DNA of 64,000 nt, taken from positions 1,952,001-2,016,000 of the forward strand of contig NZ_JAQNDL010000003.1 of NCBI RefSeq assembly GCF_028368995.1. Direction: 5' to 3'. Of the stretch, positions 1-64,000 are shown in pieces; positions within the stretch are counted from its first letter, which is position 1; each line of letters opens with the position of its first letter. Made by a program: the position numbers and the translations under genes. The notes beneath the pieces are model-generated. The model was given only the letters and a program-made list of their open reading frames with translations. It was not told the origin of the DNA and searched no databases. The DNA comes from Nannocystis bainbridge. GTDB taxonomy: Bacteria; Myxococcota_A; Polyangia; Nannocystales; Nannocystaceae.

Positions 1-247
1 GATGGAGATCAAACATGCGTGGGCATCTTCCACGAAGATGATATTGCACAGAGAGGCGCGACGAGCGGCATCTCTCAGGACCGGGACAAAGATGAGATTG
101 CACGCCATGCTCCATTAGCATGACAGGCATCCGTAGGGCCAGCGCCATACCCGCCGCGCCCTTGATCGACCGTGACGCCGAGGATTCCAGTAGACATCTC
201 GGAAGGGGGATGCACCATGAGATGGAATCATTGGAAAGGAAGACACA

Positions 248-655
248 ATGTTGAAGACGCTCTCAGTTTCAGCTCTCTTTGCGCTCACCTTGTCGGGAAC
301 GCCATCTACCGCTGTCGGGCCGGGCTCGCCGCAGGCGAGTAGGAGTGATGAATTTGTTTGTTTGTCTGATGCCACCGTGCACGGAGAGATCGAAGCATTC
401 ATGGACTATTTGGAAGGGGAGGTGGATGTGCCTCCGACGGATCCCTTGCCGCTGTACTGCCTCGCCAAATGCGTAGGGCCTCACGCGAGCACCCAATTCA
501 GACCGATCGCCGGACCTACCACCCCTGAGAAGATCGTGAAAGAATATCCTTACGTGGACCCGTACAAATGGTGTGACTACGTGGCAGAAAAGACCTGCGC
601 GCAACTGGGCGCGGACGTCGGAGTCGGTGAATCGTGTTTTGGCTCCCGCCTCTGA
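248..655 (+). CDS. small secreted Cys-rich protein (paralog of 42638..43048)
   Basis: Signal peptide MLKTLSVSALFALTLSG; GGAAAGGA RBS upstream; six Cys with YCLAKCxG...C..AE..C.Q...SCFG pattern shared with the 42638 ORF. Confidence 0.75.
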   Translation: MLKTLSVSALFALTLSGTPSTAVGPGSPQASRSDEFVCLSDATVHGEIEAFMDYLEGEVDVPPTDPLPLYCLAKCVGPHASTQFRPIAGPTTPEKIVKEYPYVDPYKWCDYVAEKTCAQLGADVGVGESCFGSRL

Positions 656-999
656 GCTTGCGAGCGCTCGCCGAGGCTCTGCGTCAGGCGCGGTTCGTCT
701 GTCGTCCGACCTGGGCTCGGCGAGCTGCGGGGACCCGGTCGGCGACTCGGGCACCGGGCCCGCATGAAGCCCCCAGCACCAGGCGGATCGCGGGCTTCGC
801 GACGCGCATCGAGGTCGGGACCTCATGCTGCAGCAGCAGTCGACGAGCGCGAGGTCTTCTTCCCCCTGCGGCCCCCTGAGCGTGAGCATGGAGGCACTCG
901 AGCGACTCGACAGCCGCATCAAGGCCCCCAAGGGCCAGATGTATCGGTTGTTGAGCTTGCTCGACGCGGTGACCCGCCATGTCGCGGATCGCCGCGGCG

Positions 1000-1470
1000 C
1001 TACGCGTCCTCGTCGTCGTCCGGCACGCGGGACGCGAGCTCGTCCTCGACGGCCTCGAGGAACTGCTTGCGATCGAAGCGCGCGGCGTAGCTGTTGAAGA
1101 AGGCCGGGCCGATCGCCGGGGTCTTTCCGGTCCAGCGCCCGCCCCCGGCCTGCCGCTCGGCCCCGGACTCGCGCCACATCGCCGCCAGCGCCTCGTCGTC
1201 GCCGCCGCGGGCCCGCGACCAGTAGTCGTGGCCCTGACCGACGACCCAATCGGTCAAGTCCTCGCAGCTGTCCTCGGACAGGCAGCCGTCCAGCTCGGGG
1301 ACGAACGGGCCCTCCCACTTCGCGCGCACCTCGGCGCTGGCGTCCACGACATCGGCGTAGAGCACGACGAGCAGATCCTCGTCCAGCTCGGCGACGAGGG
1401 CGTGGAACCGGGCCGGGTCGGGCATGCTGGCGTCGAGCAGGTCCCACAGGCGCGCGTAAGCACGGGTCAT
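1000..1470 (-). CDS. hypothetical protein, DUF4240-like
   Basis: Starts MTRAYARLWDLLD within the 1000..2484 ORF; SEDSCEDLTDWVVGQG resembles the DUF4240 SDD.F.DF..WLI.QG motif. Confidence 0.6.
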   Translation of the reverse strand: MTRAYARLWDLLDASMPDPARFHALVAELDEDLLVVLYADVVDASAEVRAKWEGPFVPELDGCLSEDSCEDLTDWVVGQGHDYWSRARGGDDEALAAMWRESGAERQAGGGRWTGKTPAIGPAFFNSYAARFDRKQFLEAVEDELASRVPDDDEDA

Positions 1471-1545
1471 GGCGCCGGGAGTATCACGACGCGCGGCGCG
1501 GCGCGTATACCCCGGCGCCCGGGCGGCGTGTAGCATCCGCCTGCC

Positions 1546-2430
1546 ATGTCCGGGGCCCTCGAGCTGCTGTCCGCCCGCTGGGGCGAGCTTCCGCCGCCGC
1601 TGCGCGAGCGGACCGACGCGGCCGCGCTGGCGAGCGCGTGGCAGGCGATCGCGGCGGCCTGGCCGGGGTTCGCCGCCGACCCGCCGGCGTTCTTCGCCCG
1701 CGTGGCCCCGCGCCTGGCCCCGGACTGCGACATCGCGGCGGTGGCCTGGGCCGACCTGGCGCTCGCCGACGCCTGCCTGCGCGCCCTCCCGGGCGCCCTG
1801 GCGGCCTTCGAGGCGGCCCACGGCGAGGCCCTCGACGCGGCCCTGCAGGCGGTGGGCATCGGCGCCGACGCGCGGGCCGAGGCCCGCCAGCGCCTCCGCC
1901 TGCGCCTGCTGGTCCGCGAGACCGAAGCTCCGCCGCGCCTGGCCAGCTACTCCGGCCGCGGCCCGCTGCGCGCGTGGCTGCGGGTGGCGACGGTGCGCGA
2001 GGCCTTGATGCTGGTCCGCTCGGCCCGCCGCCGCGCCGCCCACGAGATCGAGGACGACGGCGAGCTGCTCGAGCAGGCCGCGGTGGTCGACGATCCGGAG
2101 ATCGTGCTGCTGCGCGAGCGCTGCCGCGAGGAGCTGCGCGCGGCCCTGCGCGCCGCCGTGGCCGCGCTCGACAGCCGCGACCGCACGCTGCTGCGCCTGG
2201 CGCTGCGCGACCGCCTGACCGTCGACCAACTCGGCGCGCTGTTCCACGTCCACCGCTCGACCGCGGCCCGCTGGCTGCGCGCGGTGCAGGCCAAGCTGCA
2301 CGCCGACACCCGCGCCGAGCTGGCCCGCACGCTCCGCCTCGAAGGCGCCGAGATCGAGTCCCTCATCCGCGCGATCGGCAGCCGCATCGACATGAGCCTG
2401 GCCGGCTCGCTCGAGCCGACCATCGCCTGA
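1546..2430 (+). CDS. sigma-70/ECF-like RNA polymerase sigma factor, Myxococcales family
   Basis: DLALADAC, YSGRGPLRAWLRV, DPEIVLLR, and C-terminal HTH LTVDQLGALFHVHRSTAARW. Confidence 0.8.
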   Translation: MSGALELLSARWGELPPPLRERTDAAALASAWQAIAAAWPGFAADPPAFFARVAPRLAPDCDIAAVAWADLALADACLRALPGALAAFEAAHGEALDAALQAVGIGADARAEARQRLRLRLLVRETEAPPRLASYSGRGPLRAWLRVATVREALMLVRSARRRAAHEIEDDGELLEQAAVVDDPEIVLLRERCREELRAALRAAVAALDSRDRTLLRLALRDRLTVDQLGALFHVHRSTAARWLRAVQAKLHADTRAELARTLRLEGAEIESLIRAIGSRIDMSLAGSLEPTIA

Positions 2431-2539
2431 ATTGTCCTCATGGAAACTTCGGACATGCCCCAAGGGACATATCCGACGCGCCATCCATCGCCTGAACGAC
2501 TCTCATGAGCTTTGGACATGCCCCAAGGGACATGTCCGA
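2420..2539. repeat. imperfect tandem duplication (~65 bp period) spanning the sigma gene stop, each copy carrying GGACATGCCCCAAGGGACAT
   Basis: ccatcgcctgaa...tcatg...ggacatgccccaagggacat.tccga at 2420-2476 and 2485-2539. Confidence 0.8.
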
Positions 2540-2649
2540 ATCGCCATCTTTGATGACTCCCGATTCCGATGATTCAGGACATCGGCGATGCGACCGACCC
2601 GGCACCGCGCCGGCCCGCCGGGACACAAAACATCAAAGTCGACGGGCGT

Positions 2650-3774
2650 TCAATCGCCGAGCGCCATGTCGATCTGCGCCAGCGCGACCGCCATCGCTGC
2701 CTTCTGGGCGGCCAGGTTGCCCGCCGCCGTCCCGCCGTCGGCCTTGGCTCCGGCGCTGTCGAACGAGTGGCCGGCGTTCGGGTAGACCGTGATGTCGTAG
2801 AGGTTCGGCACCTTCTGCTTGCTCGCCACCTGCCCCGCCTGGATCTCCCGCGAGCCGGCGCCGTGCTCGGTGCTACAGTGCTCGACCAGCGAATCCTCGC
2901 TGCCGTGGAGGATGAACAGCGGCGCGGTCGGCAGGTACTTGTTCTCGACGGCCACCTTGGTGCTGGTCGAGAGCGGCACCGTGCCGTCGAAGCCGCAGCC
3001 CGGGTAGTACGCGATCCCGACCTTGAAGTCCGGCCGCCCCGGCTTCACGTCCGGCACCGGGATGTCGACCGTGTTCGCCTTGGTCTCGCGGAAGTACTGC
3101 AGCGCGTGCTCGATCTGCCAGTGCAGCCCCAGCATCGTCATCGTCCCGCCCTGCGAGAAGCCGAGCAGGCCCATGCGGTCGCAGTCGACCTCGGGCCGGT
3201 CGCACAGGTAGCGCGTCGCGGCGTCGAGGTCGTAGATCCGGCCCAGGATCTGCTCGGTGTTCTCGTCGAAGGTCTTGGGCATCTTGCTGGCCTGGGAGTG
3301 CTTGTCGCAGAACCCGCGGGCCGAGTAGCTCGACGGCAGCAGCACTGTGTAACCCAGCTTGGCCAGGCGGTCCGACCAGGCGGTGAATTGCGACTCCATC
3401 TGCTCGCTGCACGGGGCGGCCTTGGTCTTGCCGTCCTTGAGCAGGCCGCCGGAGCCGTGCAGCACCATCATCGCCGGCTTCTGGCCGACCGCCTTGGACC
3501 ACTTCGGCCGCACCAACTTGGCCGGGATCGCCAGGCCCTGCGCGTGCAGCGATTTGGGGATCGTGACATCGAGGACCTCTACCCCGACGACCGTGGCGCC
3601 GCCGAGGTCGGCCTCGCCGCCACTGTCGCCGCCACCCCCCAATTCGGAGGACAGCTCCAGGTGATGCCATTCCTGCGACTCGACCGCGTCAGGCCCGTAC
3701 GCCTCCTCGTCGCAGCCGACCGCGAGCACAGCCACGCACATCGTCGTCTTCGCCAGGGTCCTTGCGTGAATCAT
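2650..3774 (-). CDS. dienelactone hydrolase-family alpha/beta hydrolase, lipoprotein
   Basis: Lipobox LAVGC; HGSGG, nucleophile GFSQG, YYPGC, HGSEDSLV and YPNAGHSFD motifs. Confidence 0.85.
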   Translation of the reverse strand: MIHARTLAKTTMCVAVLAVGCDEEAYGPDAVESQEWHHLELSSELGGGGDSGGEADLGGATVVGVEVLDVTIPKSLHAQGLAIPAKLVRPKWSKAVGQKPAMMVLHGSGGLLKDGKTKAAPCSEQMESQFTAWSDRLAKLGYTVLLPSSYSARGFCDKHSQASKMPKTFDENTEQILGRIYDLDAATRYLCDRPEVDCDRMGLLGFSQGGTMTMLGLHWQIEHALQYFRETKANTVDIPVPDVKPGRPDFKVGIAYYPGCGFDGTVPLSTSTKVAVENKYLPTAPLFILHGSEDSLVEHCSTEHGAGSREIQAGQVASKQKVPNLYDITVYPNAGHSFDSAGAKADGGTAAGNLAAQKAAMAVALAQIDMALGD

Positions 3775-3875
3775 CGTCAGACACCTCCTCGTCCGACAAT
3801 CTCGTCACCTCAAGAACACGTCAATGCTGCGTGTCGACCGCCTTCGCAATTACGACCCTGGCGCCGATTGCACAT

Positions 3876-3918
3876 ATGTCCCAAGGGACATGCCCTTCGG
3901 GGCATGTCATGAAAGACG
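3876..3918. repeat. three-unit array of the TGYC-N6-GRCA palindrome
   Basis: atgtc ccaagg gac atgcc cttcgg ggc atgtc atgaaa gac, 14-bp period. Confidence 0.8.
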
Positions 3919-4646
3919 GGTGAGGCGTGAGCCATGTCTCCATGTGCGTGAGCGGCGGCGGTTGCCGCGCAGAGGTTCACGCAGTCTGCCTCGGAAGATG
4001 TGTCGACTTTCTCAAATCAGTGAGAAATCGCAAGATATAGGTCCCAGCGTTCAGCGGTCCGATCGTGCTTCTGCGCAACCGTCGCCGCGGCCCTGCCCCC
4101 GGCTGCAGGTCGCCCAAGCTGCTTCCTGCGCGGCCGGCCGCCTACAGCGCAGCGATCCCCGTCCAGCCGGCGCGCTCTCGCGCCTCAGAAGCTGTCTTCT
4201 TGGACCCAGGACGGGATGCCCACGCCTTGACACCTCCCCCCGGCGCGTCACGCACCAGCGACGCCGCAACGGCCGCGGATCCCCGCTCCGCACGGCGAGG
4301 CAAAGGATTGGATGCCCTCCCCTGCATCGCCCTGGAGCGCCCGGGCTCGTGCCAGCGAATCACGCGAGGGCGCCTACGCGGACGCAGGCTCCAGCGAGGC
4401 GGCCCGATCGGCCGCCCCGTGGACCCGTGGCATACCCCGCAGCATCACCACGATGACGGCCGCGAGCAGCAGCTCGGAGACGGCGAAGCCCACCAGATAC
4501 GCGGCAGTGCCCGGCGCGCCGCTCACGGTCAGGGCCAGATCGGCGGCGTTCCATGACCAGGAGGTAGCGGGCGACGCGAAAGAAGAGCACGCGCGACGGT
4601 AATACCGTTCGGGGCGGCCGGGCGATCCGGCCACGAGATCGCGGCT

Positions 4647-5198
4647 TCAGCCTGGAGGCAGGGGCAGCAGCATGGCCTGCGAGAAGCGCACGCGGTCGGT
4701 GCCGTTGTTGGTGCCTTGATGCATCGTCACGTCGATCCACAGCACCACGTCGAGCATGAAGTTGGGAAATGCGTCGAGCAGGGCCTCGGACCAGGCGTCG
4801 GTGGTCGCGTTGCCGCTGAGGACATCGCCGAAGAAGGTGGCCACCGTCGAGGCGCGGTGAATCCCGTGCAGCTCGGCGAGCACCCAGGTGTTGCTGCCTC
4901 CAGCGTCGGGATCGCGGGCCATGATCCCGATCCCCGAGTGGCGCAGCCCGGTCTTGACGTTGCCGGTCATGTAGAACGGCGAGATCCGGACCGGGCACAG
5001 CAGCTCGATGTCGTCGTTCTGGACGGCGGCGCCGACCAGCCAGGAGCCGTCGACGAGCTCGGCCTTGCCGATGTCGTCGGCGTTCGCCATGCGGCAGGCG
5101 CTGGCGGGGATCGCCTCGCGGAAGGTCTCCGACGCGGCGGCCGGACCGGGGGTGAATGCAATCGTGGCAGCGATGAATGGCAGGATCGTCTTGTACAT
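4647..5198 (-). CDS. secreted hypothetical protein (paralog 3 of tandem trio)
   Basis: Start MYKTILPFIAA with signal peptide; IPASACR...W...LLCP...RDPD motif shared with neighbours. Confidence 0.75.
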   Translation of the reverse strand: MYKTILPFIAATIAFTPGPAAASETFREAIPASACRMANADDIGKAELVDGSWLVGAAVQNDDIELLCPVRISPFYMTGNVKTGLRHSGIGIMARDPDAGGSNTWVLAELHGIHRASTVATFFGDVLSGNATTDAWSEALLDAFPNFMLDVVLWIDVTMHQGTNNGTDRVRFSQAMLLPLPPG

Positions 5199-5214
5199 GG
5201 TGGAGCTCCGGCGA

Positions 5215-5757
5215 TCACTGGGGCGACGGCTGGAAATCGAGGCCGACGAACGCCGGCGTCGCGGTGGCGGTGGTGTCGCGCTGGAGCGTGACCTCGACGT
5301 GGTAGGTGAAGAGGAGGAAGGAGGCGGTGTGGTTGACGAAGAGCATCGTGCGGATGAAGAAATTGTCGACGAAATCATCCGAGTCGACGACGCCGCCGGT
5401 CACCAGCGAGTCGACGGTGCTGGTCCGCGAGCGCCGCAGCAGGTCGGCGCGCACGAACGAGCTGGCGCCGTCGCCGTCGGGATCGTGGTACCACAGGCGG
5501 AACGAGGCGATATTGACCGAATCGGCCTGGGCGTCCGGACGCGACAGGTGAAGCGGGCAGAACAGCCGGGCCTCGCCGGAGTGGCCGGTGGCGAATGTCC
5601 ACACGCCGTTGGTGAGCTTGAGCTTGGCCGCGTCGGTCGAATTGCGCGGCTGGCAGGCGGGCGCGGGGATGCGGAGGTCGAACCAGGTGGCAGCGCTGGC
5701 GACGGTCGGGACGAGGGCGGCGCTCAGGGCCAGGAGAGTCGGGTAAAGGCGCTTCAT
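5215..5757 (-). CDS. secreted hypothetical protein (paralog 2 of tandem trio)
   Basis: Signal peptide ending ASA; IPAPACQPR...W.F..G..GE..LFCP...WYHDPDG. Confidence 0.8.
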   Translation of the reverse strand: MKRLYPTLLALSAALVPTVASAATWFDLRIPAPACQPRNSTDAAKLKLTNGVWTFATGHSGEARLFCPLHLSRPDAQADSVNIASFRLWYHDPDGDGASSFVRADLLRRSRTSTVDSLVTGGVVDSDDFVDNFFIRTMLFVNHTASFLLFTYHVEVTLQRDTTATATPAFVGLDFQPSPQ

Positions 5758-5764
5758 GGGGTCC

Positions 5765-6379
5765 TCAGGGCGCTTCGAAGAAGGAGACGCCGCGGAAAGT
5801 GACGGTCCGGTTGGTGCCCTGGCGGAACAGCCGCACGACCAGGAAATACTGGGCGTCGACCATCGCCAGGTTGTTCAGCGCGGTGGCGAAGGTGGTGGGC
5901 GAGGTGTTGCTGTTGTTGTCGGAAAGCACGGTGCCGACCAGCACCGAGGTGAGCGACGGCGGGGCGATCCGGCGCAGCTCGACCTTGACGCTGGCGTCGG
6001 TCAAATCACCGCTGGTATCGATGTACCACATCCGCAACTCTTCGATGATGCGGTTGCCGCTGTCCTCGTCGGTCCACGGGGTGTAGACCGGGCACTCGAG
6101 GAAGACCTCGCCGGTCTCGCCGGTGGTGAAGCGCCAGTCGACGCCGTTCCAGGTCAGCTTGCTGCGGTCGCTGGCGAGGCGCGGCTGGCAGGCGGCCGCG
6201 GAGACCCGCTCGTTCAGCTTGTCGTCTTCGGCCGCGCGCGCGGCCCCGGGCACGGCGAGTCCGCCGAGGCCGAGCGCGACCACCAGCGGGGCAGCGTGAA
6301 AGACTCTGATGAATGCGTCGCGCCGGCGCGCGGGGCGACGACGCGCGCTGGGCAGGGCCGTAGGATGTGGTTGGCTCAT
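5765..6379 (-). CDS. secreted hypothetical protein (paralog 1 of tandem trio)
   Basis: Arg-rich leader plus hydrophobic segment ending ARA; VSAAACQPR...WRFTTGETGEVFLECP...WYIDTSG; start uncertain. Confidence 0.75.
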   Translation of the reverse strand: MSQPHPTALPSARRRPARRRDAFIRVFHAAPLVVALGLGGLAVPGAARAAEDDKLNERVSAAACQPRLASDRSKLTWNGVDWRFTTGETGEVFLECPVYTPWTDEDSGNRIIEELRMWYIDTSGDLTDASVKVELRRIAPPSLTSVLVGTVLSDNNSNTSPTTFATALNNLAMVDAQYFLVVRLFRQGTNRTVTFRGVSFFEAP

Positions 6380-6651
6380 GCGAGGCGTATGAGCAATCGA
6401 CGTGCCCCGCGAATTGTCGTGGAGATCCGCGAGCGAGGTCCCACGATTGCGCGGGCGAGCGAGCGAGCGGGGATGCGGCAGCCCCATGGGGCCCCATGGG
6501 GCGATGAATCACCAGAGCGCGCCGTCCCGTGGCGCGCCGCGCCGAAGCGCCAGGGACGGGATGCATGGGGGCCGGCGTCCTCGCAGACATCGGAGGCATG
6601 ATTGTCGACGGCGCCCGCAATTTTTCTGCGGCCGCTGGTTACTCCGCTCGC

Positions 6652-8181
6652 ATGAGCCTGTCTGTCCCTCTCCGGCTGCGGTCGCTGGCGCTCACGGGTG
6701 CGTTCTTGTTGACCGCGTGTCCCATCGACGGCGGCACCGCCACCGACGCCGAGCTCACCAGCGGCTCGGGCGGACCCGCCACCACTGGAACCGGCGGTGA
6801 CATGACCACCACCGACGTCGACGAGCCGACCACGGCCGACCCGACGACCACCGGCACCACCGGCACCACCGGCACCACTGGCGAGGACGAGGTGATTCCC
6901 GTACCGCCCGTGTGCGACGACCCGGCCAGCCCGCTGTGCCGGGACCCGATCACGAAGTGCAAGCTCGACGAGGACCGCGACGGCGTCACGTACACTTGCG
7001 ACAACGCGCCGGAATTCACCAACCCCGGGCAGGAGGACCTCGACGGCGACGGCATCGGCGATGTCGCCGATCTGTGCCCGATCCTCCCCACCGACGACAA
7101 CAACGACTCCGACCGCGACAGCGTCGGCAACGCCTGTGACGTGTGCTCGCGGCCGCCCAACGCTTACAACAAGCAGGTCGCGTCGGTGCCGTTCTACATG
7201 CGAGCGCGCAACAACCCGACCCAGGTCGACAGCGACCGCGACGGCATCGGTGACGCCTGCGACAACTGCGTGCAGGTCGCCAACTGCCAGGCGTACGGCG
7301 ACGGGCCCGGGCTCACGCCGCACGTGGTCGGCCAGCCGACCGACATCAAGGTACCCGGTTGTCAGGACGACCTCGACGTCGACCTGATCGGCGACGCCTG
7401 CGAGGGCATGGCGATCGCTGGCGCCGCCGGACCGGTCGGCTTCCTCGACGGCGACGACTTCGATCAGGACGGGCTCGCCAACCTCGTCGACGGCTGCCCG
7501 CGGCAGCCTGTCGAGCGGCGCGCGTGCGTCGAAGACGACGACTGCCCCTCCGGCGCCACCTGCAGCGCCGCACAGATCTGCAACCACGCCGACCACGACG
7601 GCGACGCGGTCGGCGACGTCTGTGACAACTGCCCGTGGACCGCCAACCCCGAGCAGCTCGACGAGGACGCCGACGACGACATCGACAACGACTTCATCGG
7701 CGCCGCCTGCGAGCAGCACCCGCTCTGCGTCGAGCACGGCAACCCGCGCCCGCTCGCCTTTTACGACATCAGCGTCGGCGGCTACTGTTGCGTCCCCAGC
7801 CATGGCGGTCAGCCCTTGATCGATCCGGACGGCCAGCCCATCGACCTCGCCGACCTGCCTCCGCTCCCGCCTGGCGTGCTCGAGCTCCCGCCTGGCTGCG
7901 ACGAGGCCTTGCTCGCCAGCGCGGACGGCAAGGCCCACAAGATGAAGGCCTGCCACGTCGACGCACCGATCGACCTGTGGCAGCACCTGTGCCTGATGCC
8001 CGCGTGGGACCAGGACTTCGACGCCGTGCCCGACGAGTGCGACCTGTGCCCGTTCGCGTTCGATCCGTCGAACGCGGCCTACGTCGACGCAGACATGAAA
8101 GAGTGGCCCAACTACGGCAAGTACTGCCACGGCGACTACAGCCCGGAGCACCTCGACCCGGCCGAGATGTGCATGCCGTGA
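6652..8181 (+). CDS. thrombospondin type-3 repeat lipoprotein
   Basis: Lipobox LLTAC, Thr/Gly linker, many DxDxDGxGDxCDNC repeats. Confidence 0.9.
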   Translation: MSLSVPLRLRSLALTGAFLLTACPIDGGTATDAELTSGSGGPATTGTGGDMTTTDVDEPTTADPTTTGTTGTTGTTGEDEVIPVPPVCDDPASPLCRDPITKCKLDEDRDGVTYTCDNAPEFTNPGQEDLDGDGIGDVADLCPILPTDDNNDSDRDSVGNACDVCSRPPNAYNKQVASVPFYMRARNNPTQVDSDRDGIGDACDNCVQVANCQAYGDGPGLTPHVVGQPTDIKVPGCQDDLDVDLIGDACEGMAIAGAAGPVGFLDGDDFDQDGLANLVDGCPRQPVERRACVEDDDCPSGATCSAAQICNHADHDGDAVGDVCDNCPWTANPEQLDEDADDDIDNDFIGAACEQHPLCVEHGNPRPLAFYDISVGGYCCVPSHGGQPLIDPDGQPIDLADLPPLPPGVLELPPGCDEALLASADGKAHKMKACHVDAPIDLWQHLCLMPAWDQDFDAVPDECDLCPFAFDPSNAAYVDADMKEWPNYGKYCHGDYSPEHLDPAEMCMP

Positions 8182-8473
8182 CGGCGAGCGGGGCTTCTCG
8201 TGACGCATGAGCTGCAACTTCCCCCTCGGGGCCGCCGGCGCTGCATGTATCGATGGGTCGAAAGGACGCCGGGCGATCGCAACTCTCGCTGCGAATCGAC
8301 GGTTGGCTACTTTCAGAGTTTGAATGCACCTCGGGATTGGGGCGATCCGCTGGAGGGGCTCTGGGAGGACGAAGAAAAAGATCCGCATCTGCTTCTCGAG
8401 GAAGTCGCGGCCCTCCTCCGACTGTAGCCGCCCCTGCTGTGAGACACGGCCTTCGAGCACGTTGCGCTCTCGT

Positions 8474-9736
8474 TTAGTCCGCGTCTGCCACACGAAACGC
8501 ATCGGCCATGGTGTCTTGTTCGGCCCGCGAGATCTCCGCCGCAGTCGCCTCCGTTCGCCAGCTCCGGACGACTTCCTTGACTTCCTCAATGATCTCTCCG
8601 GCCCTCCGAGGCTTGATGCGGAAGTGCTCTGCAACCTCACGCGCGAGCTCAAGATCTTGCGCGTTGTCCGTTTCGGAGATGTTCATGGAAAGTCCGTCCC
8701 CGCTCCTGACCGGATTCATGTCGTAGGCGGGCGCCAGTGACCACCCAGGAGGCTCGAGCAAGAAGCCGTGATTGCGCGGATGATCGTCAACGTTCGAGAC
8801 GCACACGGAGAAAACGATCCGCCGCCAGAGTTGCTCGAGGTCGCGGTCCGGCTCTACGCCGTGTTGAATGATCACCGCCGCGAGGTCGAGATAGCTCGAG
8901 TCATGGTCGCCGTCGCTCTTCTCGAGCATAGTCATCGCAGACGAGAAGTGAATGCGTTCACCGCTCGCCGAACGATCGAAACGCCGTGAAAGAAAGGTGT
9001 GGTGGGGACTCGCAAAGCGTTGCCGGGTCGAATCGGGGACAATGATGCCCGCACGATACGCCAAGACGTGTACTACGCTCTCCCACGCTCCTATGTCGAC
9101 CTCGTCGTCCTTGCTGGGGAACTTGGCAATCCAAAGCCTTCCGTCCGCGTCATATACGCTGGCCTTCGGTCGGGCCCCCCCCAAAGAGCGCCCCGGTGCG
9201 ATGAGCAACTGCAGCCATTTTTTATAAGACGGATCGTCCTCAACGCCCTGCTGCTCGAGCGCCAAGCTCGCATGTTCCAGCTCTCGCAGAGAGGCCCACG
9301 GCGGAGCCGCCAGATCACGATTGTCGTCCAGAAACGGCCCGTCCTCGACCGCAAAGCGCAACGCCCCCATCCGGTGGCCGTCGTACACGCCCAGGAGAAA
9401 ATCGAGCTCGAAGAGGTGTCGTTGTTTTCGCTTCTCCTCCCTTGCGAGCTGCGCCTCGCGGCGCTTGAGCAGCACTCTGCCCCATCGATCAGGAGAGGAA
9501 TCGAGGAACAGGTTAAAGTTCTCTTTTCCGGCAGAGGGATACTGAGGCCCCTGAAACAGACGCAACGCGGGATCGAGCACTTGGGCCTGTCCGCCTTTGA
9601 GCCACTTCTCATCATATTCGAAGGAAAAGACCTCCTTGGTGCGGACACGCATGGAATGGAGGACCCCCATACGTGTCGGACCGGCGAGTCCCATCCAGTG
9701 GGCCCACACCGTGATACTTCGTCTCTCAGACGTCAT
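8474..9736 (-). CDS. hipA: type II toxin-antitoxin HipA-family kinase toxin
   Basis: [55 protein letters not shown]. Confidence 0.92.
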
Positions 9737-10082
9737 CCTGCTCCCCTCCCGAGGTCTCTGCGCTTTTTGGCTTCCTCGACCGTGGCCGTCGCTCGGGTTG
9801 CATCTTCAAATCCTGAAGCCGCCTCCCGAGTTCATCATCTTTAGCTATCAGCGCGAGGTCTTTCTCCAAACCCAGGCAATGCAACACGTTTGCGTATGCA
9901 CCGATGGTGACCCCGGCTTCTCCTCGTTCGATGGCCCTGAGTGTCGGAGCAGACATACCGGCGCGCTCAGCGACGAGGGCGCTGGGCAGTCTGCGCCGCA
10001 AGCGGGCCAGGCGAATACTCTCCCCCATCTGCTGAAGAAGACGGGAAACTGCGGGCAGCGGGGCCACGGTCGTTCGGGCCAT
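9726..10082 (-). CDS. XRE-family HTH antitoxin (HipB-like)
   Basis: [13 protein letters not shown]...[18 protein letters not shown]; overlaps the hipA start. Confidence 0.88.
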
Positions 10083-10100
10083 GATGAAATTATCTTTTCG

Positions 10101-10115
10101 GAAATCAGCGATTTC
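10101..10115. promoter_or_regulatory. candidate HipB-like operator in an AT-rich promoter
   Basis: GAAATC-AGC-GATTTC inverted repeat about 20 bp upstream of the antitoxin start; GATAAT -10-like hexamer 6 nt before ATG. Confidence 0.45.
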
Positions 10116-10877
10116 TGCAAAAATATTTTCTTTTCGTGTCGGCTTCTCAGCCTGAGTACGCTTTCAGCGCGGAAGCTAACTCACGCCAGGCGCGCGATTT
10201 GCACATGGAGGGAAATCGTGTTGCGCTGATGACGCTGCCAATCAGCTTTCGTAACCGAAAAAATTCCTTCTAGATGAGCGTCGAGTTGAAAGAATATTTT
10301 CTCTCAAGCTAGTCCGTTTCTAATCTTCGTGCACAATTTGCAGTGGCGCAACTCCCGCAAACAAATAGGTCCCTTAGCGCGTCCGTCGCGCACTCGATGC
10401 GGGTTTGCCTCACTCACGCGGTCGCGCCCATCGCGCAGACCTGTCAGCCCAGCTCCAGCGCCGCCACCGCAGCCGTCTCCGCCCCAGGAAAGTTGCCCAA
10501 GTAAATCGCCGTCATCACGCGCCAAGGACGGCTCGCCGTACGTCATGACCTTGTTTCTGTCGGACAGGTTATCTTATGACTCGCACGACGGTCGTACCCG
10601 GGACGTGTTCTCGCTCGGGACGACGCTCTAACCAGCTCTGCACGCAGCTCCTGCCGCGCATAACCGGGCTGCTCTCCATCGTCCTGAGCCTGCCACCGGC
10701 GCCTCACGCCAGGTGATTGTGATGACCTCAACATACCAGCATGTACGTCGGGCCATCTCACTGACGATTCGCGGGTCGACACCGGGCGCCTCGGCCATTC
10801 GCTGCAGGACGTCGATGCGATGACGGAGAGCGTCTCCCAGGCCCTCACAAGGGCGAATTCCGAAGGCCAGCGCATAC

Positions 10878-11303
10878 ATGCCTCCATCCGCGAAAGCTCC
10901 CGTCCTATGCGCCTCTCTCGCCGCGCTCGTGCTCACCGCCTGTGGTGGTGGGATCGAGGGCGTCCGGGCGCGTGCTCCCGTGGATTTGCAGTGTGACGCC
11001 GGGGCGATCGACGTGCGCCCGGCCTCGCCGTCGGGGCCTCCCGCCGGGCCGTTCTACGCCGAGGGCTGTGACCAGCTGTGGCGCTACGTGAGCCCGCCGC
11101 GGGGCAAGACGGAGGGCAATGACGTGAAGGGAATCATCGTCCGCCAGGCGAGCTTCGATCTGTCCTGCAGCGCCGACCAGCTCGAGTTCACGCCGCTGAA
11201 CGCCGACACCTTCGGCGTCAAGGGCTGTGACAAGCAGGCGAGCTACCTCCTCGTGTGTCCGGTCGGCGGCTGCAAGGCCGTGCAGAACACGCAGGCCCAG
11301 TGA
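10878..11303 (+). CDS. lipoprotein with two internal Cys-containing repeats
   Basis: Lipobox VLTAC; RAPVDLQC...AEGC and QASFDLSC...VKGC repeats. Confidence 0.8.
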   Translation: MPPSAKAPVLCASLAALVLTACGGGIEGVRARAPVDLQCDAGAIDVRPASPSGPPAGPFYAEGCDQLWRYVSPPRGKTEGNDVKGIIVRQASFDLSCSADQLEFTPLNADTFGVKGCDKQASYLLVCPVGGCKAVQNTQAQ

Positions 11304-11483
11304 TACGGCGAGCGGCCTCTCGCCTGGGGCGCGGCGCGTCCGCCTCTCGCTCCTGGCCGGCCACCCGCTCCACGCCGATTCGCCCGCGACAGCGGGCTTC
11401 GCCGCGCGCCGATTCCGCTCGCGACGACGGCGGCGCCGCGGGGCGCCGCCGTCTCGTCTGTCCCTTCGGACAGCTCTCTCGAA

Positions 11484-12821
11484 TCAGCCGAACAGCGGCA
11501 GCGAGTCGGTGACGATGCCGAACTTCTTCGCCGCCGCGCTCTCGGCCACCCCGGCCATCTCGCGCAGGGCCAGGTGGACGTGCGGGGCGGTGAGGACCAC
11601 GCCGTTCTCCGTCTCGTCGAGCTCGAGTGTGTCGGGGTCGATGCCGATCGGCAGCTGCTCGCCCTCGGTGGTGGCGCCGACGACCCGGCCGCCGCCGCCG
11701 AGCAGGCCCGGGTTGCCGCTCAGGAACATGGCCGAAGAGACAGGCCAGTGGTCCTTGCCCGAGCCCGCGTCCATGCCGTTGTAGCCCTTGCCGCGGCCGA
11801 AATCGGAGCCGACCATCACGATCAGGTTGGTGTCGATGCCGGCCATCACCGCCTGCGACATCACGTAGTCGATGCCCCACATCAGCTTGGCCAGCTGGCG
11901 CACCTGCACCGTGTCGTGGTTGGCGTGGGTGTCGAAGCCGCCGATCTCGAGGTTGACGCCGACCGCAAGGCCGGCCGTGAACGCCGCCATCGCCAGCTGC
12001 GTCTGCTGGGCCATGCGCTCGAGGTCGCCCATCTCGTTCGGCAGGTCGATGAGCGTGTCGGGCAGCGCCACTGACGACAGCAGGTCGAGGTTGCCGCGCG
12101 CGAGGTAGAGCTGCCCCGCCGCGGTCTCGATCTTCGGCAGGCGCTGCTTGGCCTTGAACGCGGCCAGCCGCTCCTGCTGGGTCGCGGCGATGCGGTCGAA
12201 CGTGTCCTGGTGGACGTAGGTGGTCATGTTGCCGGGGTCGGCCGGGTTGACGCGATTCGGCTGGGCCAGCTTGCGGAACGAGGTCACCGAGTTGAGGCGC
12301 GTGACCGGGATCAGGTTGCCGGTGCCCGAGTAACCGCCGCCGGAGATGAACGCCAGCGGGTGCTCGGGCGCCCGCGTGGCCGCCACCAGCGCGGCGAAGT
12401 TGGGGTAGCCGCCGTCGCCGCGGCCCGACCAGATCGTCACCACGCCGCGGTCGTGGTTGTTGGTCGCCATGTTGACCCCGTTCAGCACCACCAGCTTGCT
12501 GGCGTACTTGGCGAAGAAGTCGGCGTTCGACATCATGTACGGCACCGACATCGGGTCGGTCACCAGATTGGCGGCCAGCGGGATGTCGGCGTAATGGATG
12601 TCGCCCACCTTCGTCGGGTCGGCGGGGTCGTAATCATAAAGGCGGTTGAACGTGCCCTTCGGCTTGGGGTCGCAGAAGTACACGGGGTCCCAGCCGCCGC
12701 GGGCGCTGATCATCACGTAGAACGGGCCCTTGTAGGGCGGCAGCGCGGCGCGGGCGTGGCGCGGCAGGGCGACGGCGAGTCCGGTCCCGGCGGCGATCTT
12801 GAGGAAGCTGCGGCGATCCAT
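11484..12821 (-). CDS. Tat-exported DUF1501-family protein
   Basis: MDRRSFLK twin-arginine leader; GGWD, GGFDTHANH, SDFGR, GKDHW motifs. Confidence 0.88.
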   Translation of the reverse strand: MDRRSFLKIAAGTGLAVALPRHARAALPPYKGPFYVMISARGGWDPVYFCDPKPKGTFNRLYDYDPADPTKVGDIHYADIPLAANLVTDPMSVPYMMSNADFFAKYASKLVVLNGVNMATNNHDRGVVTIWSGRGDGGYPNFAALVAATRAPEHPLAFISGGGYSGTGNLIPVTRLNSVTSFRKLAQPNRVNPADPGNMTTYVHQDTFDRIAATQQERLAAFKAKQRLPKIETAAGQLYLARGNLDLLSSVALPDTLIDLPNEMGDLERMAQQTQLAMAAFTAGLAVGVNLEIGGFDTHANHDTVQVRQLAKLMWGIDYVMSQAVMAGIDTNLIVMVGSDFGRGKGYNGMDAGSGKDHWPVSSAMFLSGNPGLLGGGGRVVGATTEGEQLPIGIDPDTLELDETENGVVLTAPHVHLALREMAGVAESAAAKKFGIVTDSLPLFG

Positions 12822-12851
12822 GGTCGTAACTCCGATCTCGCGGGGGTGGGC

Positions 12852-15239
12852 TCACTCGTAGAGGAAGGCGAAGTCCGACAGCAGGTAGGCGATCACGGCC
12901 TGCCAGGCGCGGATGGTGTAGTCGTCGTCGGCGGTCAGCTTCTGCTCGTCGGGCAGCGCCATCCCGGTGTTCGGGTCCTTGGTCGCGCCGCACGGCCCCA
13001 GGCCCTTGCCCTCGAGCGCGTCGGCGATGTTCTGCGCGCCCGCCAGCCACGTCTCGCGGTAGAGATCGTAGGTGCGCTCGATCTCCGGATCGTCGATCGC
13101 CAGCTCCTCGCCGAGGATCCGCGCGTGCAGGTACTGGATGTTGGCCTTGATGTCCGCCGCCTTGAAGTCGGGCGAGTCGGTCGCCTCGACCAGCGGGAAC
13201 AGCACGCGCGACTCGAGCGGCTTGCTGAAGTCGAACGCCGTCGCGGTGCACGCGACCTCGACCGCCATGCGCTGGGCCACGCTCGCCATCAGCTGATTGA
13301 CGCTCGTCAGCCGCTGGACGATCGTGTTCGAGTCGATGCCGCCGTAGAGCAGCTTGAACTCGCCGTTCAGCAGGTCGCCGGTGCCGCCCCAGCGCACGCC
13401 GGTGGTCGCGATCACCTTCCGCGCCAGCTGCTCCGGGGTCGACAGGCGGCCGGTGCCGACGTGCGCGAGCTCGGCCTTATGCGCCTCGCTCGGCTGGTTG
13501 GCGACCTGCACGCCGCGGTAGTACGGGCTCAGGATCAGCTTGACGAGGATCGTCTTCAGGTTGTGGTCGTCGGCCACGAACTCGGCCGCGACCGCGCGCA
13601 TGAAGGTGTCCTGGGTCTCCCACGCGGCCATCTGCTGGGCGTAGTCGGGCGCGGCGGCGTTGGTCGGGTAGCGCGCGGCCTCCTCGCCGGTCAGCGCCTG
13701 GAACATCTTGTAGGTCGCCGACAGGCTGAAGCGCGGGTCGTGGGCGACCTTCTGCGCCAGCCACTGCACGCCGGTGGCCGACTGGTCGGTCGGCATCAGC
13801 TCGAACTGATAGCCGGGCGCGAACATCTCGGGGAACCAGGTCGGCTTCTCGAGCAGGAACTCCTGGTTGTTGCGGTCGAACATCTGGAACGCCCCGGCGA
13901 TCGGGTCGATCGTGATGTGACACTGGGCGCAGGTCGGGTCGTCGCGCGTCGGGTTGGCGAACGCGGCCCCGGCGTCGGGGTCGATGGCCTGGCTGGCCAG
14001 CGCGAGCACGTCGGTGGCCAGGAACTGGTCGTAGACCTTGCGCGCGCGGTGGCGGTTGCGATTCGTCGGCGTGGTCGGGAACCGGTTCAGCCACATCGGC
14101 GAGGTCAGGATGCCGGCGTGCGGGTAGGTCATCTCCTTGCCGTTGCGGGTGACCTTGAGGACGCCGGGCTTGAGCTCGGTCGGGTCGTTCGGGTCCTCGA
14201 AGCGGGCGGCGACGCCGTAGATGAAGGCCGAGTCGGGCGTGAAGACGGTGTAGTCGGCCGTCAGGACCTCGGTGAAGGGCCGGTCGTTGCGGACGATGTA
14301 GTTGATGAGGTCGAGCGGCTCGCGGGCCACGGCGCGGTGGATCCGCGTCTTCTGGTCCTCGGGCATCGGCGTCATCTTGTCGAAGTACTTGGCCACGTTC
14401 GGCCAGTCGGGCGTGCCGGCGTTGATGTTGTTGAGCGAGCCGCCGCCGTAGTACATGTCCGTCAGGAAGGTGTCGTTGAACAGCTCGGTGAGGCGGGCGT
14501 AGAACGCGTCCTCCGTCATCATGTCCTCGAGCACATCCATGAGCGCGGCCTCGCCGTCGGCCTCGACCGCGGCGACCTCGTCCGCGAGCGGCAGGCGGCC
14601 GACGAGCTGCAGCGACGCCTTGCGCAGCGTCTCGACCGGGTCGAGCAGGATCACGTCCGGGAAGCTCTCGCCGGCCGACGGCGGCGGACACTCGATCGGG
14701 TCGTCGAGCTGCTCGAGCAGCGACTCGATGTTCTTGTAGAGCTCACTGTCGGCCGGCAGCACCGCGCCGCCGCCGTGCTCGACGACGCCGCTCGGCTTGG
14801 CGAGCAGCAGCGGGGTGTCCTCGAACTCGTAGCCGGCCAGGCCCTGGATGTTGGCCAGGTTGGCCTCGATGAAGCCGGGGTAGACCGGCGTGAGCAGGCG
14901 GAACTTGGCGCCCTTCGCCGCGGCCGAGCCGGTCGGTTCGTGGCACTGCACGCACAGCGTGCCCATGCCCTTCGACCACACCTTGTCGGCGAAGAAATCG
15001 CGGGTCGAATAACAGTCGCCGTTCGGCTCGCCGGTGGTCCCGGTGCCGGCGGACGTCGTCGGCGAGTCCGTGGTCGGCGCCCCGCCGTCGGTCGTCGACG
15101 ACGTGCCCTCGGACCCGGAGGTCCCGGGCCCTCCTTCGGTTTCGACCTGAGCGTCCGGGGCATAACACCCGAACGCGAAGAGAGCTGCCCCGAGAGGCAG
15201 ATAGACCATTCGCCGGCTCAGCCGCGTGTTCTCGACCAT
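12852..15239 (-). CDS. DUF1588/DUF1592-type lipoprotein with two CxxCH heme motifs
   Basis: Lipobox AFGC after MVENTRLSRRMVYL; CVQCH and CAQCH; HAGILTSP, RPFTEVLTADYT; sits upstream of the DUF1501 gene. Confidence 0.78.
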   Translation of the reverse strand: MVENTRLSRRMVYLPLGAALFAFGCYAPDAQVETEGGPGTSGSEGTSSTTDGGAPTTDSPTTSAGTGTTGEPNGDCYSTRDFFADKVWSKGMGTLCVQCHEPTGSAAAKGAKFRLLTPVYPGFIEANLANIQGLAGYEFEDTPLLLAKPSGVVEHGGGAVLPADSELYKNIESLLEQLDDPIECPPPSAGESFPDVILLDPVETLRKASLQLVGRLPLADEVAAVEADGEAALMDVLEDMMTEDAFYARLTELFNDTFLTDMYYGGGSLNNINAGTPDWPNVAKYFDKMTPMPEDQKTRIHRAVAREPLDLINYIVRNDRPFTEVLTADYTVFTPDSAFIYGVAARFEDPNDPTELKPGVLKVTRNGKEMTYPHAGILTSPMWLNRFPTTPTNRNRHRARKVYDQFLATDVLALASQAIDPDAGAAFANPTRDDPTCAQCHITIDPIAGAFQMFDRNNQEFLLEKPTWFPEMFAPGYQFELMPTDQSATGVQWLAQKVAHDPRFSLSATYKMFQALTGEEAARYPTNAAAPDYAQQMAAWETQDTFMRAVAAEFVADDHNLKTILVKLILSPYYRGVQVANQPSEAHKAELAHVGTGRLSTPEQLARKVIATTGVRWGGTGDLLNGEFKLLYGGIDSNTIVQRLTSVNQLMASVAQRMAVEVACTATAFDFSKPLESRVLFPLVEATDSPDFKAADIKANIQYLHARILGEELAIDDPEIERTYDLYRETWLAGAQNIADALEGKGLGPCGATKDPNTGMALPDEQKLTADDDYTIRAWQAVIAYLLSDFAFLYE

Positions 15240-15671
15240 CGCGTTCGCGCCTCCACCCGTGCATCGCAAGGTAGACCGCCGAGCTCGCCGCATACAAGCC
15301 GCATAAACCCGACCGGGCCTCGGGAGCGGGGACGGCCGCGGATGCAGGTCTGTATGCGATCGCGCGCGCGCACGCGGACCCATCCCGCTCGAACGGCCCG
15401 CCGACGGCCGATTCGTCGCCCGCGCGCGCATCTGCGGGCTGGGGCGTGCCCGCGAGGTTCGCCGACCCCGCGCAATCGCAGCGTCAGGTGATCGACCGAT
15501 CCCGGTGAAGTGGACTTCGCGCGGCGCTCGCGACAGGCGTGTCACGTTCACCGCGCTCCGCGCTCGCTCGACTCCGCGATCCGGCTGCCTACGCGCGAGC
15601 AGCGGCGTCTGTGGGCCTGGGACTGGCGTGGGCGCGTGCCCGAGGGCCAGTCGCCCGGCGCCAATGTTTAT

Positions 15672-15690
15672 ATGTCTCGAAAGACATGTC
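15672..15690. promoter_or_regulatory. TGTC-N6-GACA palindrome in a divergent intergenic region
   Basis: atgtc tcgaaa gacatgtc, identical to the copy at 61576. Confidence 0.6.
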
Positions 15691-15777
15691 GATGGATTCC
15701 TCCGAGCGCGACGGGGGCGCTGGTTCGCGCCTCCGGCCGGTTGCGGGGTGACCGCCGGGTCCGATACCGTCGCCGCC

Positions 15778-17127
15778 ATGCCTCGCGCCTTTGCTTCTCC
15801 TCCTTCGCTGCGCCTCACCGCCGGCCTCGCGCTGGCCTCGCTGCTCACCGCCTGCCCTGACGGCGGGTCCGCCACGACCACGGACGCCGCCACCAGCGCG
15901 ACCGGCGACGCGTCGACCGGCGGCAGCGAGACCGCGGGCCCGACGAGCGCCGGCTCCGACGCCACCAGCGCGCCGACCACCGGCGACCCGACCACCGGCA
16001 CCGGCGGCACGACGACGACCGATCCGCCCGTCACCACCAGCGACACCAGCGACACCAGCGACACCACCGGCACCAGCGACACCACCGGCGAGCCGGTCGA
16101 TCCGGGCTGGGCCGAGCGCGACTACGCCCGCGTGTTCCTCTCGGGTCACAGCCTCACCGACAACCCGCTGGCCGACTTCATGCTCGAGATCGCGGCGGGG
16201 GTCGGCGTCGACCTCGACTACAACCAGCAGATCGGGATCGGCTCACCGATCCGCGTGCGCACGCTCGGCAACAGCTGGGACAACCTCGACTGGCCCGGCT
16301 ACCGGACCGGCAAGAACCGCGAGGGCGACGGCATGGACGTCATCGCCGAGCTGGCGGCGCCGCAGACCCTCGGGCCCGGCGAGCAATACGACACTCTGGT
16401 GATTACCGAGCGGCACGACATCCTCGGCACGATCCAGTGGGAGGACACCACGGGGCTGCTCCGCCACTACCACGATCGCCTGATCGACGGCAATCCGGCC
16501 GGGCAGACCCTGCTCTATCACAGCTGGCTCGACATCGACAAGTCGGCCCCGGAGGGCTGGATCGTGCACGAGAAGAACGCCCTGTTCGCGTGGGAGTGCG
16601 TGGCGACCAAGGTCAATCACACGCTCGAGGCCGAAGGCCGGCCCGACCGCCTGCGGACGCTGCCGGTCGGCGCGGCGCTGGTGCACCTGGTCGAGGCGGT
16701 GCTGGCCGACGAGGTGGCCGGGATCGACGGTGCGATGAATCAGAAGCTGGACCAGATCTTCAACGACAACGTGCACCTGACGCCGCTCGGGGCCTATTAC
16801 GCGGCGCTGGTGACCCACGCGGCGGTGTTCCGCAGCTCGCCGGTCGGCGCCCCGGTGCCGCAGGGCGTGCCCGCGGGGCCGGCGGCCGACCTGCAGCAGT
16901 TGGCGTGGGACTTCGTGCGCGGCTACTACAACGATCCGGCGAGCGGGCAGCACAGCATGGAGGAGTGCCGCGCGTTCATCTCGGACCAGGTGTGCGGGTC
17001 GTTCTGGACGCTGCTCGGCGAGCCGCAGAACGTGGGCGGCTGCAGCAACCATTTCGCCAACGCCGACGCCGAGGGCAACCCGTTCCGCTGGCCCGACCCG
17101 CAGTGGACGCCGTGGCCGGCGCCGTGA
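15778..17127 (+). CDS. lipoprotein with SGNH-like hydrolase domain
   Basis: Lipobox LLTAC, Thr/Ser/Asp linker, VFLSGHSLTD block-I-like motif and DNVH motif. Confidence 0.72.
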   Translation: MPRAFASPPSLRLTAGLALASLLTACPDGGSATTTDAATSATGDASTGGSETAGPTSAGSDATSAPTTGDPTTGTGGTTTTDPPVTTSDTSDTSDTTGTSDTTGEPVDPGWAERDYARVFLSGHSLTDNPLADFMLEIAAGVGVDLDYNQQIGIGSPIRVRTLGNSWDNLDWPGYRTGKNREGDGMDVIAELAAPQTLGPGEQYDTLVITERHDILGTIQWEDTTGLLRHYHDRLIDGNPAGQTLLYHSWLDIDKSAPEGWIVHEKNALFAWECVATKVNHTLEAEGRPDRLRTLPVGAALVHLVEAVLADEVAGIDGAMNQKLDQIFNDNVHLTPLGAYYAALVTHAAVFRSSPVGAPVPQGVPAGPAADLQQLAWDFVRGYYNDPASGQHSMEECRAFISDQVCGSFWTLLGEPQNVGGCSNHFANADAEGNPFRWPDPQWTPWPAP

Positions 17128-17238
17128 GGCCCCCGGTCCTGTGATTCGCCGGACCCGGCGCGCGGTGCTCTCGGCCAGCGCGCCGATTCACGTGTCCCTG
17201 CTGAACATGTCCTTCGGGCCATGTGTGAATATCGACCC

Positions 17239-17613
17239 TCACCGGCCGCGGCGCGCGTCCTCGTCGGGGTCCGGCGGTCCGTCGATCCGGGTCTCCGCCC
17301 GCGCGCTGCAGGGGTCGCAGATCGTCTCATCCCAGCCTTCGACCGTCTGCCGGCGCCCTGCCCCGCCGCAGACCCCACAAATTGTCGCGCTGCGGTCGGC
17401 GATCTCGACCAGGAATGCTTCGAACGCCGCGTCGTCGACATCGACGTCGAAGCGCAGCTCGGCCCATTTTTGATAGGCCTGACGGATCTGCAGCCCGGGT
17501 GGCAGGCGATCATAGACCTCGTCGACCAGGGCCAGCCAGCCGGGGTAGCCGCATTGCGAGATCCAGCTGCGCGCGGCGGCTCTGTCCATGATGATCTCGT
17601 CGCGTGAGGTCAT
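17239..17613 (-). CDS. small CxxC...CxxC protein resembling a phage-associated family
   Basis: GWLALVD...QAYQKWAELRF...SATICGVCG...W..TICDPC; coupled to the upstream gene by a 4-bp overlap. Confidence 0.65.
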   Translation of the reverse strand: MTSRDEIIMDRAAARSWISQCGYPGWLALVDEVYDRLPPGLQIRQAYQKWAELRFDVDVDDAAFEAFLVEIADRSATICGVCGGAGRRQTVEGWDETICDPCSARAETRIDGPPDPDEDARRGR

Positions 17614-18344
17614 TGCGCGTCGCGCTTGCGCGGCTTCGCGGCCGGCTTCGGCTTCGCTTTCGCTTCCTGCTTGGCCCGGTGCTCGCGCCCCTTGGCGATG
17701 TACGCCACCGCGTCGAACGTCTTGCAGTCCGTGTCGCCGTGATCGATCTCCACCGGGCCGATCGTGCGGGCCGCGGCCGTCGCCAGGCGGGCCAGCGCGT
17801 CGCTGCGGGTGCCGATGGCGATCAGCGTCCCGTTCATCGCCTCGCGCGTGCGGTTGGGGGCGCCGTGGATCTCGCGCTCGATGCGGGGCAGCAGGTCGGC
17901 GAAGAAGCTGTCCGCGAGGTCGTTGGATTCACGGGCCAGGTGGGCCACCAGCACCCAGCCGGCGCGGCGCTGCGACTCCGTCGTCGCGTCGAGCCACGGC
18001 ACCACCGCCGTCGCGGCCGCGGCCATCCGCGCGCCGACGTGGGTGATCAGGGCGTCGGTCTGCACGTAGCAGGTCGTCTCGGCCTGCCAGCGGCGCAGCA
18101 TCGCCACGTCGAACGCGGCGGGCTCGGCGATCATCGCCGCCAGCACGCGGGCGTCGTGGTTGCCGGACTGCCACAGCGCCTCTGCCAGCGCCTGGTCGCG
18201 GCCGAGGCGCTTTTGCAGCTTGCCGAGGTCGCCGTACTTGACCCCGAACATCGGCTCGGGCACCTCGTGGCGGCGCCAGGTCTTGCGGGTTTGCTCGCTG
18301 CCGAGGGCCTCGAGCTCGCGGAGGACATCACGGGCTGTGGTCAC
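17610..18344 (-). CDS. DNA alkylation repair protein (AlkD-like HEAT repeat)
   Basis: GTG start; FGVKYGDLGKL, LAEALWQSGNHDARVLA, IGPVEIDHGDTDCKT. Confidence 0.85.
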   Translation of the reverse strand: MTTARDVLRELEALGSEQTRKTWRRHEVPEPMFGVKYGDLGKLQKRLGRDQALAEALWQSGNHDARVLAAMIAEPAAFDVAMLRRWQAETTCYVQTDALITHVGARMAAAATAVVPWLDATTESQRRAGWVLVAHLARESNDLADSFFADLLPRIEREIHGAPNRTREAMNGTLIAIGTRSDALARLATAAARTIGPVEIDHGDTDCKTFDAVAYIAKGREHRAKQEAKAKPKPAAKPRKRDAQ

Positions 18345-18401
18345 GCGCGTCCGAGGGTCGCAACTGCGCCGGGGGGGCGTCAAGCCGGTATACTCGCGGC
18401 G

Positions 18402-19760
18402 ATGTCGACGCCTGTCCCCTCGGCTCACGCCGCCCGCGCCGGCGCCTGGGCGCTGCTCGTCGTGCTCGCCACCGACCTCGTCTTCAGCGCCGCGCGGCAC
18501 ATCGTGCCGCTGGTGCTGCTCGACCCGGACAGGCCGCGGCCGGAGTTCGACTGGTACCGCTGGCTGCAGTGGTTCGACGGCGCCGACCTGCCGCTGCGCG
18601 CCTTGCTCGTGGGGATCCTCGTGATCGGCCTGCTGCGGCTGCGCCGGGGCTCGGCCGATGCTGGCGCGAGGGCCATGTTCCTCGGGTCAGGTGCGGCCAC
18701 GGCGATCTCGCTGGTGGCGCTGCTGATGATGCAGCGGAGGGTCGGCGCCGACGCGCTGCCGGGCACGCTGCTCCCGCTGACGGTCGTGCTCGACCGGCTC
18801 GGCGTCGGCCTGTTGCTGGCGGGGCTGTGGCGGGCGCGGCGGGCCCTGGGCCGCGGCGTCGGGCCTGCGTTGTCGATCGCCGCGTCGATCTTCGGGCTGC
18901 GGCTGGTGCTGCTCTCCGGCGCGATCGACCTCGACTGGGGCGACGGCCACGAGGGCCTCGTGCGCCTCGGCGTGTTGCGGCTCGCGCTCGACGCCGCCGA
19001 GTGCGGCGCGATCATGGCGGCGCTGCTGGGATTCGCTCGCCTCGCGCCGGACGGGCCGCCCGCTGCGCGGCTCACCGCGGCCGCGGCGGGCCTCGACCTC
19101 TACTTCCGCGCCCTGGTCGCCCGCGTCACCATCGTCGCGGTCGGCGTCGTCGTCACTCTGGCGTTCGGCTTCACCTCGCCGACGGCCCGCGGCAAGCTGC
19201 TGTTCGCGGTGCTGGTCCTGCCGCTGCCGACGCTGATCGCCCAGGTCGCGGGGCTGACCCGCTACGCCGACGCGCCGGTCGACGTCGGCCGCGGCGCGCT
19301 GCGGGTCGCGCTGCTGGCGATGGGCGTGGGGGCGGCGGTCGAGATCCTGACGCTGGTGGTCTACGCGCGGCTGGTGTGGCCTGACGGCGACGACGCGTTC
19401 GCGCCGCGGTCGGAGACGCTGGTGTACGCCGACATGTTGAAGTACGTCGGCGTCGGCGGTCAGCTGGTCGCGCTGGTCGGCGCGCTGGCGTTGCTCGCCT
19501 CGTTGCGGCGGGCGGCGCTCGCCCTGGGGGCGCCGGCGCTGCAGCGGCGGGCCACCGCGCTGGCGGTCGCGCTGGCCGGCGTCACCGCCGGCGGCTTCGT
19601 CCTGCTGCGACTATTCGGCCAGACTCTGATTCGCGCCCCCGGAGCGCTGTTCGGGCTCGGCCTCGTCGCGCTCGTGATCGGCGTGACGGTGTTCGTATCG
19701 TGGTTGCGGCTCGTCGAGGGTGTGGCGCAGGAGCTGCGCGCGCGGGCCAAGGGCGCGTGA
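18402..19760 (+). CDS. polytopic membrane protein
   Basis: Start MSTPVPS; about 11-12 hydrophobic segments; GC3-rich frame. Confidence 0.75.
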   Translation: MSTPVPSAHAARAGAWALLVVLATDLVFSAARHIVPLVLLDPDRPRPEFDWYRWLQWFDGADLPLRALLVGILVIGLLRLRRGSADAGARAMFLGSGAATAISLVALLMMQRRVGADALPGTLLPLTVVLDRLGVGLLLAGLWRARRALGRGVGPALSIAASIFGLRLVLLSGAIDLDWGDGHEGLVRLGVLRLALDAAECGAIMAALLGFARLAPDGPPAARLTAAAAGLDLYFRALVARVTIVAVGVVVTLAFGFTSPTARGKLLFAVLVLPLPTLIAQVAGLTRYADAPVDVGRGALRVALLAMGVGAAVEILTLVVYARLVWPDGDDAFAPRSETLVYADMLKYVGVGGQLVALVGALALLASLRRAALALGAPALQRRATALAVALAGVTAGGFVLLRLFGQTLIRAPGALFGLGLVALVIGVTVFVSWLRLVEGVAQELRARAKGA

Positions 19761-20102
19761 AGCTCATTCGTGGGTGGTGCGATACGACCTCGAGGCGCAC
19801 CGCGGAAACGACACCCTCTCGCATCAAAAACGGCGCGCGATGTCGCGGCGCCGGCGTGGTCGCGATCACCGTGGAATGGGCATCACGGGCTCGCAAGGGC
19901 CGTTCTGCGAGCATAACACCGATATTGATAGGTTCTTGAGGTCAGGTCTCGAAGTCCTGATACCCACTTGATCATCGGTGCCCTTAGTCTTGAAGGCGTC
20001 GAGTTCGCCGTCGGCCGATGATTTTTCGGTCGGCATCCAGTCCCGACCGCGTCATCGCAATTGTGGGCCGGACCACCCTCTCTTTCAAGGAAATGCTGCG
20101 CC

Positions 20103-21434
<1,332 letters not shown>

Positions 21435-21668
21435 TTGGGGCCCGCGGCCGGTGAGCGAGCCGCGCAGGCGACCGCTTGCGACTCGGAACATTGATTCGGG
21501 CGGAGGCCCGCCGCGCCGTCGCCGATGCAGGGCGGCGCGCCGCGTCGGCCCGGGTGCCCGGACCCCCTGGCCCGCGGCCCCGAGTCTGCGGCACGATCGG
21601 TCGACTTCGCGTATTCCTGAACTGCGCCGCCGCTCGCGTCCGGCCCCGGCGTCCTTCTCCGAACACTC

Positions 21669-23699
21669 GTGACCACCCGCAACCAACCCCCCGCGCGCCG
21701 CCCCGTCGTCCGCCCGACGCTGCTCGACGCGTTGCGCGAGCTCGACCCACGAGAGGTCGTGCGCCGCCCGCTGCTGCTCGGCGTCGGCCTGGCGGCGGCG
21801 CTGACGACGATGCTGGCGCTGCTCCGCCCCGACGCGTTCACGGTGGCGACGGCCGCGTGGATCTGGGTGATGGGGGCGGTGATGGCGGTCGCCGGCGTGC
21901 TCGTACGAATGGCGGCGAACACCCTGGTGATTCGCCTGCAGCACGACGGCGACCTGATGGCGCGGCGGCTGCGAGAGCTGCGGCGCGACGCGCAGGCCGA
22001 GGTGATCCCGGCGTCGCGGCTGCGCCGCGGCGATCTGGTGCACGTGCCCGCGGGCGACAACATCCCCGCCGACGGCGTGGTGGTGGCCGGCAGCGCGGTC
22101 ATTCGCAGCACCCTGAGCGGGCGCTCGGTGCCGCTGGTGCGCGAGAGCGGGGCCGACCGGCGCGCGCTGGTGGCCGGCTCGGCGGTGCTGAGCGGGTGGC
22201 TGATCGTCGACGTGTGGAGCAACCCGGGCGAGGACTTTCGTCAGCGACTGCTGGCGCTGGCCGAGCGGGCCCGATTGGTCGCGCGTCAGGAGCCGCAGGG
22301 CCTGGCGGTGCTGCTGCTGGCGCTGACGGCCACGGGCCTGGCCGCCGGCGCGGCGCTGCAGCCGTGGGCGGCGCTGCTGCTCGCGGGCGACCCGGCGCCG
22401 CTGGTCAACCTCCTGGCGCTGCTGGCCTGCGCGGTGCCGGCGAGCTTCGCCGGGCTGCAGTCGGCGCTCGACGTGGCGGGCTTCCGCCGGCTGCTGCGCA
22501 GCAACGTGGTGACCGGCTCGGCCGCGGTGGTGCGCGCGCTGGGCCAGGTCGACGTGCTCCTGCTCGAGCGCGCGAGCGTGGCGGTCCGCGGCAATTGCGA
22601 GGCCGACGAGCTGATCCCGATGCCGGGGGTCGCGATCGAGGAGCTGGCCGGCGTGGCGTTCCTGGCCAGCCTGGCCGACGAGACGCCCGAGGGCCGCAGC
22701 ATCGTCGCGCTGGCCGAGCGCCGCTACGGGCTGGTGCCGTCGGGCCTGCAGCAGGCGCGCTTCCTGGCGGGCACGGGCCCGGGGCGGCTGACCGGCGTCG
22801 ACCTGCCGGGCCGTCACCTGCGCAAGGGCGACGCCGACGCGATCCGCCAGTTCGTGCGCGAGCACAGCAGCGTCGAGCCGCCGGACGAGTTCCGCGCCGC
22901 GGTGCAGGCGGTCGCCGGCGACGGCGGCGTGGCGATCGGCGTGGCCGACGGACCGCGCATGCTCGGGGTGGTGCGGCTGCGCAGCCGCATGCGCGAGGCG
23001 CTGGCGCGGCTGCGACGCGCCGGGGTGTTCACGGTGATGGCGACGGCCGACACGCCGGCGGCCGCGGCGACGCTGGCGGCCGAGGCGGGGGTCGACGATT
23101 TCCTGGCCGAGGCGACGCCGGAGGCCAAGCTGGCGCTGATCCGCCGCCACCAGGCCGCGGGCCGCAAGGTCGCGATGGTCGGCGACGGCAACCATGACGG
23201 CCCGGCGATGGCCCAGGCCGACGTGGCGGTGGCGACCAACGCCGGGCCGCTGGCGGCGCGCGAGGCCGGCGGCCTGGTCGACCTCGACGGCGACCCGACC
23301 AAGCTGATCGAGGCCGTCGAGCTCGGCCGCGACCAGCGCGCCATCGGCCGCATGCTCGCCGCCTGGTGCCTGGCCAGCGACCTCGCGCTGGCGCTGGTGC
23401 TGGTGCCGCTCGTGATCTCCGAGGCGATGGTCCGCGGCGCCGATCAAATATCTCTCGGGACATGTCCCGAAGGACTCTCGCGGCTCGACCCGCTGGCGCT
23501 GCACTCGCCGCGCAGCGCGGTGCTGGCCGGGCTCGTGGTCCACACCCTCACCCTGGCCGCCGTGGCGCCGCTGGCGCTGCGCTGGCGGGGCCCCGCGCGC
23601 AGTCGCCTGGGCGCCGCCATCATCGGCGTCGTGTTCACCCTGGCGGCCGTCAAGTCGCTCGATCTGTTGCTGTTCGCCGCCTTCGCGCCAGACCTATGA
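21669..23699 (+). CDS. KdpB-like P-type ATPase homolog, predicted catalytically inactive
   Basis: KdpB hallmarks LDP, IPADG, SLADETPEGRSIV, RKG, AEAGVDDFLAEATPEAKL, DLDGDPTKLIE, LHSPRSAVL; DKTGT is replaced by ERASV. Confidence 0.85.
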   Translation: MTTRNQPPARRPVVRPTLLDALRELDPREVVRRPLLLGVGLAAALTTMLALLRPDAFTVATAAWIWVMGAVMAVAGVLVRMAANTLVIRLQHDGDLMARRLRELRRDAQAEVIPASRLRRGDLVHVPAGDNIPADGVVVAGSAVIRSTLSGRSVPLVRESGADRRALVAGSAVLSGWLIVDVWSNPGEDFRQRLLALAERARLVARQEPQGLAVLLLALTATGLAAGAALQPWAALLLAGDPAPLVNLLALLACAVPASFAGLQSALDVAGFRRLLRSNVVTGSAAVVRALGQVDVLLLERASVAVRGNCEADELIPMPGVAIEELAGVAFLASLADETPEGRSIVALAERRYGLVPSGLQQARFLAGTGPGRLTGVDLPGRHLRKGDADAIRQFVREHSSVEPPDEFRAAVQAVAGDGGVAIGVADGPRMLGVVRLRSRMREALARLRRAGVFTVMATADTPAAAATLAAEAGVDDFLAEATPEAKLALIRRHQAAGRKVAMVGDGNHDGPAMAQADVAVATNAGPLAAREAGGLVDLDGDPTKLIEAVELGRDQRAIGRMLAAWCLASDLALALVLVPLVISEAMVRGADQISLGTCPEGLSRLDPLALHSPRSAVLAGLVVHTLTLAAVAPLALRWRGPARSRLGAAIIGVVFTLAAVKSLDLLLFAAFAPDL

Positions 23700-26440
23700 G
23701 CCTGATCCACCCTATCGAGGAGAGGAGCGTCGCCGACCCGCGGCGCGGGCGGATGACGCTGTATTTCGGGGCGGCGCCCGGGGTCGGCAAGACCTACGCC
23801 ATGCTCGAGGCGGCCCAGCGGCTGCGTCGGCAGGGCGTCGACGTGATCGTCGGCGCGGTCGACACCCACGGGCGGCCCGAGGTCGCCGACCTGCTGGTCG
23901 GGCTCGAGCGCCTGCCGTCGCGCACCGTCGAGACCCGCGGCAAGGTCATCGAGGAGTTCCACCTCGACGCCGCGCTGGTGCGCCGGCCGAGCCTCGTCGT
24001 CGTCGACGACCTCGGGCACGTCAACGCCGCCGGCTCGCGCCACAACCAGCGCTGGCACGACGTCATCGACCTGCTGGCCGCCGGCGTCGACGTGATGTCG
24101 ACCCTGTGCGTGCAGCAGCTCGAGAGCCAGCACGACGTGGTCCAGCAGATCACCTCGATGCGGGTCCGCGACCCGGTGCCCGACGCGATGTTCGAGCGCG
24201 CCGACCACGTCGAGTTCATCGACCCGCCGGCCAAGGAGGTGCTGACGCGCCTGCAGGACGGCAAGGTCAACATCCCCGAGCAGGACGCCCGCGCGGCCGC
24301 GGCGATGTACCGCAAGAACAGCCTGCTGGCGCTGCGCGAGCTGGCGCTGCGGCGCATGTCGCAACGGACAGGTCGAGAGAACCTGATCTACCGCAGCGCG
24401 CCGCGGCTCGGCGCGGGGCCGACTTCCGAGCGCATCCTCGTGTGCGTCGACCCGAGCTCCCTGGGGCCGCGGCTGATCCGCGCCGCCTTCCGCATGGCCA
24501 CCGGGCTGCGCGCCGAGTGGTTGGCGCTGTACGTCGAGACCCCGCGGCTGGCGCTGGCCGGCGAGTCGGCGCGGGCCCAGGTCGGCGAGACCTTGCGCCT
24601 CGCCGAGCAGCTCGGGGCCGAGGTCGTCCACATCAGCGGCGCCCGCATCGACCGCGAGATCCTCGGCTTCGCCCGGGCCCGCGGCGCCACCCGCCTCATC
24701 ATCGGCAAGCCGCTGCAGCACCGCTGGCGCGACATCCTGCGCGGCTCGCTGGTCGACGCGCTGGTGCGCGGCTCGGGCGACCTCGACGTCCACGTGATCG
24801 CCGGCGACATCGCCCCGCACGAGGTGACGCCGGTGCCCGCCCTGCGCTCGCCGATCCGCATCGCCGCCTACTTCTGGGCCGCGCTGACGGTGGCCACCAT
24901 CGCCGCGACGCGGCTGCTGCACCTGCCGCTGTTCTACGTGATCGTGCTGCTGCTGGTCGGCATCGCCCTGGTCGGCTCGCGGCTCGGTCGCGGCCCGGCG
25001 CTCGGGGCGGCGCTGCTCAGCATCCTTGCGGTCGAGACTTCGCTGCGGCTCGACCTCGACCTGGACCCCATCGACGACCTGCAGCGGGCGGCGATCTACC
25101 TCGGCATGCTGGTGCTGGCGCTGTGGGTCTCGGGCCTGACCGAGCTCAGCCGCCGCCAGGCCGAGGCGGCCCGCGTCGACGAGCGGCGGCTGACGGCGCT
25201 GTACCTGCTGAGCCGCGAGCTGTCGCAGCTGCGCAGCGAGGTCGACATCGCCGAGTGCGCGATCCGCCACGTCAAAAAGACCATGTCCGCGCGGACCGTC
25301 ATCCTCCTGCACGGGCACGACGGCGAGCTCGCGCCGGTGGCGGGGACTGACGTCGAGCTGACGACCGACGCGCGCGAGGAGGGCGTGGCCCGCTGGGCCT
25401 TCGAGCACGGGCCGGCCGGGCGCGGGACCGAGACGCTGAAGGCCGCGCAGGCGCTGTACCTGCCGCTGACCGCCGCCGGGCGCACGATCGGCGTGCTCGG
25501 GGTCGCCCCCGACGACCCCGACAAGCTGGCCAGCCCGGCCGAGCGCCAGCTTCTCGACGCCATGACCGGGCCGGTCGCCCTCGCGCTGCAGCGGGTCCGC
25601 CTGGCCGAGGAGGCCCAGGTCGCCGAGGTCCGCGCGCGCGAGGAGGAGCTGCGCGGCTCGCTGCTTTCGTCGGTCAGCCACGACCTGCGCACGCCGCTGG
25701 CGTCGATCACCGGGGCCGCCAGCGCGATGCTCGACAGCGGCGACGCGATCGCCTTCGAGACTCGCCGCGACCTGCTGCAGACCATCTATGAGGAGGCCGA
25801 GCGGCTCGGGCGGCTGGTCGGCAACCTGCTCGACATGACCCGGCTCGAGGCCGGCTCGGTCGCGCTGCGGACCGACTGGGTCGCGCTCGAGGACCCGATC
25901 GGCTCGGCCCTGGCCCGGCTCGACCGCCGCCTGGCCGGGCGCGAGGTCCAGGTCACGCTGCAGCCCGATCTGCCGCTGCTGGCGCTCGACGAGGTGCTGT
26001 TCGAGCAGCTGATCCTGAACCTGCTGGAGAACGCCTGCAAGCACACCCCGGCGGGCAGCCCGATGCGGTTGGTGGCGCGGGTGCAGGCCGGGCGGGTGAT
26101 GGTCGAGGTGGCGGACCGCGGCCCGGGGCTGCCGGCCGGCGAGGAGGAGACGATCTTCGAGAAGTTCGTGCGCGGCAGCAAGGCCAAGACCCAGGGGTTC
26201 GGGCTCGGGCTGGCGATCTGCCGGGCGATCGCCGCGGCCCACGGCGGTGAAATCACGGCGGAGAACCGGGCGGGCGGCGGGGCCGTGTTCCGGATCAGCC
26301 TGCCGATCGGCGCCGGCCCGCCGGAACCCGCCCCCGACACCTCGCTCGCGTCGATGAGCGGCCCCTCGGGCATGCTACACAACACGGCGAAGATCCTGCT
26401 GCAGCAGGCGTCGGGCCTGGAGGCGGAGACGACGACATGA
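23696..26440 (+). CDS. kdpD: sensor histidine kinase KdpD
   Basis: GAAPGVGKTYAML KdpD domain, USP domain, transmembrane region, GAF, SVSHDLRTPL, GLGLAICRAI. Confidence 0.95.
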   Translation: MSLIHPIEERSVADPRRGRMTLYFGAAPGVGKTYAMLEAAQRLRRQGVDVIVGAVDTHGRPEVADLLVGLERLPSRTVETRGKVIEEFHLDAALVRRPSLVVVDDLGHVNAAGSRHNQRWHDVIDLLAAGVDVMSTLCVQQLESQHDVVQQITSMRVRDPVPDAMFERADHVEFIDPPAKEVLTRLQDGKVNIPEQDARAAAAMYRKNSLLALRELALRRMSQRTGRENLIYRSAPRLGAGPTSERILVCVDPSSLGPRLIRAAFRMATGLRAEWLALYVETPRLALAGESARAQVGETLRLAEQLGAEVVHISGARIDREILGFARARGATRLIIGKPLQHRWRDILRGSLVDALVRGSGDLDVHVIAGDIAPHEVTPVPALRSPIRIAAYFWAALTVATIAATRLLHLPLFYVIVLLLVGIALVGSRLGRGPALGAALLSILAVETSLRLDLDLDPIDDLQRAAIYLGMLVLALWVSGLTELSRRQAEAARVDERRLTALYLLSRELSQLRSEVDIAECAIRHVKKTMSARTVILLHGHDGELAPVAGTDVELTTDAREEGVARWAFEHGPAGRGTETLKAAQALYLPLTAAGRTIGVLGVAPDDPDKLASPAERQLLDAMTGPVALALQRVRLAEEAQVAEVRAREEELRGSLLSSVSHDLRTPLASITGAASAMLDSGDAIAFETRRDLLQTIYEEAERLGRLVGNLLDMTRLEAGSVALRTDWVALEDPIGSALARLDRRLAGREVQVTLQPDLPLLALDEVLFEQLILNLLENACKHTPAGSPMRLVARVQAGRVMVEVADRGPGLPAGEEETIFEKFVRGSKAKTQGFGLGLAICRAIAAAHGGEITAENRAGGGAVFRISLPIGAGPPEPAPDTSLASMSGPSGMLHNTAKILLQQASGLEAETTT

Positions 26441-27156
26441 GCGAACAGGGGCCATTGGTACTCATCGTCGAGGACGAAGCACCGTTGCGGCGGTTCCTGC
26501 GGGCGGCGCTGGTCGCCCAGAACTACCGCCTGGTCGAGGCCGAGACGGCCGCCGAGGGGCTGCAGCGGGCCACCGAGCACAACCCGGACATCGTCCTGCT
26601 CGACCTCGGCTTGCCCGACGGCGACGGGCTCGACGTCACCTCGCGGCTGCGCGAGTGGACCCGTGTGCCGATCATCGTCCTGTCGGCCCGCGGCCAGGAG
26701 CGCGACAAGGTGCAGGCGCTCGACGCCGGGGCCGACGACTACCTGACCAAGCCGTTCGGCACCAGCGAGCTGCTGGCGCGGATCCGGGTGGCGCTGCGGC
26801 GGGTCGCCGAGCGCACGCCGACCGAGGAGCCGATCGTGTCGCTCGGCGAGGTCACCGTCGACCTGGCGCGCCGGCTGGTCACGCGCGCCGGCAAGCCGGT
26901 CCACCTCACGCCGCACGAGTACAAGCTGCTCACCACCCTGCTCAAGTACGCCGGCAAGGTCGTGACCCACAAGCAGCTGCTCAAAGAAGTCTGGGGCCCG
27001 CAGGCGGTCAGCCAGACGCACTACCTCCGGGTCTACATGGCCCAGCTGCGGCAGAAGCTCGAGGGCGACCCGGCCCGGCCGCGCTACCTGACCACCGAGC
27101 CGGGCGTCGGCTACCGCCTGCGCTCCGAGGACGACATCGCCGGGGGCGCCGCGTGA
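26437..27156 (+). CDS. kdpE: response regulator KdpE
   Basis: LLDLGLPDGDG, ALDAGADDYLTKPF, HYLRVYMAQLRQKLE, TEPGVGYR. Confidence 0.95.
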   Translation: MSEQGPLVLIVEDEAPLRRFLRAALVAQNYRLVEAETAAEGLQRATEHNPDIVLLDLGLPDGDGLDVTSRLREWTRVPIIVLSARGQERDKVQALDAGADDYLTKPFGTSELLARIRVALRRVAERTPTEEPIVSLGEVTVDLARRLVTRAGKPVHLTPHEYKLLTTLLKYAGKVVTHKQLLKEVWGPQAVSQTHYLRVYMAQLRQKLEGDPARPRYLTTEPGVGYRLRSEDDIAGGAA

Positions 27157-28028
27157 ACCGCCGGCGCGACCGCCCAGTCGCGCTGCTGGACACCTCGCAG
27201 GCGCTGCCGGCCGTGGCCGACGAGCTGCCGACGCCGCGCCTGCGCCGACTGATGCTGCGAGCCCTGGGGGTGCCGCTGGCGGCGATGTTGCTGCTGTGCG
27301 GGCTGCTCGGCGCCGCGCTGGCGGTCGCCGCCGGGGACGAGGCCGAGGCCGCCCGCGCGCGCACCGTCGTCGCCGAGGCCCACCACGTCCAGCGGCTGGT
27401 GCTCGACCAGGAGGCCGCGCTGCGCGGCTTCGCGATCGGGGGCGAGGATAAATTCTTGCCGCCGCTGCACAGCGGCCGCGCGATGGTCCCACCGGCGCTG
27501 CGCCGCCTGGCCGAGCTGACGGCCGGCGACCGCGCGCAGGAGGCCCGCACCGCCGCGCTGGCGGCCGCCTACGGGCGCTGGGTCGCGGCCACCGGCATGA
27601 CGCCGACAGGCCCGCGCGCCGGCGCACCGGTGCTCCCGGGCGAGCCGTCGCGGCTGGCCGCGCGCGCGGCCCAGCTCGAGGCGGTCCGCCAGCTCGTGCG
27701 CCAATTGGTCGACGCCGAGCACGGGCGCACCGGCGCCGACCAGGCGAGCAGTTGGTCGCTGGCCGCGATCGCGGCCGGGCTGGCGGTCGCCCTGGCGCTC
27801 GTCGGCCTCACGACCTCGGCGCTGCGCCGATCGATCCGCCGCATGGAGGGCGTCTACGCCAGGGCCCTGGTGATGCGCCGCCACAGCGAGGCCAGCGAGC
27901 GCGCCGCCCGACGCTCGGCCGAAGCCCTGGCCGCCGAGGTCGCCGCCCACAGCCGCGAGCTGCAGGCCCGCTTCCGGGCCGCGCGCGACGAGCTCGAGCT
28001 GGCGCGGGCGCCCGCGCGAGCGAGCTGA
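27153..28028 (+). CDS. membrane protein with CHASE3-like domain and no kinase domain
   Basis: GTG overlapping the kdpE stop; TM - LVLDQEAALRGFAIGGEDKFL...LAELTAGDRAQ - TM - coiled coil. Confidence 0.7.
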   Translation: MNRRRDRPVALLDTSQALPAVADELPTPRLRRLMLRALGVPLAAMLLLCGLLGAALAVAAGDEAEAARARTVVAEAHHVQRLVLDQEAALRGFAIGGEDKFLPPLHSGRAMVPPALRRLAELTAGDRAQEARTAALAAAYGRWVAATGMTPTGPRAGAPVLPGEPSRLAARAAQLEAVRQLVRQLVDAEHGRTGADQASSWSLAAIAAGLAVALALVGLTTSALRRSIRRMEGVYARALVMRRHSEASERAARRSAEALAAEVAAHSRELQARFRAARDELELARAPARAS

Positions 28029-28288
28029 CGCCCGCGCCGAGCTGGCGCGAGCGCCCGCGCGAGCGAGCTGACGGCGCTCCGAGCTGGCGCGAGCGAGCTG
28101 ACGGCGCCCCGAGCCGGCGCGAGCGAGATGATGGCGCTCCGAGCTGGCGCGCCCGCCCGCGCGAACGAGCTGACGGCGCTCCGAGCTGGCGCGCCCGCCC
28201 GCGCCAACGAGCTGACGGCGCTCCGAACCGGCGCGAGCGAGCTGACAGCGCTCCGAGCTGGCGCGGGCGTACGCGCAGCGAGCTGACG
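27995..28288. repeat. degenerate tandem repeat, 8 cores, 30-bp and ~42-bp units
   Basis: CGAGCTGACG cores at 28021, 28064, 28094, 28124, 28166, 28208, 28238, 28279. Confidence 0.88.
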
Positions 28289-28380
28289 CCGACCGTTCCC
28301 GCGCCCGCCGGTGCTCGCATTCGCGGCGCCGTCGTCGTCGCGCGCGTCGTGCCCCGCCCGGGCGACCGGCTATCGTGGGC

Positions 28381-29853
28381 ATGGTGACGAACATCCCCTG
28401 GATCATGATCGCGGGCACCGGCACCGACCCGCTGCCCGCCGAGCTCGAGACCGTGGCCCACCAGCTCGGCGTGGCCCTGGCGCGGGCCGACTGCGGCGTC
28501 ATCTCCTGCGGCTGGGCCGGCGTCGACCGTGCGCTCGGGGCCGCGTTCGTCGCCGAGCTGCGCGCCACCCGGCGAGACCCGCGAGACCGCTTCAAGCAGG
28601 TGCTGCAGCGCGGGCGCACCCCGTCGGTCGAGGACGGCGAGTCGATCGACGTCGAGCAGGACGCCGAGGAGTACCTCGTCGCCGTCGACCGGGCCGACGT
28701 CGTGATCCTGCTGGCCGGGCGCGGCGGCACGTACCTCGTGTACAAGCACGCGCGGCGGGCCAACAAGCTCGTGCTGCCGCTGCCGGCCACCGAGGGCGAC
28801 GCGCGGCGGGCCTTCGGCGACATCCGCGACAAGTTCGATCGCGCCGCCAACCTCGGCGTCACCGCGAGCGAGTTCGCCGCCCTCGATCGACCGGCAGGCG
28901 AGGCCGCGGAGGCGGTCCTGCGGCTGATCCGCCAGCACCTCGAGGCGAGGGAGATCCGCGACGGCGACTACCTCAAGGCGGACAGCGTCGTCGGCCGCGA
29001 CAACGAGGCCGCGTTCACGCGATTGGTCCGGGAGATCCAGCGGACCGACATGCTCGGGTTCATCGGCGCCGGTGCGTCGATCCCCGGCGGCTACCCCGAC
29101 TGGGGCACGCTGATCGATCGCATGCGCCACGCGCTGCCGTCCGAGATCGCCCGCACGATGGCGTGGGTGGCCCGCGAGGACGACATGCTCATGCGCGCCG
29201 AGCACTACCGCTCTCTGCTCGGCGAGGACTACGGCCGCTTCATCCGCGAGCAGTTCGACGACGACGCCGGCAGGTGCGGCCCGCTGCACCTCGACCTGGT
29301 CCGCCTGCCGGTCGCGCACGTGCTCACGACCAACTACGACACGCTGCTCGAGCGGGCCCACGCGCAGGCGCACCCGGGCGAGCTGCCGCTGCCGACCGAC
29401 TGGAAGAACGCGTCGGACGTCGAGTCCTTCCTCCGCGCGGCCCGCCGCCGCGGCGAGCGCCGCCGCTACGTGCACGTGCACGGGCTCTACAACGACCCGG
29501 CCCACGTCGTCCTGACCGAGAGCGACTACCAGGAGCGCTACTGCCGGGAGACCGCGAGCGAGGCGCTGCTGTCGGCGCTGTTCACCGCCCACGCGTTCCT
29601 GTTCGTCGGCTTCTCGTTCAGCGACCTCGACGTGATGGGGGTGTTCCGCAACACGATGGCGCGGGTCCGCGTCAGCGAGCCGCTGCACTACGCGTTCATG
29701 GCCCTCGACCCCCGCACGCACGACCCGACGCTGGTCCGCCGCCGCCTGCGGCAGAAGTTCAAGATCGACCCGATCTTTTATATGTACACGCCGGACCACG
29801 CGGGCCTGCGCCAGCTCGTCACGCGCCTGCTGGCGACGACGACACCAGCGTGA
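28381..29853 (+). CDS. SLOG (LOG/Smf-like) domain plus SIR2-like NADase domain fusion
   Basis: N-terminal IMIAGT..SCGWAGVD..ADVVILLAGRGGT..VLPLPATEGDA; C-terminal FIGAGAS, TTNYD, HVHG, VLTESDY, FLFVGFSFSD. Confidence 0.85.
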   Translation: MVTNIPWIMIAGTGTDPLPAELETVAHQLGVALARADCGVISCGWAGVDRALGAAFVAELRATRRDPRDRFKQVLQRGRTPSVEDGESIDVEQDAEEYLVAVDRADVVILLAGRGGTYLVYKHARRANKLVLPLPATEGDARRAFGDIRDKFDRAANLGVTASEFAALDRPAGEAAEAVLRLIRQHLEAREIRDGDYLKADSVVGRDNEAAFTRLVREIQRTDMLGFIGAGASIPGGYPDWGTLIDRMRHALPSEIARTMAWVAREDDMLMRAEHYRSLLGEDYGRFIREQFDDDAGRCGPLHLDLVRLPVAHVLTTNYDTLLERAHAQAHPGELPLPTDWKNASDVESFLRAARRRGERRRYVHVHGLYNDPAHVVLTESDYQERYCRETASEALLSALFTAHAFLFVGFSFSDLDVMGVFRNTMARVRVSEPLHYAFMALDPRTHDPTLVRRRLRQKFKIDPIFYMYTPDHAGLRQLVTRLLATTTPA

Positions 29854-29863
29854 GTGCGAGCGC

Positions 29864-29936
29864 ATGCCCCCGAGGGCATGCTTTTAATGGACATGCGCTG
29901 AAGGACATGCCCGTCCAGACATGTCCATTACGCCAT
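29864..29936. repeat. five-unit array of the TGYC-N6-GRCA palindrome
   Basis: CATG cores spaced 14-15 bp apart between convergent stop codons. Confidence 0.8.
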
Positions 29937-29946
29937 GCTATGCACG

Positions 29947-30324
29947 TTACTCGCTCTCGGCGACCCCGGCGAACGCCCGCCGGTACAGCCAGGCCTTGAC
30001 GTCCTCCTGGCTCATGCACCACAGCAGATAGGCGCCGAACACCAGCGGCGTGATCAGCTGCAGCTGCACCACCAGCGGCAGGTGAGTGATGAGCGCGCCG
30101 ACCGTGAACACCGCGAGCATGCCCACCAAAATGTTGAGCACGCCGACCACCACCGCCAGCGACCGCGCGCCCTCGCTGCCGCGCACGAGGCCGACCACCA
30201 AGAACAGCTTGAGCGCGAGGTTGACGTAATTCGGGATGGTGTAGTTGCCCCCCGTGATGTGCATGACCTGCATCACCGTGGCGAGGGCGAGGAGTACGAG
30301 CGCGACGATCAACTTGACGGGCAT
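29947..30324 (-). CDS. small membrane protein (about 4 TM)
   Basis: MPVKLIVALVLL..., hydrophobic segments, C-terminal DVKAW. Confidence 0.7.
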   Translation of the reverse strand: MPVKLIVALVLLALATVMQVMHITGGNYTIPNYVNLALKLFLVVGLVRGSEGARSLAVVVGVLNILVGMLAVFTVGALITHLPLVVQLQLITPLVFGAYLLWCMSQEDVKAWLYRRAFAGVAESE

Positions 30325-30521
30325 GGGGGTGCGAGGACGAGACCGCACCCCGCCGGCACGGTCAAGCGGATTCTCCTCGCTAGCACGCGGGTCGAACGGC
30401 GAACGAGCGCGATGAAACCTGTCCTGACGCGGCTGTGCTCCAGCAGGCGCTCCCGCCGAAGGGCTCGCCCCGCACCCGCCTCGCCGAGTTTCTTGCTAAG
30501 AACGCGATCGAGGATATCGCC

Positions 30522-31627
30522 ATGTCCAGCGCCGACGATGAGTTCGGCGAAGAAGCCGAGCCCGCGCCGCCAGTGAACCGCGAGCAATTCTTCGAGTGGC
30601 GTTCGCCCCGGTTCGGCGCCGCCAACCCCGAGCCTTTGAGCAACCCCGTTTGGTCATGGCTGGTGCACGCGCGACTCAAAGCCTGGGAAGCCGACCGTCG
30701 ATTCGCCGCTCAGGAGCCCGAGGGCCCGTGCTGGTGCTTCGACCGCTTCGGCCAGAGCGCCACCGAGCTGCCCGACGGTCGCACGATCTACGTCGCCGGC
30801 GTCCACGAAGATCCGTCCGACCCTGGATTTCACCGCTACAACGACGTGGTCGTCCGCCACCCCGACGATCGCTGCGAGATCTTCGGTTACCCGCGCGACG
30901 CCACTCGGCGACGCTCGTCGAAAGCGAGGGCCGCCGCCGCATCATCCTGATCGGCAACCTCGATCTCCCGCCGCAGCAAACCCTAAACTGCACCCCGGTG
31001 TATGGCCTCGACCTCGCCGATCTCGCAATCACGGAGATCGCGACCACGGGCGCCACGCCGGGGTGGATTTACGGTCACAGCGCCGTGCTCGCCGATGAGG
31101 GTCGCACCATCGTCGTATCGCGCGGCAAACGCCTCGACGAACACCACGCGTCCCACGAGAACATCGACGACTGGCGGCTCGATCTCTCCACCTGGCGATG
31201 GCAGCGACTGACCGAGCGGCGATGGCCGCGGCGGGAGCTGCGGCGCGCCGACGGTCAGCGCAATTGCCTGAGTGACCTGCAGGAGGCCCAGTGGATGCGC
31301 GGGACCAGCCTGGTCCCGGAGCTCGGCGCGCTGCTCGAGAAGCTGGAGCGGGACCTCGGCGTCGTCCCCGACCTCGACCTCGTCGCGCGGCTGTTTCGCC
31401 CCTCGGTGGCTCACGAGGCGCTGCCGGAGGCAGACGGCCCGTTCAACGTCGTGCGCATCGTCGTCGCCAGCGTGGTCGTGCGCTTCGTCCATGAATCGTA
31501 CGCGCTGCAGATGACCGTGGAGGGCGACCTGCCGCTGGCCACAGTCGACGCGATCGCCGAGGAGCTGCGCGCCCGGCTCTCGACGCTGCAGCACACGGAC
31601 TGGACCCTGACCCCGATCGGCGCCTGA
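30522..31627 (+). pseudogene. frameshifted conserved hypothetical gene (kelch-like beta repeats)
   Basis: Frame 1 ...FDRFGQSATELPDGR...GVHED...YNDVVV...FGYPRD switches near 30900 to frame 2 HSATLV...IGNL...PGWIYGHSA. Confidence 0.7.
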
Positions 31628-31664
31628 ACCCGCGGCGAGGGCGCAGTCGCCTGCACTTCGGAGC

Positions 31665-31694
31665 ATGCCCCTTCGGACATGCCCCGAAGTACAT
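31665..31694. repeat. two-unit array of the TGYC-N6-GRCA palindrome
   Basis: atgcc ccttcg gac atgcc ccgaag tacat. Confidence 0.7.
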
Positions 31695-31705
31695 TACAAA
31701 AAATC

Positions 31706-33124
31706 TCAGAATTGCGAAGCCCGCGGCCACGCCGGCAGCGGCACTGCTTCGCTCAGCGCCACCAGCGACTGCAGCGGCACCCACGTGAAGTCCGGGCGGT
31801 AGTCGAGCTCGTAGGCCAGCTCGTGGAAGCTGCGCTCGATCACACACGCGCGCAGCAGCGGCGACTCGCGGGCCGCGGGCAGCGGCGAGCCGGGCGTCGC
31901 CGCCGCGTCGTAGCCGGCCAAAAACGCCGCTGAAGTCGCCGCTTCCCAGGCCGGGCCGCCCTTGCCGACCATGCCGGCGTAGGCGAACGAGCGCAGCATA
32001 CCGGCGACGTCGCGCAGCGGCAGCTGGCGCAGGCTGCGTTCGGCCAGCGGGCGGGTCGGCTCGCCCTCGAAATCGAGGATCGACCACGCCCCGGACTCCG
32101 GATCGTAGAGCGTCTGGCCCAGGTGGTAATCGCCGTGGATCCGGATCTGCACCCCGGCCGCCGTGCGCAGGCGCTCCTCCGCGTCGGCCAGCAGCGCCTC
32201 GCTGCGGGTCGCCACCACCTCCGCCAGCGCGCGCAGCTCCGGCTGCAGCCCGCGGTAGCGCTGGCCCAGGCGTCCGAGCGCCGCCGCGGCGGTCTGGCGC
32301 AGGCCCACCACCCAGCGGGCCCGGTCGGCCTGCACGATCGCCCGCGTCGCCATCCCGCTCGCCTCGTCGTCGGTCGTCAGCGCCTCGTGCATCGCCCGCG
32401 TCGCCGCCCCGAGCGCTCGCGCCGGGCCGGTCATGTCGGCGCAGGCGAGCGCGTGGGCCCAGCCGTCGACGCGCCCGGGCAAAAACCCGTGCAGCACCCC
32501 GGCTGCGGCTGCGCCCTCGCCTGTGTCGACCGTCAGCTCGGCCAGCAGCGGCGGCGCGTGCGGGAAGCCGCGCGCGGTGAGGAAGCGGCCGAGCTCGAGC
32601 TCCGGGTGGCGGCCGACCTCGATGCGGCGGAACAGCTTGAACACCCCGGCTTCGCCGAGCACCGCCGCGGTGTTGCTCTGCTCGCCGCCGATCAGCCGCA
32701 CGCTCGTCGGCGCCGCCGCGTCCTTCAGGCCCGCCGACGCGCGCGCGGTCCAGCGCGCACTCTGACCTGCGAAGCTCGCGCCGTCGCGCAGGCCGGCCGC
32801 GAGGGCCAGCAGCGCCTCGGGCGCGTCGCTGGCCTCCACCAATTCGACCCCGCCGCCGAGCTCGATGCTGCGCTTCGGGACATGTCCTTCAGGACCTGTC
32901 CCTTCCGACATCTGCGCGCGCAGCAGCACCTGCGTGGTCCACGGCCGCTCGGCCTCGGCGGCCAGCAGGCACAGCGCCGCGTCTTCGCCGAGCTTGGCTG
33001 CGCCGACCAGCTTGACCGCGCGGGCGCCGGCGGGGAACCACCGGCGGCCGGCGAGGAAGCCCAGCCATGTCTCGGAGGACAGCCCGGCCAGGGCCGCCAG
33101 GTCGAGCGCCGGGCTGGCCGTCAC
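31706..33124 (-). CDS. mak: maltokinase (Mak/Pep2)
   Basis: [44 protein letters not shown]; GTG overlaps the treS stop. Confidence 0.88.
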
Positions 33125-34788
33125 GGGCCCTCCGGGGCCCGCTCGGGCGCTTGCAGCGAGAACCAGAAGAACGCGTGCGGCGACATCGTCAGCAGGTACG
33201 GCAGCTGGCCGATGCGGGGGAACGGCCGGTCGCTCCACAGCTCGACCGGGGTCCAGCCGTCGAGCGCCTGCAGGTCGAGCTCGGCGAACTGGGCGAAGCG
33301 CGACAGGTTGTGCACGCACAGCAGCAGCTCGTCGCCCATGCGGCGGAAGAACGCCAGGACCGCGCGGTTCTCCGGGTAGAGCGCCTCGAAGCTGCCGCCG
33401 CCGAACGCCTGGAAGCGCCGGCGCACGCGGACCAGCCGGCGCATCCAGCGGAGCAGCGACGTCCCGGTCCGCTCCTGCGCGTCGACGTTGATGTCCGAGA
33501 AGCTGTACGGCGGGTCGACCAACACCGGCGCGAACAGGGCCGCGCTGTCGGCCCGCGAGAACCCGGCGTTGCGGTCGGCGCTCCACTGCATCGGCGTGCG
33601 CACCCCGTTGCGGTCGCCGAGGAAGATGTTGTCGCCCATCCCGAGCTCGTCGCCGTAGTAGATGATCGGCGTGCCCGGCATCGCCATCAGCAGCGCGCTC
33701 ATCAGCTCGATCTGCCGCCGGCCGTTGTCCATCAGCGGCGCCAGCCGGCGGCGGATGCCGATGTTGATGCGCATCCGCGGGTCGCGGGCGTACTCGCGGT
33801 ACATGTAGTCGCGCTCCTCGTCGGTCACCATCTCGAGCGTCAGCTCGTCGTGGTTGCGGAGGAACATCGCCCACTGCGAGTTCTCGGGGATCGGGGGCGT
33901 GCGCGCCAGGATCTCGACGATCGGCGTGCGGTCCTCGCGGCGCAGCGCCATGTACATGCGCGGCATCAGCGGGAAGTGGAACGCCATGTGGCACTCCGGC
34001 TCGACGTCGGTGCCGAAGTACGGCAGCACGTCCTCGGGCCATTGATTGGCCTCGGCGAGGAACACCCGCCCGGGGAACTCGGCGTCGAGCGCGGCCCGCA
34101 TCTCTCGCAGCACCGCGTGGGTCTCCGGCAGGTTCTCGCAGCTGGTGCCCTCGCGCTCGCACAGGTACGGCACCGCGTCGAGGCGCAGGCCGTCGACCCC
34201 GAGCGCGAGCCAGAAGCGCATGACGTCGGTCAGCAGCTTGCGCACCGTCGGGTTGTCGAAGTTGAGGTCGGGCTGGTGGCTGAAGAAGCGGTGCCAGTAG
34301 AACTGGCCGGCCAGCGGGTCCCAGGCCCAGTTCGAGTTCTCGGTGTCGGTGAAGATGATGCGCGCCCCGGCGTAGCGGGTCGGGTCGTCGCTCCACACAT
34401 AGAGGTCGCGCTCGGGCGAGTCCTTGGGCGCCCGCCGAGCCCGCTGGAACCACGGGTGCTGGTCGGACGTGTGGTTGATGACGAGCTCGGTGATGACCTT
34501 GAGCCCGCGCAGGTGCGCCTCGGCGAGGAAGCGCTTGAAGTCCTCCATCGTCCCGTAGCGCGGGTTGATCGACTCGTAGTCGGCGATGTCGTAGCCGTCG
34601 TCCTTGAGCGGCGACGGGTAGAACGGCAGCAGCCACAGGCACGTCACCCCGAGCTCGGCCAAATAGTCGAGCTTGGCGGTCAGCCCCGGGAAGTCACCGT
34701 ATCCGTCGCCGTCGCTGTCGTGGAACGACTTGACGTGGAGCTGGTAGATGATCGCGTGCTTATACCAGAGCGGTTCGTTTTCGCTCAT
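33121..34788 (-). CDS. treS: trehalose synthase / maltose alpha-D-glucosyltransferase
   Basis: [53 protein letters not shown]. Confidence 0.95.
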
Positions 34789-36779
34789 GTGACCTCCACG
34801 TCGATGTAATTGCGCACCAGTCGGAACAGGTGCCCGGGTTGTGTCACGGGATCGAGGCGAACGTAGTTCCGGCTGCCTCTCCACTCGTAGCGCGCGCCGC
34901 TGACCAGGTCCTCGACGAGGTAGGGCTCGTCGGCGGCGATCCCGAGGGCCTCGAGGGGCACCTCGACCCACCCGTCCTGCTCCTGCGACCAGTCACAGTT
35001 GATCGTGACCAGCACGTCGCCGACTGGCCCCGGCGCGCGCTTGAGGTAGAAGAGGATGTTGGGGTTGTCGCAGGGGTAGAAGGTCAGGTTGTCGTAGCGC
35101 TGCAGCGCCGGGTGCTCGCGCCGCACACGGTTGAGCTGGGTGATCTCGGCGGCCAGGCTGCCGGCGACCGTGTAGTCGCGGTGGCGCAGCTCGTACTTCT
35201 CCGAGTCGAGGTACTCCTCCGAGCCGGCGCGCAGCGGCGTGTTCTCGCCGAGCTCGTAGCCGCTGTAGATGCCGTAGGTCGGCGCCAGCGTGGTCGCCAG
35301 CAGCAGGCGGATCCGGAACGCCGGCAGCCCGCCCCTCTGCAGGTGCTCGGGCAGGATGTCCGGCGTGTTGATGAAGAAGTTGCCGCGGTAGTACTCCTTC
35401 ATCGGCCCCTGCGTCAGCTCGGTGAAGTACTCCTTGAGCTCCTCGGCCGTCGTGCGCCACGTGAAGTACGTGTACGACTGCGTGAACCCGGCCTTGGCCA
35501 GCCAGCGCATGCGCTTGGGCCGGGTGAACGCCTCGGCCAGGAACAGCACGTCGGGGTGCTGCTGCTGGACCTCGGCGATCAGCCACTCCCAGAACGCCAG
35601 CGCCTTGGTGTGCGGGTTGTCGACGCGGAAGATCGTCACCCCGTGCGCGACCCAGAACAGGACGATGTCCTTGCACGCCTGCCACAGCGCCTCGCGGTCC
35701 TCGCACCAGAAATCCAGCGGGTAGATGTCCTGGTACTTCTTCGGCGGGTTCTCGGCGTACTTGATGGTGCCGTCGGGGCGGACGAAGAACCACTCGGGGT
35801 GCTCCTTCAGCCACGGGTGGTCGGGCGAGCACTGCAGCGCGTAGTCGAGGGCGATCTCGAGGCCGAGGCTCTTCGCCGTGCGGGCGAAGCGGTCCCACTC
35901 GGCCAGCGTGCCGAGCTCCGGCGCGACCGCGGTGTGACCCCCGGCCTCGCCGCCGATCGCCCACGGGCTGCCGACGTCGCCGGCCTCCGCGGTGAGGCTG
36001 TTGTTCTTGCCCTTGCGCGAGGCCAGGCCGATCGGGTGGATCGGCGGCAGGTAGACCACGTCGAAGCCCATCGCGGCGACGCGGTAGAGCGCCCGCTCGG
36101 CGTCGGCGAAGCGGCCGTGCACGCCCGGCTCGCCGCACGAGCGCGGGAAGAACTCGTACCAGCCGCCGAAGCGGGCCCGCGCGCGGTCGACCCGGACCGG
36201 GAACACCCGCGGGAACTCGGTGCGGTCGTCGGGTGCGAGGTGCAGCGCCATCAGCGCGCGCAGCTCCGCGTTCTGCGCCGTGACCGCTCGCTCGGCTGGC
36301 CCGCGCTCGGGGTCGCGTAATTCGTCGGCGAGCCGCATGAGCAAGCTCCGGTCGGCCTGGCCCGCGGCGCGCGCGGCGGCGTCCACCATCACCGCACCCT
36401 CGAGCAGCTCGGAGTGGATCGCCTGCCCGGCGGCGAACTTCTTCTCGAGCTCGACGCGCCAGGTCGTGAAGCGATCGGTCCACGCCTCGACGGCGAACGC
36501 CCACGCGCCGGTGCGGTCGAGCGCGATGCGAGCGAACCACCGGTCGCTGTCGTAATCGTAACGGAGCGGCGTGTGGTGCCACGCGCCATCAGGGCCGCAC
36601 CAGCGCACCTGCGCGGCCAGACGGTCGTGGCCGTCCTTGAAGATGTCGGCCTCGACCACCAGCGTGTCGCCGACGACGCGCTTGATCGCGTGACGACCGT
36701 CGTCGAGCGCCGGCGACACGGCCTCGATGATGATCCGTTCAGGGGTTCGGGATGGGGAGCGGACGGCGTTCGATGGCAC
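34785..36779 (-). CDS. glgE: alpha-1,4-glucan:maltose-1-phosphate maltosyltransferase
   Basis: [53 protein letters not shown]; start approximate. Confidence 0.95.
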
Positions 36780-36834
36780 GGCGGAGGTCGGGAGGCGAGT
36801 TGCCCGCGGGGGATGTAAGCGCAAACTCGGGACC

Positions 36835-38994
<2,160 letters not shown>

Positions 38995-39006
38995 GCCGCG
39001 CCGCGG

Positions 39007-39079
39007 CTGTCCGAAAGGACAGATTTTTCGCCGCCGAGGCATGAGATGGCCCCCGCGACATGTCTCCGGGGACATGTCC
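39007..39079. repeat. cluster of three TGYC-N6-GACA palindromes after otsAB
   Basis: ctgtc cgaaag gacag; atggc ccccgc gac atgtc tccggg gacatgtcc. Confidence 0.75.
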
Positions 39080-40101
39080 TCCCGCGCCGGCCCGCCGCTC
39101 CCGCCGCCCACCTCGGGGGCGCCGCGGGGGCCGACCCGCGGCCGGGAGGGCCGACGAGGCGCGAGGAGATCGCCCGCGACCCGACGTGCGCTGGATCGCC
39201 AGCCCGCCGCCGCTTCTTCTTAATGGAGAAAGACGGACAGGAGAAATGCCCGCCGGGCAGGCGACGATTCGCCGGTCGACGCCCAACCCTCCGCGGGTCA
39301 TCCGAAGGTTCGACAATCGCCGCCCGGCGACGATTCCCCCGCCCGGCCCGCCCGGGCGCGTGCGGACCGTCCCCGCGGCCCGACGCGCCGGCTGGCCACG
39401 ATTCGCGGTCACCCCGTCCGAACCCGCCGGCGACCCTCGCCGCCCCGGCGGGCGAAGATTCGCCGTACGCCGCCCCGTACGGCCCGCCCGAGCGCGCCCG
39501 AGCCTCGGCGAAGATCACCCGCCCGGGCCGGCGACGGCTCGCTGCGCACGCCACCCGTCCGCGCCGCTCCGGCGCCGGCCCTCCCGAGAATCACCGCCGC
39601 GCACGCCGCCCGCTCCGAACATCGAACCTGCCCGGAATCACCGCCCCGGGCCGGCGACGATTGGCCACCACGCCGCCCCCTTCCGCCCGCCCGACGCATC
39701 CCGGGCCGCCCCGAAAATCACCCACCGACGCCTGCCACGAATCGCCGTCCGAACCACGTGACGACCGGCCGGCCAGCGCTCGCGCGGGCGTCACCCCTCT
39801 CTTGCGGCCGGAATGCGAATTTGCCGGCGACCCGGCCTCCTGCGAGCAATTGCCAGCGAGACGCTGTGCGCAGTCGACCCCGTTCGCGGACCCGGCGCCG
39901 GCCGGGCGAGCCTCGACTTCGACAAACCGCGGCGCGCCCTCGCTGATTTCCTGACGGACGTGCAATCGATAGAGCGGGCTCGGCCGACCTGCCGCGCTCG
40001 TCGCTGCGCGCCGACCTTGATGCAATGCAATGCGAGCGCAAGCCGCTCCGCGTCGGCGACGCTCGCGCTCGCTGGGCGGTTGCGCTAAAACCCGCTCGCT
40101 C

Positions 40102-42546
40102 GTGAACTCGCGCGACCTCCCCGCGCCTGCGCGCCCGCGGCTGTTGCAGCCGCCGCCTCCGCCGCCGCGGATCCCCTGGCTATGGGTGATCGTGTTTGCG
40201 ATCGGCCTCGGCGTCGGCGCGCGCTGGTACGTCGACCGCGGCCAGGCTGCCAGCCTCGACGCCGCCCAGGTCCTCATCGCCCGCGGCGGCCTCACCGACT
40301 TGCACGCCGCCGTCGACAACTTTTTGAACATGTCCTCTCGGACACCTTGCATCCGCACCGCCGAGGCGCTGGTGCGGGCCCAGGCCGCCGCCGAGTACGA
40401 CGACGACCGCGAGGGCGCGCGCGCGGCGATCGGCCGCGCCGAGCCCGAGCGGGCCCTGTGCAGCGACCTCGCCATCGCCGACGGTTTGCTCGCCCTCGCC
40501 GACGGCGACCTCGACGCCGCCGGGGCCGCCGTCACTGCCCCGACCACCTCGCTGTCGCGCCCCGGGCGGGCCTGGCTGCAGGGCACCCTCGCGCTCGCCG
40601 GTCGCGGCGAGCAGGCCGCCGCCATCGCCGAGATCGAGGCCACGATCGCCGCCCAGCCGGCCGCGATCGCCCCGCGGCGGGCCCTCGTGTGGCTGTACTT
40701 CGAGGCAGGTGAATTCGGCGGCGCGCTGCAGACCCTGGCCCGCGCGCGCACGGCCGGCCTCGCCCACCTCGGCCTCGCCGCCGACGAGGCGCTGCTGCAC
40801 GCGCTGCTCCGGCGCGAGCTCAGCGGCGTCGCCGACCTCGCCGATCAGCTGCTCGCGCTCGATCCCGCCGCGCTCGGCCCCCGCGACCTCGCCCACGCCG
40901 CGCTCGCGCGGGCGCTCGTCCACGTGCACGGCGGCGAGCCTGCGGCCGGCCTCGGGCGCGCCGCCGCGGCCTGGCCCTCGCTGGCCCCGTGGGACGCCCA
41001 CGCCCGCCGGCTCGCGCTCGAGCTGTCCCTCGAGGCAGGTGATGCCGAGCGCGCGCGCGAGCTGCTGGCCCAGCTCGGCGTGCCCGAGCCCGAGGCCTCG
41101 ATCGTGCGCGCCTGGTCGCTGCTGGCCGAGGGCGACGTCATGGCCAGCCTCGTCGCCCTGTCGGCCTGCCCGCAGGACCACCCGCGCGTCGCCTACCTGC
41201 AGGGCCTCGCGCTCGTCGAGCAGCGCCGGTTCCCCGAGGCCGAGCCCTGGCTCGAGCGGGCCGATCGCATGCTGCCGGGCCGCGTCGAGGTCGAGGTCGC
41301 GCGCGCCCGCGTCACCGTGCACACCGGCGACGTCGCCACCGCCCAGCGCAAGCTCGAGGGCATCGCCGCCGCCGAGCACTACGCCCCGCGCGCCTACACC
41401 GGCCTCGGCGAGGCCTATCTGTCTCTCGGGGCAGATTCGAAGGACCTGCGCGCCGCCCAGCGGGCCCTCACCCGCGCCGTCGAGAAGGAGCCGCGCCCTG
41501 CCGAGGCCATGCTGCTGCTCGGCGAGGTGTGGCAGCGGCGCCGGCTCAAGGTCCCCGAGGCCGAGCGCAACGCCCTCGCCTGGTACGAGCAGGCCGCCGC
41601 CGCCGGCCTCCGCCTGCCGCGCTACCGCGAGGCCCTGGCCCGCTACCTCGGCGACCTCGGCGAGGGCGCGCGCGCCGAGGCGATGCTGCGCGAGCTGTCC
41701 CAAGAGCCAGGCATCGATCCGACCACCCCGCTCGACCTGCTCGCCCTCGCCCTCGCCCGCGCCGACGCCCAGGGCGCCGCCGTCCCCGCCGAGGCCGACG
41801 AATGGCTGGCCGCCGCCGTCAAGCTCGGGGCCGACGCCGACGCCCTGACCCGCGCTCGCGCCCGCCTCAACCTGGCCCGAGGGACAGGTCTCGCCCGGTC
41901 TGCCAGCGACCTCGAGAAGCTGCTGCGCCGCAAGCCTTACGACATCGACGCGCGGATCCTCGCCGCTCGCGTCCTCGTCGCCCAGCGCGACCTCGAGGCC
42001 GCCGAGACCCTCGTCCGCCAGGGCTTCTACGCCGCCGAGCCCGGGCGCGACGAGGTCGCCACCGGCCGCCTCTTCATCGCCTGGGGCGAGATCGCCATCA
42101 AGCAGCGCAAGCGCAAGCAGGCCGCCCTGCACGCCCGCGCCGGCTTCCACCGCATGCTCGGCGAACAGCGGCCCACCATCGAATTGCTGGCCGCCGTCGA
42201 GTTCGCCACCGACATCTTCCTCCGCACCGAGCAGCACAAGATCGCCCTCGGTATGACCCGCCAGCTCACCGAGGCCCTCCCGTTCCACGGCGACGCCTGG
42301 CGCCTGCACGCCCGCGCGCTGTACGACGAGGGCGAGAACCCCAAGTCGGCCACCCGCGCCGTCCTCAAGGCCCTCGAGCTCGACCCCGACAACGTCCGCG
42401 CCCTCGAGCTCCGCGCCCACGTCGCCGCCCGCGCGGGCGACCGCACCACCGCCCGCGAAGCCCTGGCCCGCGCGCTCGAGCTCGAGACCCGCGAGCCCGA
42501 CCGCCAGCGCATGCGCGAGTTCCACCGCCGCCACCTCGGCGAGTGA
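40102..42546 (+). CDS. membrane-anchored tetratricopeptide-repeat protein
   Basis: N-terminal TM WLWVIVFAIGLGVGARW; Ala/Leu-rich helical repeats such as KALELDPDNVRAL; start approximate. Confidence 0.8.
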   Translation: MNSRDLPAPARPRLLQPPPPPPRIPWLWVIVFAIGLGVGARWYVDRGQAASLDAAQVLIARGGLTDLHAAVDNFLNMSSRTPCIRTAEALVRAQAAAEYDDDREGARAAIGRAEPERALCSDLAIADGLLALADGDLDAAGAAVTAPTTSLSRPGRAWLQGTLALAGRGEQAAAIAEIEATIAAQPAAIAPRRALVWLYFEAGEFGGALQTLARARTAGLAHLGLAADEALLHALLRRELSGVADLADQLLALDPAALGPRDLAHAALARALVHVHGGEPAAGLGRAAAAWPSLAPWDAHARRLALELSLEAGDAERARELLAQLGVPEPEASIVRAWSLLAEGDVMASLVALSACPQDHPRVAYLQGLALVEQRRFPEAEPWLERADRMLPGRVEVEVARARVTVHTGDVATAQRKLEGIAAAEHYAPRAYTGLGEAYLSLGADSKDLRAAQRALTRAVEKEPRPAEAMLLLGEVWQRRRLKVPEAERNALAWYEQAAAAGLRLPRYREALARYLGDLGEGARAEAMLRELSQEPGIDPTTPLDLLALALARADAQGAAVPAEADEWLAAAVKLGADADALTRARARLNLARGTGLARSASDLEKLLRRKPYDIDARILAARVLVAQRDLEAAETLVRQGFYAAEPGRDEVATGRLFIAWGEIAIKQRKRKQAALHARAGFHRMLGEQRPTIELLAAVEFATDIFLRTEQHKIALGMTRQLTEALPFHGDAWRLHARALYDEGENPKSATRAVLKALELDPDNVRALELRAHVAARAGDRTTAREALARALELETREPDRQRMREFHRRHLGE

Positions 42547-42637
42547 CGGCAACGAGCCACCCTGGACCGAGGGCAAGATCGACAATGTCTCGCGCGGTGA
42601 GAGCCTTCGGGGTCCACTTGCGAATCGAGTGGTCCCG

Positions 42638-43048
42638 TCACTTACCCAGGCAGGAAGCGTCGAGCCGACGGTTGAAGTTCTGCTCACACCAGAACTCAGC
42701 GTCACGCTCGCAGTCACTCTCGGCGGAATTGTCACCGAATTCATAATGGTCCTGGGAGACGTAGTAGTAGTCGTCCATGCCCCTGCACATGGCGAGGCAG
42801 TACCCATACGCATGGATGTCGGGACGCCGCCCACGACGCCCACCTCCGTCGAAGAGGCAGCTCCCCTCCTGCAACTCGTCCAGGTTTGGACGGACCTCGC
42901 CAACGAGCGTGCTCGGACCAAGCTCCGGGATCGAGCGTTCGTCTGCGGCCGCTTGGCCGCGCATGAACAGCACCCCACCAGCGATGATGGCGAAGGCGCC
43001 GATGATTGCGCCGTGGGACAGTCGAATGCGCCTCTTCAAGCTCTGCAT
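42638..43048 (-). CDS. small secreted Cys-rich protein (paralog of 248..655)
   Basis: GAGG RBS; signal peptide ending AAA; YCLAMCRG...C..AE..C.Q...SCLG. Confidence 0.7.
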   Translation of the reverse strand: MQSLKRRIRLSHGAIIGAFAIIAGGVLFMRGQAAADERSIPELGPSTLVGEVRPNLDELQEGSCLFDGGGRRGRRPDIHAYGYCLAMCRGMDDYYYVSQDHYEFGDNSAESDCERDAEFWCEQNFNRRLDASCLGK

Positions 43049-43881
43049 TTTCCGTTCACCTCTCGCCGAAGGGTTGGTCTTCGGTCGACGGTCCACAGCA
43101 TGGCGCGGGACCTTCGGGCGTCAACCGAACGACCGCAAACCTGGCGACGGGAATCCTACTCTGATTTGGGTAACGCCGCCTGCGTGGCCGTTGCGTCGGC
43201 TTCGCCTCACGCGATGAGACCGCCGAGCTCGGGCGGCGGCACCCAGCCGTATGTCGGCGACGGCCCCCGCCCGGTTGCGGTGGCAGGTCGTTTGTGATGC
43301 ACATCGTGCGGAGATTACACCCTTGCCGTTACTTCGAGTTCAACCGCTCGAACCTCGATTCACCGACGCCGCAATGGCCCGGGCGACCCACCTCGGTTTA
43401 CCGCTGGAGGCACCGGTGGCCGAGTTCGCCCTGCAGGTGGGCCCGCAGGGCCGCAGTCGCAGGGGCTCGGCGCGCAGGCGCCCGGAGCATTGCGGGTCGA
43501 CTTCGTCGGGGGGCCGGGGCCATCGTCGCGGCGATCGTCCGCGTGGAGGTCGAGCAGGCGCAAACGCTATTGCTCGAGCTCACGCTCGCCTCGCGCAACC
43601 TGCGAACCCGGGCCCTCGGCACCGAGCTGTTGTCCGACGCCACCGTCTATTTGCTGGCGACCATGACCGGCGCCGCGGCGCTCGACGCTGTGCTGCGCCC
43701 CCGCCGCATCATTCGCCCGAGGCCCTGATCACGTCGCTGGCCGACATCGTCCACAGGGTACACCGCGGACAAGTATGAATCCTTCATGCCGAGCATGATC
43801 AATCGCTGACCTGCGAAGGTCCAGGTAAGAGATCCGCCACAATACAGGGCGTCGCACAGCCCGGAACATTTGGAGGAGACC

Positions 43882-44173
43882 ATGGAGCGATGCCCTCGGA
43901 CGGCTTCAAGCTTGGCACGGCTCCAACTGCAATGGCTCCTGGGAGCATGCCCATGGGGTTCGTATCGACACCATCGACAATCCGGGATGGAGCGTCAAAA
44001 TCGACCTTCAGGGCACCCCTCTGCTCGCAAGAGACCTTCGCCCCGTGGTCATCGATCGCAGCGACGGCGACTGGGTTCGTTGCGATGTCGCCAATGGAAT
44101 TTTCCAGGGATGGGGAGGCACCACGAACTTGACGGAGATCCTGGATATTTTCTTGCGATGGGCGGACGCCTGA
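43882..44173 (+). pseudogene. Imm53-like immunity protein with +1 frameshift after the start codon
   Basis: GGAGGAG RBS, ATG at 43882, then an open frame from 43886 reading SDALGRLQAWHGSNCNGSWEHAHGVRIDTIDNPGWSVKIDL...LTEILDIFLRWADA stop. Confidence 0.8.
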
Positions 44174-44300
44174 TATCATCCGCGTCGATCGTCCGCAGAG
44201 CAGCGACGCCATCGCCAAGTAGATCACAAACTCAGGCTCGAGAAGCTCGATACGCGCCGACCTGGGATGACCACGGAAGCCACCACAAGGAAGAAGTAAC

Positions 44301-44777
44301 ATGGACGCCATTTGCAGCCTGTTTCTCTCGCCCTTCACGCCCGCACCTGGCCTGTCCGTGGTCACGACACGGGACTGGGGAGGTACGGAGGTGCTGATCG
44401 AGCCTCCCGAGTACATATGGGGCGGATTCAAGATGTATCCCGATGTGCTCCCCCAGCACTTACTTCGGAAGTTGCCCTGGATCTCGCAAACCCCTGGCGT
44501 GTGCCTCTCGATCCCACACGAATGGCTGCGCCAATTTCAATCGAGTCTGATCAACCCTGAAGCCACCTACGAACACGACCTCGCGGCGTTCCTCCGTCTG
44601 CAATGCAACTCGGAGAGTGCATGGGCCATCGTGTTCCTCGCCCATGCCGAGGATTACGACGGGATTTTTGAAGAAACCATCGATAGCGCCATCGAGCGAC
44701 TGACGCAGAGCGTTTCTTTGGACGGCGGCCTGATCGGCTTCGTGAGCCACCATCGAAACTCGACCCAAGGACGCTGA
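44301..44777 (+). CDS. hypothetical protein, possible immunity protein
   Basis: 158-aa acidic/aromatic ORF, lower GC, AAGGAAG upstream, next to Imm53. Confidence 0.55.
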   Translation: MDAICSLFLSPFTPAPGLSVVTTRDWGGTEVLIEPPEYIWGGFKMYPDVLPQHLLRKLPWISQTPGVCLSIPHEWLRQFQSSLINPEATYEHDLAAFLRLQCNSESAWAIVFLAHAEDYDGIFEETIDSAIERLTQSVSLDGGLIGFVSHHRNSTQGR

Positions 44778-44858
44778 CCGAAGCCCCCGCAAACCCTGAA
44801 CGAGCAGGGCAAGGCGAGCCCGCGCAGGCCCAAGCCTGCGCAGGCTCCGAGCGCACCC

Positions 44859-45743
44859 CTACTCGCACACCTTGCGCAGCGCGTCCGCGAAGTATCCCCA
44901 GCCCTGCTGGTAATCGCTGCGGTCCACGGGCGCCGCGAAGCCGTCGTGCACGATGGTCACCCGGGTCCCCGCACCGCCGTCGAGCGGCTCGAGCAGCCAC
45001 GTCACCCGCGTCATCGGCTGACTGGGCTCACCGCGCCAATCGGGCCAGTCGGTGACGAGCTTCTCGTTGTCGACGCGCTCGAGGATCCGGGTCGGCCCGC
45101 CGGCGACGCTGCGGCCCTCGATGTCGTAGCGCCAGCCGTACGAGTATTCGCCGCTGGCGAGGTCGACGCGGGCGGCGCCGCCGAGCCAGCGGTTCATCAG
45201 CTCCGGGTCGAGCAGGGCCCGGAACACCTTGGCCGGCGGCGCCTTGATCTCGACCGACACGCGGACCTCGGGCTGTGCGCTGGTGAAGTCGGCCAGGACC
45301 ACACCTGTCCCGCCGGACAGGTGGTCCATGAGGTTGCCGGCGTGCAGGCGCCACAGGTCGTCGATGACGTGGCGCGGGCGGTCGTAAGGCAGCGCCCCGT
45401 GCACGGCGTGGGTGACCTCGAGGCGGCAGGTCGCCGGCGTTTCACCGGCGACGAGGCGCCAGCGGACCTCGGTGTCGACGCCGTGGATCTGCCACGTAAA
45501 GGCGAGCGCCACGTCGGGCTCGAATGCGGTGACGCGGCCGGTGGCCTCGCTCTCGCCCGGGGAACCGAGAGTGGCGCGACCGTAAAAGGCGAAGCTCCCG
45601 CCGACGCGCGGCTCGACGCGGGCGTGCGCGGCGAACCAGCGCTCCAGCTCGGCCGGGTCGATCAGCGCGCGGAAGGCTCGCTCCGGAGGGGCCGCCAGCG
45701 TGAAGCCGGCGTGGTGTTCGAACACGGGGGGTGTGGCTGTCAT
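44859..45743 (-). CDS. tandem SRPBCC/AHSA1-domain protein
   Basis: Two repeats of APPxxVFRALxDPxxxxRW...TRVTxxHxG...GW. Confidence 0.88.
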   Translation of the reverse strand: MTATPPVFEHHAGFTLAAPPERAFRALIDPAELERWFAAHARVEPRVGGSFAFYGRATLGSPGESEATGRVTAFEPDVALAFTWQIHGVDTEVRWRLVAGETPATCRLEVTHAVHGALPYDRPRHVIDDLWRLHAGNLMDHLSGGTGVVLADFTSAQPEVRVSVEIKAPPAKVFRALLDPELMNRWLGGAARVDLASGEYSYGWRYDIEGRSVAGGPTRILERVDNEKLVTDWPDWRGEPSQPMTRVTWLLEPLDGGAGTRVTIVHDGFAAPVDRSDYQQGWGYFADALRKVCE

Positions 45744-46147
45744 TTCGCGCTCCTTTTGCGGGTCTTCGCCGGCGTGCGTGCCGGCGCGGGGGGTTCGTCG
45801 TCGTCCGGCAGGGACTCGACGAAGGATTTGAGGTCGTGCAGGCGCGCCGCCCAGAACACCCGGTAGGTCTCGAGCCAGGCCGTCGCCGTCGCCAGCCGCT
45901 CGGGCTGCAGCGCGTAGACCCGCTCGCGCCCGCGCCGGCGCTCGACCACCAGGGCCGCCTCACGCAAGATCCGGAGGTGCCGCGACACCGCCGGCCGCGT
46001 CACCGCGAAGCCCCGCGCCAGCGCCCCTGCCGTCTCCTCGGCGCCCCGCAGCTGCTCGAGCAGCCCCCGCCGCGTGCCGTCGGAGAGGGCGAAGAACACG
46101 GCGTCGAGGGTGGCGGCGTCGGGCGCGGGGGTCGTCGTGCCGAGCAT
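45740..46147 (-). CDS. ArsR/SmtB-family transcriptional regulator
   Basis: VFFALSDGTRRGLL, VSRHLRILREAALV, RGRERVY; classic ArsR-SRPBCC pair. Confidence 0.9.
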   Translation of the reverse strand: MLGTTTPAPDAATLDAVFFALSDGTRRGLLEQLRGAEETAGALARGFAVTRPAVSRHLRILREAALVVERRRGRERVYALQPERLATATAWLETYRVFWAARLHDLKSFVESLPDDDEPPAPARTPAKTRKRSAK

Positions 46148-46148
46148 G

Positions 46149-46187
46149 TGTAACGGAGTAGTTACAGGTTAAATTTACACGCGTCAA
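46149..46187 (-). promoter_or_regulatory. sigma70-like promoter overlapping a TGTAAC-N6-GTTACA operator
   Basis: Minus strand TTGACG-17 bp-TAACTA; perfect inverted repeat at 46149-46166 directly before the ArsR ATG. Confidence 0.65.
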
Positions 46188-46779
46188 GGGTTGGTTACGC
46201 GTCGCGGTCGCCCCCCGGGCGATGGCGCCGCGGCGCCAGCTCGGTGCGAACTCTCGGGGCCGGATCCCGATCGTACGACTGGCGCTCGGGGTCGAGGACT
46301 GCGCTCGCTCCTTCGCGCCGCCCGCCTCGAGGTTGCCGCATTCGGGCGCCCTCGCCGGGCTGTCCGAGATCTCTCCCGTGAGCGCGCCGGTCGCCAGGCG
46401 ACCCCGCCGAGCCGCTGCCGATCCACGCCGCTTCACGAATGACGTTAATCGAGCACGCGTGAATCATGCAACATCGATAACGTGCGAGACCGCGCGAAAC
46501 CGGCGATCTGATCATCGTTTAGGCCGACCGCCTCATCCGCCATTATCGCGGCGCGAAGGTCGTTTACGCAGTCATCTTTGGCGATATCGCTCTCCACGCA
46601 TTCTCTTCAGCCGCTCGCAGCATATGCGCGGCTCTTTAAAAACCCCCACGACGATTCGCCTTCGCGTATGGTGCGGCCCGCGAGCTCGACCACCGCGATC
46701 ACCACGGCCTCGCCGTGCGTGGGCGGCGAGCTCGTGCCCGATCGATCGTCACGACCACCACGCGCCCGAGGAGTTTGCC

Positions 46780-48483
46780 ATGAAGACCGCGAAGACCAGC
46801 CAATGGACCACCTTTCAGACCCCCGCTTGCCAGGCCGACTTTACCGACAGCGCGCTGCAGGGGCGCATGAACCAGCTGTGGAACACCAATTTGAGCGGCT
46901 TCACGCGCCAGGGCATCACCGGCAACCCGTGGACCGCCACCAATTCCAGCGATCAGACCTGGTACTTCGACCCGACCACGACCAACATCAGCGAGGGGGT
47001 CTACGCGCGGATCACCTGGTCGCCGGTGCCGGGGCGGATCAAATACTACTTCCCGAACACCTCCAATGCCAACATGTGGTCGCTGGCCGACACCGGCTAT
47101 GACACCAACGGCGCGACCTTCGGCCAGATCCCCGCCGACCCGTGCGACCCGTCGGACACCACCAAGACGCCGTACGGCCCCTACGGCCCGCGCGGCTGGC
47201 AGGACGAGTATTGCGAGTGGAGCATCACTCGCAACGCGCAGGGCCAGATCGTCCGCATCGACTTCACCTGCGAGAACCCCGAGTACTGGAACACGCTGTG
47301 GATGGTGAGCCCGCAGCGGGTCGTCGAGCTGTACCGCAGCACCCTCGACAAGCCGCAGATCGCGCTCGAGGACCTTTACCTGCGCGACGCCGCCGGCAAC
47401 CCCGTGATCGACGCCTCGACCGGCCGGCCCGCCTACAACCCGCTCAACAAGTGGAACAGCGGCACCGCCTCGACCTCCAGCGCCGGCGGCGCGATGCACC
47501 TCACCAGCACGCCCAACACCTTGCAGACCGAGATCGGCCTCGGCTCGACCGCCACCACCCCGCGCACCAGCGGCAACGCCAACCCGAACACCCTGATCTG
47601 CTGCGCCCAGTACGGCCAGATCGGCCGCAACTCCGACCCGCACATCGGCCAGAGCGTCAACCTCGTCGTCACCCCGCCGAACCCGGCGATCTCGCCCGCC
47701 AAGGCCACTCTCGCCAATCCGCCCGGCCTCTACATCCAGACCCCGAGCTTCAACCGGATCACCGCGCCTCGCGGCATCGACCCCAGCACCTTCTGGACCA
47801 TCAAGCGCGGGCAAAATACCCTCACCGACGGGTCCGGCAACTCGATGCCGGGCAACTTCATCCTCCACGCCGTGTTCGAGGTCCCCGCCGCGCTCGGCTT
47901 CACGATCAGCGACCTCCAGGTCGACGGCGTCCCGGTCCAGTGGGCCGCCCAGATCGCCCAGACCTTCAACATGCAGATCGCCGCCATGGCCCTGCCGCAG
48001 AGCCCTGGCCCCGTCGCCCAGGCGTGCGCCGGCAGCCCCGCCGTCGCCCAGGCCCAGGCGCTGCAGCTCTTCAACACCCCCGTCTTCGACGCCATGATCG
48101 CGACCCCGATCACCAACCCCGTCGGCCAGGCGATGAACCTCGCCAGCAACAGCACCATGATCGCGCCGCACATCGAGCCCGGCGCGGTGCGGCGGCCCCT
48201 GACGCTGGTCCTCACCGGCCTGCTCGACCCGCCGCAGCTCCCCACCGTCTCGTTCGGCCCCGGGGTCAGCGTCGTCGCCGGCGCCATGCAGCCGGTCCGC
48301 TACGCCATCCCCGGCAACACCTACCCGTCGGACAGCTGGGCCCTGTCGCTGCTCGTCAACGTCGACGCCAGCGCCGCTCCCGGCCTGCGCGACGCCCTCG
48401 TCAACAACCCGGGCCAGACCGCGACCATCCCCACGCCCGCGCTGCTCAACATCGTCGACCCTGTCACCAAGGACATGGCTTGA
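46780..48483 (+). CDS. hypothetical protein (GWQDEYCEW motif) with C-terminal Ig-like domain
   Basis: GAGGAG RBS, MKTAKTSQW start, strong codon bias; PRGWQDEYCEW, FTCENPEYW, RNSDPHIG. Confidence 0.8.
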   Translation: MKTAKTSQWTTFQTPACQADFTDSALQGRMNQLWNTNLSGFTRQGITGNPWTATNSSDQTWYFDPTTTNISEGVYARITWSPVPGRIKYYFPNTSNANMWSLADTGYDTNGATFGQIPADPCDPSDTTKTPYGPYGPRGWQDEYCEWSITRNAQGQIVRIDFTCENPEYWNTLWMVSPQRVVELYRSTLDKPQIALEDLYLRDAAGNPVIDASTGRPAYNPLNKWNSGTASTSSAGGAMHLTSTPNTLQTEIGLGSTATTPRTSGNANPNTLICCAQYGQIGRNSDPHIGQSVNLVVTPPNPAISPAKATLANPPGLYIQTPSFNRITAPRGIDPSTFWTIKRGQNTLTDGSGNSMPGNFILHAVFEVPAALGFTISDLQVDGVPVQWAAQIAQTFNMQIAAMALPQSPGPVAQACAGSPAVAQAQALQLFNTPVFDAMIATPITNPVGQAMNLASNSTMIAPHIEPGAVRRPLTLVLTGLLDPPQLPTVSFGPGVSVVAGAMQPVRYAIPGNTYPSDSWALSLLVNVDASAAPGLRDALVNNPGQTATIPTPALLNIVDPVTKDMA

Positions 48484-48488
48484 AGACC

Positions 48489-50069
48489 ATGTCTTCAAGA
48501 CCCTATCTACTCGCCCTGCTCGGCCCGCTCGCTTGCGGCGCCGGGCAGGAGCCCGTCGAACCAGCCGCCACACCGCGCCAGCCGCCGCCCGCGGCCAAGC
48601 AGGCCGACGCCAAGCCAGCCGACGCCAAACCACTCGACGCCAAGACGCCCGACGCCCAGTCGACCGCCGCCGCCGCGAGCGCCTATCAGTGCGCCGTCCC
48701 GCTGCAGCTGAACGGCACCGTCCCGCCGGACATCTACCCCCACAACGACGACCGCGACGCCAACTGCTTCGGCTGGCAGGAGTTCATCGCCCTCAACTGG
48801 CCGACCACGGCCGGCGCCGGCTTCGGCGATCCGGGCGACACTGGCGCGGTCGCCTGGCAGGGCTACATGAGCAGCCAACAGCTGTTCCAGCCCGACGGCA
48901 GCCCGCCGCCGCCGTGGGGCACCCCGCCGACGATCAGCCCCGACTGCCTGGCCGAGGCGGGCCTCACCGCCGCCGCCGCGCGCGGCACCATCCCGCTGAA
49001 CCTCTCGACCAAATTCTCGAGCGAGTTCGAGTCCGGCGACGGTCAGCAGGCGGCCCCGCGCAACGCCCCCGCGTGGCTCGGCGACGTGCGCGGCAACAAC
49101 GTCTGGTACGAGGTCCGCGTCGCCGAGGACGAATACGACACGATCGTCCAGAATCAATACTACAACCGCGAGGGCCAGGCCGCCTATTATCAGAAGAACC
49201 CGGGCACCGCCCTGGCCCTGCCGATGGGCGCCTTCCAGCCCTCGTCCGTCGGCGCGCTCGAGCTCAAGGCCGCCTGGATGGAGGTCCCGAACCCGAGCGA
49301 CGCCCAGTGGAACCGCTACAAGCTGTCCCAGGCGGTCGTCGTCGACCCGGCCACCCAGAAGTGTCAGGCGCTGACCGTCGCGCTGGTCGGCCTGCACATC
49401 ATTCACAAGACCCAGGCCCAGCCGACCTGGGTGTGGGCCACCTTCGAGCACGTCGACAACGCCCCCGACGCCGCCGACGTCGCCGGCGCCGCCAGCAAGT
49501 CGTGGAACTTCTACGACAAGAGCTGCCAGCCGCGCACCGTCCAGGTCCCGACCGCCTGTCAATACAAGGGCCAGGCCACCGTCACCGTCGGCTGCGACGC
49601 CAACCAACCACCGCTGTACTGGATCGGCGACGGCTGCCCGGCGCCGACCCCGATCCAGGTGACCCGCCTGGCCGCGATCGACAGCGACGCCCAGACCGTC
49701 AACCAGACCGCGTGGACGACCATTCGCGCAACCTACCCCGATTCGGTGTGGCTCAACTACCAGGTCGTCGCCGTGCAGTGGAGCACCAACCCGCCGCAGC
49801 AGTCGGGCCAGCCGGCCAGCGTGCCGCAGATCTTCAACAGCCCGTCGCCCGACTCGAACCTCGCAAACACCGTGCTCGAGACCTACGATCAGCGCAGCAA
49901 GTGCATCGACTGCCATCAATACGCCACCATCTCGGGCAGCACCAGCTTGCCGTCGGACTTCAGCTTCGCGCTGCAGGACGCGCGGCCCGTCACCGCCGGC
50001 AAGCCCAAGCCGCTCAAGACGGCCGCCGTGCAGGCCGGCTATCGGCCCACCCGCCGCATCATCGAGTGA
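48489..50069 (+). CDS. lipoprotein, putative c-type cytochrome
   Basis: Lipobox PLAC; WQEFIALNWP, ELKAAW, LVGLHIIHKT, WATFEHVDN, LANTVLETY; CIDCH heme motif. Confidence 0.78.
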   Translation: MSSRPYLLALLGPLACGAGQEPVEPAATPRQPPPAAKQADAKPADAKPLDAKTPDAQSTAAAASAYQCAVPLQLNGTVPPDIYPHNDDRDANCFGWQEFIALNWPTTAGAGFGDPGDTGAVAWQGYMSSQQLFQPDGSPPPPWGTPPTISPDCLAEAGLTAAAARGTIPLNLSTKFSSEFESGDGQQAAPRNAPAWLGDVRGNNVWYEVRVAEDEYDTIVQNQYYNREGQAAYYQKNPGTALALPMGAFQPSSVGALELKAAWMEVPNPSDAQWNRYKLSQAVVVDPATQKCQALTVALVGLHIIHKTQAQPTWVWATFEHVDNAPDAADVAGAASKSWNFYDKSCQPRTVQVPTACQYKGQATVTVGCDANQPPLYWIGDGCPAPTPIQVTRLAAIDSDAQTVNQTAWTTIRATYPDSVWLNYQVVAVQWSTNPPQQSGQPASVPQIFNSPSPDSNLANTVLETYDQRSKCIDCHQYATISGSTSLPSDFSFALQDARPVTAGKPKPLKTAAVQAGYRPTRRIIE

Positions 50070-50236
50070 GCCATCCCGCGCTGGCGGACTCGACCGTGGC
50101 GAACCAGGAATGACGCGATCCGGGCCCGCGCGGGTCCGGATCGCGCTCGCGGTCGTCGACGCCAGTGCCCGTTCGCACGGCGTGGGCGCCTCGAAGCCCG
50201 ACCGCGGCCCGCCCGCCCGAGATACCCTCCGGGCGC

Positions 50237-51250
50237 ATGCCGTTTCGCAGCCTCGATGGTGACTCTGGCTTCGTGGTGCCCGCCGACCCGCTGGCGCGCT
50301 TCGACGAGCTGTTGACGGCGCTCGACGCCGGCCGCGGGTGGATGCAGGACAAGGCGGCGATCCGCCTGGCGGCGATCACCCTGCTCGTGACCTCGGGCGA
50401 CGCCGGGAGGCTCGCCGCTTCCACCCGCACGGCCAGCGCGGTGCTCGGCGAGCGGCTCGGTTGGGCCTCCGGGGTCGACGAGTCGGTCCGGCTGGTGATC
50501 GCGGCCCAGCTGGTCAAGGCCGACGAATCCCCCGACGAGTTCGTCGACGATCTCGAGCGCGTGCGCGGGATGTTCCGCGCCGACGGGCTGCGCCGCGGCG
50601 GCGTCTACGAGGTCCTCGCGGTGCTGATCTTGCGCCGCCTGTTCGGCACGATCGAGCCGGCGCACGTCGAGCGCTTGCACGCCATCTACGACGCGATGAA
50701 GGCCCACCACTGGTGGCTGACCGGACCCGACGATTTCCCCGCCTGTGCCATGCTGGTCGCCCGCCCGGGGGAGCCCGCGGCGATCGGCGCCGGCACCGAC
50801 GCGATCTACGCGGCCCTCCATCAGCAGGCCGGCCTGTCGCGCGGCGACCCGCTGCAGACCGCGGCCAACATCCTGTACCTCGCCGGCGTCGAGGCGCCGC
50901 TGATCGTCGAGCGCTTCAGCGGGCTGCTCGCGGCGTTCCGCGCCGCCGGGGCGAAGATCAAGACGGGCGAATACGACGAGGTCGCGATCCTCAGCTTCGT
51001 CGCCCAGCCGGCCGCCAACATCGTCGCCACGGTCCGGGAGCTCCAGGCCGGCCTGCGCGCCCGCCTCAAGTGGCTGAGCGAGGGCGACGCCCTCAGCCTC
51101 GGCGCCGGCCTGGCGTTCGTCCGCCTCGTCGGCGCCTCGGGCGAGCTCGGCGCGCTGGCCGACGCCAAGTTGCTGCTCGACATGCAGACGCTGGTCACGG
51201 CCCGCCAGGCCGCCTCGACCGCAGCGTTGAGCGCCTCCACCGTCAACTGA
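50237..51250 (+). CDS. DUF4003-like protein
   Basis: IYDAMKAHHWWLTGPDDFPACAML resembles the DUF4003 core. Confidence 0.65.
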   Translation: MPFRSLDGDSGFVVPADPLARFDELLTALDAGRGWMQDKAAIRLAAITLLVTSGDAGRLAASTRTASAVLGERLGWASGVDESVRLVIAAQLVKADESPDEFVDDLERVRGMFRADGLRRGGVYEVLAVLILRRLFGTIEPAHVERLHAIYDAMKAHHWWLTGPDDFPACAMLVARPGEPAAIGAGTDAIYAALHQQAGLSRGDPLQTAANILYLAGVEAPLIVERFSGLLAAFRAAGAKIKTGEYDEVAILSFVAQPAANIVATVRELQAGLRARLKWLSEGDALSLGAGLAFVRLVGASGELGALADAKLLLDMQTLVTARQAASTAALSASTVN

Positions 51251-51266
51251 GACGCGCGAGCTCCCC

Positions 51267-51569
51267 ATGTCCCCACGCCTTCGCCGGTCGCTGCTCGCCG
51301 CTGCCGGCACGTTCGCCGGCTTCACGCTCGCGTGGATCGCCGTCGGCCTCGGCAACAGCGGCGACGCCTTCCCGCAGGGCGCCGCGCGCCAGCTGCTGCC
51401 GCTCTTGCTGGTCGGCCCGGGCCTCGGAGCGTTCGCCGGGCTCCGCGCGAGCTCCCGCCTCGCCGTGATCACCCTCCTCGCGCTCACCCTGCTCTCGGCC
51501 TCGTTCTGGCTGCTCGTGCCCGACGGCTGGTGGGCGGTCGGCGCCCCGCCCATGCCAGGCCCGCGCTGA
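51267..51569 (+). CDS. small membrane protein
   Basis: Three hydrophobic segments; follows the previous gene closely. Confidence 0.6.
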   Translation: MSPRLRRSLLAAAGTFAGFTLAWIAVGLGNSGDAFPQGAARQLLPLLLVGPGLGAFAGLRASSRLAVITLLALTLLSASFWLLVPDGWWAVGAPPMPGPR

Positions 51570-51595
51570 CCGCAAATCCGCAGGCCCGTCGACAC

Positions 51596-51708
51596 ATGTC
51601 TTTGAAGACATGTGCCATGATTCCTCGCTAGTCGCCGCGCGGCGCCGTCCCGGGCGCGCTCCGCATGCCCCCAAGGACATGCCCGAATCGACATGTCCCA
51701 TGAGACAC
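51596..51708. repeat. single plus three-unit array of the TGYC-N6-GACA palindrome
   Basis: atgtc tttgaa gacat; atgcc cccaag gac atgcc cgaatc gac atgtc ccatga gacac. Confidence 0.8.
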
Positions 51709-52030
51709 CATCACCCCCGCGAGCCCTGCCTGGGCCCGCTCGCTCGCCCCTCCCTGCGATCTCCCCCGGGCGCCGCGGGCCGGTCGCCCTGAAACGTGAT
51801 CGATGCCCCCCGGCGCCGGCTCGCGCCGCCTCCGCCCGGCTCGCGCCTCGCCGGGCCAATCACCGGTGCACCGCCGAAGCACCGCCGCGCCCGCGACGCC
51901 GGCCCTGCGCACGCGCCCCCCGCATCGCCCCTCCGTGCCTGCTGCCGCCTCACCGTGACGGGAGGCCAGGCGGCAGCGCGAGGCTCGCCTCGACGGGCCA
52001 GGCCGCTCCTGGCATAGTCCCCGGCGCGTC

Positions 52031-53140
52031 ATGGCTCCTCCTTTCGATCTCCTCGTTCGCGGCGGGACATGCGCGCTCCACGGTCACATCACCGTCTGCG
52101 ACCTCGGGATCACCGGCGGGCGGATCGCCGCGGTCGGCGACCTCGCCGGCGCCGAGGCCGAGCGCGAGCTCGACGCCCGCCACCTCCACGTCCTGCCCGG
52201 CGTGCTCGACACCGGCGGTTACCTGCGTGACGAGGGCGGCAGCGCTCAGCTCCTCGCCGGCGTCACCGCCGTGTTCGACGCCCACCCGCACCCCACCACC
52301 GCTGCTGGCCTCGAGGACAAGCTCTCGCGCGCGCGCGGCCGCGCCCACTGCGACTACGCCTTCTTCATCGCCGCCGCCACCGACCACGTCGACGACCTCG
52401 ACCGGCTCGAGCGGCTGCCTGGCTGCAGCGGCGTCGTCCTCTCGCTCGGCAGCGACGACGAGCCGCTGCACCGGGCCCTGTTCTGCGGCCAGCGGCGCGT
52501 CACCGTCTCGTGCGAGCCTGACCCGCACCCCGAGCCCGTGGCCGCCGGCGCTGCCGTCGACCTCTACCGCGACGAGGGCGACGCCACGCGCGCGCTCCAG
52601 CGCTTCCTCAACATGGCCAAACGGGCGGGTCGGCGCGTCCACGCCTCCAACGTCGACGGCCCCGAGGCCCTGGCCCTGCTGACCCAGCACCGCGACCTCG
52701 CCACCCTCGGCTCCGCCGCCGCCGACCTCGGGCCGGCCTCTCCGGGCGCCGACGCGCTGTGGCGGGCCGTCGCCGGCGGCCTCGTCGACGCGCTCGGCTC
52801 CGGCCCCGAGGGCGCCCAGCTCGGCCCGCTCCTGCCGACCATGCTCGCCCACCTCCACGCCGGTCGGCTCGGCCTCCCGCAGCTGGTCGAGCTGCTGTCC
52901 TCCGGGCCGGCGCGGATCTACAACGTCGCTCGCAAGGGCCGGCTCGCCCTCGGTTACGACGCCGACCTCGTGCTCGTCGACCTCGACGCCGAGCACACCC
53001 ACGCCGGCGTGCGCTACCACGGCTGGCCGGTCGCCACCGTGCTGCGCGGCGAGCTCGTCGCCCGCGACGGCCGCCTCGTCGCCGGCCCGAGCGGCGTCCC
53101 CGTGCGCTTCTCCGACACCCTGCGCATGGTCGTCCTCTGA
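52031..53140 (+). CDS. dihydroorotase-like amidohydrolase homolog, predicted inactive
   Basis: FDLLVRGG, GRIAAVG, LPGVLD, GVTAVF, HCDYAF, LERLPG, KGRLALGYDADLVLVD, GWPVATVLRG; metal ligands absent. Confidence 0.8.
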   Translation: MAPPFDLLVRGGTCALHGHITVCDLGITGGRIAAVGDLAGAEAERELDARHLHVLPGVLDTGGYLRDEGGSAQLLAGVTAVFDAHPHPTTAAGLEDKLSRARGRAHCDYAFFIAAATDHVDDLDRLERLPGCSGVVLSLGSDDEPLHRALFCGQRRVTVSCEPDPHPEPVAAGAAVDLYRDEGDATRALQRFLNMAKRAGRRVHASNVDGPEALALLTQHRDLATLGSAAADLGPASPGADALWRAVAGGLVDALGSGPEGAQLGPLLPTMLAHLHAGRLGLPQLVELLSSGPARIYNVARKGRLALGYDADLVLVDLDAEHTHAGVRYHGWPVATVLRGELVARDGRLVAGPSGVPVRFSDTLRMVVL

Positions 53141-53141
53141 G

Positions 53142-53358
53142 CTGTCCCGAGGGACAGCTTGCCGCGTCGCCCCGCCTCGCGCGCCCCGGCCCGACCGCGA
53201 CATGTCCCGAAAGACAGCCTGCCCCGCAGCCCCCGCGCGGCGGCGCGCCGGGCCCGTCGGCCGGGCCCACGCGCGCCGCCGCTCACCGCCGGGATTGGCG
53301 CGACATGTCCCGAAGTACAGGTCATGCCGATCGTCGGCCGGCCTGTCTGCAAAGACAG
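53142..53358. repeat. four spaced TGTC-N6-GACA palindromes
   Basis: Copies at 53142, 53202, 53305 (TACA variant) and 53343. Confidence 0.78.
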
Positions 53359-53465
53359 CATCGGTAAAACCTCCCGAGGACGTCGCCACGCGCACGCTCC
53401 GCGAGGGCCGGGCCGCGCGCCCGCGAGCCCGCGGGTGCGAGGGTTTGCTGTAGAGTCCGACCGAT

Positions 53466-55955
53466 ATGGCGACACGGCGACGGACACTGGTGGGGATGTG
53501 GAGCATCGTGGCGGCGACGGCCGCCGGCTGCAGCGACGACGGCACGGCCTCGACGGCCGACACGACCGGAGGGGTCCTGCCGACCGCCTCGTCGACCGAC
53601 GGCGCGACCGACGGCACCGCCGGGACCACGGCCACGCCGCCGACCGGCACCACCGAGAACGGCAGCGACAGCGAGAACGCGACCGAGTCGACCGTCACGC
53701 CGACCAGCACGACCGACGGCACCACCGAGCCGGTCGTCACCAGCACCACCGTCGACACCGAGACCACCGACGGCTGTGACTGTCCGGCCAACTTCAAGTG
53801 CAAGTACGACACCTGCATCCCCGACCTCGGCACCTGCACCACCCACGACGACTGCCCGGGTGACTCCTACTGCGACCCCGACGGCGAGTGCATCCCGTAC
53901 GGCGTCCCCGAGGGCACGATCAACGACCCCGAGTGTCAGAAGGACGACATCCCCGAGGGCATCACCCCGGTGGTGCAGTGCGAGTGGAGCGCGGTCAAGG
54001 ATCCGGCCAACGACCCGACCAAGAACTCGACGTACATCTACACCACGCCGATGGTCGCCGACCTCAACCTCGACAACGACCCCGGCAAGCTGCAGCCCTC
54101 GATCATCGTCAACACCTTCGCCAGCATCGGCAACATGGGCCGGATCGGCACCCTGCGGATCTTCGACGGCCGCACCTGCGAGCTGCAGCTGCAGGCCGGC
54201 GGCGCCGACGAGCCCGACGACTCCAACCGCCCCGGTTATTCGGCGCACTGGGCCATCGGCGACCTCGACGGCGACGTCCCGCAGGGCGGCCGGCCCGAGC
54301 TGGTCGGCTACCACCGCGTCACCAGCAACAACGACAACGGCCCGCTCAACCTCTACGCCTTCCGCATCGTCGACGACGGCGACACGCCCAAGCTCGAGCG
54401 CATGTGGTACGGCCGCAATTGCGAGACCGACACCCTGCTCACCTTCTCGAGCGCCGGCGCCACCAACGGCCCGAGCCTCCACGACCTCGACGGCGACGAG
54501 TTCCCCGAGATCGTCGTCGGCGACCAGGTGTTCGACCGCGACGGCTGCCTGCTCACCACCTGGACCGCCAGCGGCGCCAACCACATGCCGGTGATCGCCG
54601 ACGTCGACCTCGACGGCCAGATGGACTTCGTCAACCACCGCCGCGTCGCCGGCTGGGACCCGGGCACCGGCGAGTGGGTCGACAAGCCGTGGTTCATGCC
54701 GGCCAACCAGCCGGGCGGCTACATCGCCGTCGCCAACGCCGGCCTCTACTCGGTCGTCGACGGCGTCGACTTCGAGCTGGCCCCCGAGGTCGTCGTGCTC
54801 AGCGTCAGCAACAGCATCGGCCGCCTGCGGATCCAGAGCCTCACCGGCGAGACCAAATGGGGCCCGATCCAGCTGTACGCCAAGCCCAACGAGACCATCG
54901 GCCAGGGCGGCCCGGTCACCGTCAGCGACTTCGACGGCGACGGCCAGGTCGAGTTCGCCACCGCCGCGGCCACCTACTACGCCGTCTACGACCCCGACTG
55001 CGTCGCCGCGCTGAACGGCGGCAGCCCGACCGAGCGCCCCGGCGGCAAGTGCGAGCGCTCGCCCGCGCAGCAGGCCAAGAACCTGCCTGACGGCGTGCTG
55101 TGGGTCCAGCCCTCGCAGGACCTGTCGTCGAACATCACCGGCTCCTCGATCTTCGACTTCAACGGCGACGGCGCGGCCGAGGCCGTCTACCGCGACGAGT
55201 GCTACCTGCGCGTCTACGACGGCAAGAGCGGCGAGGTCCTGTTCAGCGCCCCCGCCTCCTCCGGCACCGGCAACGAGTACCCCGTGATCGCCGACGTCGA
55301 CGGCGACTTCGCCACCGAGATCGTCGTCCCGCGCACCAGCTTCAACAGCTGCCCGGCGATGGACCCGCTCTACCCGATGGCCCCCAAGTTCGTGTCGCGC
55401 CCCGGCTTCGTCGTCTACCGCGACCCGCTCGACCGCTGGGCCAACTCGCGGCCGATCTGGAATCAGTACCAGTACTCGATCACCCATATCACCGACGACG
55501 CCCGCGTCCCGTCGGCCGACACGTTCGTCAACAACTGGGAGACCCCCGGTCTCAACAACTTCCGCCAGAACGACCAGGGCTCGACCGGCAAGCTCAACAT
55601 CGCCGACCTCACCGTCGAGCTGACCGACCTCGGCACCCTGTGCCAGAACCAGGGCGGTACCATCGACCTCCAGGCCGAGGTGTGCAACCGCGGCACCAAC
55701 CCGGTCCAGGACGGCGTGGTCGTCCAGTTCCTCGAGACCACCGACCCCGCCCAGCCGGTCGACCAGGCCGCCGTCGTCTGCGAGGCCGTCACCACCAAGC
55801 TGCTCGCCCCCGGCGAGTGCGAGACCGTCACCTGCACCGCCGACCTCCAGGGCGGCGGCACCGTCTACGTCGACGTCGACCCCGAGGACAAGATCGCCGA
55901 CTGCCACCCCGGCAACAACCTCGGCGCCGACGCCCTCGACATCTGCCCGGGCTGA
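53466..55955 (+). CDS. FG-GAP/VCBS-repeat lipoprotein with C-terminal CARDB-like domain
   Basis: Lipobox AAGC, Thr linker, repeated DxDGDG.xE motifs, ADLTV...VCNRG...VDPEDKIADC..GNN. Confidence 0.87.
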   Translation: MATRRRTLVGMWSIVAATAAGCSDDGTASTADTTGGVLPTASSTDGATDGTAGTTATPPTGTTENGSDSENATESTVTPTSTTDGTTEPVVTSTTVDTETTDGCDCPANFKCKYDTCIPDLGTCTTHDDCPGDSYCDPDGECIPYGVPEGTINDPECQKDDIPEGITPVVQCEWSAVKDPANDPTKNSTYIYTTPMVADLNLDNDPGKLQPSIIVNTFASIGNMGRIGTLRIFDGRTCELQLQAGGADEPDDSNRPGYSAHWAIGDLDGDVPQGGRPELVGYHRVTSNNDNGPLNLYAFRIVDDGDTPKLERMWYGRNCETDTLLTFSSAGATNGPSLHDLDGDEFPEIVVGDQVFDRDGCLLTTWTASGANHMPVIADVDLDGQMDFVNHRRVAGWDPGTGEWVDKPWFMPANQPGGYIAVANAGLYSVVDGVDFELAPEVVVLSVSNSIGRLRIQSLTGETKWGPIQLYAKPNETIGQGGPVTVSDFDGDGQVEFATAAATYYAVYDPDCVAALNGGSPTERPGGKCERSPAQQAKNLPDGVLWVQPSQDLSSNITGSSIFDFNGDGAAEAVYRDECYLRVYDGKSGEVLFSAPASSGTGNEYPVIADVDGDFATEIVVPRTSFNSCPAMDPLYPMAPKFVSRPGFVVYRDPLDRWANSRPIWNQYQYSITHITDDARVPSADTFVNNWETPGLNNFRQNDQGSTGKLNIADLTVELTDLGTLCQNQGGTIDLQAEVCNRGTNPVQDGVVVQFLETTDPAQPVDQAAVVCEAVTTKLLAPGECETVTCTADLQGGGTVYVDVDPEDKIADCHPGNNLGADALDICPG

Positions 55956-55975
55956 TCGCCCCCGCGCCGCCTCAC

Positions 55976-56117
55976 CTGTCCTCGAGGCCATGTCGCTGCC
56001 GCGCAGCGCCATGGCCCCGGGGACATGTCCATTCGGACATCCTCGACATCTGCCCTGACAGCCCCTCCGGCGGTCCACCAGGTCCGCGCCAGGTCATGGA
56101 CCTGTCCCGAGGGACAT
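55976..56117. repeat. cluster of four TGYC-N6-GRCA palindromes upstream of AraC gene
   Basis: Copies at 55976, 56011, 56025, 56102. Confidence 0.75.
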
Positions 56118-56163
56118 CCCTGCCCCTGGCGCCCGCGCCGTCGACCGGCTTAAAATTATCGAC

Positions 56164-57099
56164 ATGCAGGGCAAGCCGATCGCCGTCGAGGGCATCCGCT
56201 CGGTCCGCGCCGCCCGCGGGACCTGGAGCGGCGTCGAGGCCGCCTCACTGCATTGGTACTCCTACGGCGGCCGGCGGTCGACCATCGACCTCTCCGGCCC
56301 GCGCCACCGCCTCGCCATCCTCCTGCAGCAGGTCGGGGGCTTCTGCGAGGCGCGCAGCAGCCCTGGCAAGCCCGGCCTCACCCGCAACCCGGGCGCGCGC
56401 TTCGCCTCGTCCCACCCCGGCGGCGCGCCGCTGTGGGGCTATAGCGAAAGCATCGAATACACCCACGAGCTGGCGCTGACGTTCGACCCGCGCGAGCTGT
56501 CGACCCGCCTCGGCGAGCCGCTGCGCGACGACGACCTGGCGCCGCGACCATGGCTGACCAACCCGCGGATCTTCACGCTCGCGGAGCTGCTCGCGACCGA
56601 GGTCGGCGGCGACGGCGAGCTCGGCCAGCTCTACGGCGAGAGCCTCGTGCTCGCGCTCGTCGTCGAGTACCTGCGGACCGTGCGCGCGCACGGCCCCGCC
56701 GCGCGCAAGGGCGGCCTCACGCCGAGGCAGCTGCGCGACGTGTGCGCGTACATGCACGAGCACCTGTCGGCCCCGGTCGGCCTGCGCGAGCTGGCCGACC
56801 TCAGCGGCATGTCGCAGGCCCATTTCAGCCGCGCCTTCAAGGCCTCCACCGGCGTCCCACCCTACCGCTGGCAGCTGGCCGCGCGGGTCGAGAAGGCCCA
56901 GCAGCTGCTGCTCCGGCCGGGCAGCTCGCTCGCCGACATCGCCTTGCAGCTCGGCTTCGGCGACCAGTCGCACCTCACCCGCGTATTCCGCCGCGTCGTC
57001 GGCACCACTCCGAGCGCGTGGCGCCACACCCACGGCCGTCCCGAACGCCAGGCGACCACCGCCGAAGAAGTGGCCGCGACCCGACGACGCGAACCCTGA
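56164..57099 (+). CDS. AraC-family transcriptional regulator
   Basis: GGLTPRQL, HFSRAFKASTGVPPYRW, GFGDQSHLTRVFRRVVGTTP. Confidence 0.92.
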   Translation: MQGKPIAVEGIRSVRAARGTWSGVEAASLHWYSYGGRRSTIDLSGPRHRLAILLQQVGGFCEARSSPGKPGLTRNPGARFASSHPGGAPLWGYSESIEYTHELALTFDPRELSTRLGEPLRDDDLAPRPWLTNPRIFTLAELLATEVGGDGELGQLYGESLVLALVVEYLRTVRAHGPAARKGGLTPRQLRDVCAYMHEHLSAPVGLRELADLSGMSQAHFSRAFKASTGVPPYRWQLAARVEKAQQLLLRPGSSLADIALQLGFGDQSHLTRVFRRVVGTTPSAWRHTHGRPERQATTAEEVAATRRREP

Positions 57100-57175
57100 A
57101 TGCATGCAGGCTCGCGTCGCCGCACGTCGACGCTGCGAGGCGCTCTCGCCACGCGATGCCGCCGCGAGGCGACGC

Positions 57176-57823
57176 TCAGCTACCGCGACCGGCGCGCAGC
57201 AGCTGCATCTCCCACGCGAACGCCACCCCGGTCCCGCCCGCGTGCGCCATCATCGCCTCGCTCATGTCCGCCACCGTCGCCTCGCGGGCCCAGTCGCGCT
57301 GCAGCTCCGAGCCGAACACCATCCAGGTGATCGGAACAGCCCCGGCCTGGACCATCCGCCGCACCGCCATGTCGTGCGCCTCCGCCGACACCCCGCCGGA
57401 CGCGTCCGTCACGATATAGACCTCGAAGCCCTCGCCGAGCGCCTGGATCGTCGGCATAGCCAGGCAGATCTCGGTCCACAGCGCCGCCAGCACCAGCTTC
57501 TTGCGGCCCGTCGCCTTCACCGCGTCCACCACCTTCTTGTCCTCCCACGTGTTGATGAGCGTGCGGTCGATCGGCTTCTGCTCCGGGAACACGTCTTGCA
57601 GCCCCTTGATCAGGTAGCCGCCGCGCTCTTCCAGCACCGTCGTCAGGATCGTCGGCACCTTGAACGCTTTGGCCGTCTTCGCCAGGCCGATCACGTTGTT
57701 GACGATCATCGTCGGATCATGGCTGTGAAGATTGGCGAACTGGAACGGCTGATGATCGATCAGCACCAGCACGCAATTGTCGGGGGTGAGCAGCGCGTCG
57801 AGACCGGTCTTGTTGTTGGACAT
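57176..57823 (-). CDS. isochorismatase-family hydrolase (YcaC-like)
   Basis: LLTPDNCVLVLIDHQP, ALWTEIC, VTDASGG, ELQRDWAR. Confidence 0.9.
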   Translation of the reverse strand: MSNNKTGLDALLTPDNCVLVLIDHQPFQFANLHSHDPTMIVNNVIGLAKTAKAFKVPTILTTVLEERGGYLIKGLQDVFPEQKPIDRTLINTWEDKKVVDAVKATGRKKLVLAALWTEICLAMPTIQALGEGFEVYIVTDASGGVSAEAHDMAVRRMVQAGAVPITWMVFGSELQRDWAREATVADMSEAMMAHAGGTGVAFAWEMQLLRAGRGS

Positions 57824-58162
57824 GGGAAATCTCCTGCGAGCCCGCGCGGGCGCCGGCTCGTTCGCCGCGGAACCTAGCGGGGCCCGGGGCCGCAGCGCTT
57901 GGACGATCGTGCCGGCTTGGAAGATCCCTGCCGTCGATATGCCTGCCCCCCCGCCGCGGGCCCGCGCCGAGGCACCGCGCGCCCGCGACACAACTATCAA
58001 TACATGTCCTTTTGGCCATATGATGAATAGCTCCGAGCCTGTCCCGAGAACATCTGCGCCAAGCCCGAAGCCTCTGTCCCGAAATTCACCCGCACCCGCG
58101 CGAAAACGAGCGCACAGCCCCACGTGGCTCCGGCGTGACCGCTGAAGTATCCTCGAGCGCGC

Positions 58163-59194
58163 ATGCGGCTCCTCGGCGCCTCGGTGGTCCTTTTCACCGC
58201 CTGCTTGCCGGTCGAGCCCGGGTACCTGATCACTGCCCCCAGCTTCCGCGGCGTCCGCCTCGAGGTCGTCGAGCCGGGCGGCTACGCCTCGCTGCTGAAC
58301 GCCCCGCCCGGTCGCCCGCGGGCCACCTTTTTGCCGCTCGACACCATCGAGCTCACCGCGCATTTCGCCGCTCCGTCCGGCGTAGCGATCCAGCCGCCGA
58401 TCTGGCTGTACTGCGGCGTCGAGTGCTCCGTCGCGGGCCCGCTGGTCGAGCTCGTCGGCGACGTGGCCGCCTGTCCCACGCCCCTGCCGCTCAACCTGAT
58501 CGACCCGTGTCGCCTCGACGAGGCGATGCAGATCCGCGTCAGCATCGCCGGCGCCTTCACCTTCGCCCGCGCCGAGCTCCGGCTCCTGCTCGTCGCCAGC
58601 CGCGACCCCGACCTCACCCCCGCCACGTGCCTCGAACGCCTGACGCGACGGCCGCACACCGACCTCGAACCGTGCATTGTCGCCCATTGGGGGCTCAGGC
58701 CCGGCCCGCGGTGGGCCTTGCTCCCGTTCGCCCCGGACACCGCCGCCATCCCCCGCGAGATCCTCGAGCAGGAGGTCGACACCAACCCCGACATCGTCGG
58801 CTTCCGGGTCACGCGCCAGCGCGGCGCCGATCGCCGTGAGCAGCTCGTCGATCCGGGTGCGCGGATCGGGGTGCGTCGCGGCGAGCGCATCACCGTCGAG
58901 CCTCTCTTTACCGCGGAGTCCGCCCAGCAGTACTGGCTCACGTACAATGACGAGGAGGGCAAGCCCTACTCGGGCGAGCTCCGCGACTATCAAGAGGAGC
59001 TGACGATCCGCCCCTGGTTCGACGCCCCCGTCCTCGGCCTCGACTGGGAGACCTACGACGATTGGCGCGAACCTCCCCTCACCTGGATCGTCCCCGACAA
59101 CGTCGAGCCCACCCGCCTCTTCCTCGACGTGATGGACGATCGCGCCGGCCGGGCCTCTGCCGAGCTCCTGTTCGTCGCCGACGACGCCCCATGA
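58163..59194 (+). CDS. lipoprotein (module 1 partner of TonB receptor)
   Basis: Lipobox FTAC; paralogous to 61721..62755; 4-bp overlap with the receptor gene. Confidence 0.8.
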   Translation: MRLLGASVVLFTACLPVEPGYLITAPSFRGVRLEVVEPGGYASLLNAPPGRPRATFLPLDTIELTAHFAAPSGVAIQPPIWLYCGVECSVAGPLVELVGDVAACPTPLPLNLIDPCRLDEAMQIRVSIAGAFTFARAELRLLLVASRDPDLTPATCLERLTRRPHTDLEPCIVAHWGLRPGPRWALLPFAPDTAAIPREILEQEVDTNPDIVGFRVTRQRGADRREQLVDPGARIGVRRGERITVEPLFTAESAQQYWLTYNDEEGKPYSGELRDYQEELTIRPWFDAPVLGLDWETYDDWREPPLTWIVPDNVEPTRLFLDVMDDRAGRASAELLFVADDAP

Positions 59195-61473
59195 TTGCCC
59201 TCGGCCTTTACGCCGTGCTCGCGGCCGCCGACCCGGCCCCCGTCGAACGCCCCGCGCGCGACCGCGTCCAGGGCCTGCTGCGCAGCGCCGGCGAGCGCCA
59301 GCCCGTCGCTGGCGCCCGGGTCTTCGCCACCGCCCGGCGCGGCCCCGCGTGGAAGCGCGAGGCCGTGTCCGACCGCGACGGCGTGTTCGTGCTCGCCGAT
59401 CTGCCCAGCCGCGATTTTGTCCTCACCGTCGTCGCCGCCGGCCACCAGCGATTCGAGCAACCGACCACCGCCCCTTATTGGTCGCGCCGCAAGCCGCCGA
59501 CGATCTACCTCCAACCCCAGGGCGCCGGCGGCTATCGCACGATCGTCGAACAGCAGCGCACCACCCGGCCGAGCACTGTCAGCACCAGGCTGCAACCCGA
59601 GGAGATCGCCAACCTCCCCGGCAGCCAGGGCGACCCGCTGCGCGCCTTGCAAAACCTGCCCGGCGTCGCGCGGATCCCCGGCGGCCTCGGCCTCATCGTC
59701 CTGCGCGGCGCGGCCCCCAATCAATCGCAGGTGTTCTTCGGCGAGCACCCGCTGCCGCGCGCCTTCCACGTGCCCGGCCTCGCCAGCGTCGTCCAGACCG
59801 GCGTCCTGCAGGGCCTCGAATACGTGCCCGGCAACTTCTCCGCCCATTACGGCAACGCCGTCGGCGGCGTCGTCCACCTCACCCCGCGGGTCGGCCGGCG
59901 CGACGGCCTGCACGGCCACGCCAAGCTCGACATCACCTCGGTCGGCGCCCTGCTCGAGGGCCCGTTCGGCAAGGGCGGCTCGTTCCTCCTCGCGGCCCAG
60001 CGCGGCTACCTCGACCTCGCCCTCAAGGCCCTGCCTGACGACGTGCTCAATGGTGACGCCCTGCAGCCGCGCTACCACGATTATCAATTCATCTTCGACC
60101 ACCCCGTCGGCCGCGGCGGCACCCTCACCGTGCGCCTGATCGGCGCCTCCGACGACCTGCGGATCGTCTCCGGCGGCCTCCCCAACTTCCGCCTGCGCAC
60201 CGCCTTCGACCGCGTCGACCTCGCCTACCGCAAGCGTCACGGCCGCTGGGACTTCCTGCTCGCCCCCGCGGTCCGCTTCGACCGCTCGGATTTCTCGGCC
60301 CGCGTCTTCACGCGTCGCAACAACGTCGTCGGCCTCCTGCGCGCCGAGGCCAGCGTGCGCCCGCTGCGGCCGCTGCAGCTCACTCTCGGCTTCGACACCC
60401 AGCTCGACCGCTACAAGACCCGTCAGGTCACGGCTCCCCCTCAGCTCCCCGAGGAGGACGTGACCGCCCGCGGCCTGCTCACCACCTCGGGCCTCTACCT
60501 CTCCTCGCAGCTCGACCTCGGCCGCTACGCCGTCGTCGCCGGCGTCCGCGTCAACGCCTTCACCGCCGCCGAAAACGCCCTGTTCACCGCCGACCCACGC
60601 CTCCTGCTGCGCTACAGCCCGCACGAGCGGGTCCGCTTCCAGCTCGGCGCCGGCATGTACTCGCAGCCGAGCCTGCGCAGATCCCTGCGAACGGCCGGCT
60701 TCACCTACGAGACCATGGAGGGCGGCCCGGCGCACACCTTCGGCAACGTCATCCTCCCCGGCGCCGCCCGCTTCCTCGACCCCCAGCTCGAGTTTCAGCC
60801 CGGCCGCCGCGTCGGCGCCAGCCAGGCCACGCAGTACAGCGCCAACCTCCACGTCGACCTCACCGCCGCGCTCGACCTCGACGCCACGATCTTCTACCGC
60901 CGCGTCCGCGACCACCTCCCGCCCGACCCCGACGACCCGGAGCTGCCCGACACCGCCTCGTCGACCCACGGCGTCGAGCTCATGCTGCGCCACGACCTCA
61001 CCGCGCGCCTGTTCGGGTGGATCGCCTACACCTGGATGCGCTCCGACGCCCACCGCCTGTTCCCCGACGGCACCATCGCCCGCGCCCCCGCCGACTTCGA
61101 CCAGCGCCACAACCTCGTCATGCTGGTCGGCTACAAGCTCCCGCGCCGCTGGTCGATCGCCGCCCGCTTCCGCCTCGTCACCGGCCTGCCCTTCACGCCC
61201 TACGTCGGCGGCCTCAACCACCAGGGCGAGGACACCTACCCGATCGCCGGCCCGCCCAACAGCGGCCGCATGCCGGTGTTCCACCAGCTCGACCTCCGCC
61301 TCGACCGCACCTGGATCTTGCACCGCTGCATCGTCGGCGCCTACCTCGACGTGCAGAACGTATACAACCGCCCGAACGCCGAGGGCCTCATGTATTCGCA
61401 CGACTACGCCAGCACCCGCGCCGTCGTCGGCGTCCCGATCTTGCCGGTGCTCGGCGTGAAGGTCAGCTACTGA
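59191..61473 (+). CDS. TonB-dependent receptor with N-terminal carboxypeptidase-regulatory-like domain
   Basis: LPGSQGDPLRALQNLPGV, RG plug motif, YGNAVGG, DFDQRH, FHQLDLRLD, LDVQNVYN, terminal Tyr. Confidence 0.88.
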   Translation: MIALGLYAVLAAADPAPVERPARDRVQGLLRSAGERQPVAGARVFATARRGPAWKREAVSDRDGVFVLADLPSRDFVLTVVAAGHQRFEQPTTAPYWSRRKPPTIYLQPQGAGGYRTIVEQQRTTRPSTVSTRLQPEEIANLPGSQGDPLRALQNLPGVARIPGGLGLIVLRGAAPNQSQVFFGEHPLPRAFHVPGLASVVQTGVLQGLEYVPGNFSAHYGNAVGGVVHLTPRVGRRDGLHGHAKLDITSVGALLEGPFGKGGSFLLAAQRGYLDLALKALPDDVLNGDALQPRYHDYQFIFDHPVGRGGTLTVRLIGASDDLRIVSGGLPNFRLRTAFDRVDLAYRKRHGRWDFLLAPAVRFDRSDFSARVFTRRNNVVGLLRAEASVRPLRPLQLTLGFDTQLDRYKTRQVTAPPQLPEEDVTARGLLTTSGLYLSSQLDLGRYAVVAGVRVNAFTAAENALFTADPRLLLRYSPHERVRFQLGAGMYSQPSLRRSLRTAGFTYETMEGGPAHTFGNVILPGAARFLDPQLEFQPGRRVGASQATQYSANLHVDLTAALDLDATIFYRRVRDHLPPDPDDPELPDTASSTHGVELMLRHDLTARLFGWIAYTWMRSDAHRLFPDGTIARAPADFDQRHNLVMLVGYKLPRRWSIAARFRLVTGLPFTPYVGGLNHQGEDTYPIAGPPNSGRMPVFHQLDLRLDRTWILHRCIVGAYLDVQNVYNRPNAEGLMYSHDYASTRAVVGVPILPVLGVKVSY

Positions 61474-61572
61474 TCTTCATTGCCATCCCTCTACGATTCG
61501 CAGGACTGCTCGAGCGCAAGCACGGCCGTCGGCCTGCCGGCCTTGCCCGTCCTCGCATCGAGATCTATTCGA

Positions 61573-61594
61573 GACATGTCTCGAAAGACATGTC
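61573..61594. repeat. perfect GACATGTC-N6-GACATGTC motif
   Basis: gacatgtc tcgaaa gacatgtc. Confidence 0.8.
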
Positions 61595-61720
61595 ATGCTC
61601 CTCGCCTTGCGCGGTCCCCCGCGCGACGACACGACCTCGGAGCCATCCTTCGCATTCCGCCCCGCGAGAAAAACCGCACGACGGCAAGGTTGTCGACCCG
61701 GGTCCGGCGCGCTAGCGTGC

Positions 61721-62755
61721 ATGGAGATGACGCGGTGGCTGCTCCCGCTCGGCATCCTCGTCGTGCCCGCCTGTGTCCCGGCCGAGTACGACTGGGTCGT
61801 CGTCGACGCGCGCTTCCGCGGGCTGCTCGTCGAGGTCGTCGAGCCGGGCGGTTACAGCTCCCTCTTGAACGTGCCTCCGGACCGCCGGCGGGCCTTCATC
61901 CTCCCGCTCGACACCGTCGAGCTCGAGTGGAAGGTCGCCGTCTCGCCGGGCATGGAGCTGCCCCCCCCGATCTGGATCGCCTGCTCCTCGCAATGCTCGT
62001 CCTCGTTGTGGAGCGGGGTCGATCTCTCCGACCTGCAGGACTGCCCCGATCCGATGCCCATCGGCATCGCGGACTCGTGCCGGCTCGGTGACGACCCCCG
62101 GATCCGCGTCCGCCTGGGCGGCGCCTATGCCCCCGATCCCGGCTTCACCCTCCTGCTCATCGGCAGCCGCCGCCCCGACCTCACCTCGGAGACCTGCCTC
62201 GAGCGCGTGAGCGCCTCCCCGCGCGGCGAGGTCGCGCCGTGCTTCATCATCACGCGCACGCCTCCGTTCAGCGACACGCCGCTCGGCCTGCCGTTCTTGC
62301 CCGGATCGGTCGAGGCTCCGCCCGAGGTCCTCGCCCAGGAGGCCGACACTCACCCCACCGTGCTCGGATTCACCGTCACGCGCGAGCGCGGCGACGTCCG
62401 TCAGGACCTCGTCATCGACCTCGGCGACGCCGTCCCGGTCCGCCGCGGCGATCGCATCACCGTCGCGCCGCGCTTCGCCGCCGACGCGGCGCAGGAGTAC
62501 TGGAAGGTGTCTTCCGGCGATTGGTCGGGCTGGCTCGATCAACGCATTGAGATGTTCGGCTACGAGCCGTCGTTCAGCGAGCCCGTCCTGTTCGAAGGAC
62601 CCGTCTCCGTCTCCGCCTCCCTCGACAAGCTGCCGCCTCTCACCTTCGTCGTCCCGCACGACGTCGTGCCCACCACCCTCTGGCTCGACATCTTCGACGA
62701 CCGCCAGGGCAGGGCCTTCGTCGAGCTGCAGTTCGTCCCCGAAGACGAAGCATGA
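61721..62755 (+). CDS. lipoprotein (module 2 partner of TonB receptor)
   Basis: Lipobox VPAC; EVVEPGGYSSLLN, LPLDTVEL, DDRQGRA shared with the 58163 gene. Confidence 0.8.
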   Translation: MEMTRWLLPLGILVVPACVPAEYDWVVVDARFRGLLVEVVEPGGYSSLLNVPPDRRRAFILPLDTVELEWKVAVSPGMELPPPIWIACSSQCSSSLWSGVDLSDLQDCPDPMPIGIADSCRLGDDPRIRVRLGGAYAPDPGFTLLLIGSRRPDLTSETCLERVSASPRGEVAPCFIITRTPPFSDTPLGLPFLPGSVEAPPEVLAQEADTHPTVLGFTVTRERGDVRQDLVIDLGDAVPVRRGDRITVAPRFAADAAQEYWKVSSGDWSGWLDQRIEMFGYEPSFSEPVLFEGPVSVSASLDKLPPLTFVVPHDVVPTTLWLDIFDDRQGRAFVELQFVPEDEA

Positions 62756-64000
62756 TCGCCCTCGCCCTCGCCGCCAGCCTCCTCGCCGCCGCCCCGGCCT
62801 CCGATCAGGCCGCGGTCCGGACCAGCGTGCAGGGCACGCTGCGCAGCGCCGGCGAGCGCCTCCCCGTCGCCGGCGCGCGGGTCTTCGCCAGCGCGCGTCG
62901 CGGCCGCGCCTGGGTCCGCGAGGCCGTGTCTGACGGCGAAGGCCGCTTCCTCCTCCACGACCTGCCGAGCCGCGACTTCGTGCTCGTCATCGTCGCCGCT
63001 GGCCATCAGCGCTTCGAGCAGCCGACCCCTGCCGCCTACTGGTCGCGCCGCAAGCCGCCGACCATCTTCCTCCAGCCGCAGGGCGCCGGCGGCTATCGCA
63101 CGATCGTCGAGCAGGAGCGGATCACCCGTCCCAGCCCCGTCAGCACCAAGCTCTCGCCCGAGGAGATCGCCAACCTCCCCGGCAGCCAGGGCGACCCACT
63201 GCGCGCCTTGCAAAACCTCCCCGGCGTCGCCCGCGTCCCTGGCGGCCTCGGCCTCCTCATCCTCCGCGGCGCCGCCCCCAATCAATCCCAGGTGTTCTTC
63301 GGCGAGCACCCCCTGCCCCGCGCCTTCCATATCCCCGGCCTCGCCAGCATCGTCCCCGCCGGCGTCCTCGGCGGCATCGAATACGTGCCCGGCAACTTCT
63401 CCGCCCATTACGGCAACGCCACCGGCGGCATCATTCACATGACCCCGCGCGTCGGCCGGCGCGACGGCATCCACGGTCAGGCCAAGCTCGACTTCATCTC
63501 CGCCGGCGCCCGCCTCGAGGGCCCGTTCGGCAGGGGCGGCTCGTTCATCCTCGCGGCCCAGCGCGGCTACCTCGACCTCGCCCTCAAGGCCCTGCCCGAC
63601 GACGCCACCAACGGCCTGCCTGCCATCAATCCGCGCTACCACGATTATCAATTCATCCTCGACCACCCCGCCGGCCGCGGCGGCACCGTGACCATGCGAT
63701 TCCTCGGCGCCGCCGACAACTTCAAGTTCCGCGCGGCCTACAGCGACGGCGAAGGCATCTCAATGCAGAGCGGCTTCCACCGGGTCGACCTCGCCTACCG
63801 CAAGCGCCACGGCCGCTGGGACTTCCTGCTGGCCCCCGCGCTGCGATTCGACCGCACCGAGCTCGACGCCGGCTGGGAGTTCAACCGGCGCCGCAACGAC
63901 ATCGTCGGTCTCCTGCGCGCCGAGGCCAGCGTCCGGCCGTGGCGCCCGCTCCTGCTCACCCTCGGCCTCGACACCCAGCTCGACCGCTACCGCTCGTTTC
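62752..64000 (+). CDS. TonB-dependent receptor paralog, truncated by window end
   Basis: ATG overlapping the lipoprotein stop; nearly colinear with the 59191 gene at DNA level. Confidence 0.85.
   Translation, partial: MIALALAASLLAAAPASDQAAVRTSVQGTLRSAGERLPVAGARVFASARRGRAWVREAVSDGEGRFLLHDLPSRDFVLVIVAAGHQRFEQPTPAAYWSRRKPPTIFLQPQGAGGYRTIVEQERITRPSPVSTKLSPEEIANLPGSQGDPLRALQNLPGVARVPGGLGLLILRGAAPNQSQVFFGEHPLPRAFHIPGLASIVPAGVLGGIEYVPGNFSAHYGNATGGIIHMTPRVGRRDGIHGQAKLDFISAGARLEGPFGRGGSFILAAQRGYLDLALKALPDDATNGLPAINPRYHDYQFILDHPAGRGGTVTMRFLGAADNFKFRAAYSDGEGISMQSGFHRVDLAYRKRHGRWDFLLAPALRFDRTELDAGWEFNRRRNDIVGLLRAEASVRPWRPLLLTLGLDTQLDRYRSF

Follow-up and report, generated by a model that had tools for sequence, protein, structure and literature searches.

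Thousands of gapped palindromes at gene ends in Nannocystis form a putative recognition site for a dimeric DNA-binding protein

The REP and BIME elements of enterobacteria and pseudomonads, which are spread by RAYT (Y1) transposases, serve in gyrase and IHF binding, protection of mRNA 3' ends, and termination, and the same set of functions is considered here. The cyanobacterial HIP1 is a short palindrome found about once per kb, lineage-wide and also in coding DNA; to our knowledge, it has no accepted function and no mobilising element. The matS, NBS, and SBS sites number in the tens and are either limited to a macrodomain or kept out of it. Mitochondrial mTERF and yeast Reb1 are DNA-bound roadblock terminators, and we know of no system of that kind described in bacteria. 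As for individual operators, the PadR operator of Bacillus subtilis reads C-N-T-G-N-A-N6-T-N-C-A-N-G, a 6-N6-6 arrangement (PMC5728393). The lux box is described as a 20-bp LuxR-AHL binding domain (PMC4444344).

In this report, we found 3663 copies of TGTC-N6-GACA in the 11.05-Mb genome of Nannocystis. The 64,000-nt stretch analysed here (the window) holds 20 perfect copies against a dinucleotide-shuffle expectation of 0.68 (maximum 3 in 100 shuffles); these include all 18 given in an earlier note on this DNA, with two more at 9942 and 48462. That note had staked its proposal on the length of the spacer, and counts of spacers N0 to N20 across the genome make the specificity for N6 overwhelming: each of the others from N0 to N19 gives 29-175 sites, and the 984 at N20 reflect a 14-bp chain. 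An unbiased survey of all 4-Nk-4 palindromes put the same family in the top places (ATGT-N8-ACAT, 2000; ACAT-N12-ATGT, 1609; GACATGTC, 2237). The non-complemented reverse of GACATGTC is found only 30 times, and ACATGT occurs 4234 times against 558 for its own. At least about 6000 units are present in the genome, with 6245 scoring 9/10 or better versus 164-369 for six control patterns. The 3663 sites comprise 3637 distinct 30-mers; copies have almost no flanks in common, and thus nothing larger than about 18 bp has been copied. In the genome comparison, the element was found only in Nannocystis and its family, and two of the genomes (G000, analysed here, and G001) each carry more than 3600 sites.

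The sites lie mostly just past the 3' ends of genes, above all between convergent genes. Their density is 3.17 per kb in convergent intergenic regions, 1.2-1.4 in tandem ones, 0.46 in divergent ones, and 0.13 in coding sequence. They begin from +2 past the stop codon; a perfect site within -14 to +150 is found for 1705 of 8347 genes, and 53-62% of convergent intergenic regions of 50-200 nt hold a unit. Of the 720 sites in tandem intergenic regions, 375 fall in the first 30% and only 13 in the last 10%. About one third of perfect sites fall within predicted genes, and coding-sequence units number 1209 versus 69-91 in synonymous shuffles, a 15-fold excess; because the genes were called with a crude custom caller whose start codons are approximate, both the in-coding counts and the avoidance of promoters are approximate as well. 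The ends of tRNA genes are not enriched (9/102 downstream, 3/102 upstream). The earlier note rightly saw no tracking of promoters, but it missed how strongly the sites follow gene 3' ends. The absence that it reported from low-GC islands extends to the genome as a depletion (0.04-0.075 per kb where GC is under 68%, versus 0.30-0.52 at 70%-78% GC). Its analogy to matS, Noc, and SlmA sites is not supported, as the sites number thousands, not tens, and are spread roughly evenly over the five contigs, with 23-105 in every 200 kb.

Head-to-tail chaining with a 14-bp period had also been claimed, and it is borne out by pair distances across the genome: 485 pairs lie 14 bp apart, 305 at 28, 232 at 42, and 128 at 56, with none at 13 or 15. 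Distances of 16-20 bp total eight; spacing is strict, at 14 bp or else 21 bp and more. The longest arrays have eight units. Neighbouring units are nearly identical in some arrays, and long tandem repeats carrying units are also present. The array that had been cited at 29864-29936 is present as five degenerate units, one of them 15 nt long, at 29865-29935; they occupy the 93-nt interval that separates the convergent stops of genes 28375-29853 (plus strand, SIR2-like) and 29947-30324 (minus strand). Elsewhere in the window, two abutting units (TGGCCCCCGCGACA and TGTCTCCGGGGACA) followed by a partial third lie at 39047-39074, and another abutting pair (TGGCCCCGGGGACA and TGTCCATTCGGACA) lies at 56012-56039, in the intergenic region 3' of an FG-GAP gene (53490-55955). 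That same region holds a degenerate unit, TGTCCTCGAGGCCA, 21 nt past the stop (55977-55990) and a further unit at 56103-56116.

Other units of the window also follow stop codons. The one at 11459-11472 lies in a convergent intergenic region, 11 nt past the stop of gene 11484-12821 (minus); three of five relatives have a unit scoring at least 8/10 past the orthologous stop, and a fourth has a 7/10 remnant there. A unit at 39008-39021 (39007-39022 with a base more on each side), followed by a T-run, is 13 nt past the stop of a trehalose-phosphate synthase/phosphatase gene (36835-38994). Gene 51267-51569 is followed by one unit after 28 nt (51597-51610) and by a second in the same intergenic region (51694-51707). 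The amidohydrolase gene 52031-53140 has a unit only 2 nt past its stop (53143-53156); in the three relatives read there (G003, G005, and G007), a unit with a different spacer stands 3-5 nt past the orthologous stop. A second unit (53203-53216) shares this intergenic region, which holds three to six units across four genomes (G000 and three relatives). The unit at 61577-61590, with full GACATGTC flanks on both sides, is 103 nt past the stop of a TonB-receptor-like gene (59191-61473), and that at 48462-48475, within the last codons of gene 46780-48483, is present in all five relatives.

Most of the remaining perfect copies lie upstream of genes or within them. At 3877-3890, TGTCCCAAGGGACA (flanks ACATA..TG) lies in the non-coding DNA that precedes gene 2650-3729 (minus); it aligns in all five relatives, in which the outer flank and outer half-site bases are largely retained, some half-site bases differ, and the spacer differs throughout. 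The unit at 15673-15686, with full flanks (ATATGTC..GACATGTC), lies between genes 12852-15239 (minus) and 15748-17127 (plus) and aligns in one of five relatives, where its left half reads TGAC. The unit at 53344-53357, which precedes the FG-GAP gene by about 130 nt, is identical, spacer included, in two relatives and degenerate in a third. That at 40331-40344 falls at the 5' end of a TPR gene (40186-42546) or, if the gene truly starts further in, immediately precedes it; all five relatives retain its half-sites and differ in its spacer. An in-frame unit at 24357-24370 falls near residue 220 of a kdpD-like sensor kinase, between the KdpD and Usp domains; it is perfect in four of five relatives and has GGGCA in the fifth, in a stretch that is 94-96% identical. 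The predicted APH-family gene 31706-33124 (minus) holds two units: one in its 5' part (32897-32910), with degenerate forms and a 1-nt length difference in relatives, and one at 33068-33081, present in all five relatives within a stretch conserved like coding sequence. Relatives also have degenerate forms of the unit at 45306-45319, within the predicted gene 44859-45725 (minus). Finally, the match at 9942-9955 lies in a 61% GC stretch, an exception to the absence of sites from low-GC DNA in the window. It lacks the inner CC/GG, had no orthologous match in the five relatives, and is possibly a chance match.

Orthologous gene ends retain a unit in 25 of 38 cases where G000 has one and in 9 of 32 where it has none, counts drawn from a single window compared with five related, non-independent genomes. 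Identity downstream of these gene ends is 0.65, near the 0.63 baseline for unrelated regions, versus 0.89 for the gene ends themselves. At aligned places among the relatives, the half-sites are mostly retained while the spacers are altered, and the number and position of units vary between species.

We consider it somewhat probable that the element is a short recognition site in double-stranded DNA for a putative dimeric protein, and neither a mobile element nor an RNA hairpin. A hairpin of the REP or terminator kind is a reading that we deem unlikely: a 5-9-bp stem with a 4-nt loop at the mRNA end would stop RNA polymerase or shield the 3' end from exonucleases, its palindromy serving both convergent genes. 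The position right past stops and in over half of the convergent regions of 50-200 nt is that of bidirectional terminators and REPs, single units are predicted to fold at -9 to -15.7 kcal/mol (z-scores down to -3.45), and one unit has the T-run noted above. Classical hairpin-plus-T terminators are at chance in 38001-58000 (5 versus 5.8 expected), so something else may end transcripts. A few pairing statistics lean the same way, namely an excess of the compensated form TGCCC..GGGCA (about twice its expectation) and a complementarity at -1/+14 of 0.578 over all sites versus 0.472 expected. Yet the variable positions do not covary: their complementarity matches the marginals' product (0.269 versus an expected 0.263, 0.330 versus 0.333, and 0.591 versus 0.571), and stem extension in 1532 isolated units is 0.851 versus 0.817 ± 0.026 with shuffled partners. 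General compensation was not seen among the background-subtracted double variants; G/C (14 versus 76 expected) and A/T (11 versus 21) fall below expectation, with C/G at 118 versus 60. Wobble-compatible changes are not favoured (G>A at position 9, 127; C>T at position 4, 106). At 1385 co-oriented gene ends, loops and tails are strand-symmetric (TTCG 75 versus CGAA 74; UUCG plus GNRA loops 146 sense versus 150 antisense; T-rich tails 126 versus 114), and the oriented site profile shows no T-tract. Unenriched tRNA gene ends, the third of perfect sites inside predicted genes, and the lack of an Rfam match also count against a hairpin, and separate hairpins would not need the exact 14-bp register. 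Single changes at co-oriented genes do hit the stop-distal half-site in 494 of 895 cases and the proximal half in 401, a mild polarity in half-site decay that agrees with a hairpin. The same polarity is unexpected for a purely symmetric DNA site.

Still less likely, in our estimation, is a selfish or neutral short repeat, made by 14-bp slippage or by a cryptic insertion or repair activity and surviving without function where it does no harm. The order of abundance, from convergent through tandem and divergent to coding, is also typical of harmless insertions; the near-identical neighbours and unit-bearing tandem repeats, the differences in unit number and position among species, and the rarity in low-GC (presumably recently acquired) DNA, which suits slow accumulation, fit as well. 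Against it stand the unshared flanks, the missing Y1 transposase, the coding-sequence excess over synonymous shuffles, and the retention of units at the same gene ends across species; half-sites that largely persist while spacers and surroundings diverge to baseline identity are unlike neutral decay. We would be surprised if the excess were instead maintained by a modification enzyme or short-patch repair acting on the bipartite site or on a CATG/ACATGT core, as in a HIP1-kind palindrome. Some restriction-modification enzymes do have bipartite 4-N6-4 sites, the imbalance between GACATGTC or ACATGT and their reverses is large, and the excess reaches into coding sequence; the low-GC rarity fits the HIP1-like or self-DNA mark that the earlier note had entertained. 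However, repair bias leaves the gene-end position, the start-codon avoidance, and the 14-bp register unexplained, neither kind of mark accounts for the location at gene ends, and genomes usually avoid the targets of restriction systems, whereas this site is enriched 50-fold.

The site for a dimeric protein, then, is the part of the earlier interpretation that is supported, by independent half-sites, the lack of strand asymmetry in loops or T-tracts, strict spacing, and the geometry of a solved winged-helix operator; the analogy to chromosome-organisation sites is not. Together, independent half-sites, strand symmetry, unshared flanks, and the lack of a Y1 transposase argue for such a selected site and against a RAYT-type REP, a MITE, or a hairpin terminator. 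A dimeric helix-turn-helix-type protein of Nannocystis and close relatives would bind two inverted half-sites, C[A/C]TGTCC, with TGTC and GACA exactly 6 bp apart; the fuller consensus is C[A/C]TGTCC-N4-GGACA[T/G]G, isolated units read (A/G)CCTGTCC-N4-GGACAGG(T/C), and the near matches noticed earlier (TGCC, TGGC, and GGCA) are genuine minor forms. Point mutation and local 14-bp duplication would account for the origin and turnover of sites, and selection would retain them at transcription-unit ends, above all between convergent genes, and exclude them from roughly 100 nt ahead of start codons. A non-selective process that repeatedly creates sites may be an alternative to selection. Adjacent 18-bp sites in arrays would have the palindromic CATG in common, so that dimers could align at 14-bp intervals, each rotated by about a third of a turn from the last; the exact register makes cooperative binding, with polymerisation of the protein along arrays, plausible. 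We infer that the bound protein would mark or insulate transcription-unit ends, perhaps as a roadblock to read-through into a convergent neighbour or, alternatively, as an anchor (topological or for the nucleoid) at places where positive supercoils accumulate.

The PadR profile (PF03551) had no hits at E <= 0.001 in G000 and none past the cut-off in G001. Sub-threshold matches look HxlR-like or otherwise winged-helix when their translations are judged by eye rather than by a family scan. The genome lacks a Y1 transposase, which the control genomes have; no Rfam family matches the element, and our literature search turned up no description of it. Nor did the Rfam and literature searches yield a known transcription-factor site or REP/MITE family of this taxon, a match that the earlier note had said would undo its proposal.

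Among described systems, REP/BIME elements are similar in being short, lineage-specific palindromes in hundreds to thousands of copies, extragenic, often clustered, and concentrated past gene ends and between convergent genes. The Nannocystis unit is smaller (14-18 bp versus about 20-40 nt) and differs in its fixed gap of free sequence, its lack of pairing covariation, its exact 14-bp abutting, the third of perfect sites in predicted genes, and the missing transposase. It shares with HIP1 its shortness, a frequency of about one per kb, lineage-wide occurrence partly in coding DNA, and the lack of a known mobilising element, but HIP1 is a contiguous octamer, whereas the Nannocystis element is gapped, bipartite, mainly extragenic at gene ends, and arranged in phased arrays. 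The matS (MatP), NBS (Noc), and SBS (SlmA) sites are likewise scattered palindromes, of 12-16 bp, for dimeric proteins (putative in Nannocystis); unlike them, the Nannocystis sites number thousands, roughly even on five contigs, and are tied to gene ends. Isolated units match the 20-bp lux box in spacing and in each half's six outer bases; the lux box has different inner bases and is a promoter element of few copies. The PadR operator of padC (PMC5728393) is also an 18-bp symmetric site, in which a 6-bp spacer separates two halves of 6 bp, and its specificity bases C-N-T-G occupy the same positions as C[A/C]TG in the Nannocystis unit, a comparison based on the site profile and its least change-tolerant positions. 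The sixth half-site base is C in the Nannocystis unit and A in the PadR operator, and thousands of sites at gene ends contrast with the few promoter operators of PadR. With mTERF and Reb1 the analogy is functional only, in that a sequence-specific protein bound downstream of genes could stop polymerases arriving from either side, as would suit symmetric sites between convergent genes.

The gapped palindrome TGTC-N6-GACA is strongly over-represented in this DNA. The window holds 20 perfect copies, where 100 dinucleotide shuffles average 0.68 and never exceed 3. This confirms the observation of the earlier note, which is stronger than stated there. All 18 copies listed there are present; two more, at 9942 and 48462, had been overlooked. 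In the whole N. bainbridge assembly (11.05 Mb, 71.5% GC, five contigs, with the window at C2:1952001-2016000), 3663 copies occur with a six-base spacer, versus 29-175 at each other spacer from N0 to N19. The fixed spacer length noticed in the window therefore holds genome-wide. The count of 984 at N20 represents two chained units. When all 4-Nk-4 palindromes are counted without bias, the highest ranks belong to this same family: CATG-N10-CATG (3736), TGTC-N6-GACA itself (3663), GTCC-N4-GGAC (2651), GACATGTC (2237), ATGT-N8-ACAT (2000) and ACAT-N12-ATGT (1609). A position profile yields the consensus (A/G)C(A/C)TGTCC-(C/T)NN(G/A)-GGACA(T/G)G(T/C). The ten-position core TGTCC-N4-GGACA is found 1987 times without mismatch, 4258 times at 9/10 and 7530 times at 8/10. 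The corresponding counts for six controls, which either match it in composition or have the wrong spacer, are 3-16, 161-359 and 2968-6080. Because the counts exceed those of the controls, we estimate that the genome carries at least about 6000 real units, or roughly one per 1.8 kb.

All context counts rest on home-made gene calls, derived from codon statistics and with approximate starts (8355 genes and about 85% of the genome, from an improved caller that replaced a first version covering about 73%). On these calls, 906 of the 3663 perfect sites are in convergent intergenic DNA (3.17 per kb), 1187 in tandem intergenic DNA (1.2-1.4 per kb), 235 in divergent intergenic DNA (0.46 per kb) and 1212 deep in called genes (0.13 per kb). 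At least one perfect site is present in 566 of 1503 convergent regions. For units at 9/10 or better, the share of regions occupied is 53-62% among convergent regions of 50-200 nt and 12-31% among tandem ones above 50 nt. Sites begin at +2 past the stop and peak at +2/3 and +16/17; a perfect site lies between -14 and +150 of the stop in 1705 of 8347 genes. Within tandem regions of 150-500 nt, sites crowd toward the upstream gene: of 720, 375 fall in the 30% nearest to its end and 13 in the final 10%. Those of divergent regions are mid-region. The share with a unit climbs with gene GC3 (14.5% in the bottom quintile, 54% in the top one), and site density is 0.04-0.075 per kb where local GC is below 68% and 0.30-0.52 per kb at 70-78%. 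No ori/ter or macrodomain pattern was found: density is roughly even on all contigs (23-105 sites per 200 kb). Nor are tRNA gene ends enriched, with sites downstream of 9 and upstream of 3 of 102.

The genes that flank units in the window are mutually unrelated, encoding trehalose-phosphate synthase/phosphatase, amidohydrolase, FG-GAP, TonB-receptor-like, SIR2-like and kdpD-like proteins. The unit is thus a feature of gene ends, not of a regulon. Some loci deserve separate mention. Unlike the units at gene ends, the one at 53344-53357, about 130 nt upstream of an FG-GAP gene, is identical in two relatives even in its spacer, and it may serve the same putative protein as a true promoter operator. 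The SIR2-like gene at 28375-29853 (+) encodes 492 amino acids with a C-terminal SIR2_2 domain (E 1.4e-25) and has a five-unit array directly 3' to it; no anchor for this 3' end was found in the five relatives compared with the window. A HipA-like kinase gene (8474-9670, minus strand; HipA_C E 9.5e-48) sits within a stretch of 61-65% GC at 8-12 kb, and no DNA orthologous to the surroundings of 9942 was found in the five relatives.

Units are also more frequent inside genes than codon usage predicts. Sites deep in called genes number 1209, versus 69-91 in five synonymous-codon shuffles. Many lie in stretches of weaker coding signal: both flanks exceed the 10th percentile of random coding positions at 755 of 1089 in-gene sites, and the median at 265. 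Some of these sites are likely gene miscalls. A clearly coding example is the unit at 24357 in the kdpD-like gene, which is perfect in four of the five relatives. The many called genes that contain or adjoin units and arrays call for caution in annotation.

The chaining of units obeys a strict register. Among units at 9/10 or better, start-to-start distances across the genome include 485 pairs at 14 bp, none at 13 or 15 bp and 8 in total at 16-20 bp; the series continues with 305 pairs at 28 bp, 232 at 42 bp, 128 at 56 bp and 64 at 70 bp. The array that the earlier note described at 29864-29936 is present, and the longest chains comprise eight units (8/10 or better). Spacers mostly differ among the units of one array, and GACATGTC cores without perfect neighbors are accompanied by degenerate half-sites that are still in register. 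In such arrays, each 18-bp site would have the palindromic CATG in common with the next. A minor excess of pairs at 36, 48, 72, 108 and 126 bp was also observed, probably derived from longer tandem repeats. Unit hot spots are in part long tandem repeats of about 110 nt, each with a double unit; those inspected gave no lead to a binding protein. The genome's richest 5-kb interval, with 23 units where the mean is 2.8, is at C3:1096000-1098200, outside the window; there, about 2.2 kb lacks a called gene and consists of tandem repeats of about 110 nt, each bearing the double unit TGGCCCCGGGGACAGGTCCCTGGGGACA with the junction GGACAGGTCC in place of GGACATGTCC. Either a gene for a repetitive protein or a giant array could account for this stretch. 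In the relative G003, the counterpart of 53141-53489 is enlarged to 606 nt and contains several repeats of about 50-70 nt with one unit each; therefore, larger local duplications also multiply units.

The motif is confined largely to one lineage. The closest named records of a protein from the window belong to Nannocystis species (90-93% identity), and the motif, which had been proposed as a genome-wide site from the window alone, is enriched in all ten other Nannocystis genomes searched (240-3957 perfect sites versus 6-48 for a reversed control). Enrichment is moderate in two further genera of the family (623 versus 98 in G011 and 422 versus 18 in G013, against the reversed control), and perfect TGTCC-N4-GGACA occurs 161 times versus 1 in G013. 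Samples of 139-166 kb from these two genomes did not suffice to survey palindromes without bias, and when 15 sites in G013 are sorted with a crude ORF rule the picture is mixed, 7 lying inside ORFs and 8 outside. Genomes outside the family are near background. The 18-mer CATGTCC-N4-GGACATG, present 369 times in N. bainbridge, occurs once in each of two among 200 other genomes of the phylum (142 other genera) and is absent from the rest. The motif is thus a simple lineage marker for Nannocystis DNA.

Comparison with the five relatives indicates how units change. Coding DNA is about 89-93% identical, and identity over the last 150 nt of genes is 0.89; over the 150 nt behind stops it is 0.65, versus 0.63 for unrelated regions. 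Nonetheless, a unit is present at 25 of 38 orthologous gene ends where N. bainbridge has one and at 9 of 32 where it has none, counts that comprise 70 comparisons from one window with relatives that are not independent. At the orthologous ends displayed, units have slightly shifted offsets, different spacers and varying copy numbers. At alignable places (3877 and 40331), the spacer changes and the half-sites and outer flanks are mostly kept.

We lean toward the view that the unit is a selected site in double-stranded DNA for a putative dimeric protein that marks the ends of transcription units. Its function would be that of a roadblock, an insulator or a topological anchor. The principal rival is an RNA hairpin element, which we regard as unlikely. 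Single units do fold at -9 to -15.7 kcal/mol, a T-run follows one of them (39007-39022, the sole exception of this kind), and of 895 single changes, 494 fall in the half-site distal to the stop and 401 in the proximal one. Complementarity at -1/+14 is 0.578 over all sites versus 0.472 expected, an excess that is gone in isolated units. Against a hairpin, there is no pairing covariation: complementarity at variable positions is as expected of independent half-sites (observed versus expected 0.269 and 0.263, 0.330 and 0.333, 0.591 and 0.571). Extension of the stem into the flanks of 1532 isolated units is 0.851, versus 0.817 +/- 0.026 for shuffled partners. Of the background-subtracted compensated doubles at positions 2 and 11, one exceeds expectation (C/G, 118 versus 60) and two fall below it (G/C, 14 versus 76; A/T, 11 versus 21), and single changes compatible with a G-U pair are no more favored than the others. 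Further, loops and T-tails are strand-symmetric at 1385 co-oriented gene ends (TTCG 75 versus CGAA 74; UUCG plus GNRA loops 146 versus 150; T-rich tails 126 versus 114), and the oriented profile has no T-tract after the stem on the transcribed strand. This symmetry, the missing T-tract and the unenriched tRNA ends rule out a classical terminator of hairpin plus U-tract as a general reading. Separately, hairpin-plus-T sites in 38001-58000 are at chance (5 versus 5.8 expected), which hints that the genome may have few classical intrinsic terminators. Among RNA runs looked up for 50001-58000, none covered that part of the window.

A neutral, self-propagating repeat would be in keeping with multiplication by local duplication, but we consider it improbable; even so, it would be an unusual one, with its 14-bp unit, a spacer free in sequence, strict register and half-sites that vary independently, and it fits no repeat family tested. 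That methylation or repair drives the palindrome seems to us very improbable. Returning to the DNA-binding reading, we advance with due reserve a fuller proposal: an end-marking system at the DNA level, in which a lineage-specific dimer would occupy several thousand units behind stops, in more than half of the convergent regions of 50-200 nt, and would line up on arrays in the 14-bp register, as a bidirectional roadblock terminator, insulator or supercoiling anchor. If so, it would be a bacterial counterpart of termination of the mTERF or Reb1 type and would give a genome of 71% GC a protein-based substitute for hairpin terminators. Should units mark transcription-unit ends, about one gene in five (1705/8347) would have a perfect copy of one and the same protein-binding site just past its stop, and more than half of the convergent gene pairs 50-200 nt apart would bear a site between them. 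Three matters would then become open to direct test: the way in which very GC-rich bacteria delimit transcription units when classical terminators are few, the handling of convergent transcription with its supercoiling, and the spread of a binding site to thousands of copies in the absence of a transposase.

What protein might bind? The 18-bp site recognized by the Bacillus subtilis PadR dimer is C-N-T-G-N-A-N6-T-N-C-A-N-G, with 6-bp halves on either side of a 6-bp spacer (PMC5728393). From -2 to +15, the unit reads C[A/C]TGTC-N6-GACA[T/G]G; it shares the 6-N6-6 layout and the C-N-T-G specificity bases of that operator (PMC5728393). The family, however, is patchy in the genus. PF03551 has no match at E <= 0.001 in N. 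bainbridge and none over the cut-off in G001, and bona fide matches occur only in G003, G005, G007 and G010 among the 11 genus genomes searched; thus, the binder is not a canonical PadR, and we give up the assignment to that family and keep only the likeness in mode of action. Sub-threshold matches look HxlR-like or like other winged-helix/wHTH proteins, their translations being judged by eye without a family scan. As an aside, a PadR-family gene was found in all 14 control genomes and one or two in some sister species, and was undetectable in this 11-Mb genome. The 20-bp lux box, too, has outer hexamers and spacing in common with isolated units. Such a geometry is common to ordinary HTH dimers and points to no particular family.

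We found no description of the element in open-access papers or preprints, although a Nannocystis genome paper or supplement may mention it. Among known repeats, REP/RAYT elements are also enriched extragenically after gene ends. A RAYT-type REP is ruled out here by the absent Y1 transposase (no PF01797 match in a genome 90.5% complete by marker genes; the control search had matches in 6 of 14 named genomes) and by the absent pairing covariation, the complementarity being that of independent half-sites rather than of a hairpin with maintained pairing. A MITE or larger mobile unit is ruled out by unique flanks and the lack of shared internal sequence: the 3663 sites include 3637 distinct 30-mers, and outside the unit the profile is conserved only in the bases directly flanking it and in the 14-bp echo. 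No Rfam family reached its gathering score in the window, which speaks against CRISPR or another described RNA family; the 14-bp period leaves only 4-6 variable bases. HIP1 is a contiguous octamer found in coding and non-coding DNA alike, whereas the present unit is gapped and 24 times denser in convergent intergenic than in coding DNA. The matS, NBS and SBS sites number in the tens and are macrodomain-specific, in contrast to 3663 sites on all contigs. We regard the unit as kin to the highly iterated extragenic palindromes; it stands apart from REP/RAYT, MITE, HIP1 and matS-like sites in the very features that define them.

Follow-up and report, generated by a model that had tools for sequence, protein, structure and literature searches.

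A SLOG-SIR2 fusion protein of Nannocystis bainbridge: a candidate ligand-gated NAD+-depleting effector distinct from ThsA

Described Relatives

Type I ThsA carries a SIR2 domain followed by a SLOG domain, binds a cyclic ADP-ribose isomer made by a TIR protein, depletes NAD+, and is normally encoded beside thsB. SLOG domains of the LOG type are N-glycosidases, and the SLOG clades were reportedly defined by Burroughs et al. in 2015. The protein described here is encoded in a 64-kb stretch of the Nannocystis bainbridge genome that was analysed as a whole (the window). It resembles ThsA of Bacillus cereus (BcThsA; PDB 6LHX, 7UXS, and 8BTO) in that each joins a SLOG domain to a SIR2_2 domain, with the catalytic Asn and His common to both proteins. 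A Foldseek comparison of the two halves, proposed in an earlier note on this DNA, returned ThsA as the nearest solved structure of each, and by analogy the logic is expected to be the same, with the SLOG domain gating a SIR2 NADase. The two proteins differ in that the domain order is reversed, the SLOG domain belongs to the LDcluster4 clade rather than to STALD, Arg371, Lys388, and Glu403 of BcThsA have no counterparts, a 10-residue loop of ThsA is missing, the SIR2 half does not fall within the ThsA group, and no adjacent thsB is present either in the window or at the locus of the Paraliomyxa ortholog (L001).

The closest SIR2 domains outside the family are those of the SIR2-pYEATS proteins (~450 aa; L002-L005 and P0021) of Sorangium sp. 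So ce131, Solibacteraceae, and Acidobacteriota, which share 28–37% identity, score 141–229 bits against the SIR2 profile of the family, and form the adjacent group on the SIR2 tree. In these proteins the SIR2 domain is N-terminal, and a C-terminal pYEATS domain is found instead of an N-terminal SLOG domain. We know of no experimental study of SIR2-pYEATS proteins. The SLOG module, in turn, recurs with the same conserved loops (33–42% identity, E 1e-20 to 1e-28) in LDcluster4 TIR-SLOG and SLOG-TIR proteins (~350–390 aa) and in SLOG-PNP proteins (P0063, P0073, P0112, and P0066 being examples of these fusions). All of these are two-domain proteins joining SLOG to an NAD+- or nucleotide-cleaving domain, the effector being TIR/SEFIR or a nucleoside phosphorylase, not SIR2. 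Their TIR halves match PADLOC bSEFIR, ThsB, or CBASS-effector models, while their SLOG halves match no model.

DSR1 and DSR2 are structural neighbours that share the SIR2_2 NADase domain and the layout, proposed here as well, of a one-gene system with a built-in sensor. In contrast, they measure ~1000–1250 aa, employ helical sensor domains that bind phage proteins, and have no SLOG domain. The NCBIfam equivalogs NF041818 and NF041819 reach only 12.1 and 32.8 bits with the SLOG-SIR2 protein, against cut-offs of 1400, and cover its SIR2 part only.

Gene and Domain Architecture

The gene occupies positions 28381..29853 on the forward strand and, according to the list of open reading frames and its translation, encodes 490 amino acids plus the stop codon from an ATG start; a GTG at 28375 is an alternative start. 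Its GC3 of 0.95 is in the same range as that of other host genes, which indicates native codon usage. The SLOG-SIR2 architecture is not confined to the source genome, being shared by ~19 orthologs and by two more clusters at 50% identity. Full-length identity with the orthologs is 42–72%, and the named records place them only in related myxobacteria (Paraliomyxa and a Myxococcales MAG).

The earlier note had read an N-terminal SLOG-like domain and a C-terminal SIR2-like domain, in that order, from the translation, and Pfam, Foldseek, and profile-profile comparison agree on both. The two domains are joined by helices encoded at 28894..29043 of the forward strand (approximately residues 172–221), which the full-length model places at residues 172–193, 200–203, and 206–221; the pLDDT of this model dips to 64–73 near residues 190–210.

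SLOG Half

Residues 1–195, encoded at 28381..28965 of the forward strand, form an N-terminal SLOG domain that is assigned to the LDcluster4 clade on evidence from Pfam, AlphaFold, Foldseek, and hhalign. Taken alone, the source protein matches Pfam LDcluster4 (PF18306) with E 1e-3 and 19 bits, under the cut-off of 26.3. All 14 of the 14 family members, however, match at E ≤ 0.1 (best 3.5e-6), and phmmer ties the domain (E 1e-20 to 1e-69) to proteins above the LDcluster4 cut-off (for example, P0055, 91 bits; P0056, 56 bits). The AlphaFold model of residues 1–195 has a pLDDT of 92.6, and its best Foldseek match in the PDB is the SLOG domain of BcThsA with 3'cADPR (7uxs; TM 0.72, E 3e-8), followed by TM1055, LOG, Moco-carrier, and DprA proteins among 84 matches at E ≤ 1e-3. 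With hhalign, the domain aligns to ThsA STALD over 169–178 columns with a probability of 91–94% and E 1e-6 to 2e-8. The SLOG identity is therefore established by the matches of all 14 members to LDcluster4, the predicted fold with its Foldseek neighbours, and the profile-profile comparison with STALD. The homology between LDcluster4 SLOG and STALD is visible only at the profile-profile and fold level: Pfam STALD (PF18185) does not match the SLOG-SIR2 protein at E ≤ 1, and a sequence-only search of the N-terminal domain against PDB chains gave nothing significant (best E 0.96, a polyketide synthase thioesterase).

The glycine-rich loops of the domain are A11-G12-T13-G14, G44-W45-x-G47-V48-D49, G113-x-G115-G116-T117, and G139-D140-A141. 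The loops characteristic of the clade (GTG, GGWxGVD, GGxGGT, and TGGDA), whose single residues are conserved in 70–97% of 166 aligned domains, are all present in the SLOG-SIR2 protein. Polar residues of the pocket kept across the clade include T13, W45, D49, Q73, T117, T137, and D140. A complex prediction with two copies of the SLOG domain (score 0.01, mark 0.42) has no bearing either way on dimerisation.

SIR2 Half

The C-terminal SIR2_2 domain is encoded at 28993..29835 on the forward strand (approximately residues 205–485), within which Pfam SIR2_2 (PF13289) matches residues 313–465 with E 1.4e-25 and 90.5 bits against a cut-off of 24.5. The motifs GAGAS, TTNYD, HG, and GFSFSD, which the earlier note had called intact, are so, and they are invariant in the 14 aligned family members: G229-A-G-A-S233, T316-T-N318-Y-D320, H367-G368, and G410, S412, and D415 of GFSFSD. 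The protein thus shows the GAGxS, TTNYD, HG, and FxGxSxxD pattern of defence-type SIR2_2 sirtuin NADases. The codon of Asn318 (29332..29334, forward strand; invariant in 14 of 14) specifies the counterpart of BcThsA Asn112, its TTNYD motif aligning with TTNYD of ThsA. That of His367 (29479..29481, forward strand; likewise 14 of 14) specifies the counterpart of BcThsA His152 and aligns with (K/L)-x-H-G-D of ThsA.

The top Foldseek matches of this half are ThsA, DSR2, KomC, and FAM118B. A profile of the SLOG-SIR2 family matches SeThsA (E 1e-22) and BcThsA (E 3e-21), and the best PADLOC model is ThsA1 (E 2e-25), in which only the SIR2 part is involved (residues 210–460 against positions 8–246 of the 478-position profile); the ThsA models of PADLOC do not cover residues 1–200. 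By its motifs and closest relatives, the SIR2 half is of the NADase-effector type, and NADase activity is predicted for it. A tree of 53 SIR2 domains, obtained by a quick search and rooted only at the midpoint, places the 16 SLOG-SIR2 proteins in a single group (SH-aLRT 98) beside the SIR2-pYEATS proteins and the 19 ThsA sequences in a separate group of their own (SH-aLRT 93). The description of the protein as ThsA in reverse domain order thus holds for the two domain types and their order and fails for their lineages, since the SLOG domain is LDcluster4 and the SIR2 domain stands outside the ThsA group.

Proposed Mode of Action

The reading that we favour, by a modest measure, is that SLOG-SIR2 is a self-contained, ligand-gated, NAD+-depleting effector with a putative role in defence or conflict. 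The C-terminal SIR2_2 domain would be a defence-type NAD+ hydrolase with Asn318 and His367 as predicted catalytic residues, held under control by the N-terminal LDcluster4 SLOG domain. A small nucleotide-derived ligand would bind the SLOG pocket formed by G12-T13-G14, G44-W45-x-G47-V48-D49, G113-x-G-G-T117, Q73, and T137-x-G-D140-A141, and a resulting change in conformation or oligomeric state would turn on the cleavage of NAD+. Loss of NAD+ may then lead to cell arrest or death, following the same abortive-infection or conflict logic as ThsA. The protein would represent an independent fusion, convergent with ThsA, assembled from conflict-system modules, the same SLOG being found on TIR, PNP, protease, and pYEATS domains. 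The earlier note had proposed an NAD+-depleting effector gated by a nucleotide-like signal; this remains the best reading, in which the relatives of the SIR2_2 domain point to NADase activity and the SLOG fold suggests the gating.

Fusion Partners of the SLOG Module

An exhaustive search found the SLOG module of the SLOG-SIR2 protein in at least 405 protein clusters at 50% identity. Scanning of 133 of the 405 cluster representatives revealed fusions, most often to TIR (at least 37), and further to CHAT (12), pYEATS (10), trypsin (6), SIR2 (2), PNP (1), and caspase (1); STAND/WD40/TPR proteins and Macro are also among the partners of the LDcluster4 SLOG module, and pYEATS co-occurs with it in large proteins. 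The sharing of one regulatory module by many death effectors fits a sensor role, and the pattern of fusions is that by which multicellular bacteria assemble their conflict systems from modules. No PADLOC v2 model matched the SLOG domain, so that a defence role of the LDcluster4 clade would be without precedent. In a literature search judged by title- and abstract-level listings, no experimental account of the clade was found, its accession PF18306 was cited once, in a single paper, and the wording SLOG-SIR2 or SLOG-TIR occurred in no title or abstract of the papers matched.

The same pattern bears on a different role for the SLOG domain, that of a homotypic docking module resembling effector-associated domains, which would recruit SIR2 to large SLOG-bearing STAND/WD40/TPR sensors whose genes lie elsewhere, whether or not a nucleotide bridges the two. 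The module does occur in proteins of 1000–2200 aa with AAA/STAND, WD40, TPR, CHAT, and TIR domains, sometimes in several copies (six matched stretches in P0055), and in short proteins with EAD1 or EAD7; in ThsA, moreover, the ligand adjoins the SLOG-SLOG dimer interface. According to Kaur et al. (2020; PMC7159879), there are stand-alone effectors tied to core systems via shared adaptor domains whose coding sequences lie elsewhere in the genome, an arrangement in keeping with docking. However, the strongest conservation is located in the loops of the nucleotide pocket, which argues for ligand binding rather than for a protein surface, and six-frame scans of two loci, the window and L001, found no second SLOG gene. 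We consider docking unlikely and retain ligand gating as the preferred reading.

Ligand Contacts Compared with ThsA

In the structure of BcThsA, the side chains of Arg371, Lys388, and Glu403 bind the diphosphate and distal ribose of 3'cADPR. According to a profile-profile alignment at ~22% identity, rather than a coordinate superposition, Arg371 corresponds to Leu99 and Glu403 to Val120, and Lys388 is situated in a loop that is deleted from the SLOG-SIR2 protein. The contacts of Gly289 and Gly399 are kept as Gly12 and Gly116, Ser290 is replaced by Thr13, Leu326, which makes a backbone contact, corresponds to Ala46, and the mapping of Gln359 is uncertain. Across 166 domains of the clade, the position equivalent to Arg371 is occupied by T, L, V, S, or I and that equivalent to Glu403 by T, V, I, A, or L. 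ThsA holds 3'cADPR by an Arg, a Lys, and a Glu that the SLOG domain described here lacks, and for this reason the ligand of that domain is probably not 3'cADPR bound in the manner of ThsA. The absence of these charged contacts and the separation of the SIR2 half from the 19 ThsA sequences together make a response to gcADPR unlikely. To judge from these residues, the protein probably answers to a signal other than that of ThsA.

The positions equivalent to Arg371 and Glu403 are those that we take to be the catalytic residues of LOG. The presence of Leu99 and Val120 at these positions favours a binding role over LOG-like catalysis, with a ligand or a binding mode unlike that of ThsA. This weighs against an enzymatic SLOG domain, be it an N-glycosidase of nucleotides or ADP-ribose or a signal processor, that acts in series with SIR2 on NAD+-derived molecules and makes or degrades the signal. 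Such a role would agree with the activity of LOG-type domains and with the nucleotide-processing nature of the partners PNP, TIR, and Macro, and the invariant polar residues D49, T117, and D140 could form an active site. Two papers of the Aravind group (PMC9503650 and PMC7159879) also predict that some conflict-system SLOG domains process ADP-ribose derivatives. Nevertheless, both LOG/ThsA positions carry hydrophobic or small residues in this protein as well as across the clade, and the commonest partners include proteases, which fit poorly into a metabolic series. A catalytic SLOG domain seems quite improbable, and a SLOG domain that binds a ligand and gates SIR2 is the reading carried forward.

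Genomic Setting

The genomic setting of the gene is solitary. As the earlier note had claimed, the window lacks a TIR gene: Pfam and PADLOC scans of the candidate open reading frames found none, and a custom TIR profile matched neither the 727 six-frame segments of the window nor those of L001 (21 kb). With no signal-making enzyme nearby, the trigger would be supplied by a gene located elsewhere in the genome, by an invader, or by a stress. The neighbours in the window are housekeeping genes, namely KdpD/KdpE, a CHASE3 protein, and genes of the trehalose and GlgE pathways. Those at L001 are also of the housekeeping kind and comprise SDR, GST, a dimethylglycine-dehydrogenase-like gene, an FGE-sulfatase/DinB-domain gene, and NadA, and the two loci show no synteny. 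The CHASE3 gene upstream was rejected as a partner, since the Paraliomyxa locus has no such gene and carries an SDR gene in the upstream position.

Pfam and PADLOC found no defence genes beside SLOG-SIR2 in the window or at L001, so that the defence-island association expected of homologs is lacking at both of the two readable loci, a number too small to settle the matter. PADLOC hits to MzaA, SduA, C3a214, and Csa3 in the window fall on a sigma-70 factor, the KdpE receiver, TreS, and an ArsR-type regulator and are read as generic domain matches. Among the 80 genomic loci listed, one (L001) matches at full length and 79 match the SIR2 half only. Homologs covering at least 80% of the protein were found in none of 194 matching plasmid records and not in the one phage record. 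Given this and the native codon usage, nothing marks the gene as mobile immunity.

The gene is flanked upstream by a tandem repeat (27995-28269, forward strand), as had been noted before, for which TRF reports 30- and 42-nt units and in which a 27-nt core occurs six times where 0 copies are expected. It begins inside the last CHASE3 codons and fills most of the 352-bp spacer. As a candidate structured RNA the repeat was rejected, being no more structured than its shuffles (z = -1.2). Two hairpins follow the stop codon (29862..29935, forward strand), the first of which (29862-29881) is succeeded by a T-run and is terminator-like. The 93-nt fold of the hairpin region has an energy of -43.1 kcal/mol (z = -5.2), a value not reached by any of 200 shuffles.

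The setting also bears on a further reading, in which the protein is a sirtuin with a regulatory function in housekeeping, acting as a protein deacylase or ADP-ribosyltransferase, tuned by a SLOG-bound metabolite, and devoid of a conflict role. Housekeeping neighbours at two of two loci, with NadA ~7 kb from the homolog in L001, together with the native codon usage, accord with this idea, and the confinement of named orthologs to related myxobacteria is compatible with vertical descent. On the other hand, the close relatives of known function (ThsA, DSR2, KomC, and FAM118B) are all NADase effectors, the modules that accompany the SLOG clade (TIR, caspase/CHAT, and STAND) are ones typically seen in conflict systems, and the lack of synteny is unlike a conserved housekeeping operon. 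We therefore regard a housekeeping sirtuin as having little likelihood; were it correct, the protein would be a useful warning that not every SIR2_2 protein should be taken for an immune effector.

Least plausible, and very improbable, is a true type I Thoeris effector, that is, a domain-swapped ThsA activated by 3'cADPR from a ThsB-like TIR encoded elsewhere: the domain types, the nearest solved structures of both halves, the best PADLOC model, and the contacts kept at Gly12, Gly116, and Thr13 recall ThsA, but the charged residues map to Leu99, Val120, and a deleted loop, the clade is LDcluster4 without a Pfam STALD match, the SIR2 domain lies outside the ThsA group, and neither the window nor the 21 kb of L001 holds a TIR gene. 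The ligand-gated NAD+-depleting effector is accordingly the reading on which the following considerations rest.

Implications

SLOG-gated SIR2 NADases have so far been understood from one example, ThsA with gcADPR from a neighbouring TIR. SLOG-SIR2 would be a second realisation of this sensor-effector idea, using another SLOG clade and another SIR2 lineage and lacking both the gcADPR-binding residues and a linked signal generator. As a small soluble protein with NAD+ loss as its predicted output, it may offer a practical handle on what SLOG modules sense.

A broader proposal, which we put forward tentatively and hold to be possible though doubtful, is that LDcluster4 SLOG acts as the receptor of a second messenger, or of a nucleotide derived from an invader, other than gcADPR and switches on SIR2, TIR, PNP, and CHAT/caspase/trypsin death effectors in multicellular bacteria. 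If this is true, SLOG-SIR2 would be the simplest member to assay, with one gene and NAD+ loss as the readout, and its ligand would reveal new immune signalling chemistry.

Gene and Domain Structure

The SLOG-SIR2 reading frame lies on the forward strand, with a start at 28375 (GTG) or 28381 (ATG) and a stop codon at 29851-29853, and encodes 490 residues when translated from the ATG. Spurious long ORFs are common at the G+C content of the window (~70%). This ORF is a real and intact gene, since its third-position G+C (0.95) matches that of the real genes of the window, its product has relatives over the full length (42-72% identity), and the fold is confidently predicted, with a mean pLDDT of 80 for the full-length structure and ~92 for the first 190 residues.

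Searched alone, the protein gives a sub-threshold match to Pfam LDcluster4 (19 bits vs a cut-off of 26.3); 14 of 14 aligned family members match it at E ≤ 0.1 (best 3.5e-6), and PF18306 is present in the existing database annotation of three homologs. A plain sequence search of the N-terminal half against PDB chains returned no match. Residues 1-195, modelled separately (pLDDT 92.6, pTM 0.90), find their best PDB match in the SLOG domain of BcThsA with 3'cADPR (7uxs; TM 0.72, E 3e-8), followed by TM1055, LOG proteins, Moco carrier protein, and DprA, and profile-profile alignment with the SLOG (STALD) part of 19 ThsA proteins gave 91-94% probability over 169-178 columns. The family Pfam matches, the fold match and the profile alignment together bear out the proposal of the earlier note that the N-terminal half is a SLOG domain; sequence comparison places it in a clade other than that of ThsA.

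Pfam SIR2_2 matches residues 313-465 (E 1.4e-25, 90.5 bits, cut-off 24.5). The top PADLOC model is ThsA1, aligned over the SIR2 part only (protein 210-460 vs profile 8-246 of 478), with LmuA, PDC-S25, and Dsr models next. The best PDB matches of the full-length model, over ~300 columns each, are BcThsA, SeThsA, EcThsA, DSR2, KomC, and human FAM118B, and the same set is recovered by sequence with the family profile (SeThsA E 1.4e-22). The motifs previously read as intact are indeed so: GAGAS (229-233), TTNYD (316-320) and HG (367-368) are invariant in 14 of 14 members, as are G410, S412, and D415 of GFSFSD (410-415). Asn318 and His367 align with Asn112 and His152 of BcThsA, which are reportedly catalytic in ThsA (Ka et al. 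2020, PMC7272460). The C-terminal half is thereby classed as a defence-type SIR2.

Two homologs, P0018 and P0019, form a divergent SLOG-SIR2 subgroup (42-44% identity) with an extra conserved C-terminal tail of ~80 residues (columns 501-579 of the family alignment) that the window protein lacks. The SIR2 domains closest to the family are those of SIR2-pYEATS proteins, which begin with SIR2, end with a prokaryotic YEATS domain and measure ~450-490 aa. These proteins occur in Sorangium and Acidobacteriota (loci L002-L005, with L002 at 9929-11278, and protein P0021); we know of no study of them.

We give somewhat better than an even chance to the protein being a self-contained ligand-gated NADase. 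A nucleotide-derived small molecule would bind the SLOG pocket, its binding would lift inhibition or drive assembly of the protein, and the activated SIR2 domain would deplete NAD+.

The SLOG Module in Other Proteins

Queried with residues 1-195, an exhaustive phmmer search of 1.84 billion cluster representatives returned 405 matches at E ≤ 1e-3, 224 of them at ≤ 1e-10. Partner domains were scanned with Pfam in 133 of the 150 listed (58 at E ≤ 1e-5, 75 at E ≤ 1e-8); P0188-P0202 and the family members P0003 and P0018, whose SIR2 was already known, lay outside the scan. TIR-type domains are the partner in 37 of the 133 (three more at laxer E), CHAT in 12, pYEATS in 10, Trypsin_2 in six, EAD1 or EAD7 in four, FGE-sulfatase in three, SIR2_2 in two (P0062, P0103), and PNP_UDP_1, caspase, Pkinase, and Macro in one each. 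The SLOG-SIR2 combination is rare, with four among the 150 representatives listed. Stand-alone SLOG proteins of 180-230 aa also occur, and many SLOG-bearing proteins are 1000-2200 aa long with AAA/STAND, WD40 or TPR regions. One protein of 2057 aa (P0055) carries six tandem stretches matching the SLOG domain, together with TIR_2 and a C-terminal FGE-sulfatase; such arrays may act as a built-in pseudo-oligomer.

A structure search of the ESM Atlas paired residues 1-195 with a cyanobacterial TIR+LDcluster4 cluster. No PADLOC v2 model matches the SLOG domain itself, or any of the 12 short SLOG proteins without other PADLOC-matching domains; the fusions are matched only via their TIR (bSEFIR, ThsB, PycTIR/CBASS effector), PNP, SIR2, or trypsin halves. 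Kaur et al. 2020 (PMC7159879) describe modular conflict systems in multicellular bacteria, and the partner mix agrees with their repertoire; the accessible text of that paper names SLOG among nucleotide-signal domains and leaves Sir2 unmentioned.

Genomic Setting

Genes for a P-type ATPase, KdpD, KdpE, and a CHASE3 protein (Pfam/PADLOC) lie upstream on the same strand. The CHASE3 protein (27213-28028, +; domain E 4e-16) has a transmembrane segment and a coiled-coil tail without an output domain; its gene stands directly after kdpD/kdpE, ahead of the SLOG-SIR2 gene, and is missing from the Paraliomyxa locus. The flanking tandem repeat reported earlier is present at 27995-28269 and fills most of the 352-bp spacer between the two genes. 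It consists of G+C-rich 30- and 42-nt units, within which a 27-nt core that is absent elsewhere in the window occurs six times (0 expected), and its fold is no better than that of shuffles (z = -1.2). The repeat starts within the final CHASE3 codons, and therefore each unit copies the CHASE3 3' end including TGA.

A terminator-like hairpin with a T-run (29862-29881, +) begins 9 nt past the SLOG-SIR2 stop, and the 93 nt downstream of the stop hold two hairpins, a fold much stronger than that of shuffles (z = -5.2). Short palindromes with GCATGCC and GGCATGC or GACATG arms follow genes at 29862-29935, 31662-31683, and 51662-51683, three matches to a degenerate pattern vs 0.04 expected; they may represent a genome-specific terminator or REP-like element. 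Further downstream are a small membrane protein gene on the opposite strand, a Kelch-like protein gene, and a complete trehalose/alpha-glucan cluster (31706-38994: maltokinase-like APH, TreS, GlgE, and an OtsA-OtsB fusion) of ordinary metabolism, unrelated to SLOG-SIR2.

Pfam and PADLOC scans of the candidate ORFs of the window detected neither a TIR nor a convincing defence gene. A six-frame scan of 727 segments with a TIR profile, derived from 25 TIR domains that accompany SLOG, gave no match; the earlier note likewise saw no TIR gene. In the same scan the SLOG profile matched the SLOG-SIR2 gene alone. Among the 80 loci kept, one is full-length, that of Paraliomyxa miuraensis (59% identity); the match begins only at residue 192 in the others. 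In Paraliomyxa the gene is preceded by GNAT, HMGL-like enzyme, META-domain protein, and SDR genes and followed by genes for GST, a dimethylglycine-dehydrogenase-like protein, an FGE-sulfatase + DinB domain protein, and NadA, without synteny to the window and with neither a TIR nor another SLOG. Its quinolinate synthase NadA (18616-19650, -; NAD+ biosynthesis) lies ~7 kb downstream and is not seen in the window; the proximity is probably coincidence. None of 194 matching plasmid records, nor the one matching phage record, covers at least 80% of the protein. Because of the missing TIR and defence neighbours, the lack of synteny, and the lack of full-length plasmid or phage records, the gene, with its native codon usage, looks solitary and chromosomal, on the thin basis of two loci.

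That the SLOG domain serves as a homotypic adaptor, docking on large sensors that also bear SLOG, would fit the long AAA/STAND proteins and is rather unlikely; neither locus holds a second SLOG. A housekeeping sirtuin under regulation would suit the housekeeping surroundings and is improbable, the characterised relatives of the SIR2 half being NADase effectors.

Elsewhere in the window, a HipA-like kinase (HipA_C, E 1e-47) and an adjoining HTH_31 protein (8477-10082, -) are likely a toxin-antitoxin pair; this stretch, with a G+C of 0.59-0.62 vs ~0.70 elsewhere, could have been acquired as an island. A transposase-type HTH (HTH_Tnp_4) is encoded by an ORF at 1534-2427 (+) that adjoins the low-G+C (0.615) first kilobase and is possibly an IS remnant.

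Comparison with ThsA

Manik et al. (preprint 10.1101/2022.05.07.491051) give G289, S290, L326, Q359, R371, K388, G399, and E403 as 3'cADPR contacts of BcThsA. These were mapped by chaining an alignment of one ThsA homolog and 6LHX with the SLOG-STALD profile alignment. G289 and G399 are kept as G12 and G116, S290 changes conservatively to T13, the backbone contact L326 corresponds to A46, and the position of Q359 is uncertain. R371 (L99), E403 (V120), and K388, located in a 10-residue ThsA loop missing here, are lost. In 166 aligned domains of the SLOG clade, T/L/V/S/I occupy position 99 and T/V/I/A/L position 120; conserved instead are T13, W45, D49, Q73, T117, T137, and D140, a pocket unlike that of ThsA. 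We take the equivalents of positions 99 and 120 to be the catalytic Arg and Glu in LOG enzymes, and because both are lost, LOG-like N-glycosidase activity appears unlikely; that the SLOG domain, LOG-like in fold, is itself an enzyme is accordingly given a low probability.

A tree of 53 SIR2 domains came from a quick search and was rooted at the midpoint; several of its long branches were flagged, and all rows were kept. In it the 16 SLOG-SIR2 proteins cluster together (SH-aLRT 98), with five SIR2-pYEATS proteins as neighbours (fork support 81, weak), and the 19 ThsA form a cluster of their own (93). The protein has an origin independent of ThsA. The picture of a ThsA with swapped domains is not borne out, and a simple swap is disfavoured because of the lost ligand contacts, the separate SIR2 lineage and the absence of a nearby thsB; a true Thoeris effector activated in trans, to which the shared pairing might point, is very improbable on the same evidence.

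Novelty and Implications

For the self-contained ligand-gated NADase, the enzymatic activity would be expected from the relatives of the SIR2 domain, and gating from the analogy with ThsA and from the repeated attachment of the module to varied effectors. The company that the SLOG module keeps, not the SLOG-SIR2 locus, suggests a role in defence or conflict.

Burroughs et al. 2015 is reportedly the defining bioinformatic paper. A search of a limited literature collection found neither a SIR2 protein with an N-terminal SLOG described nor any account of what LDcluster4 does, although that paper may already depict the architecture; in public records the homologs are labelled simply 'SIR2 family protein'. 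Like ThsA, the protein pairs SLOG and SIR2 as putative sensor and NADase, a kind already known. In contrast to ThsA, and new, are the reversed domain order, the SLOG clade, the lost ligand triad, the SIR2 lineage and the absence of a linked TIR. The architecture itself will be of little surprise to a specialist; a real question is the ligand of this widespread SLOG sensor clade, which the small SLOG-SIR2 protein could make testable.
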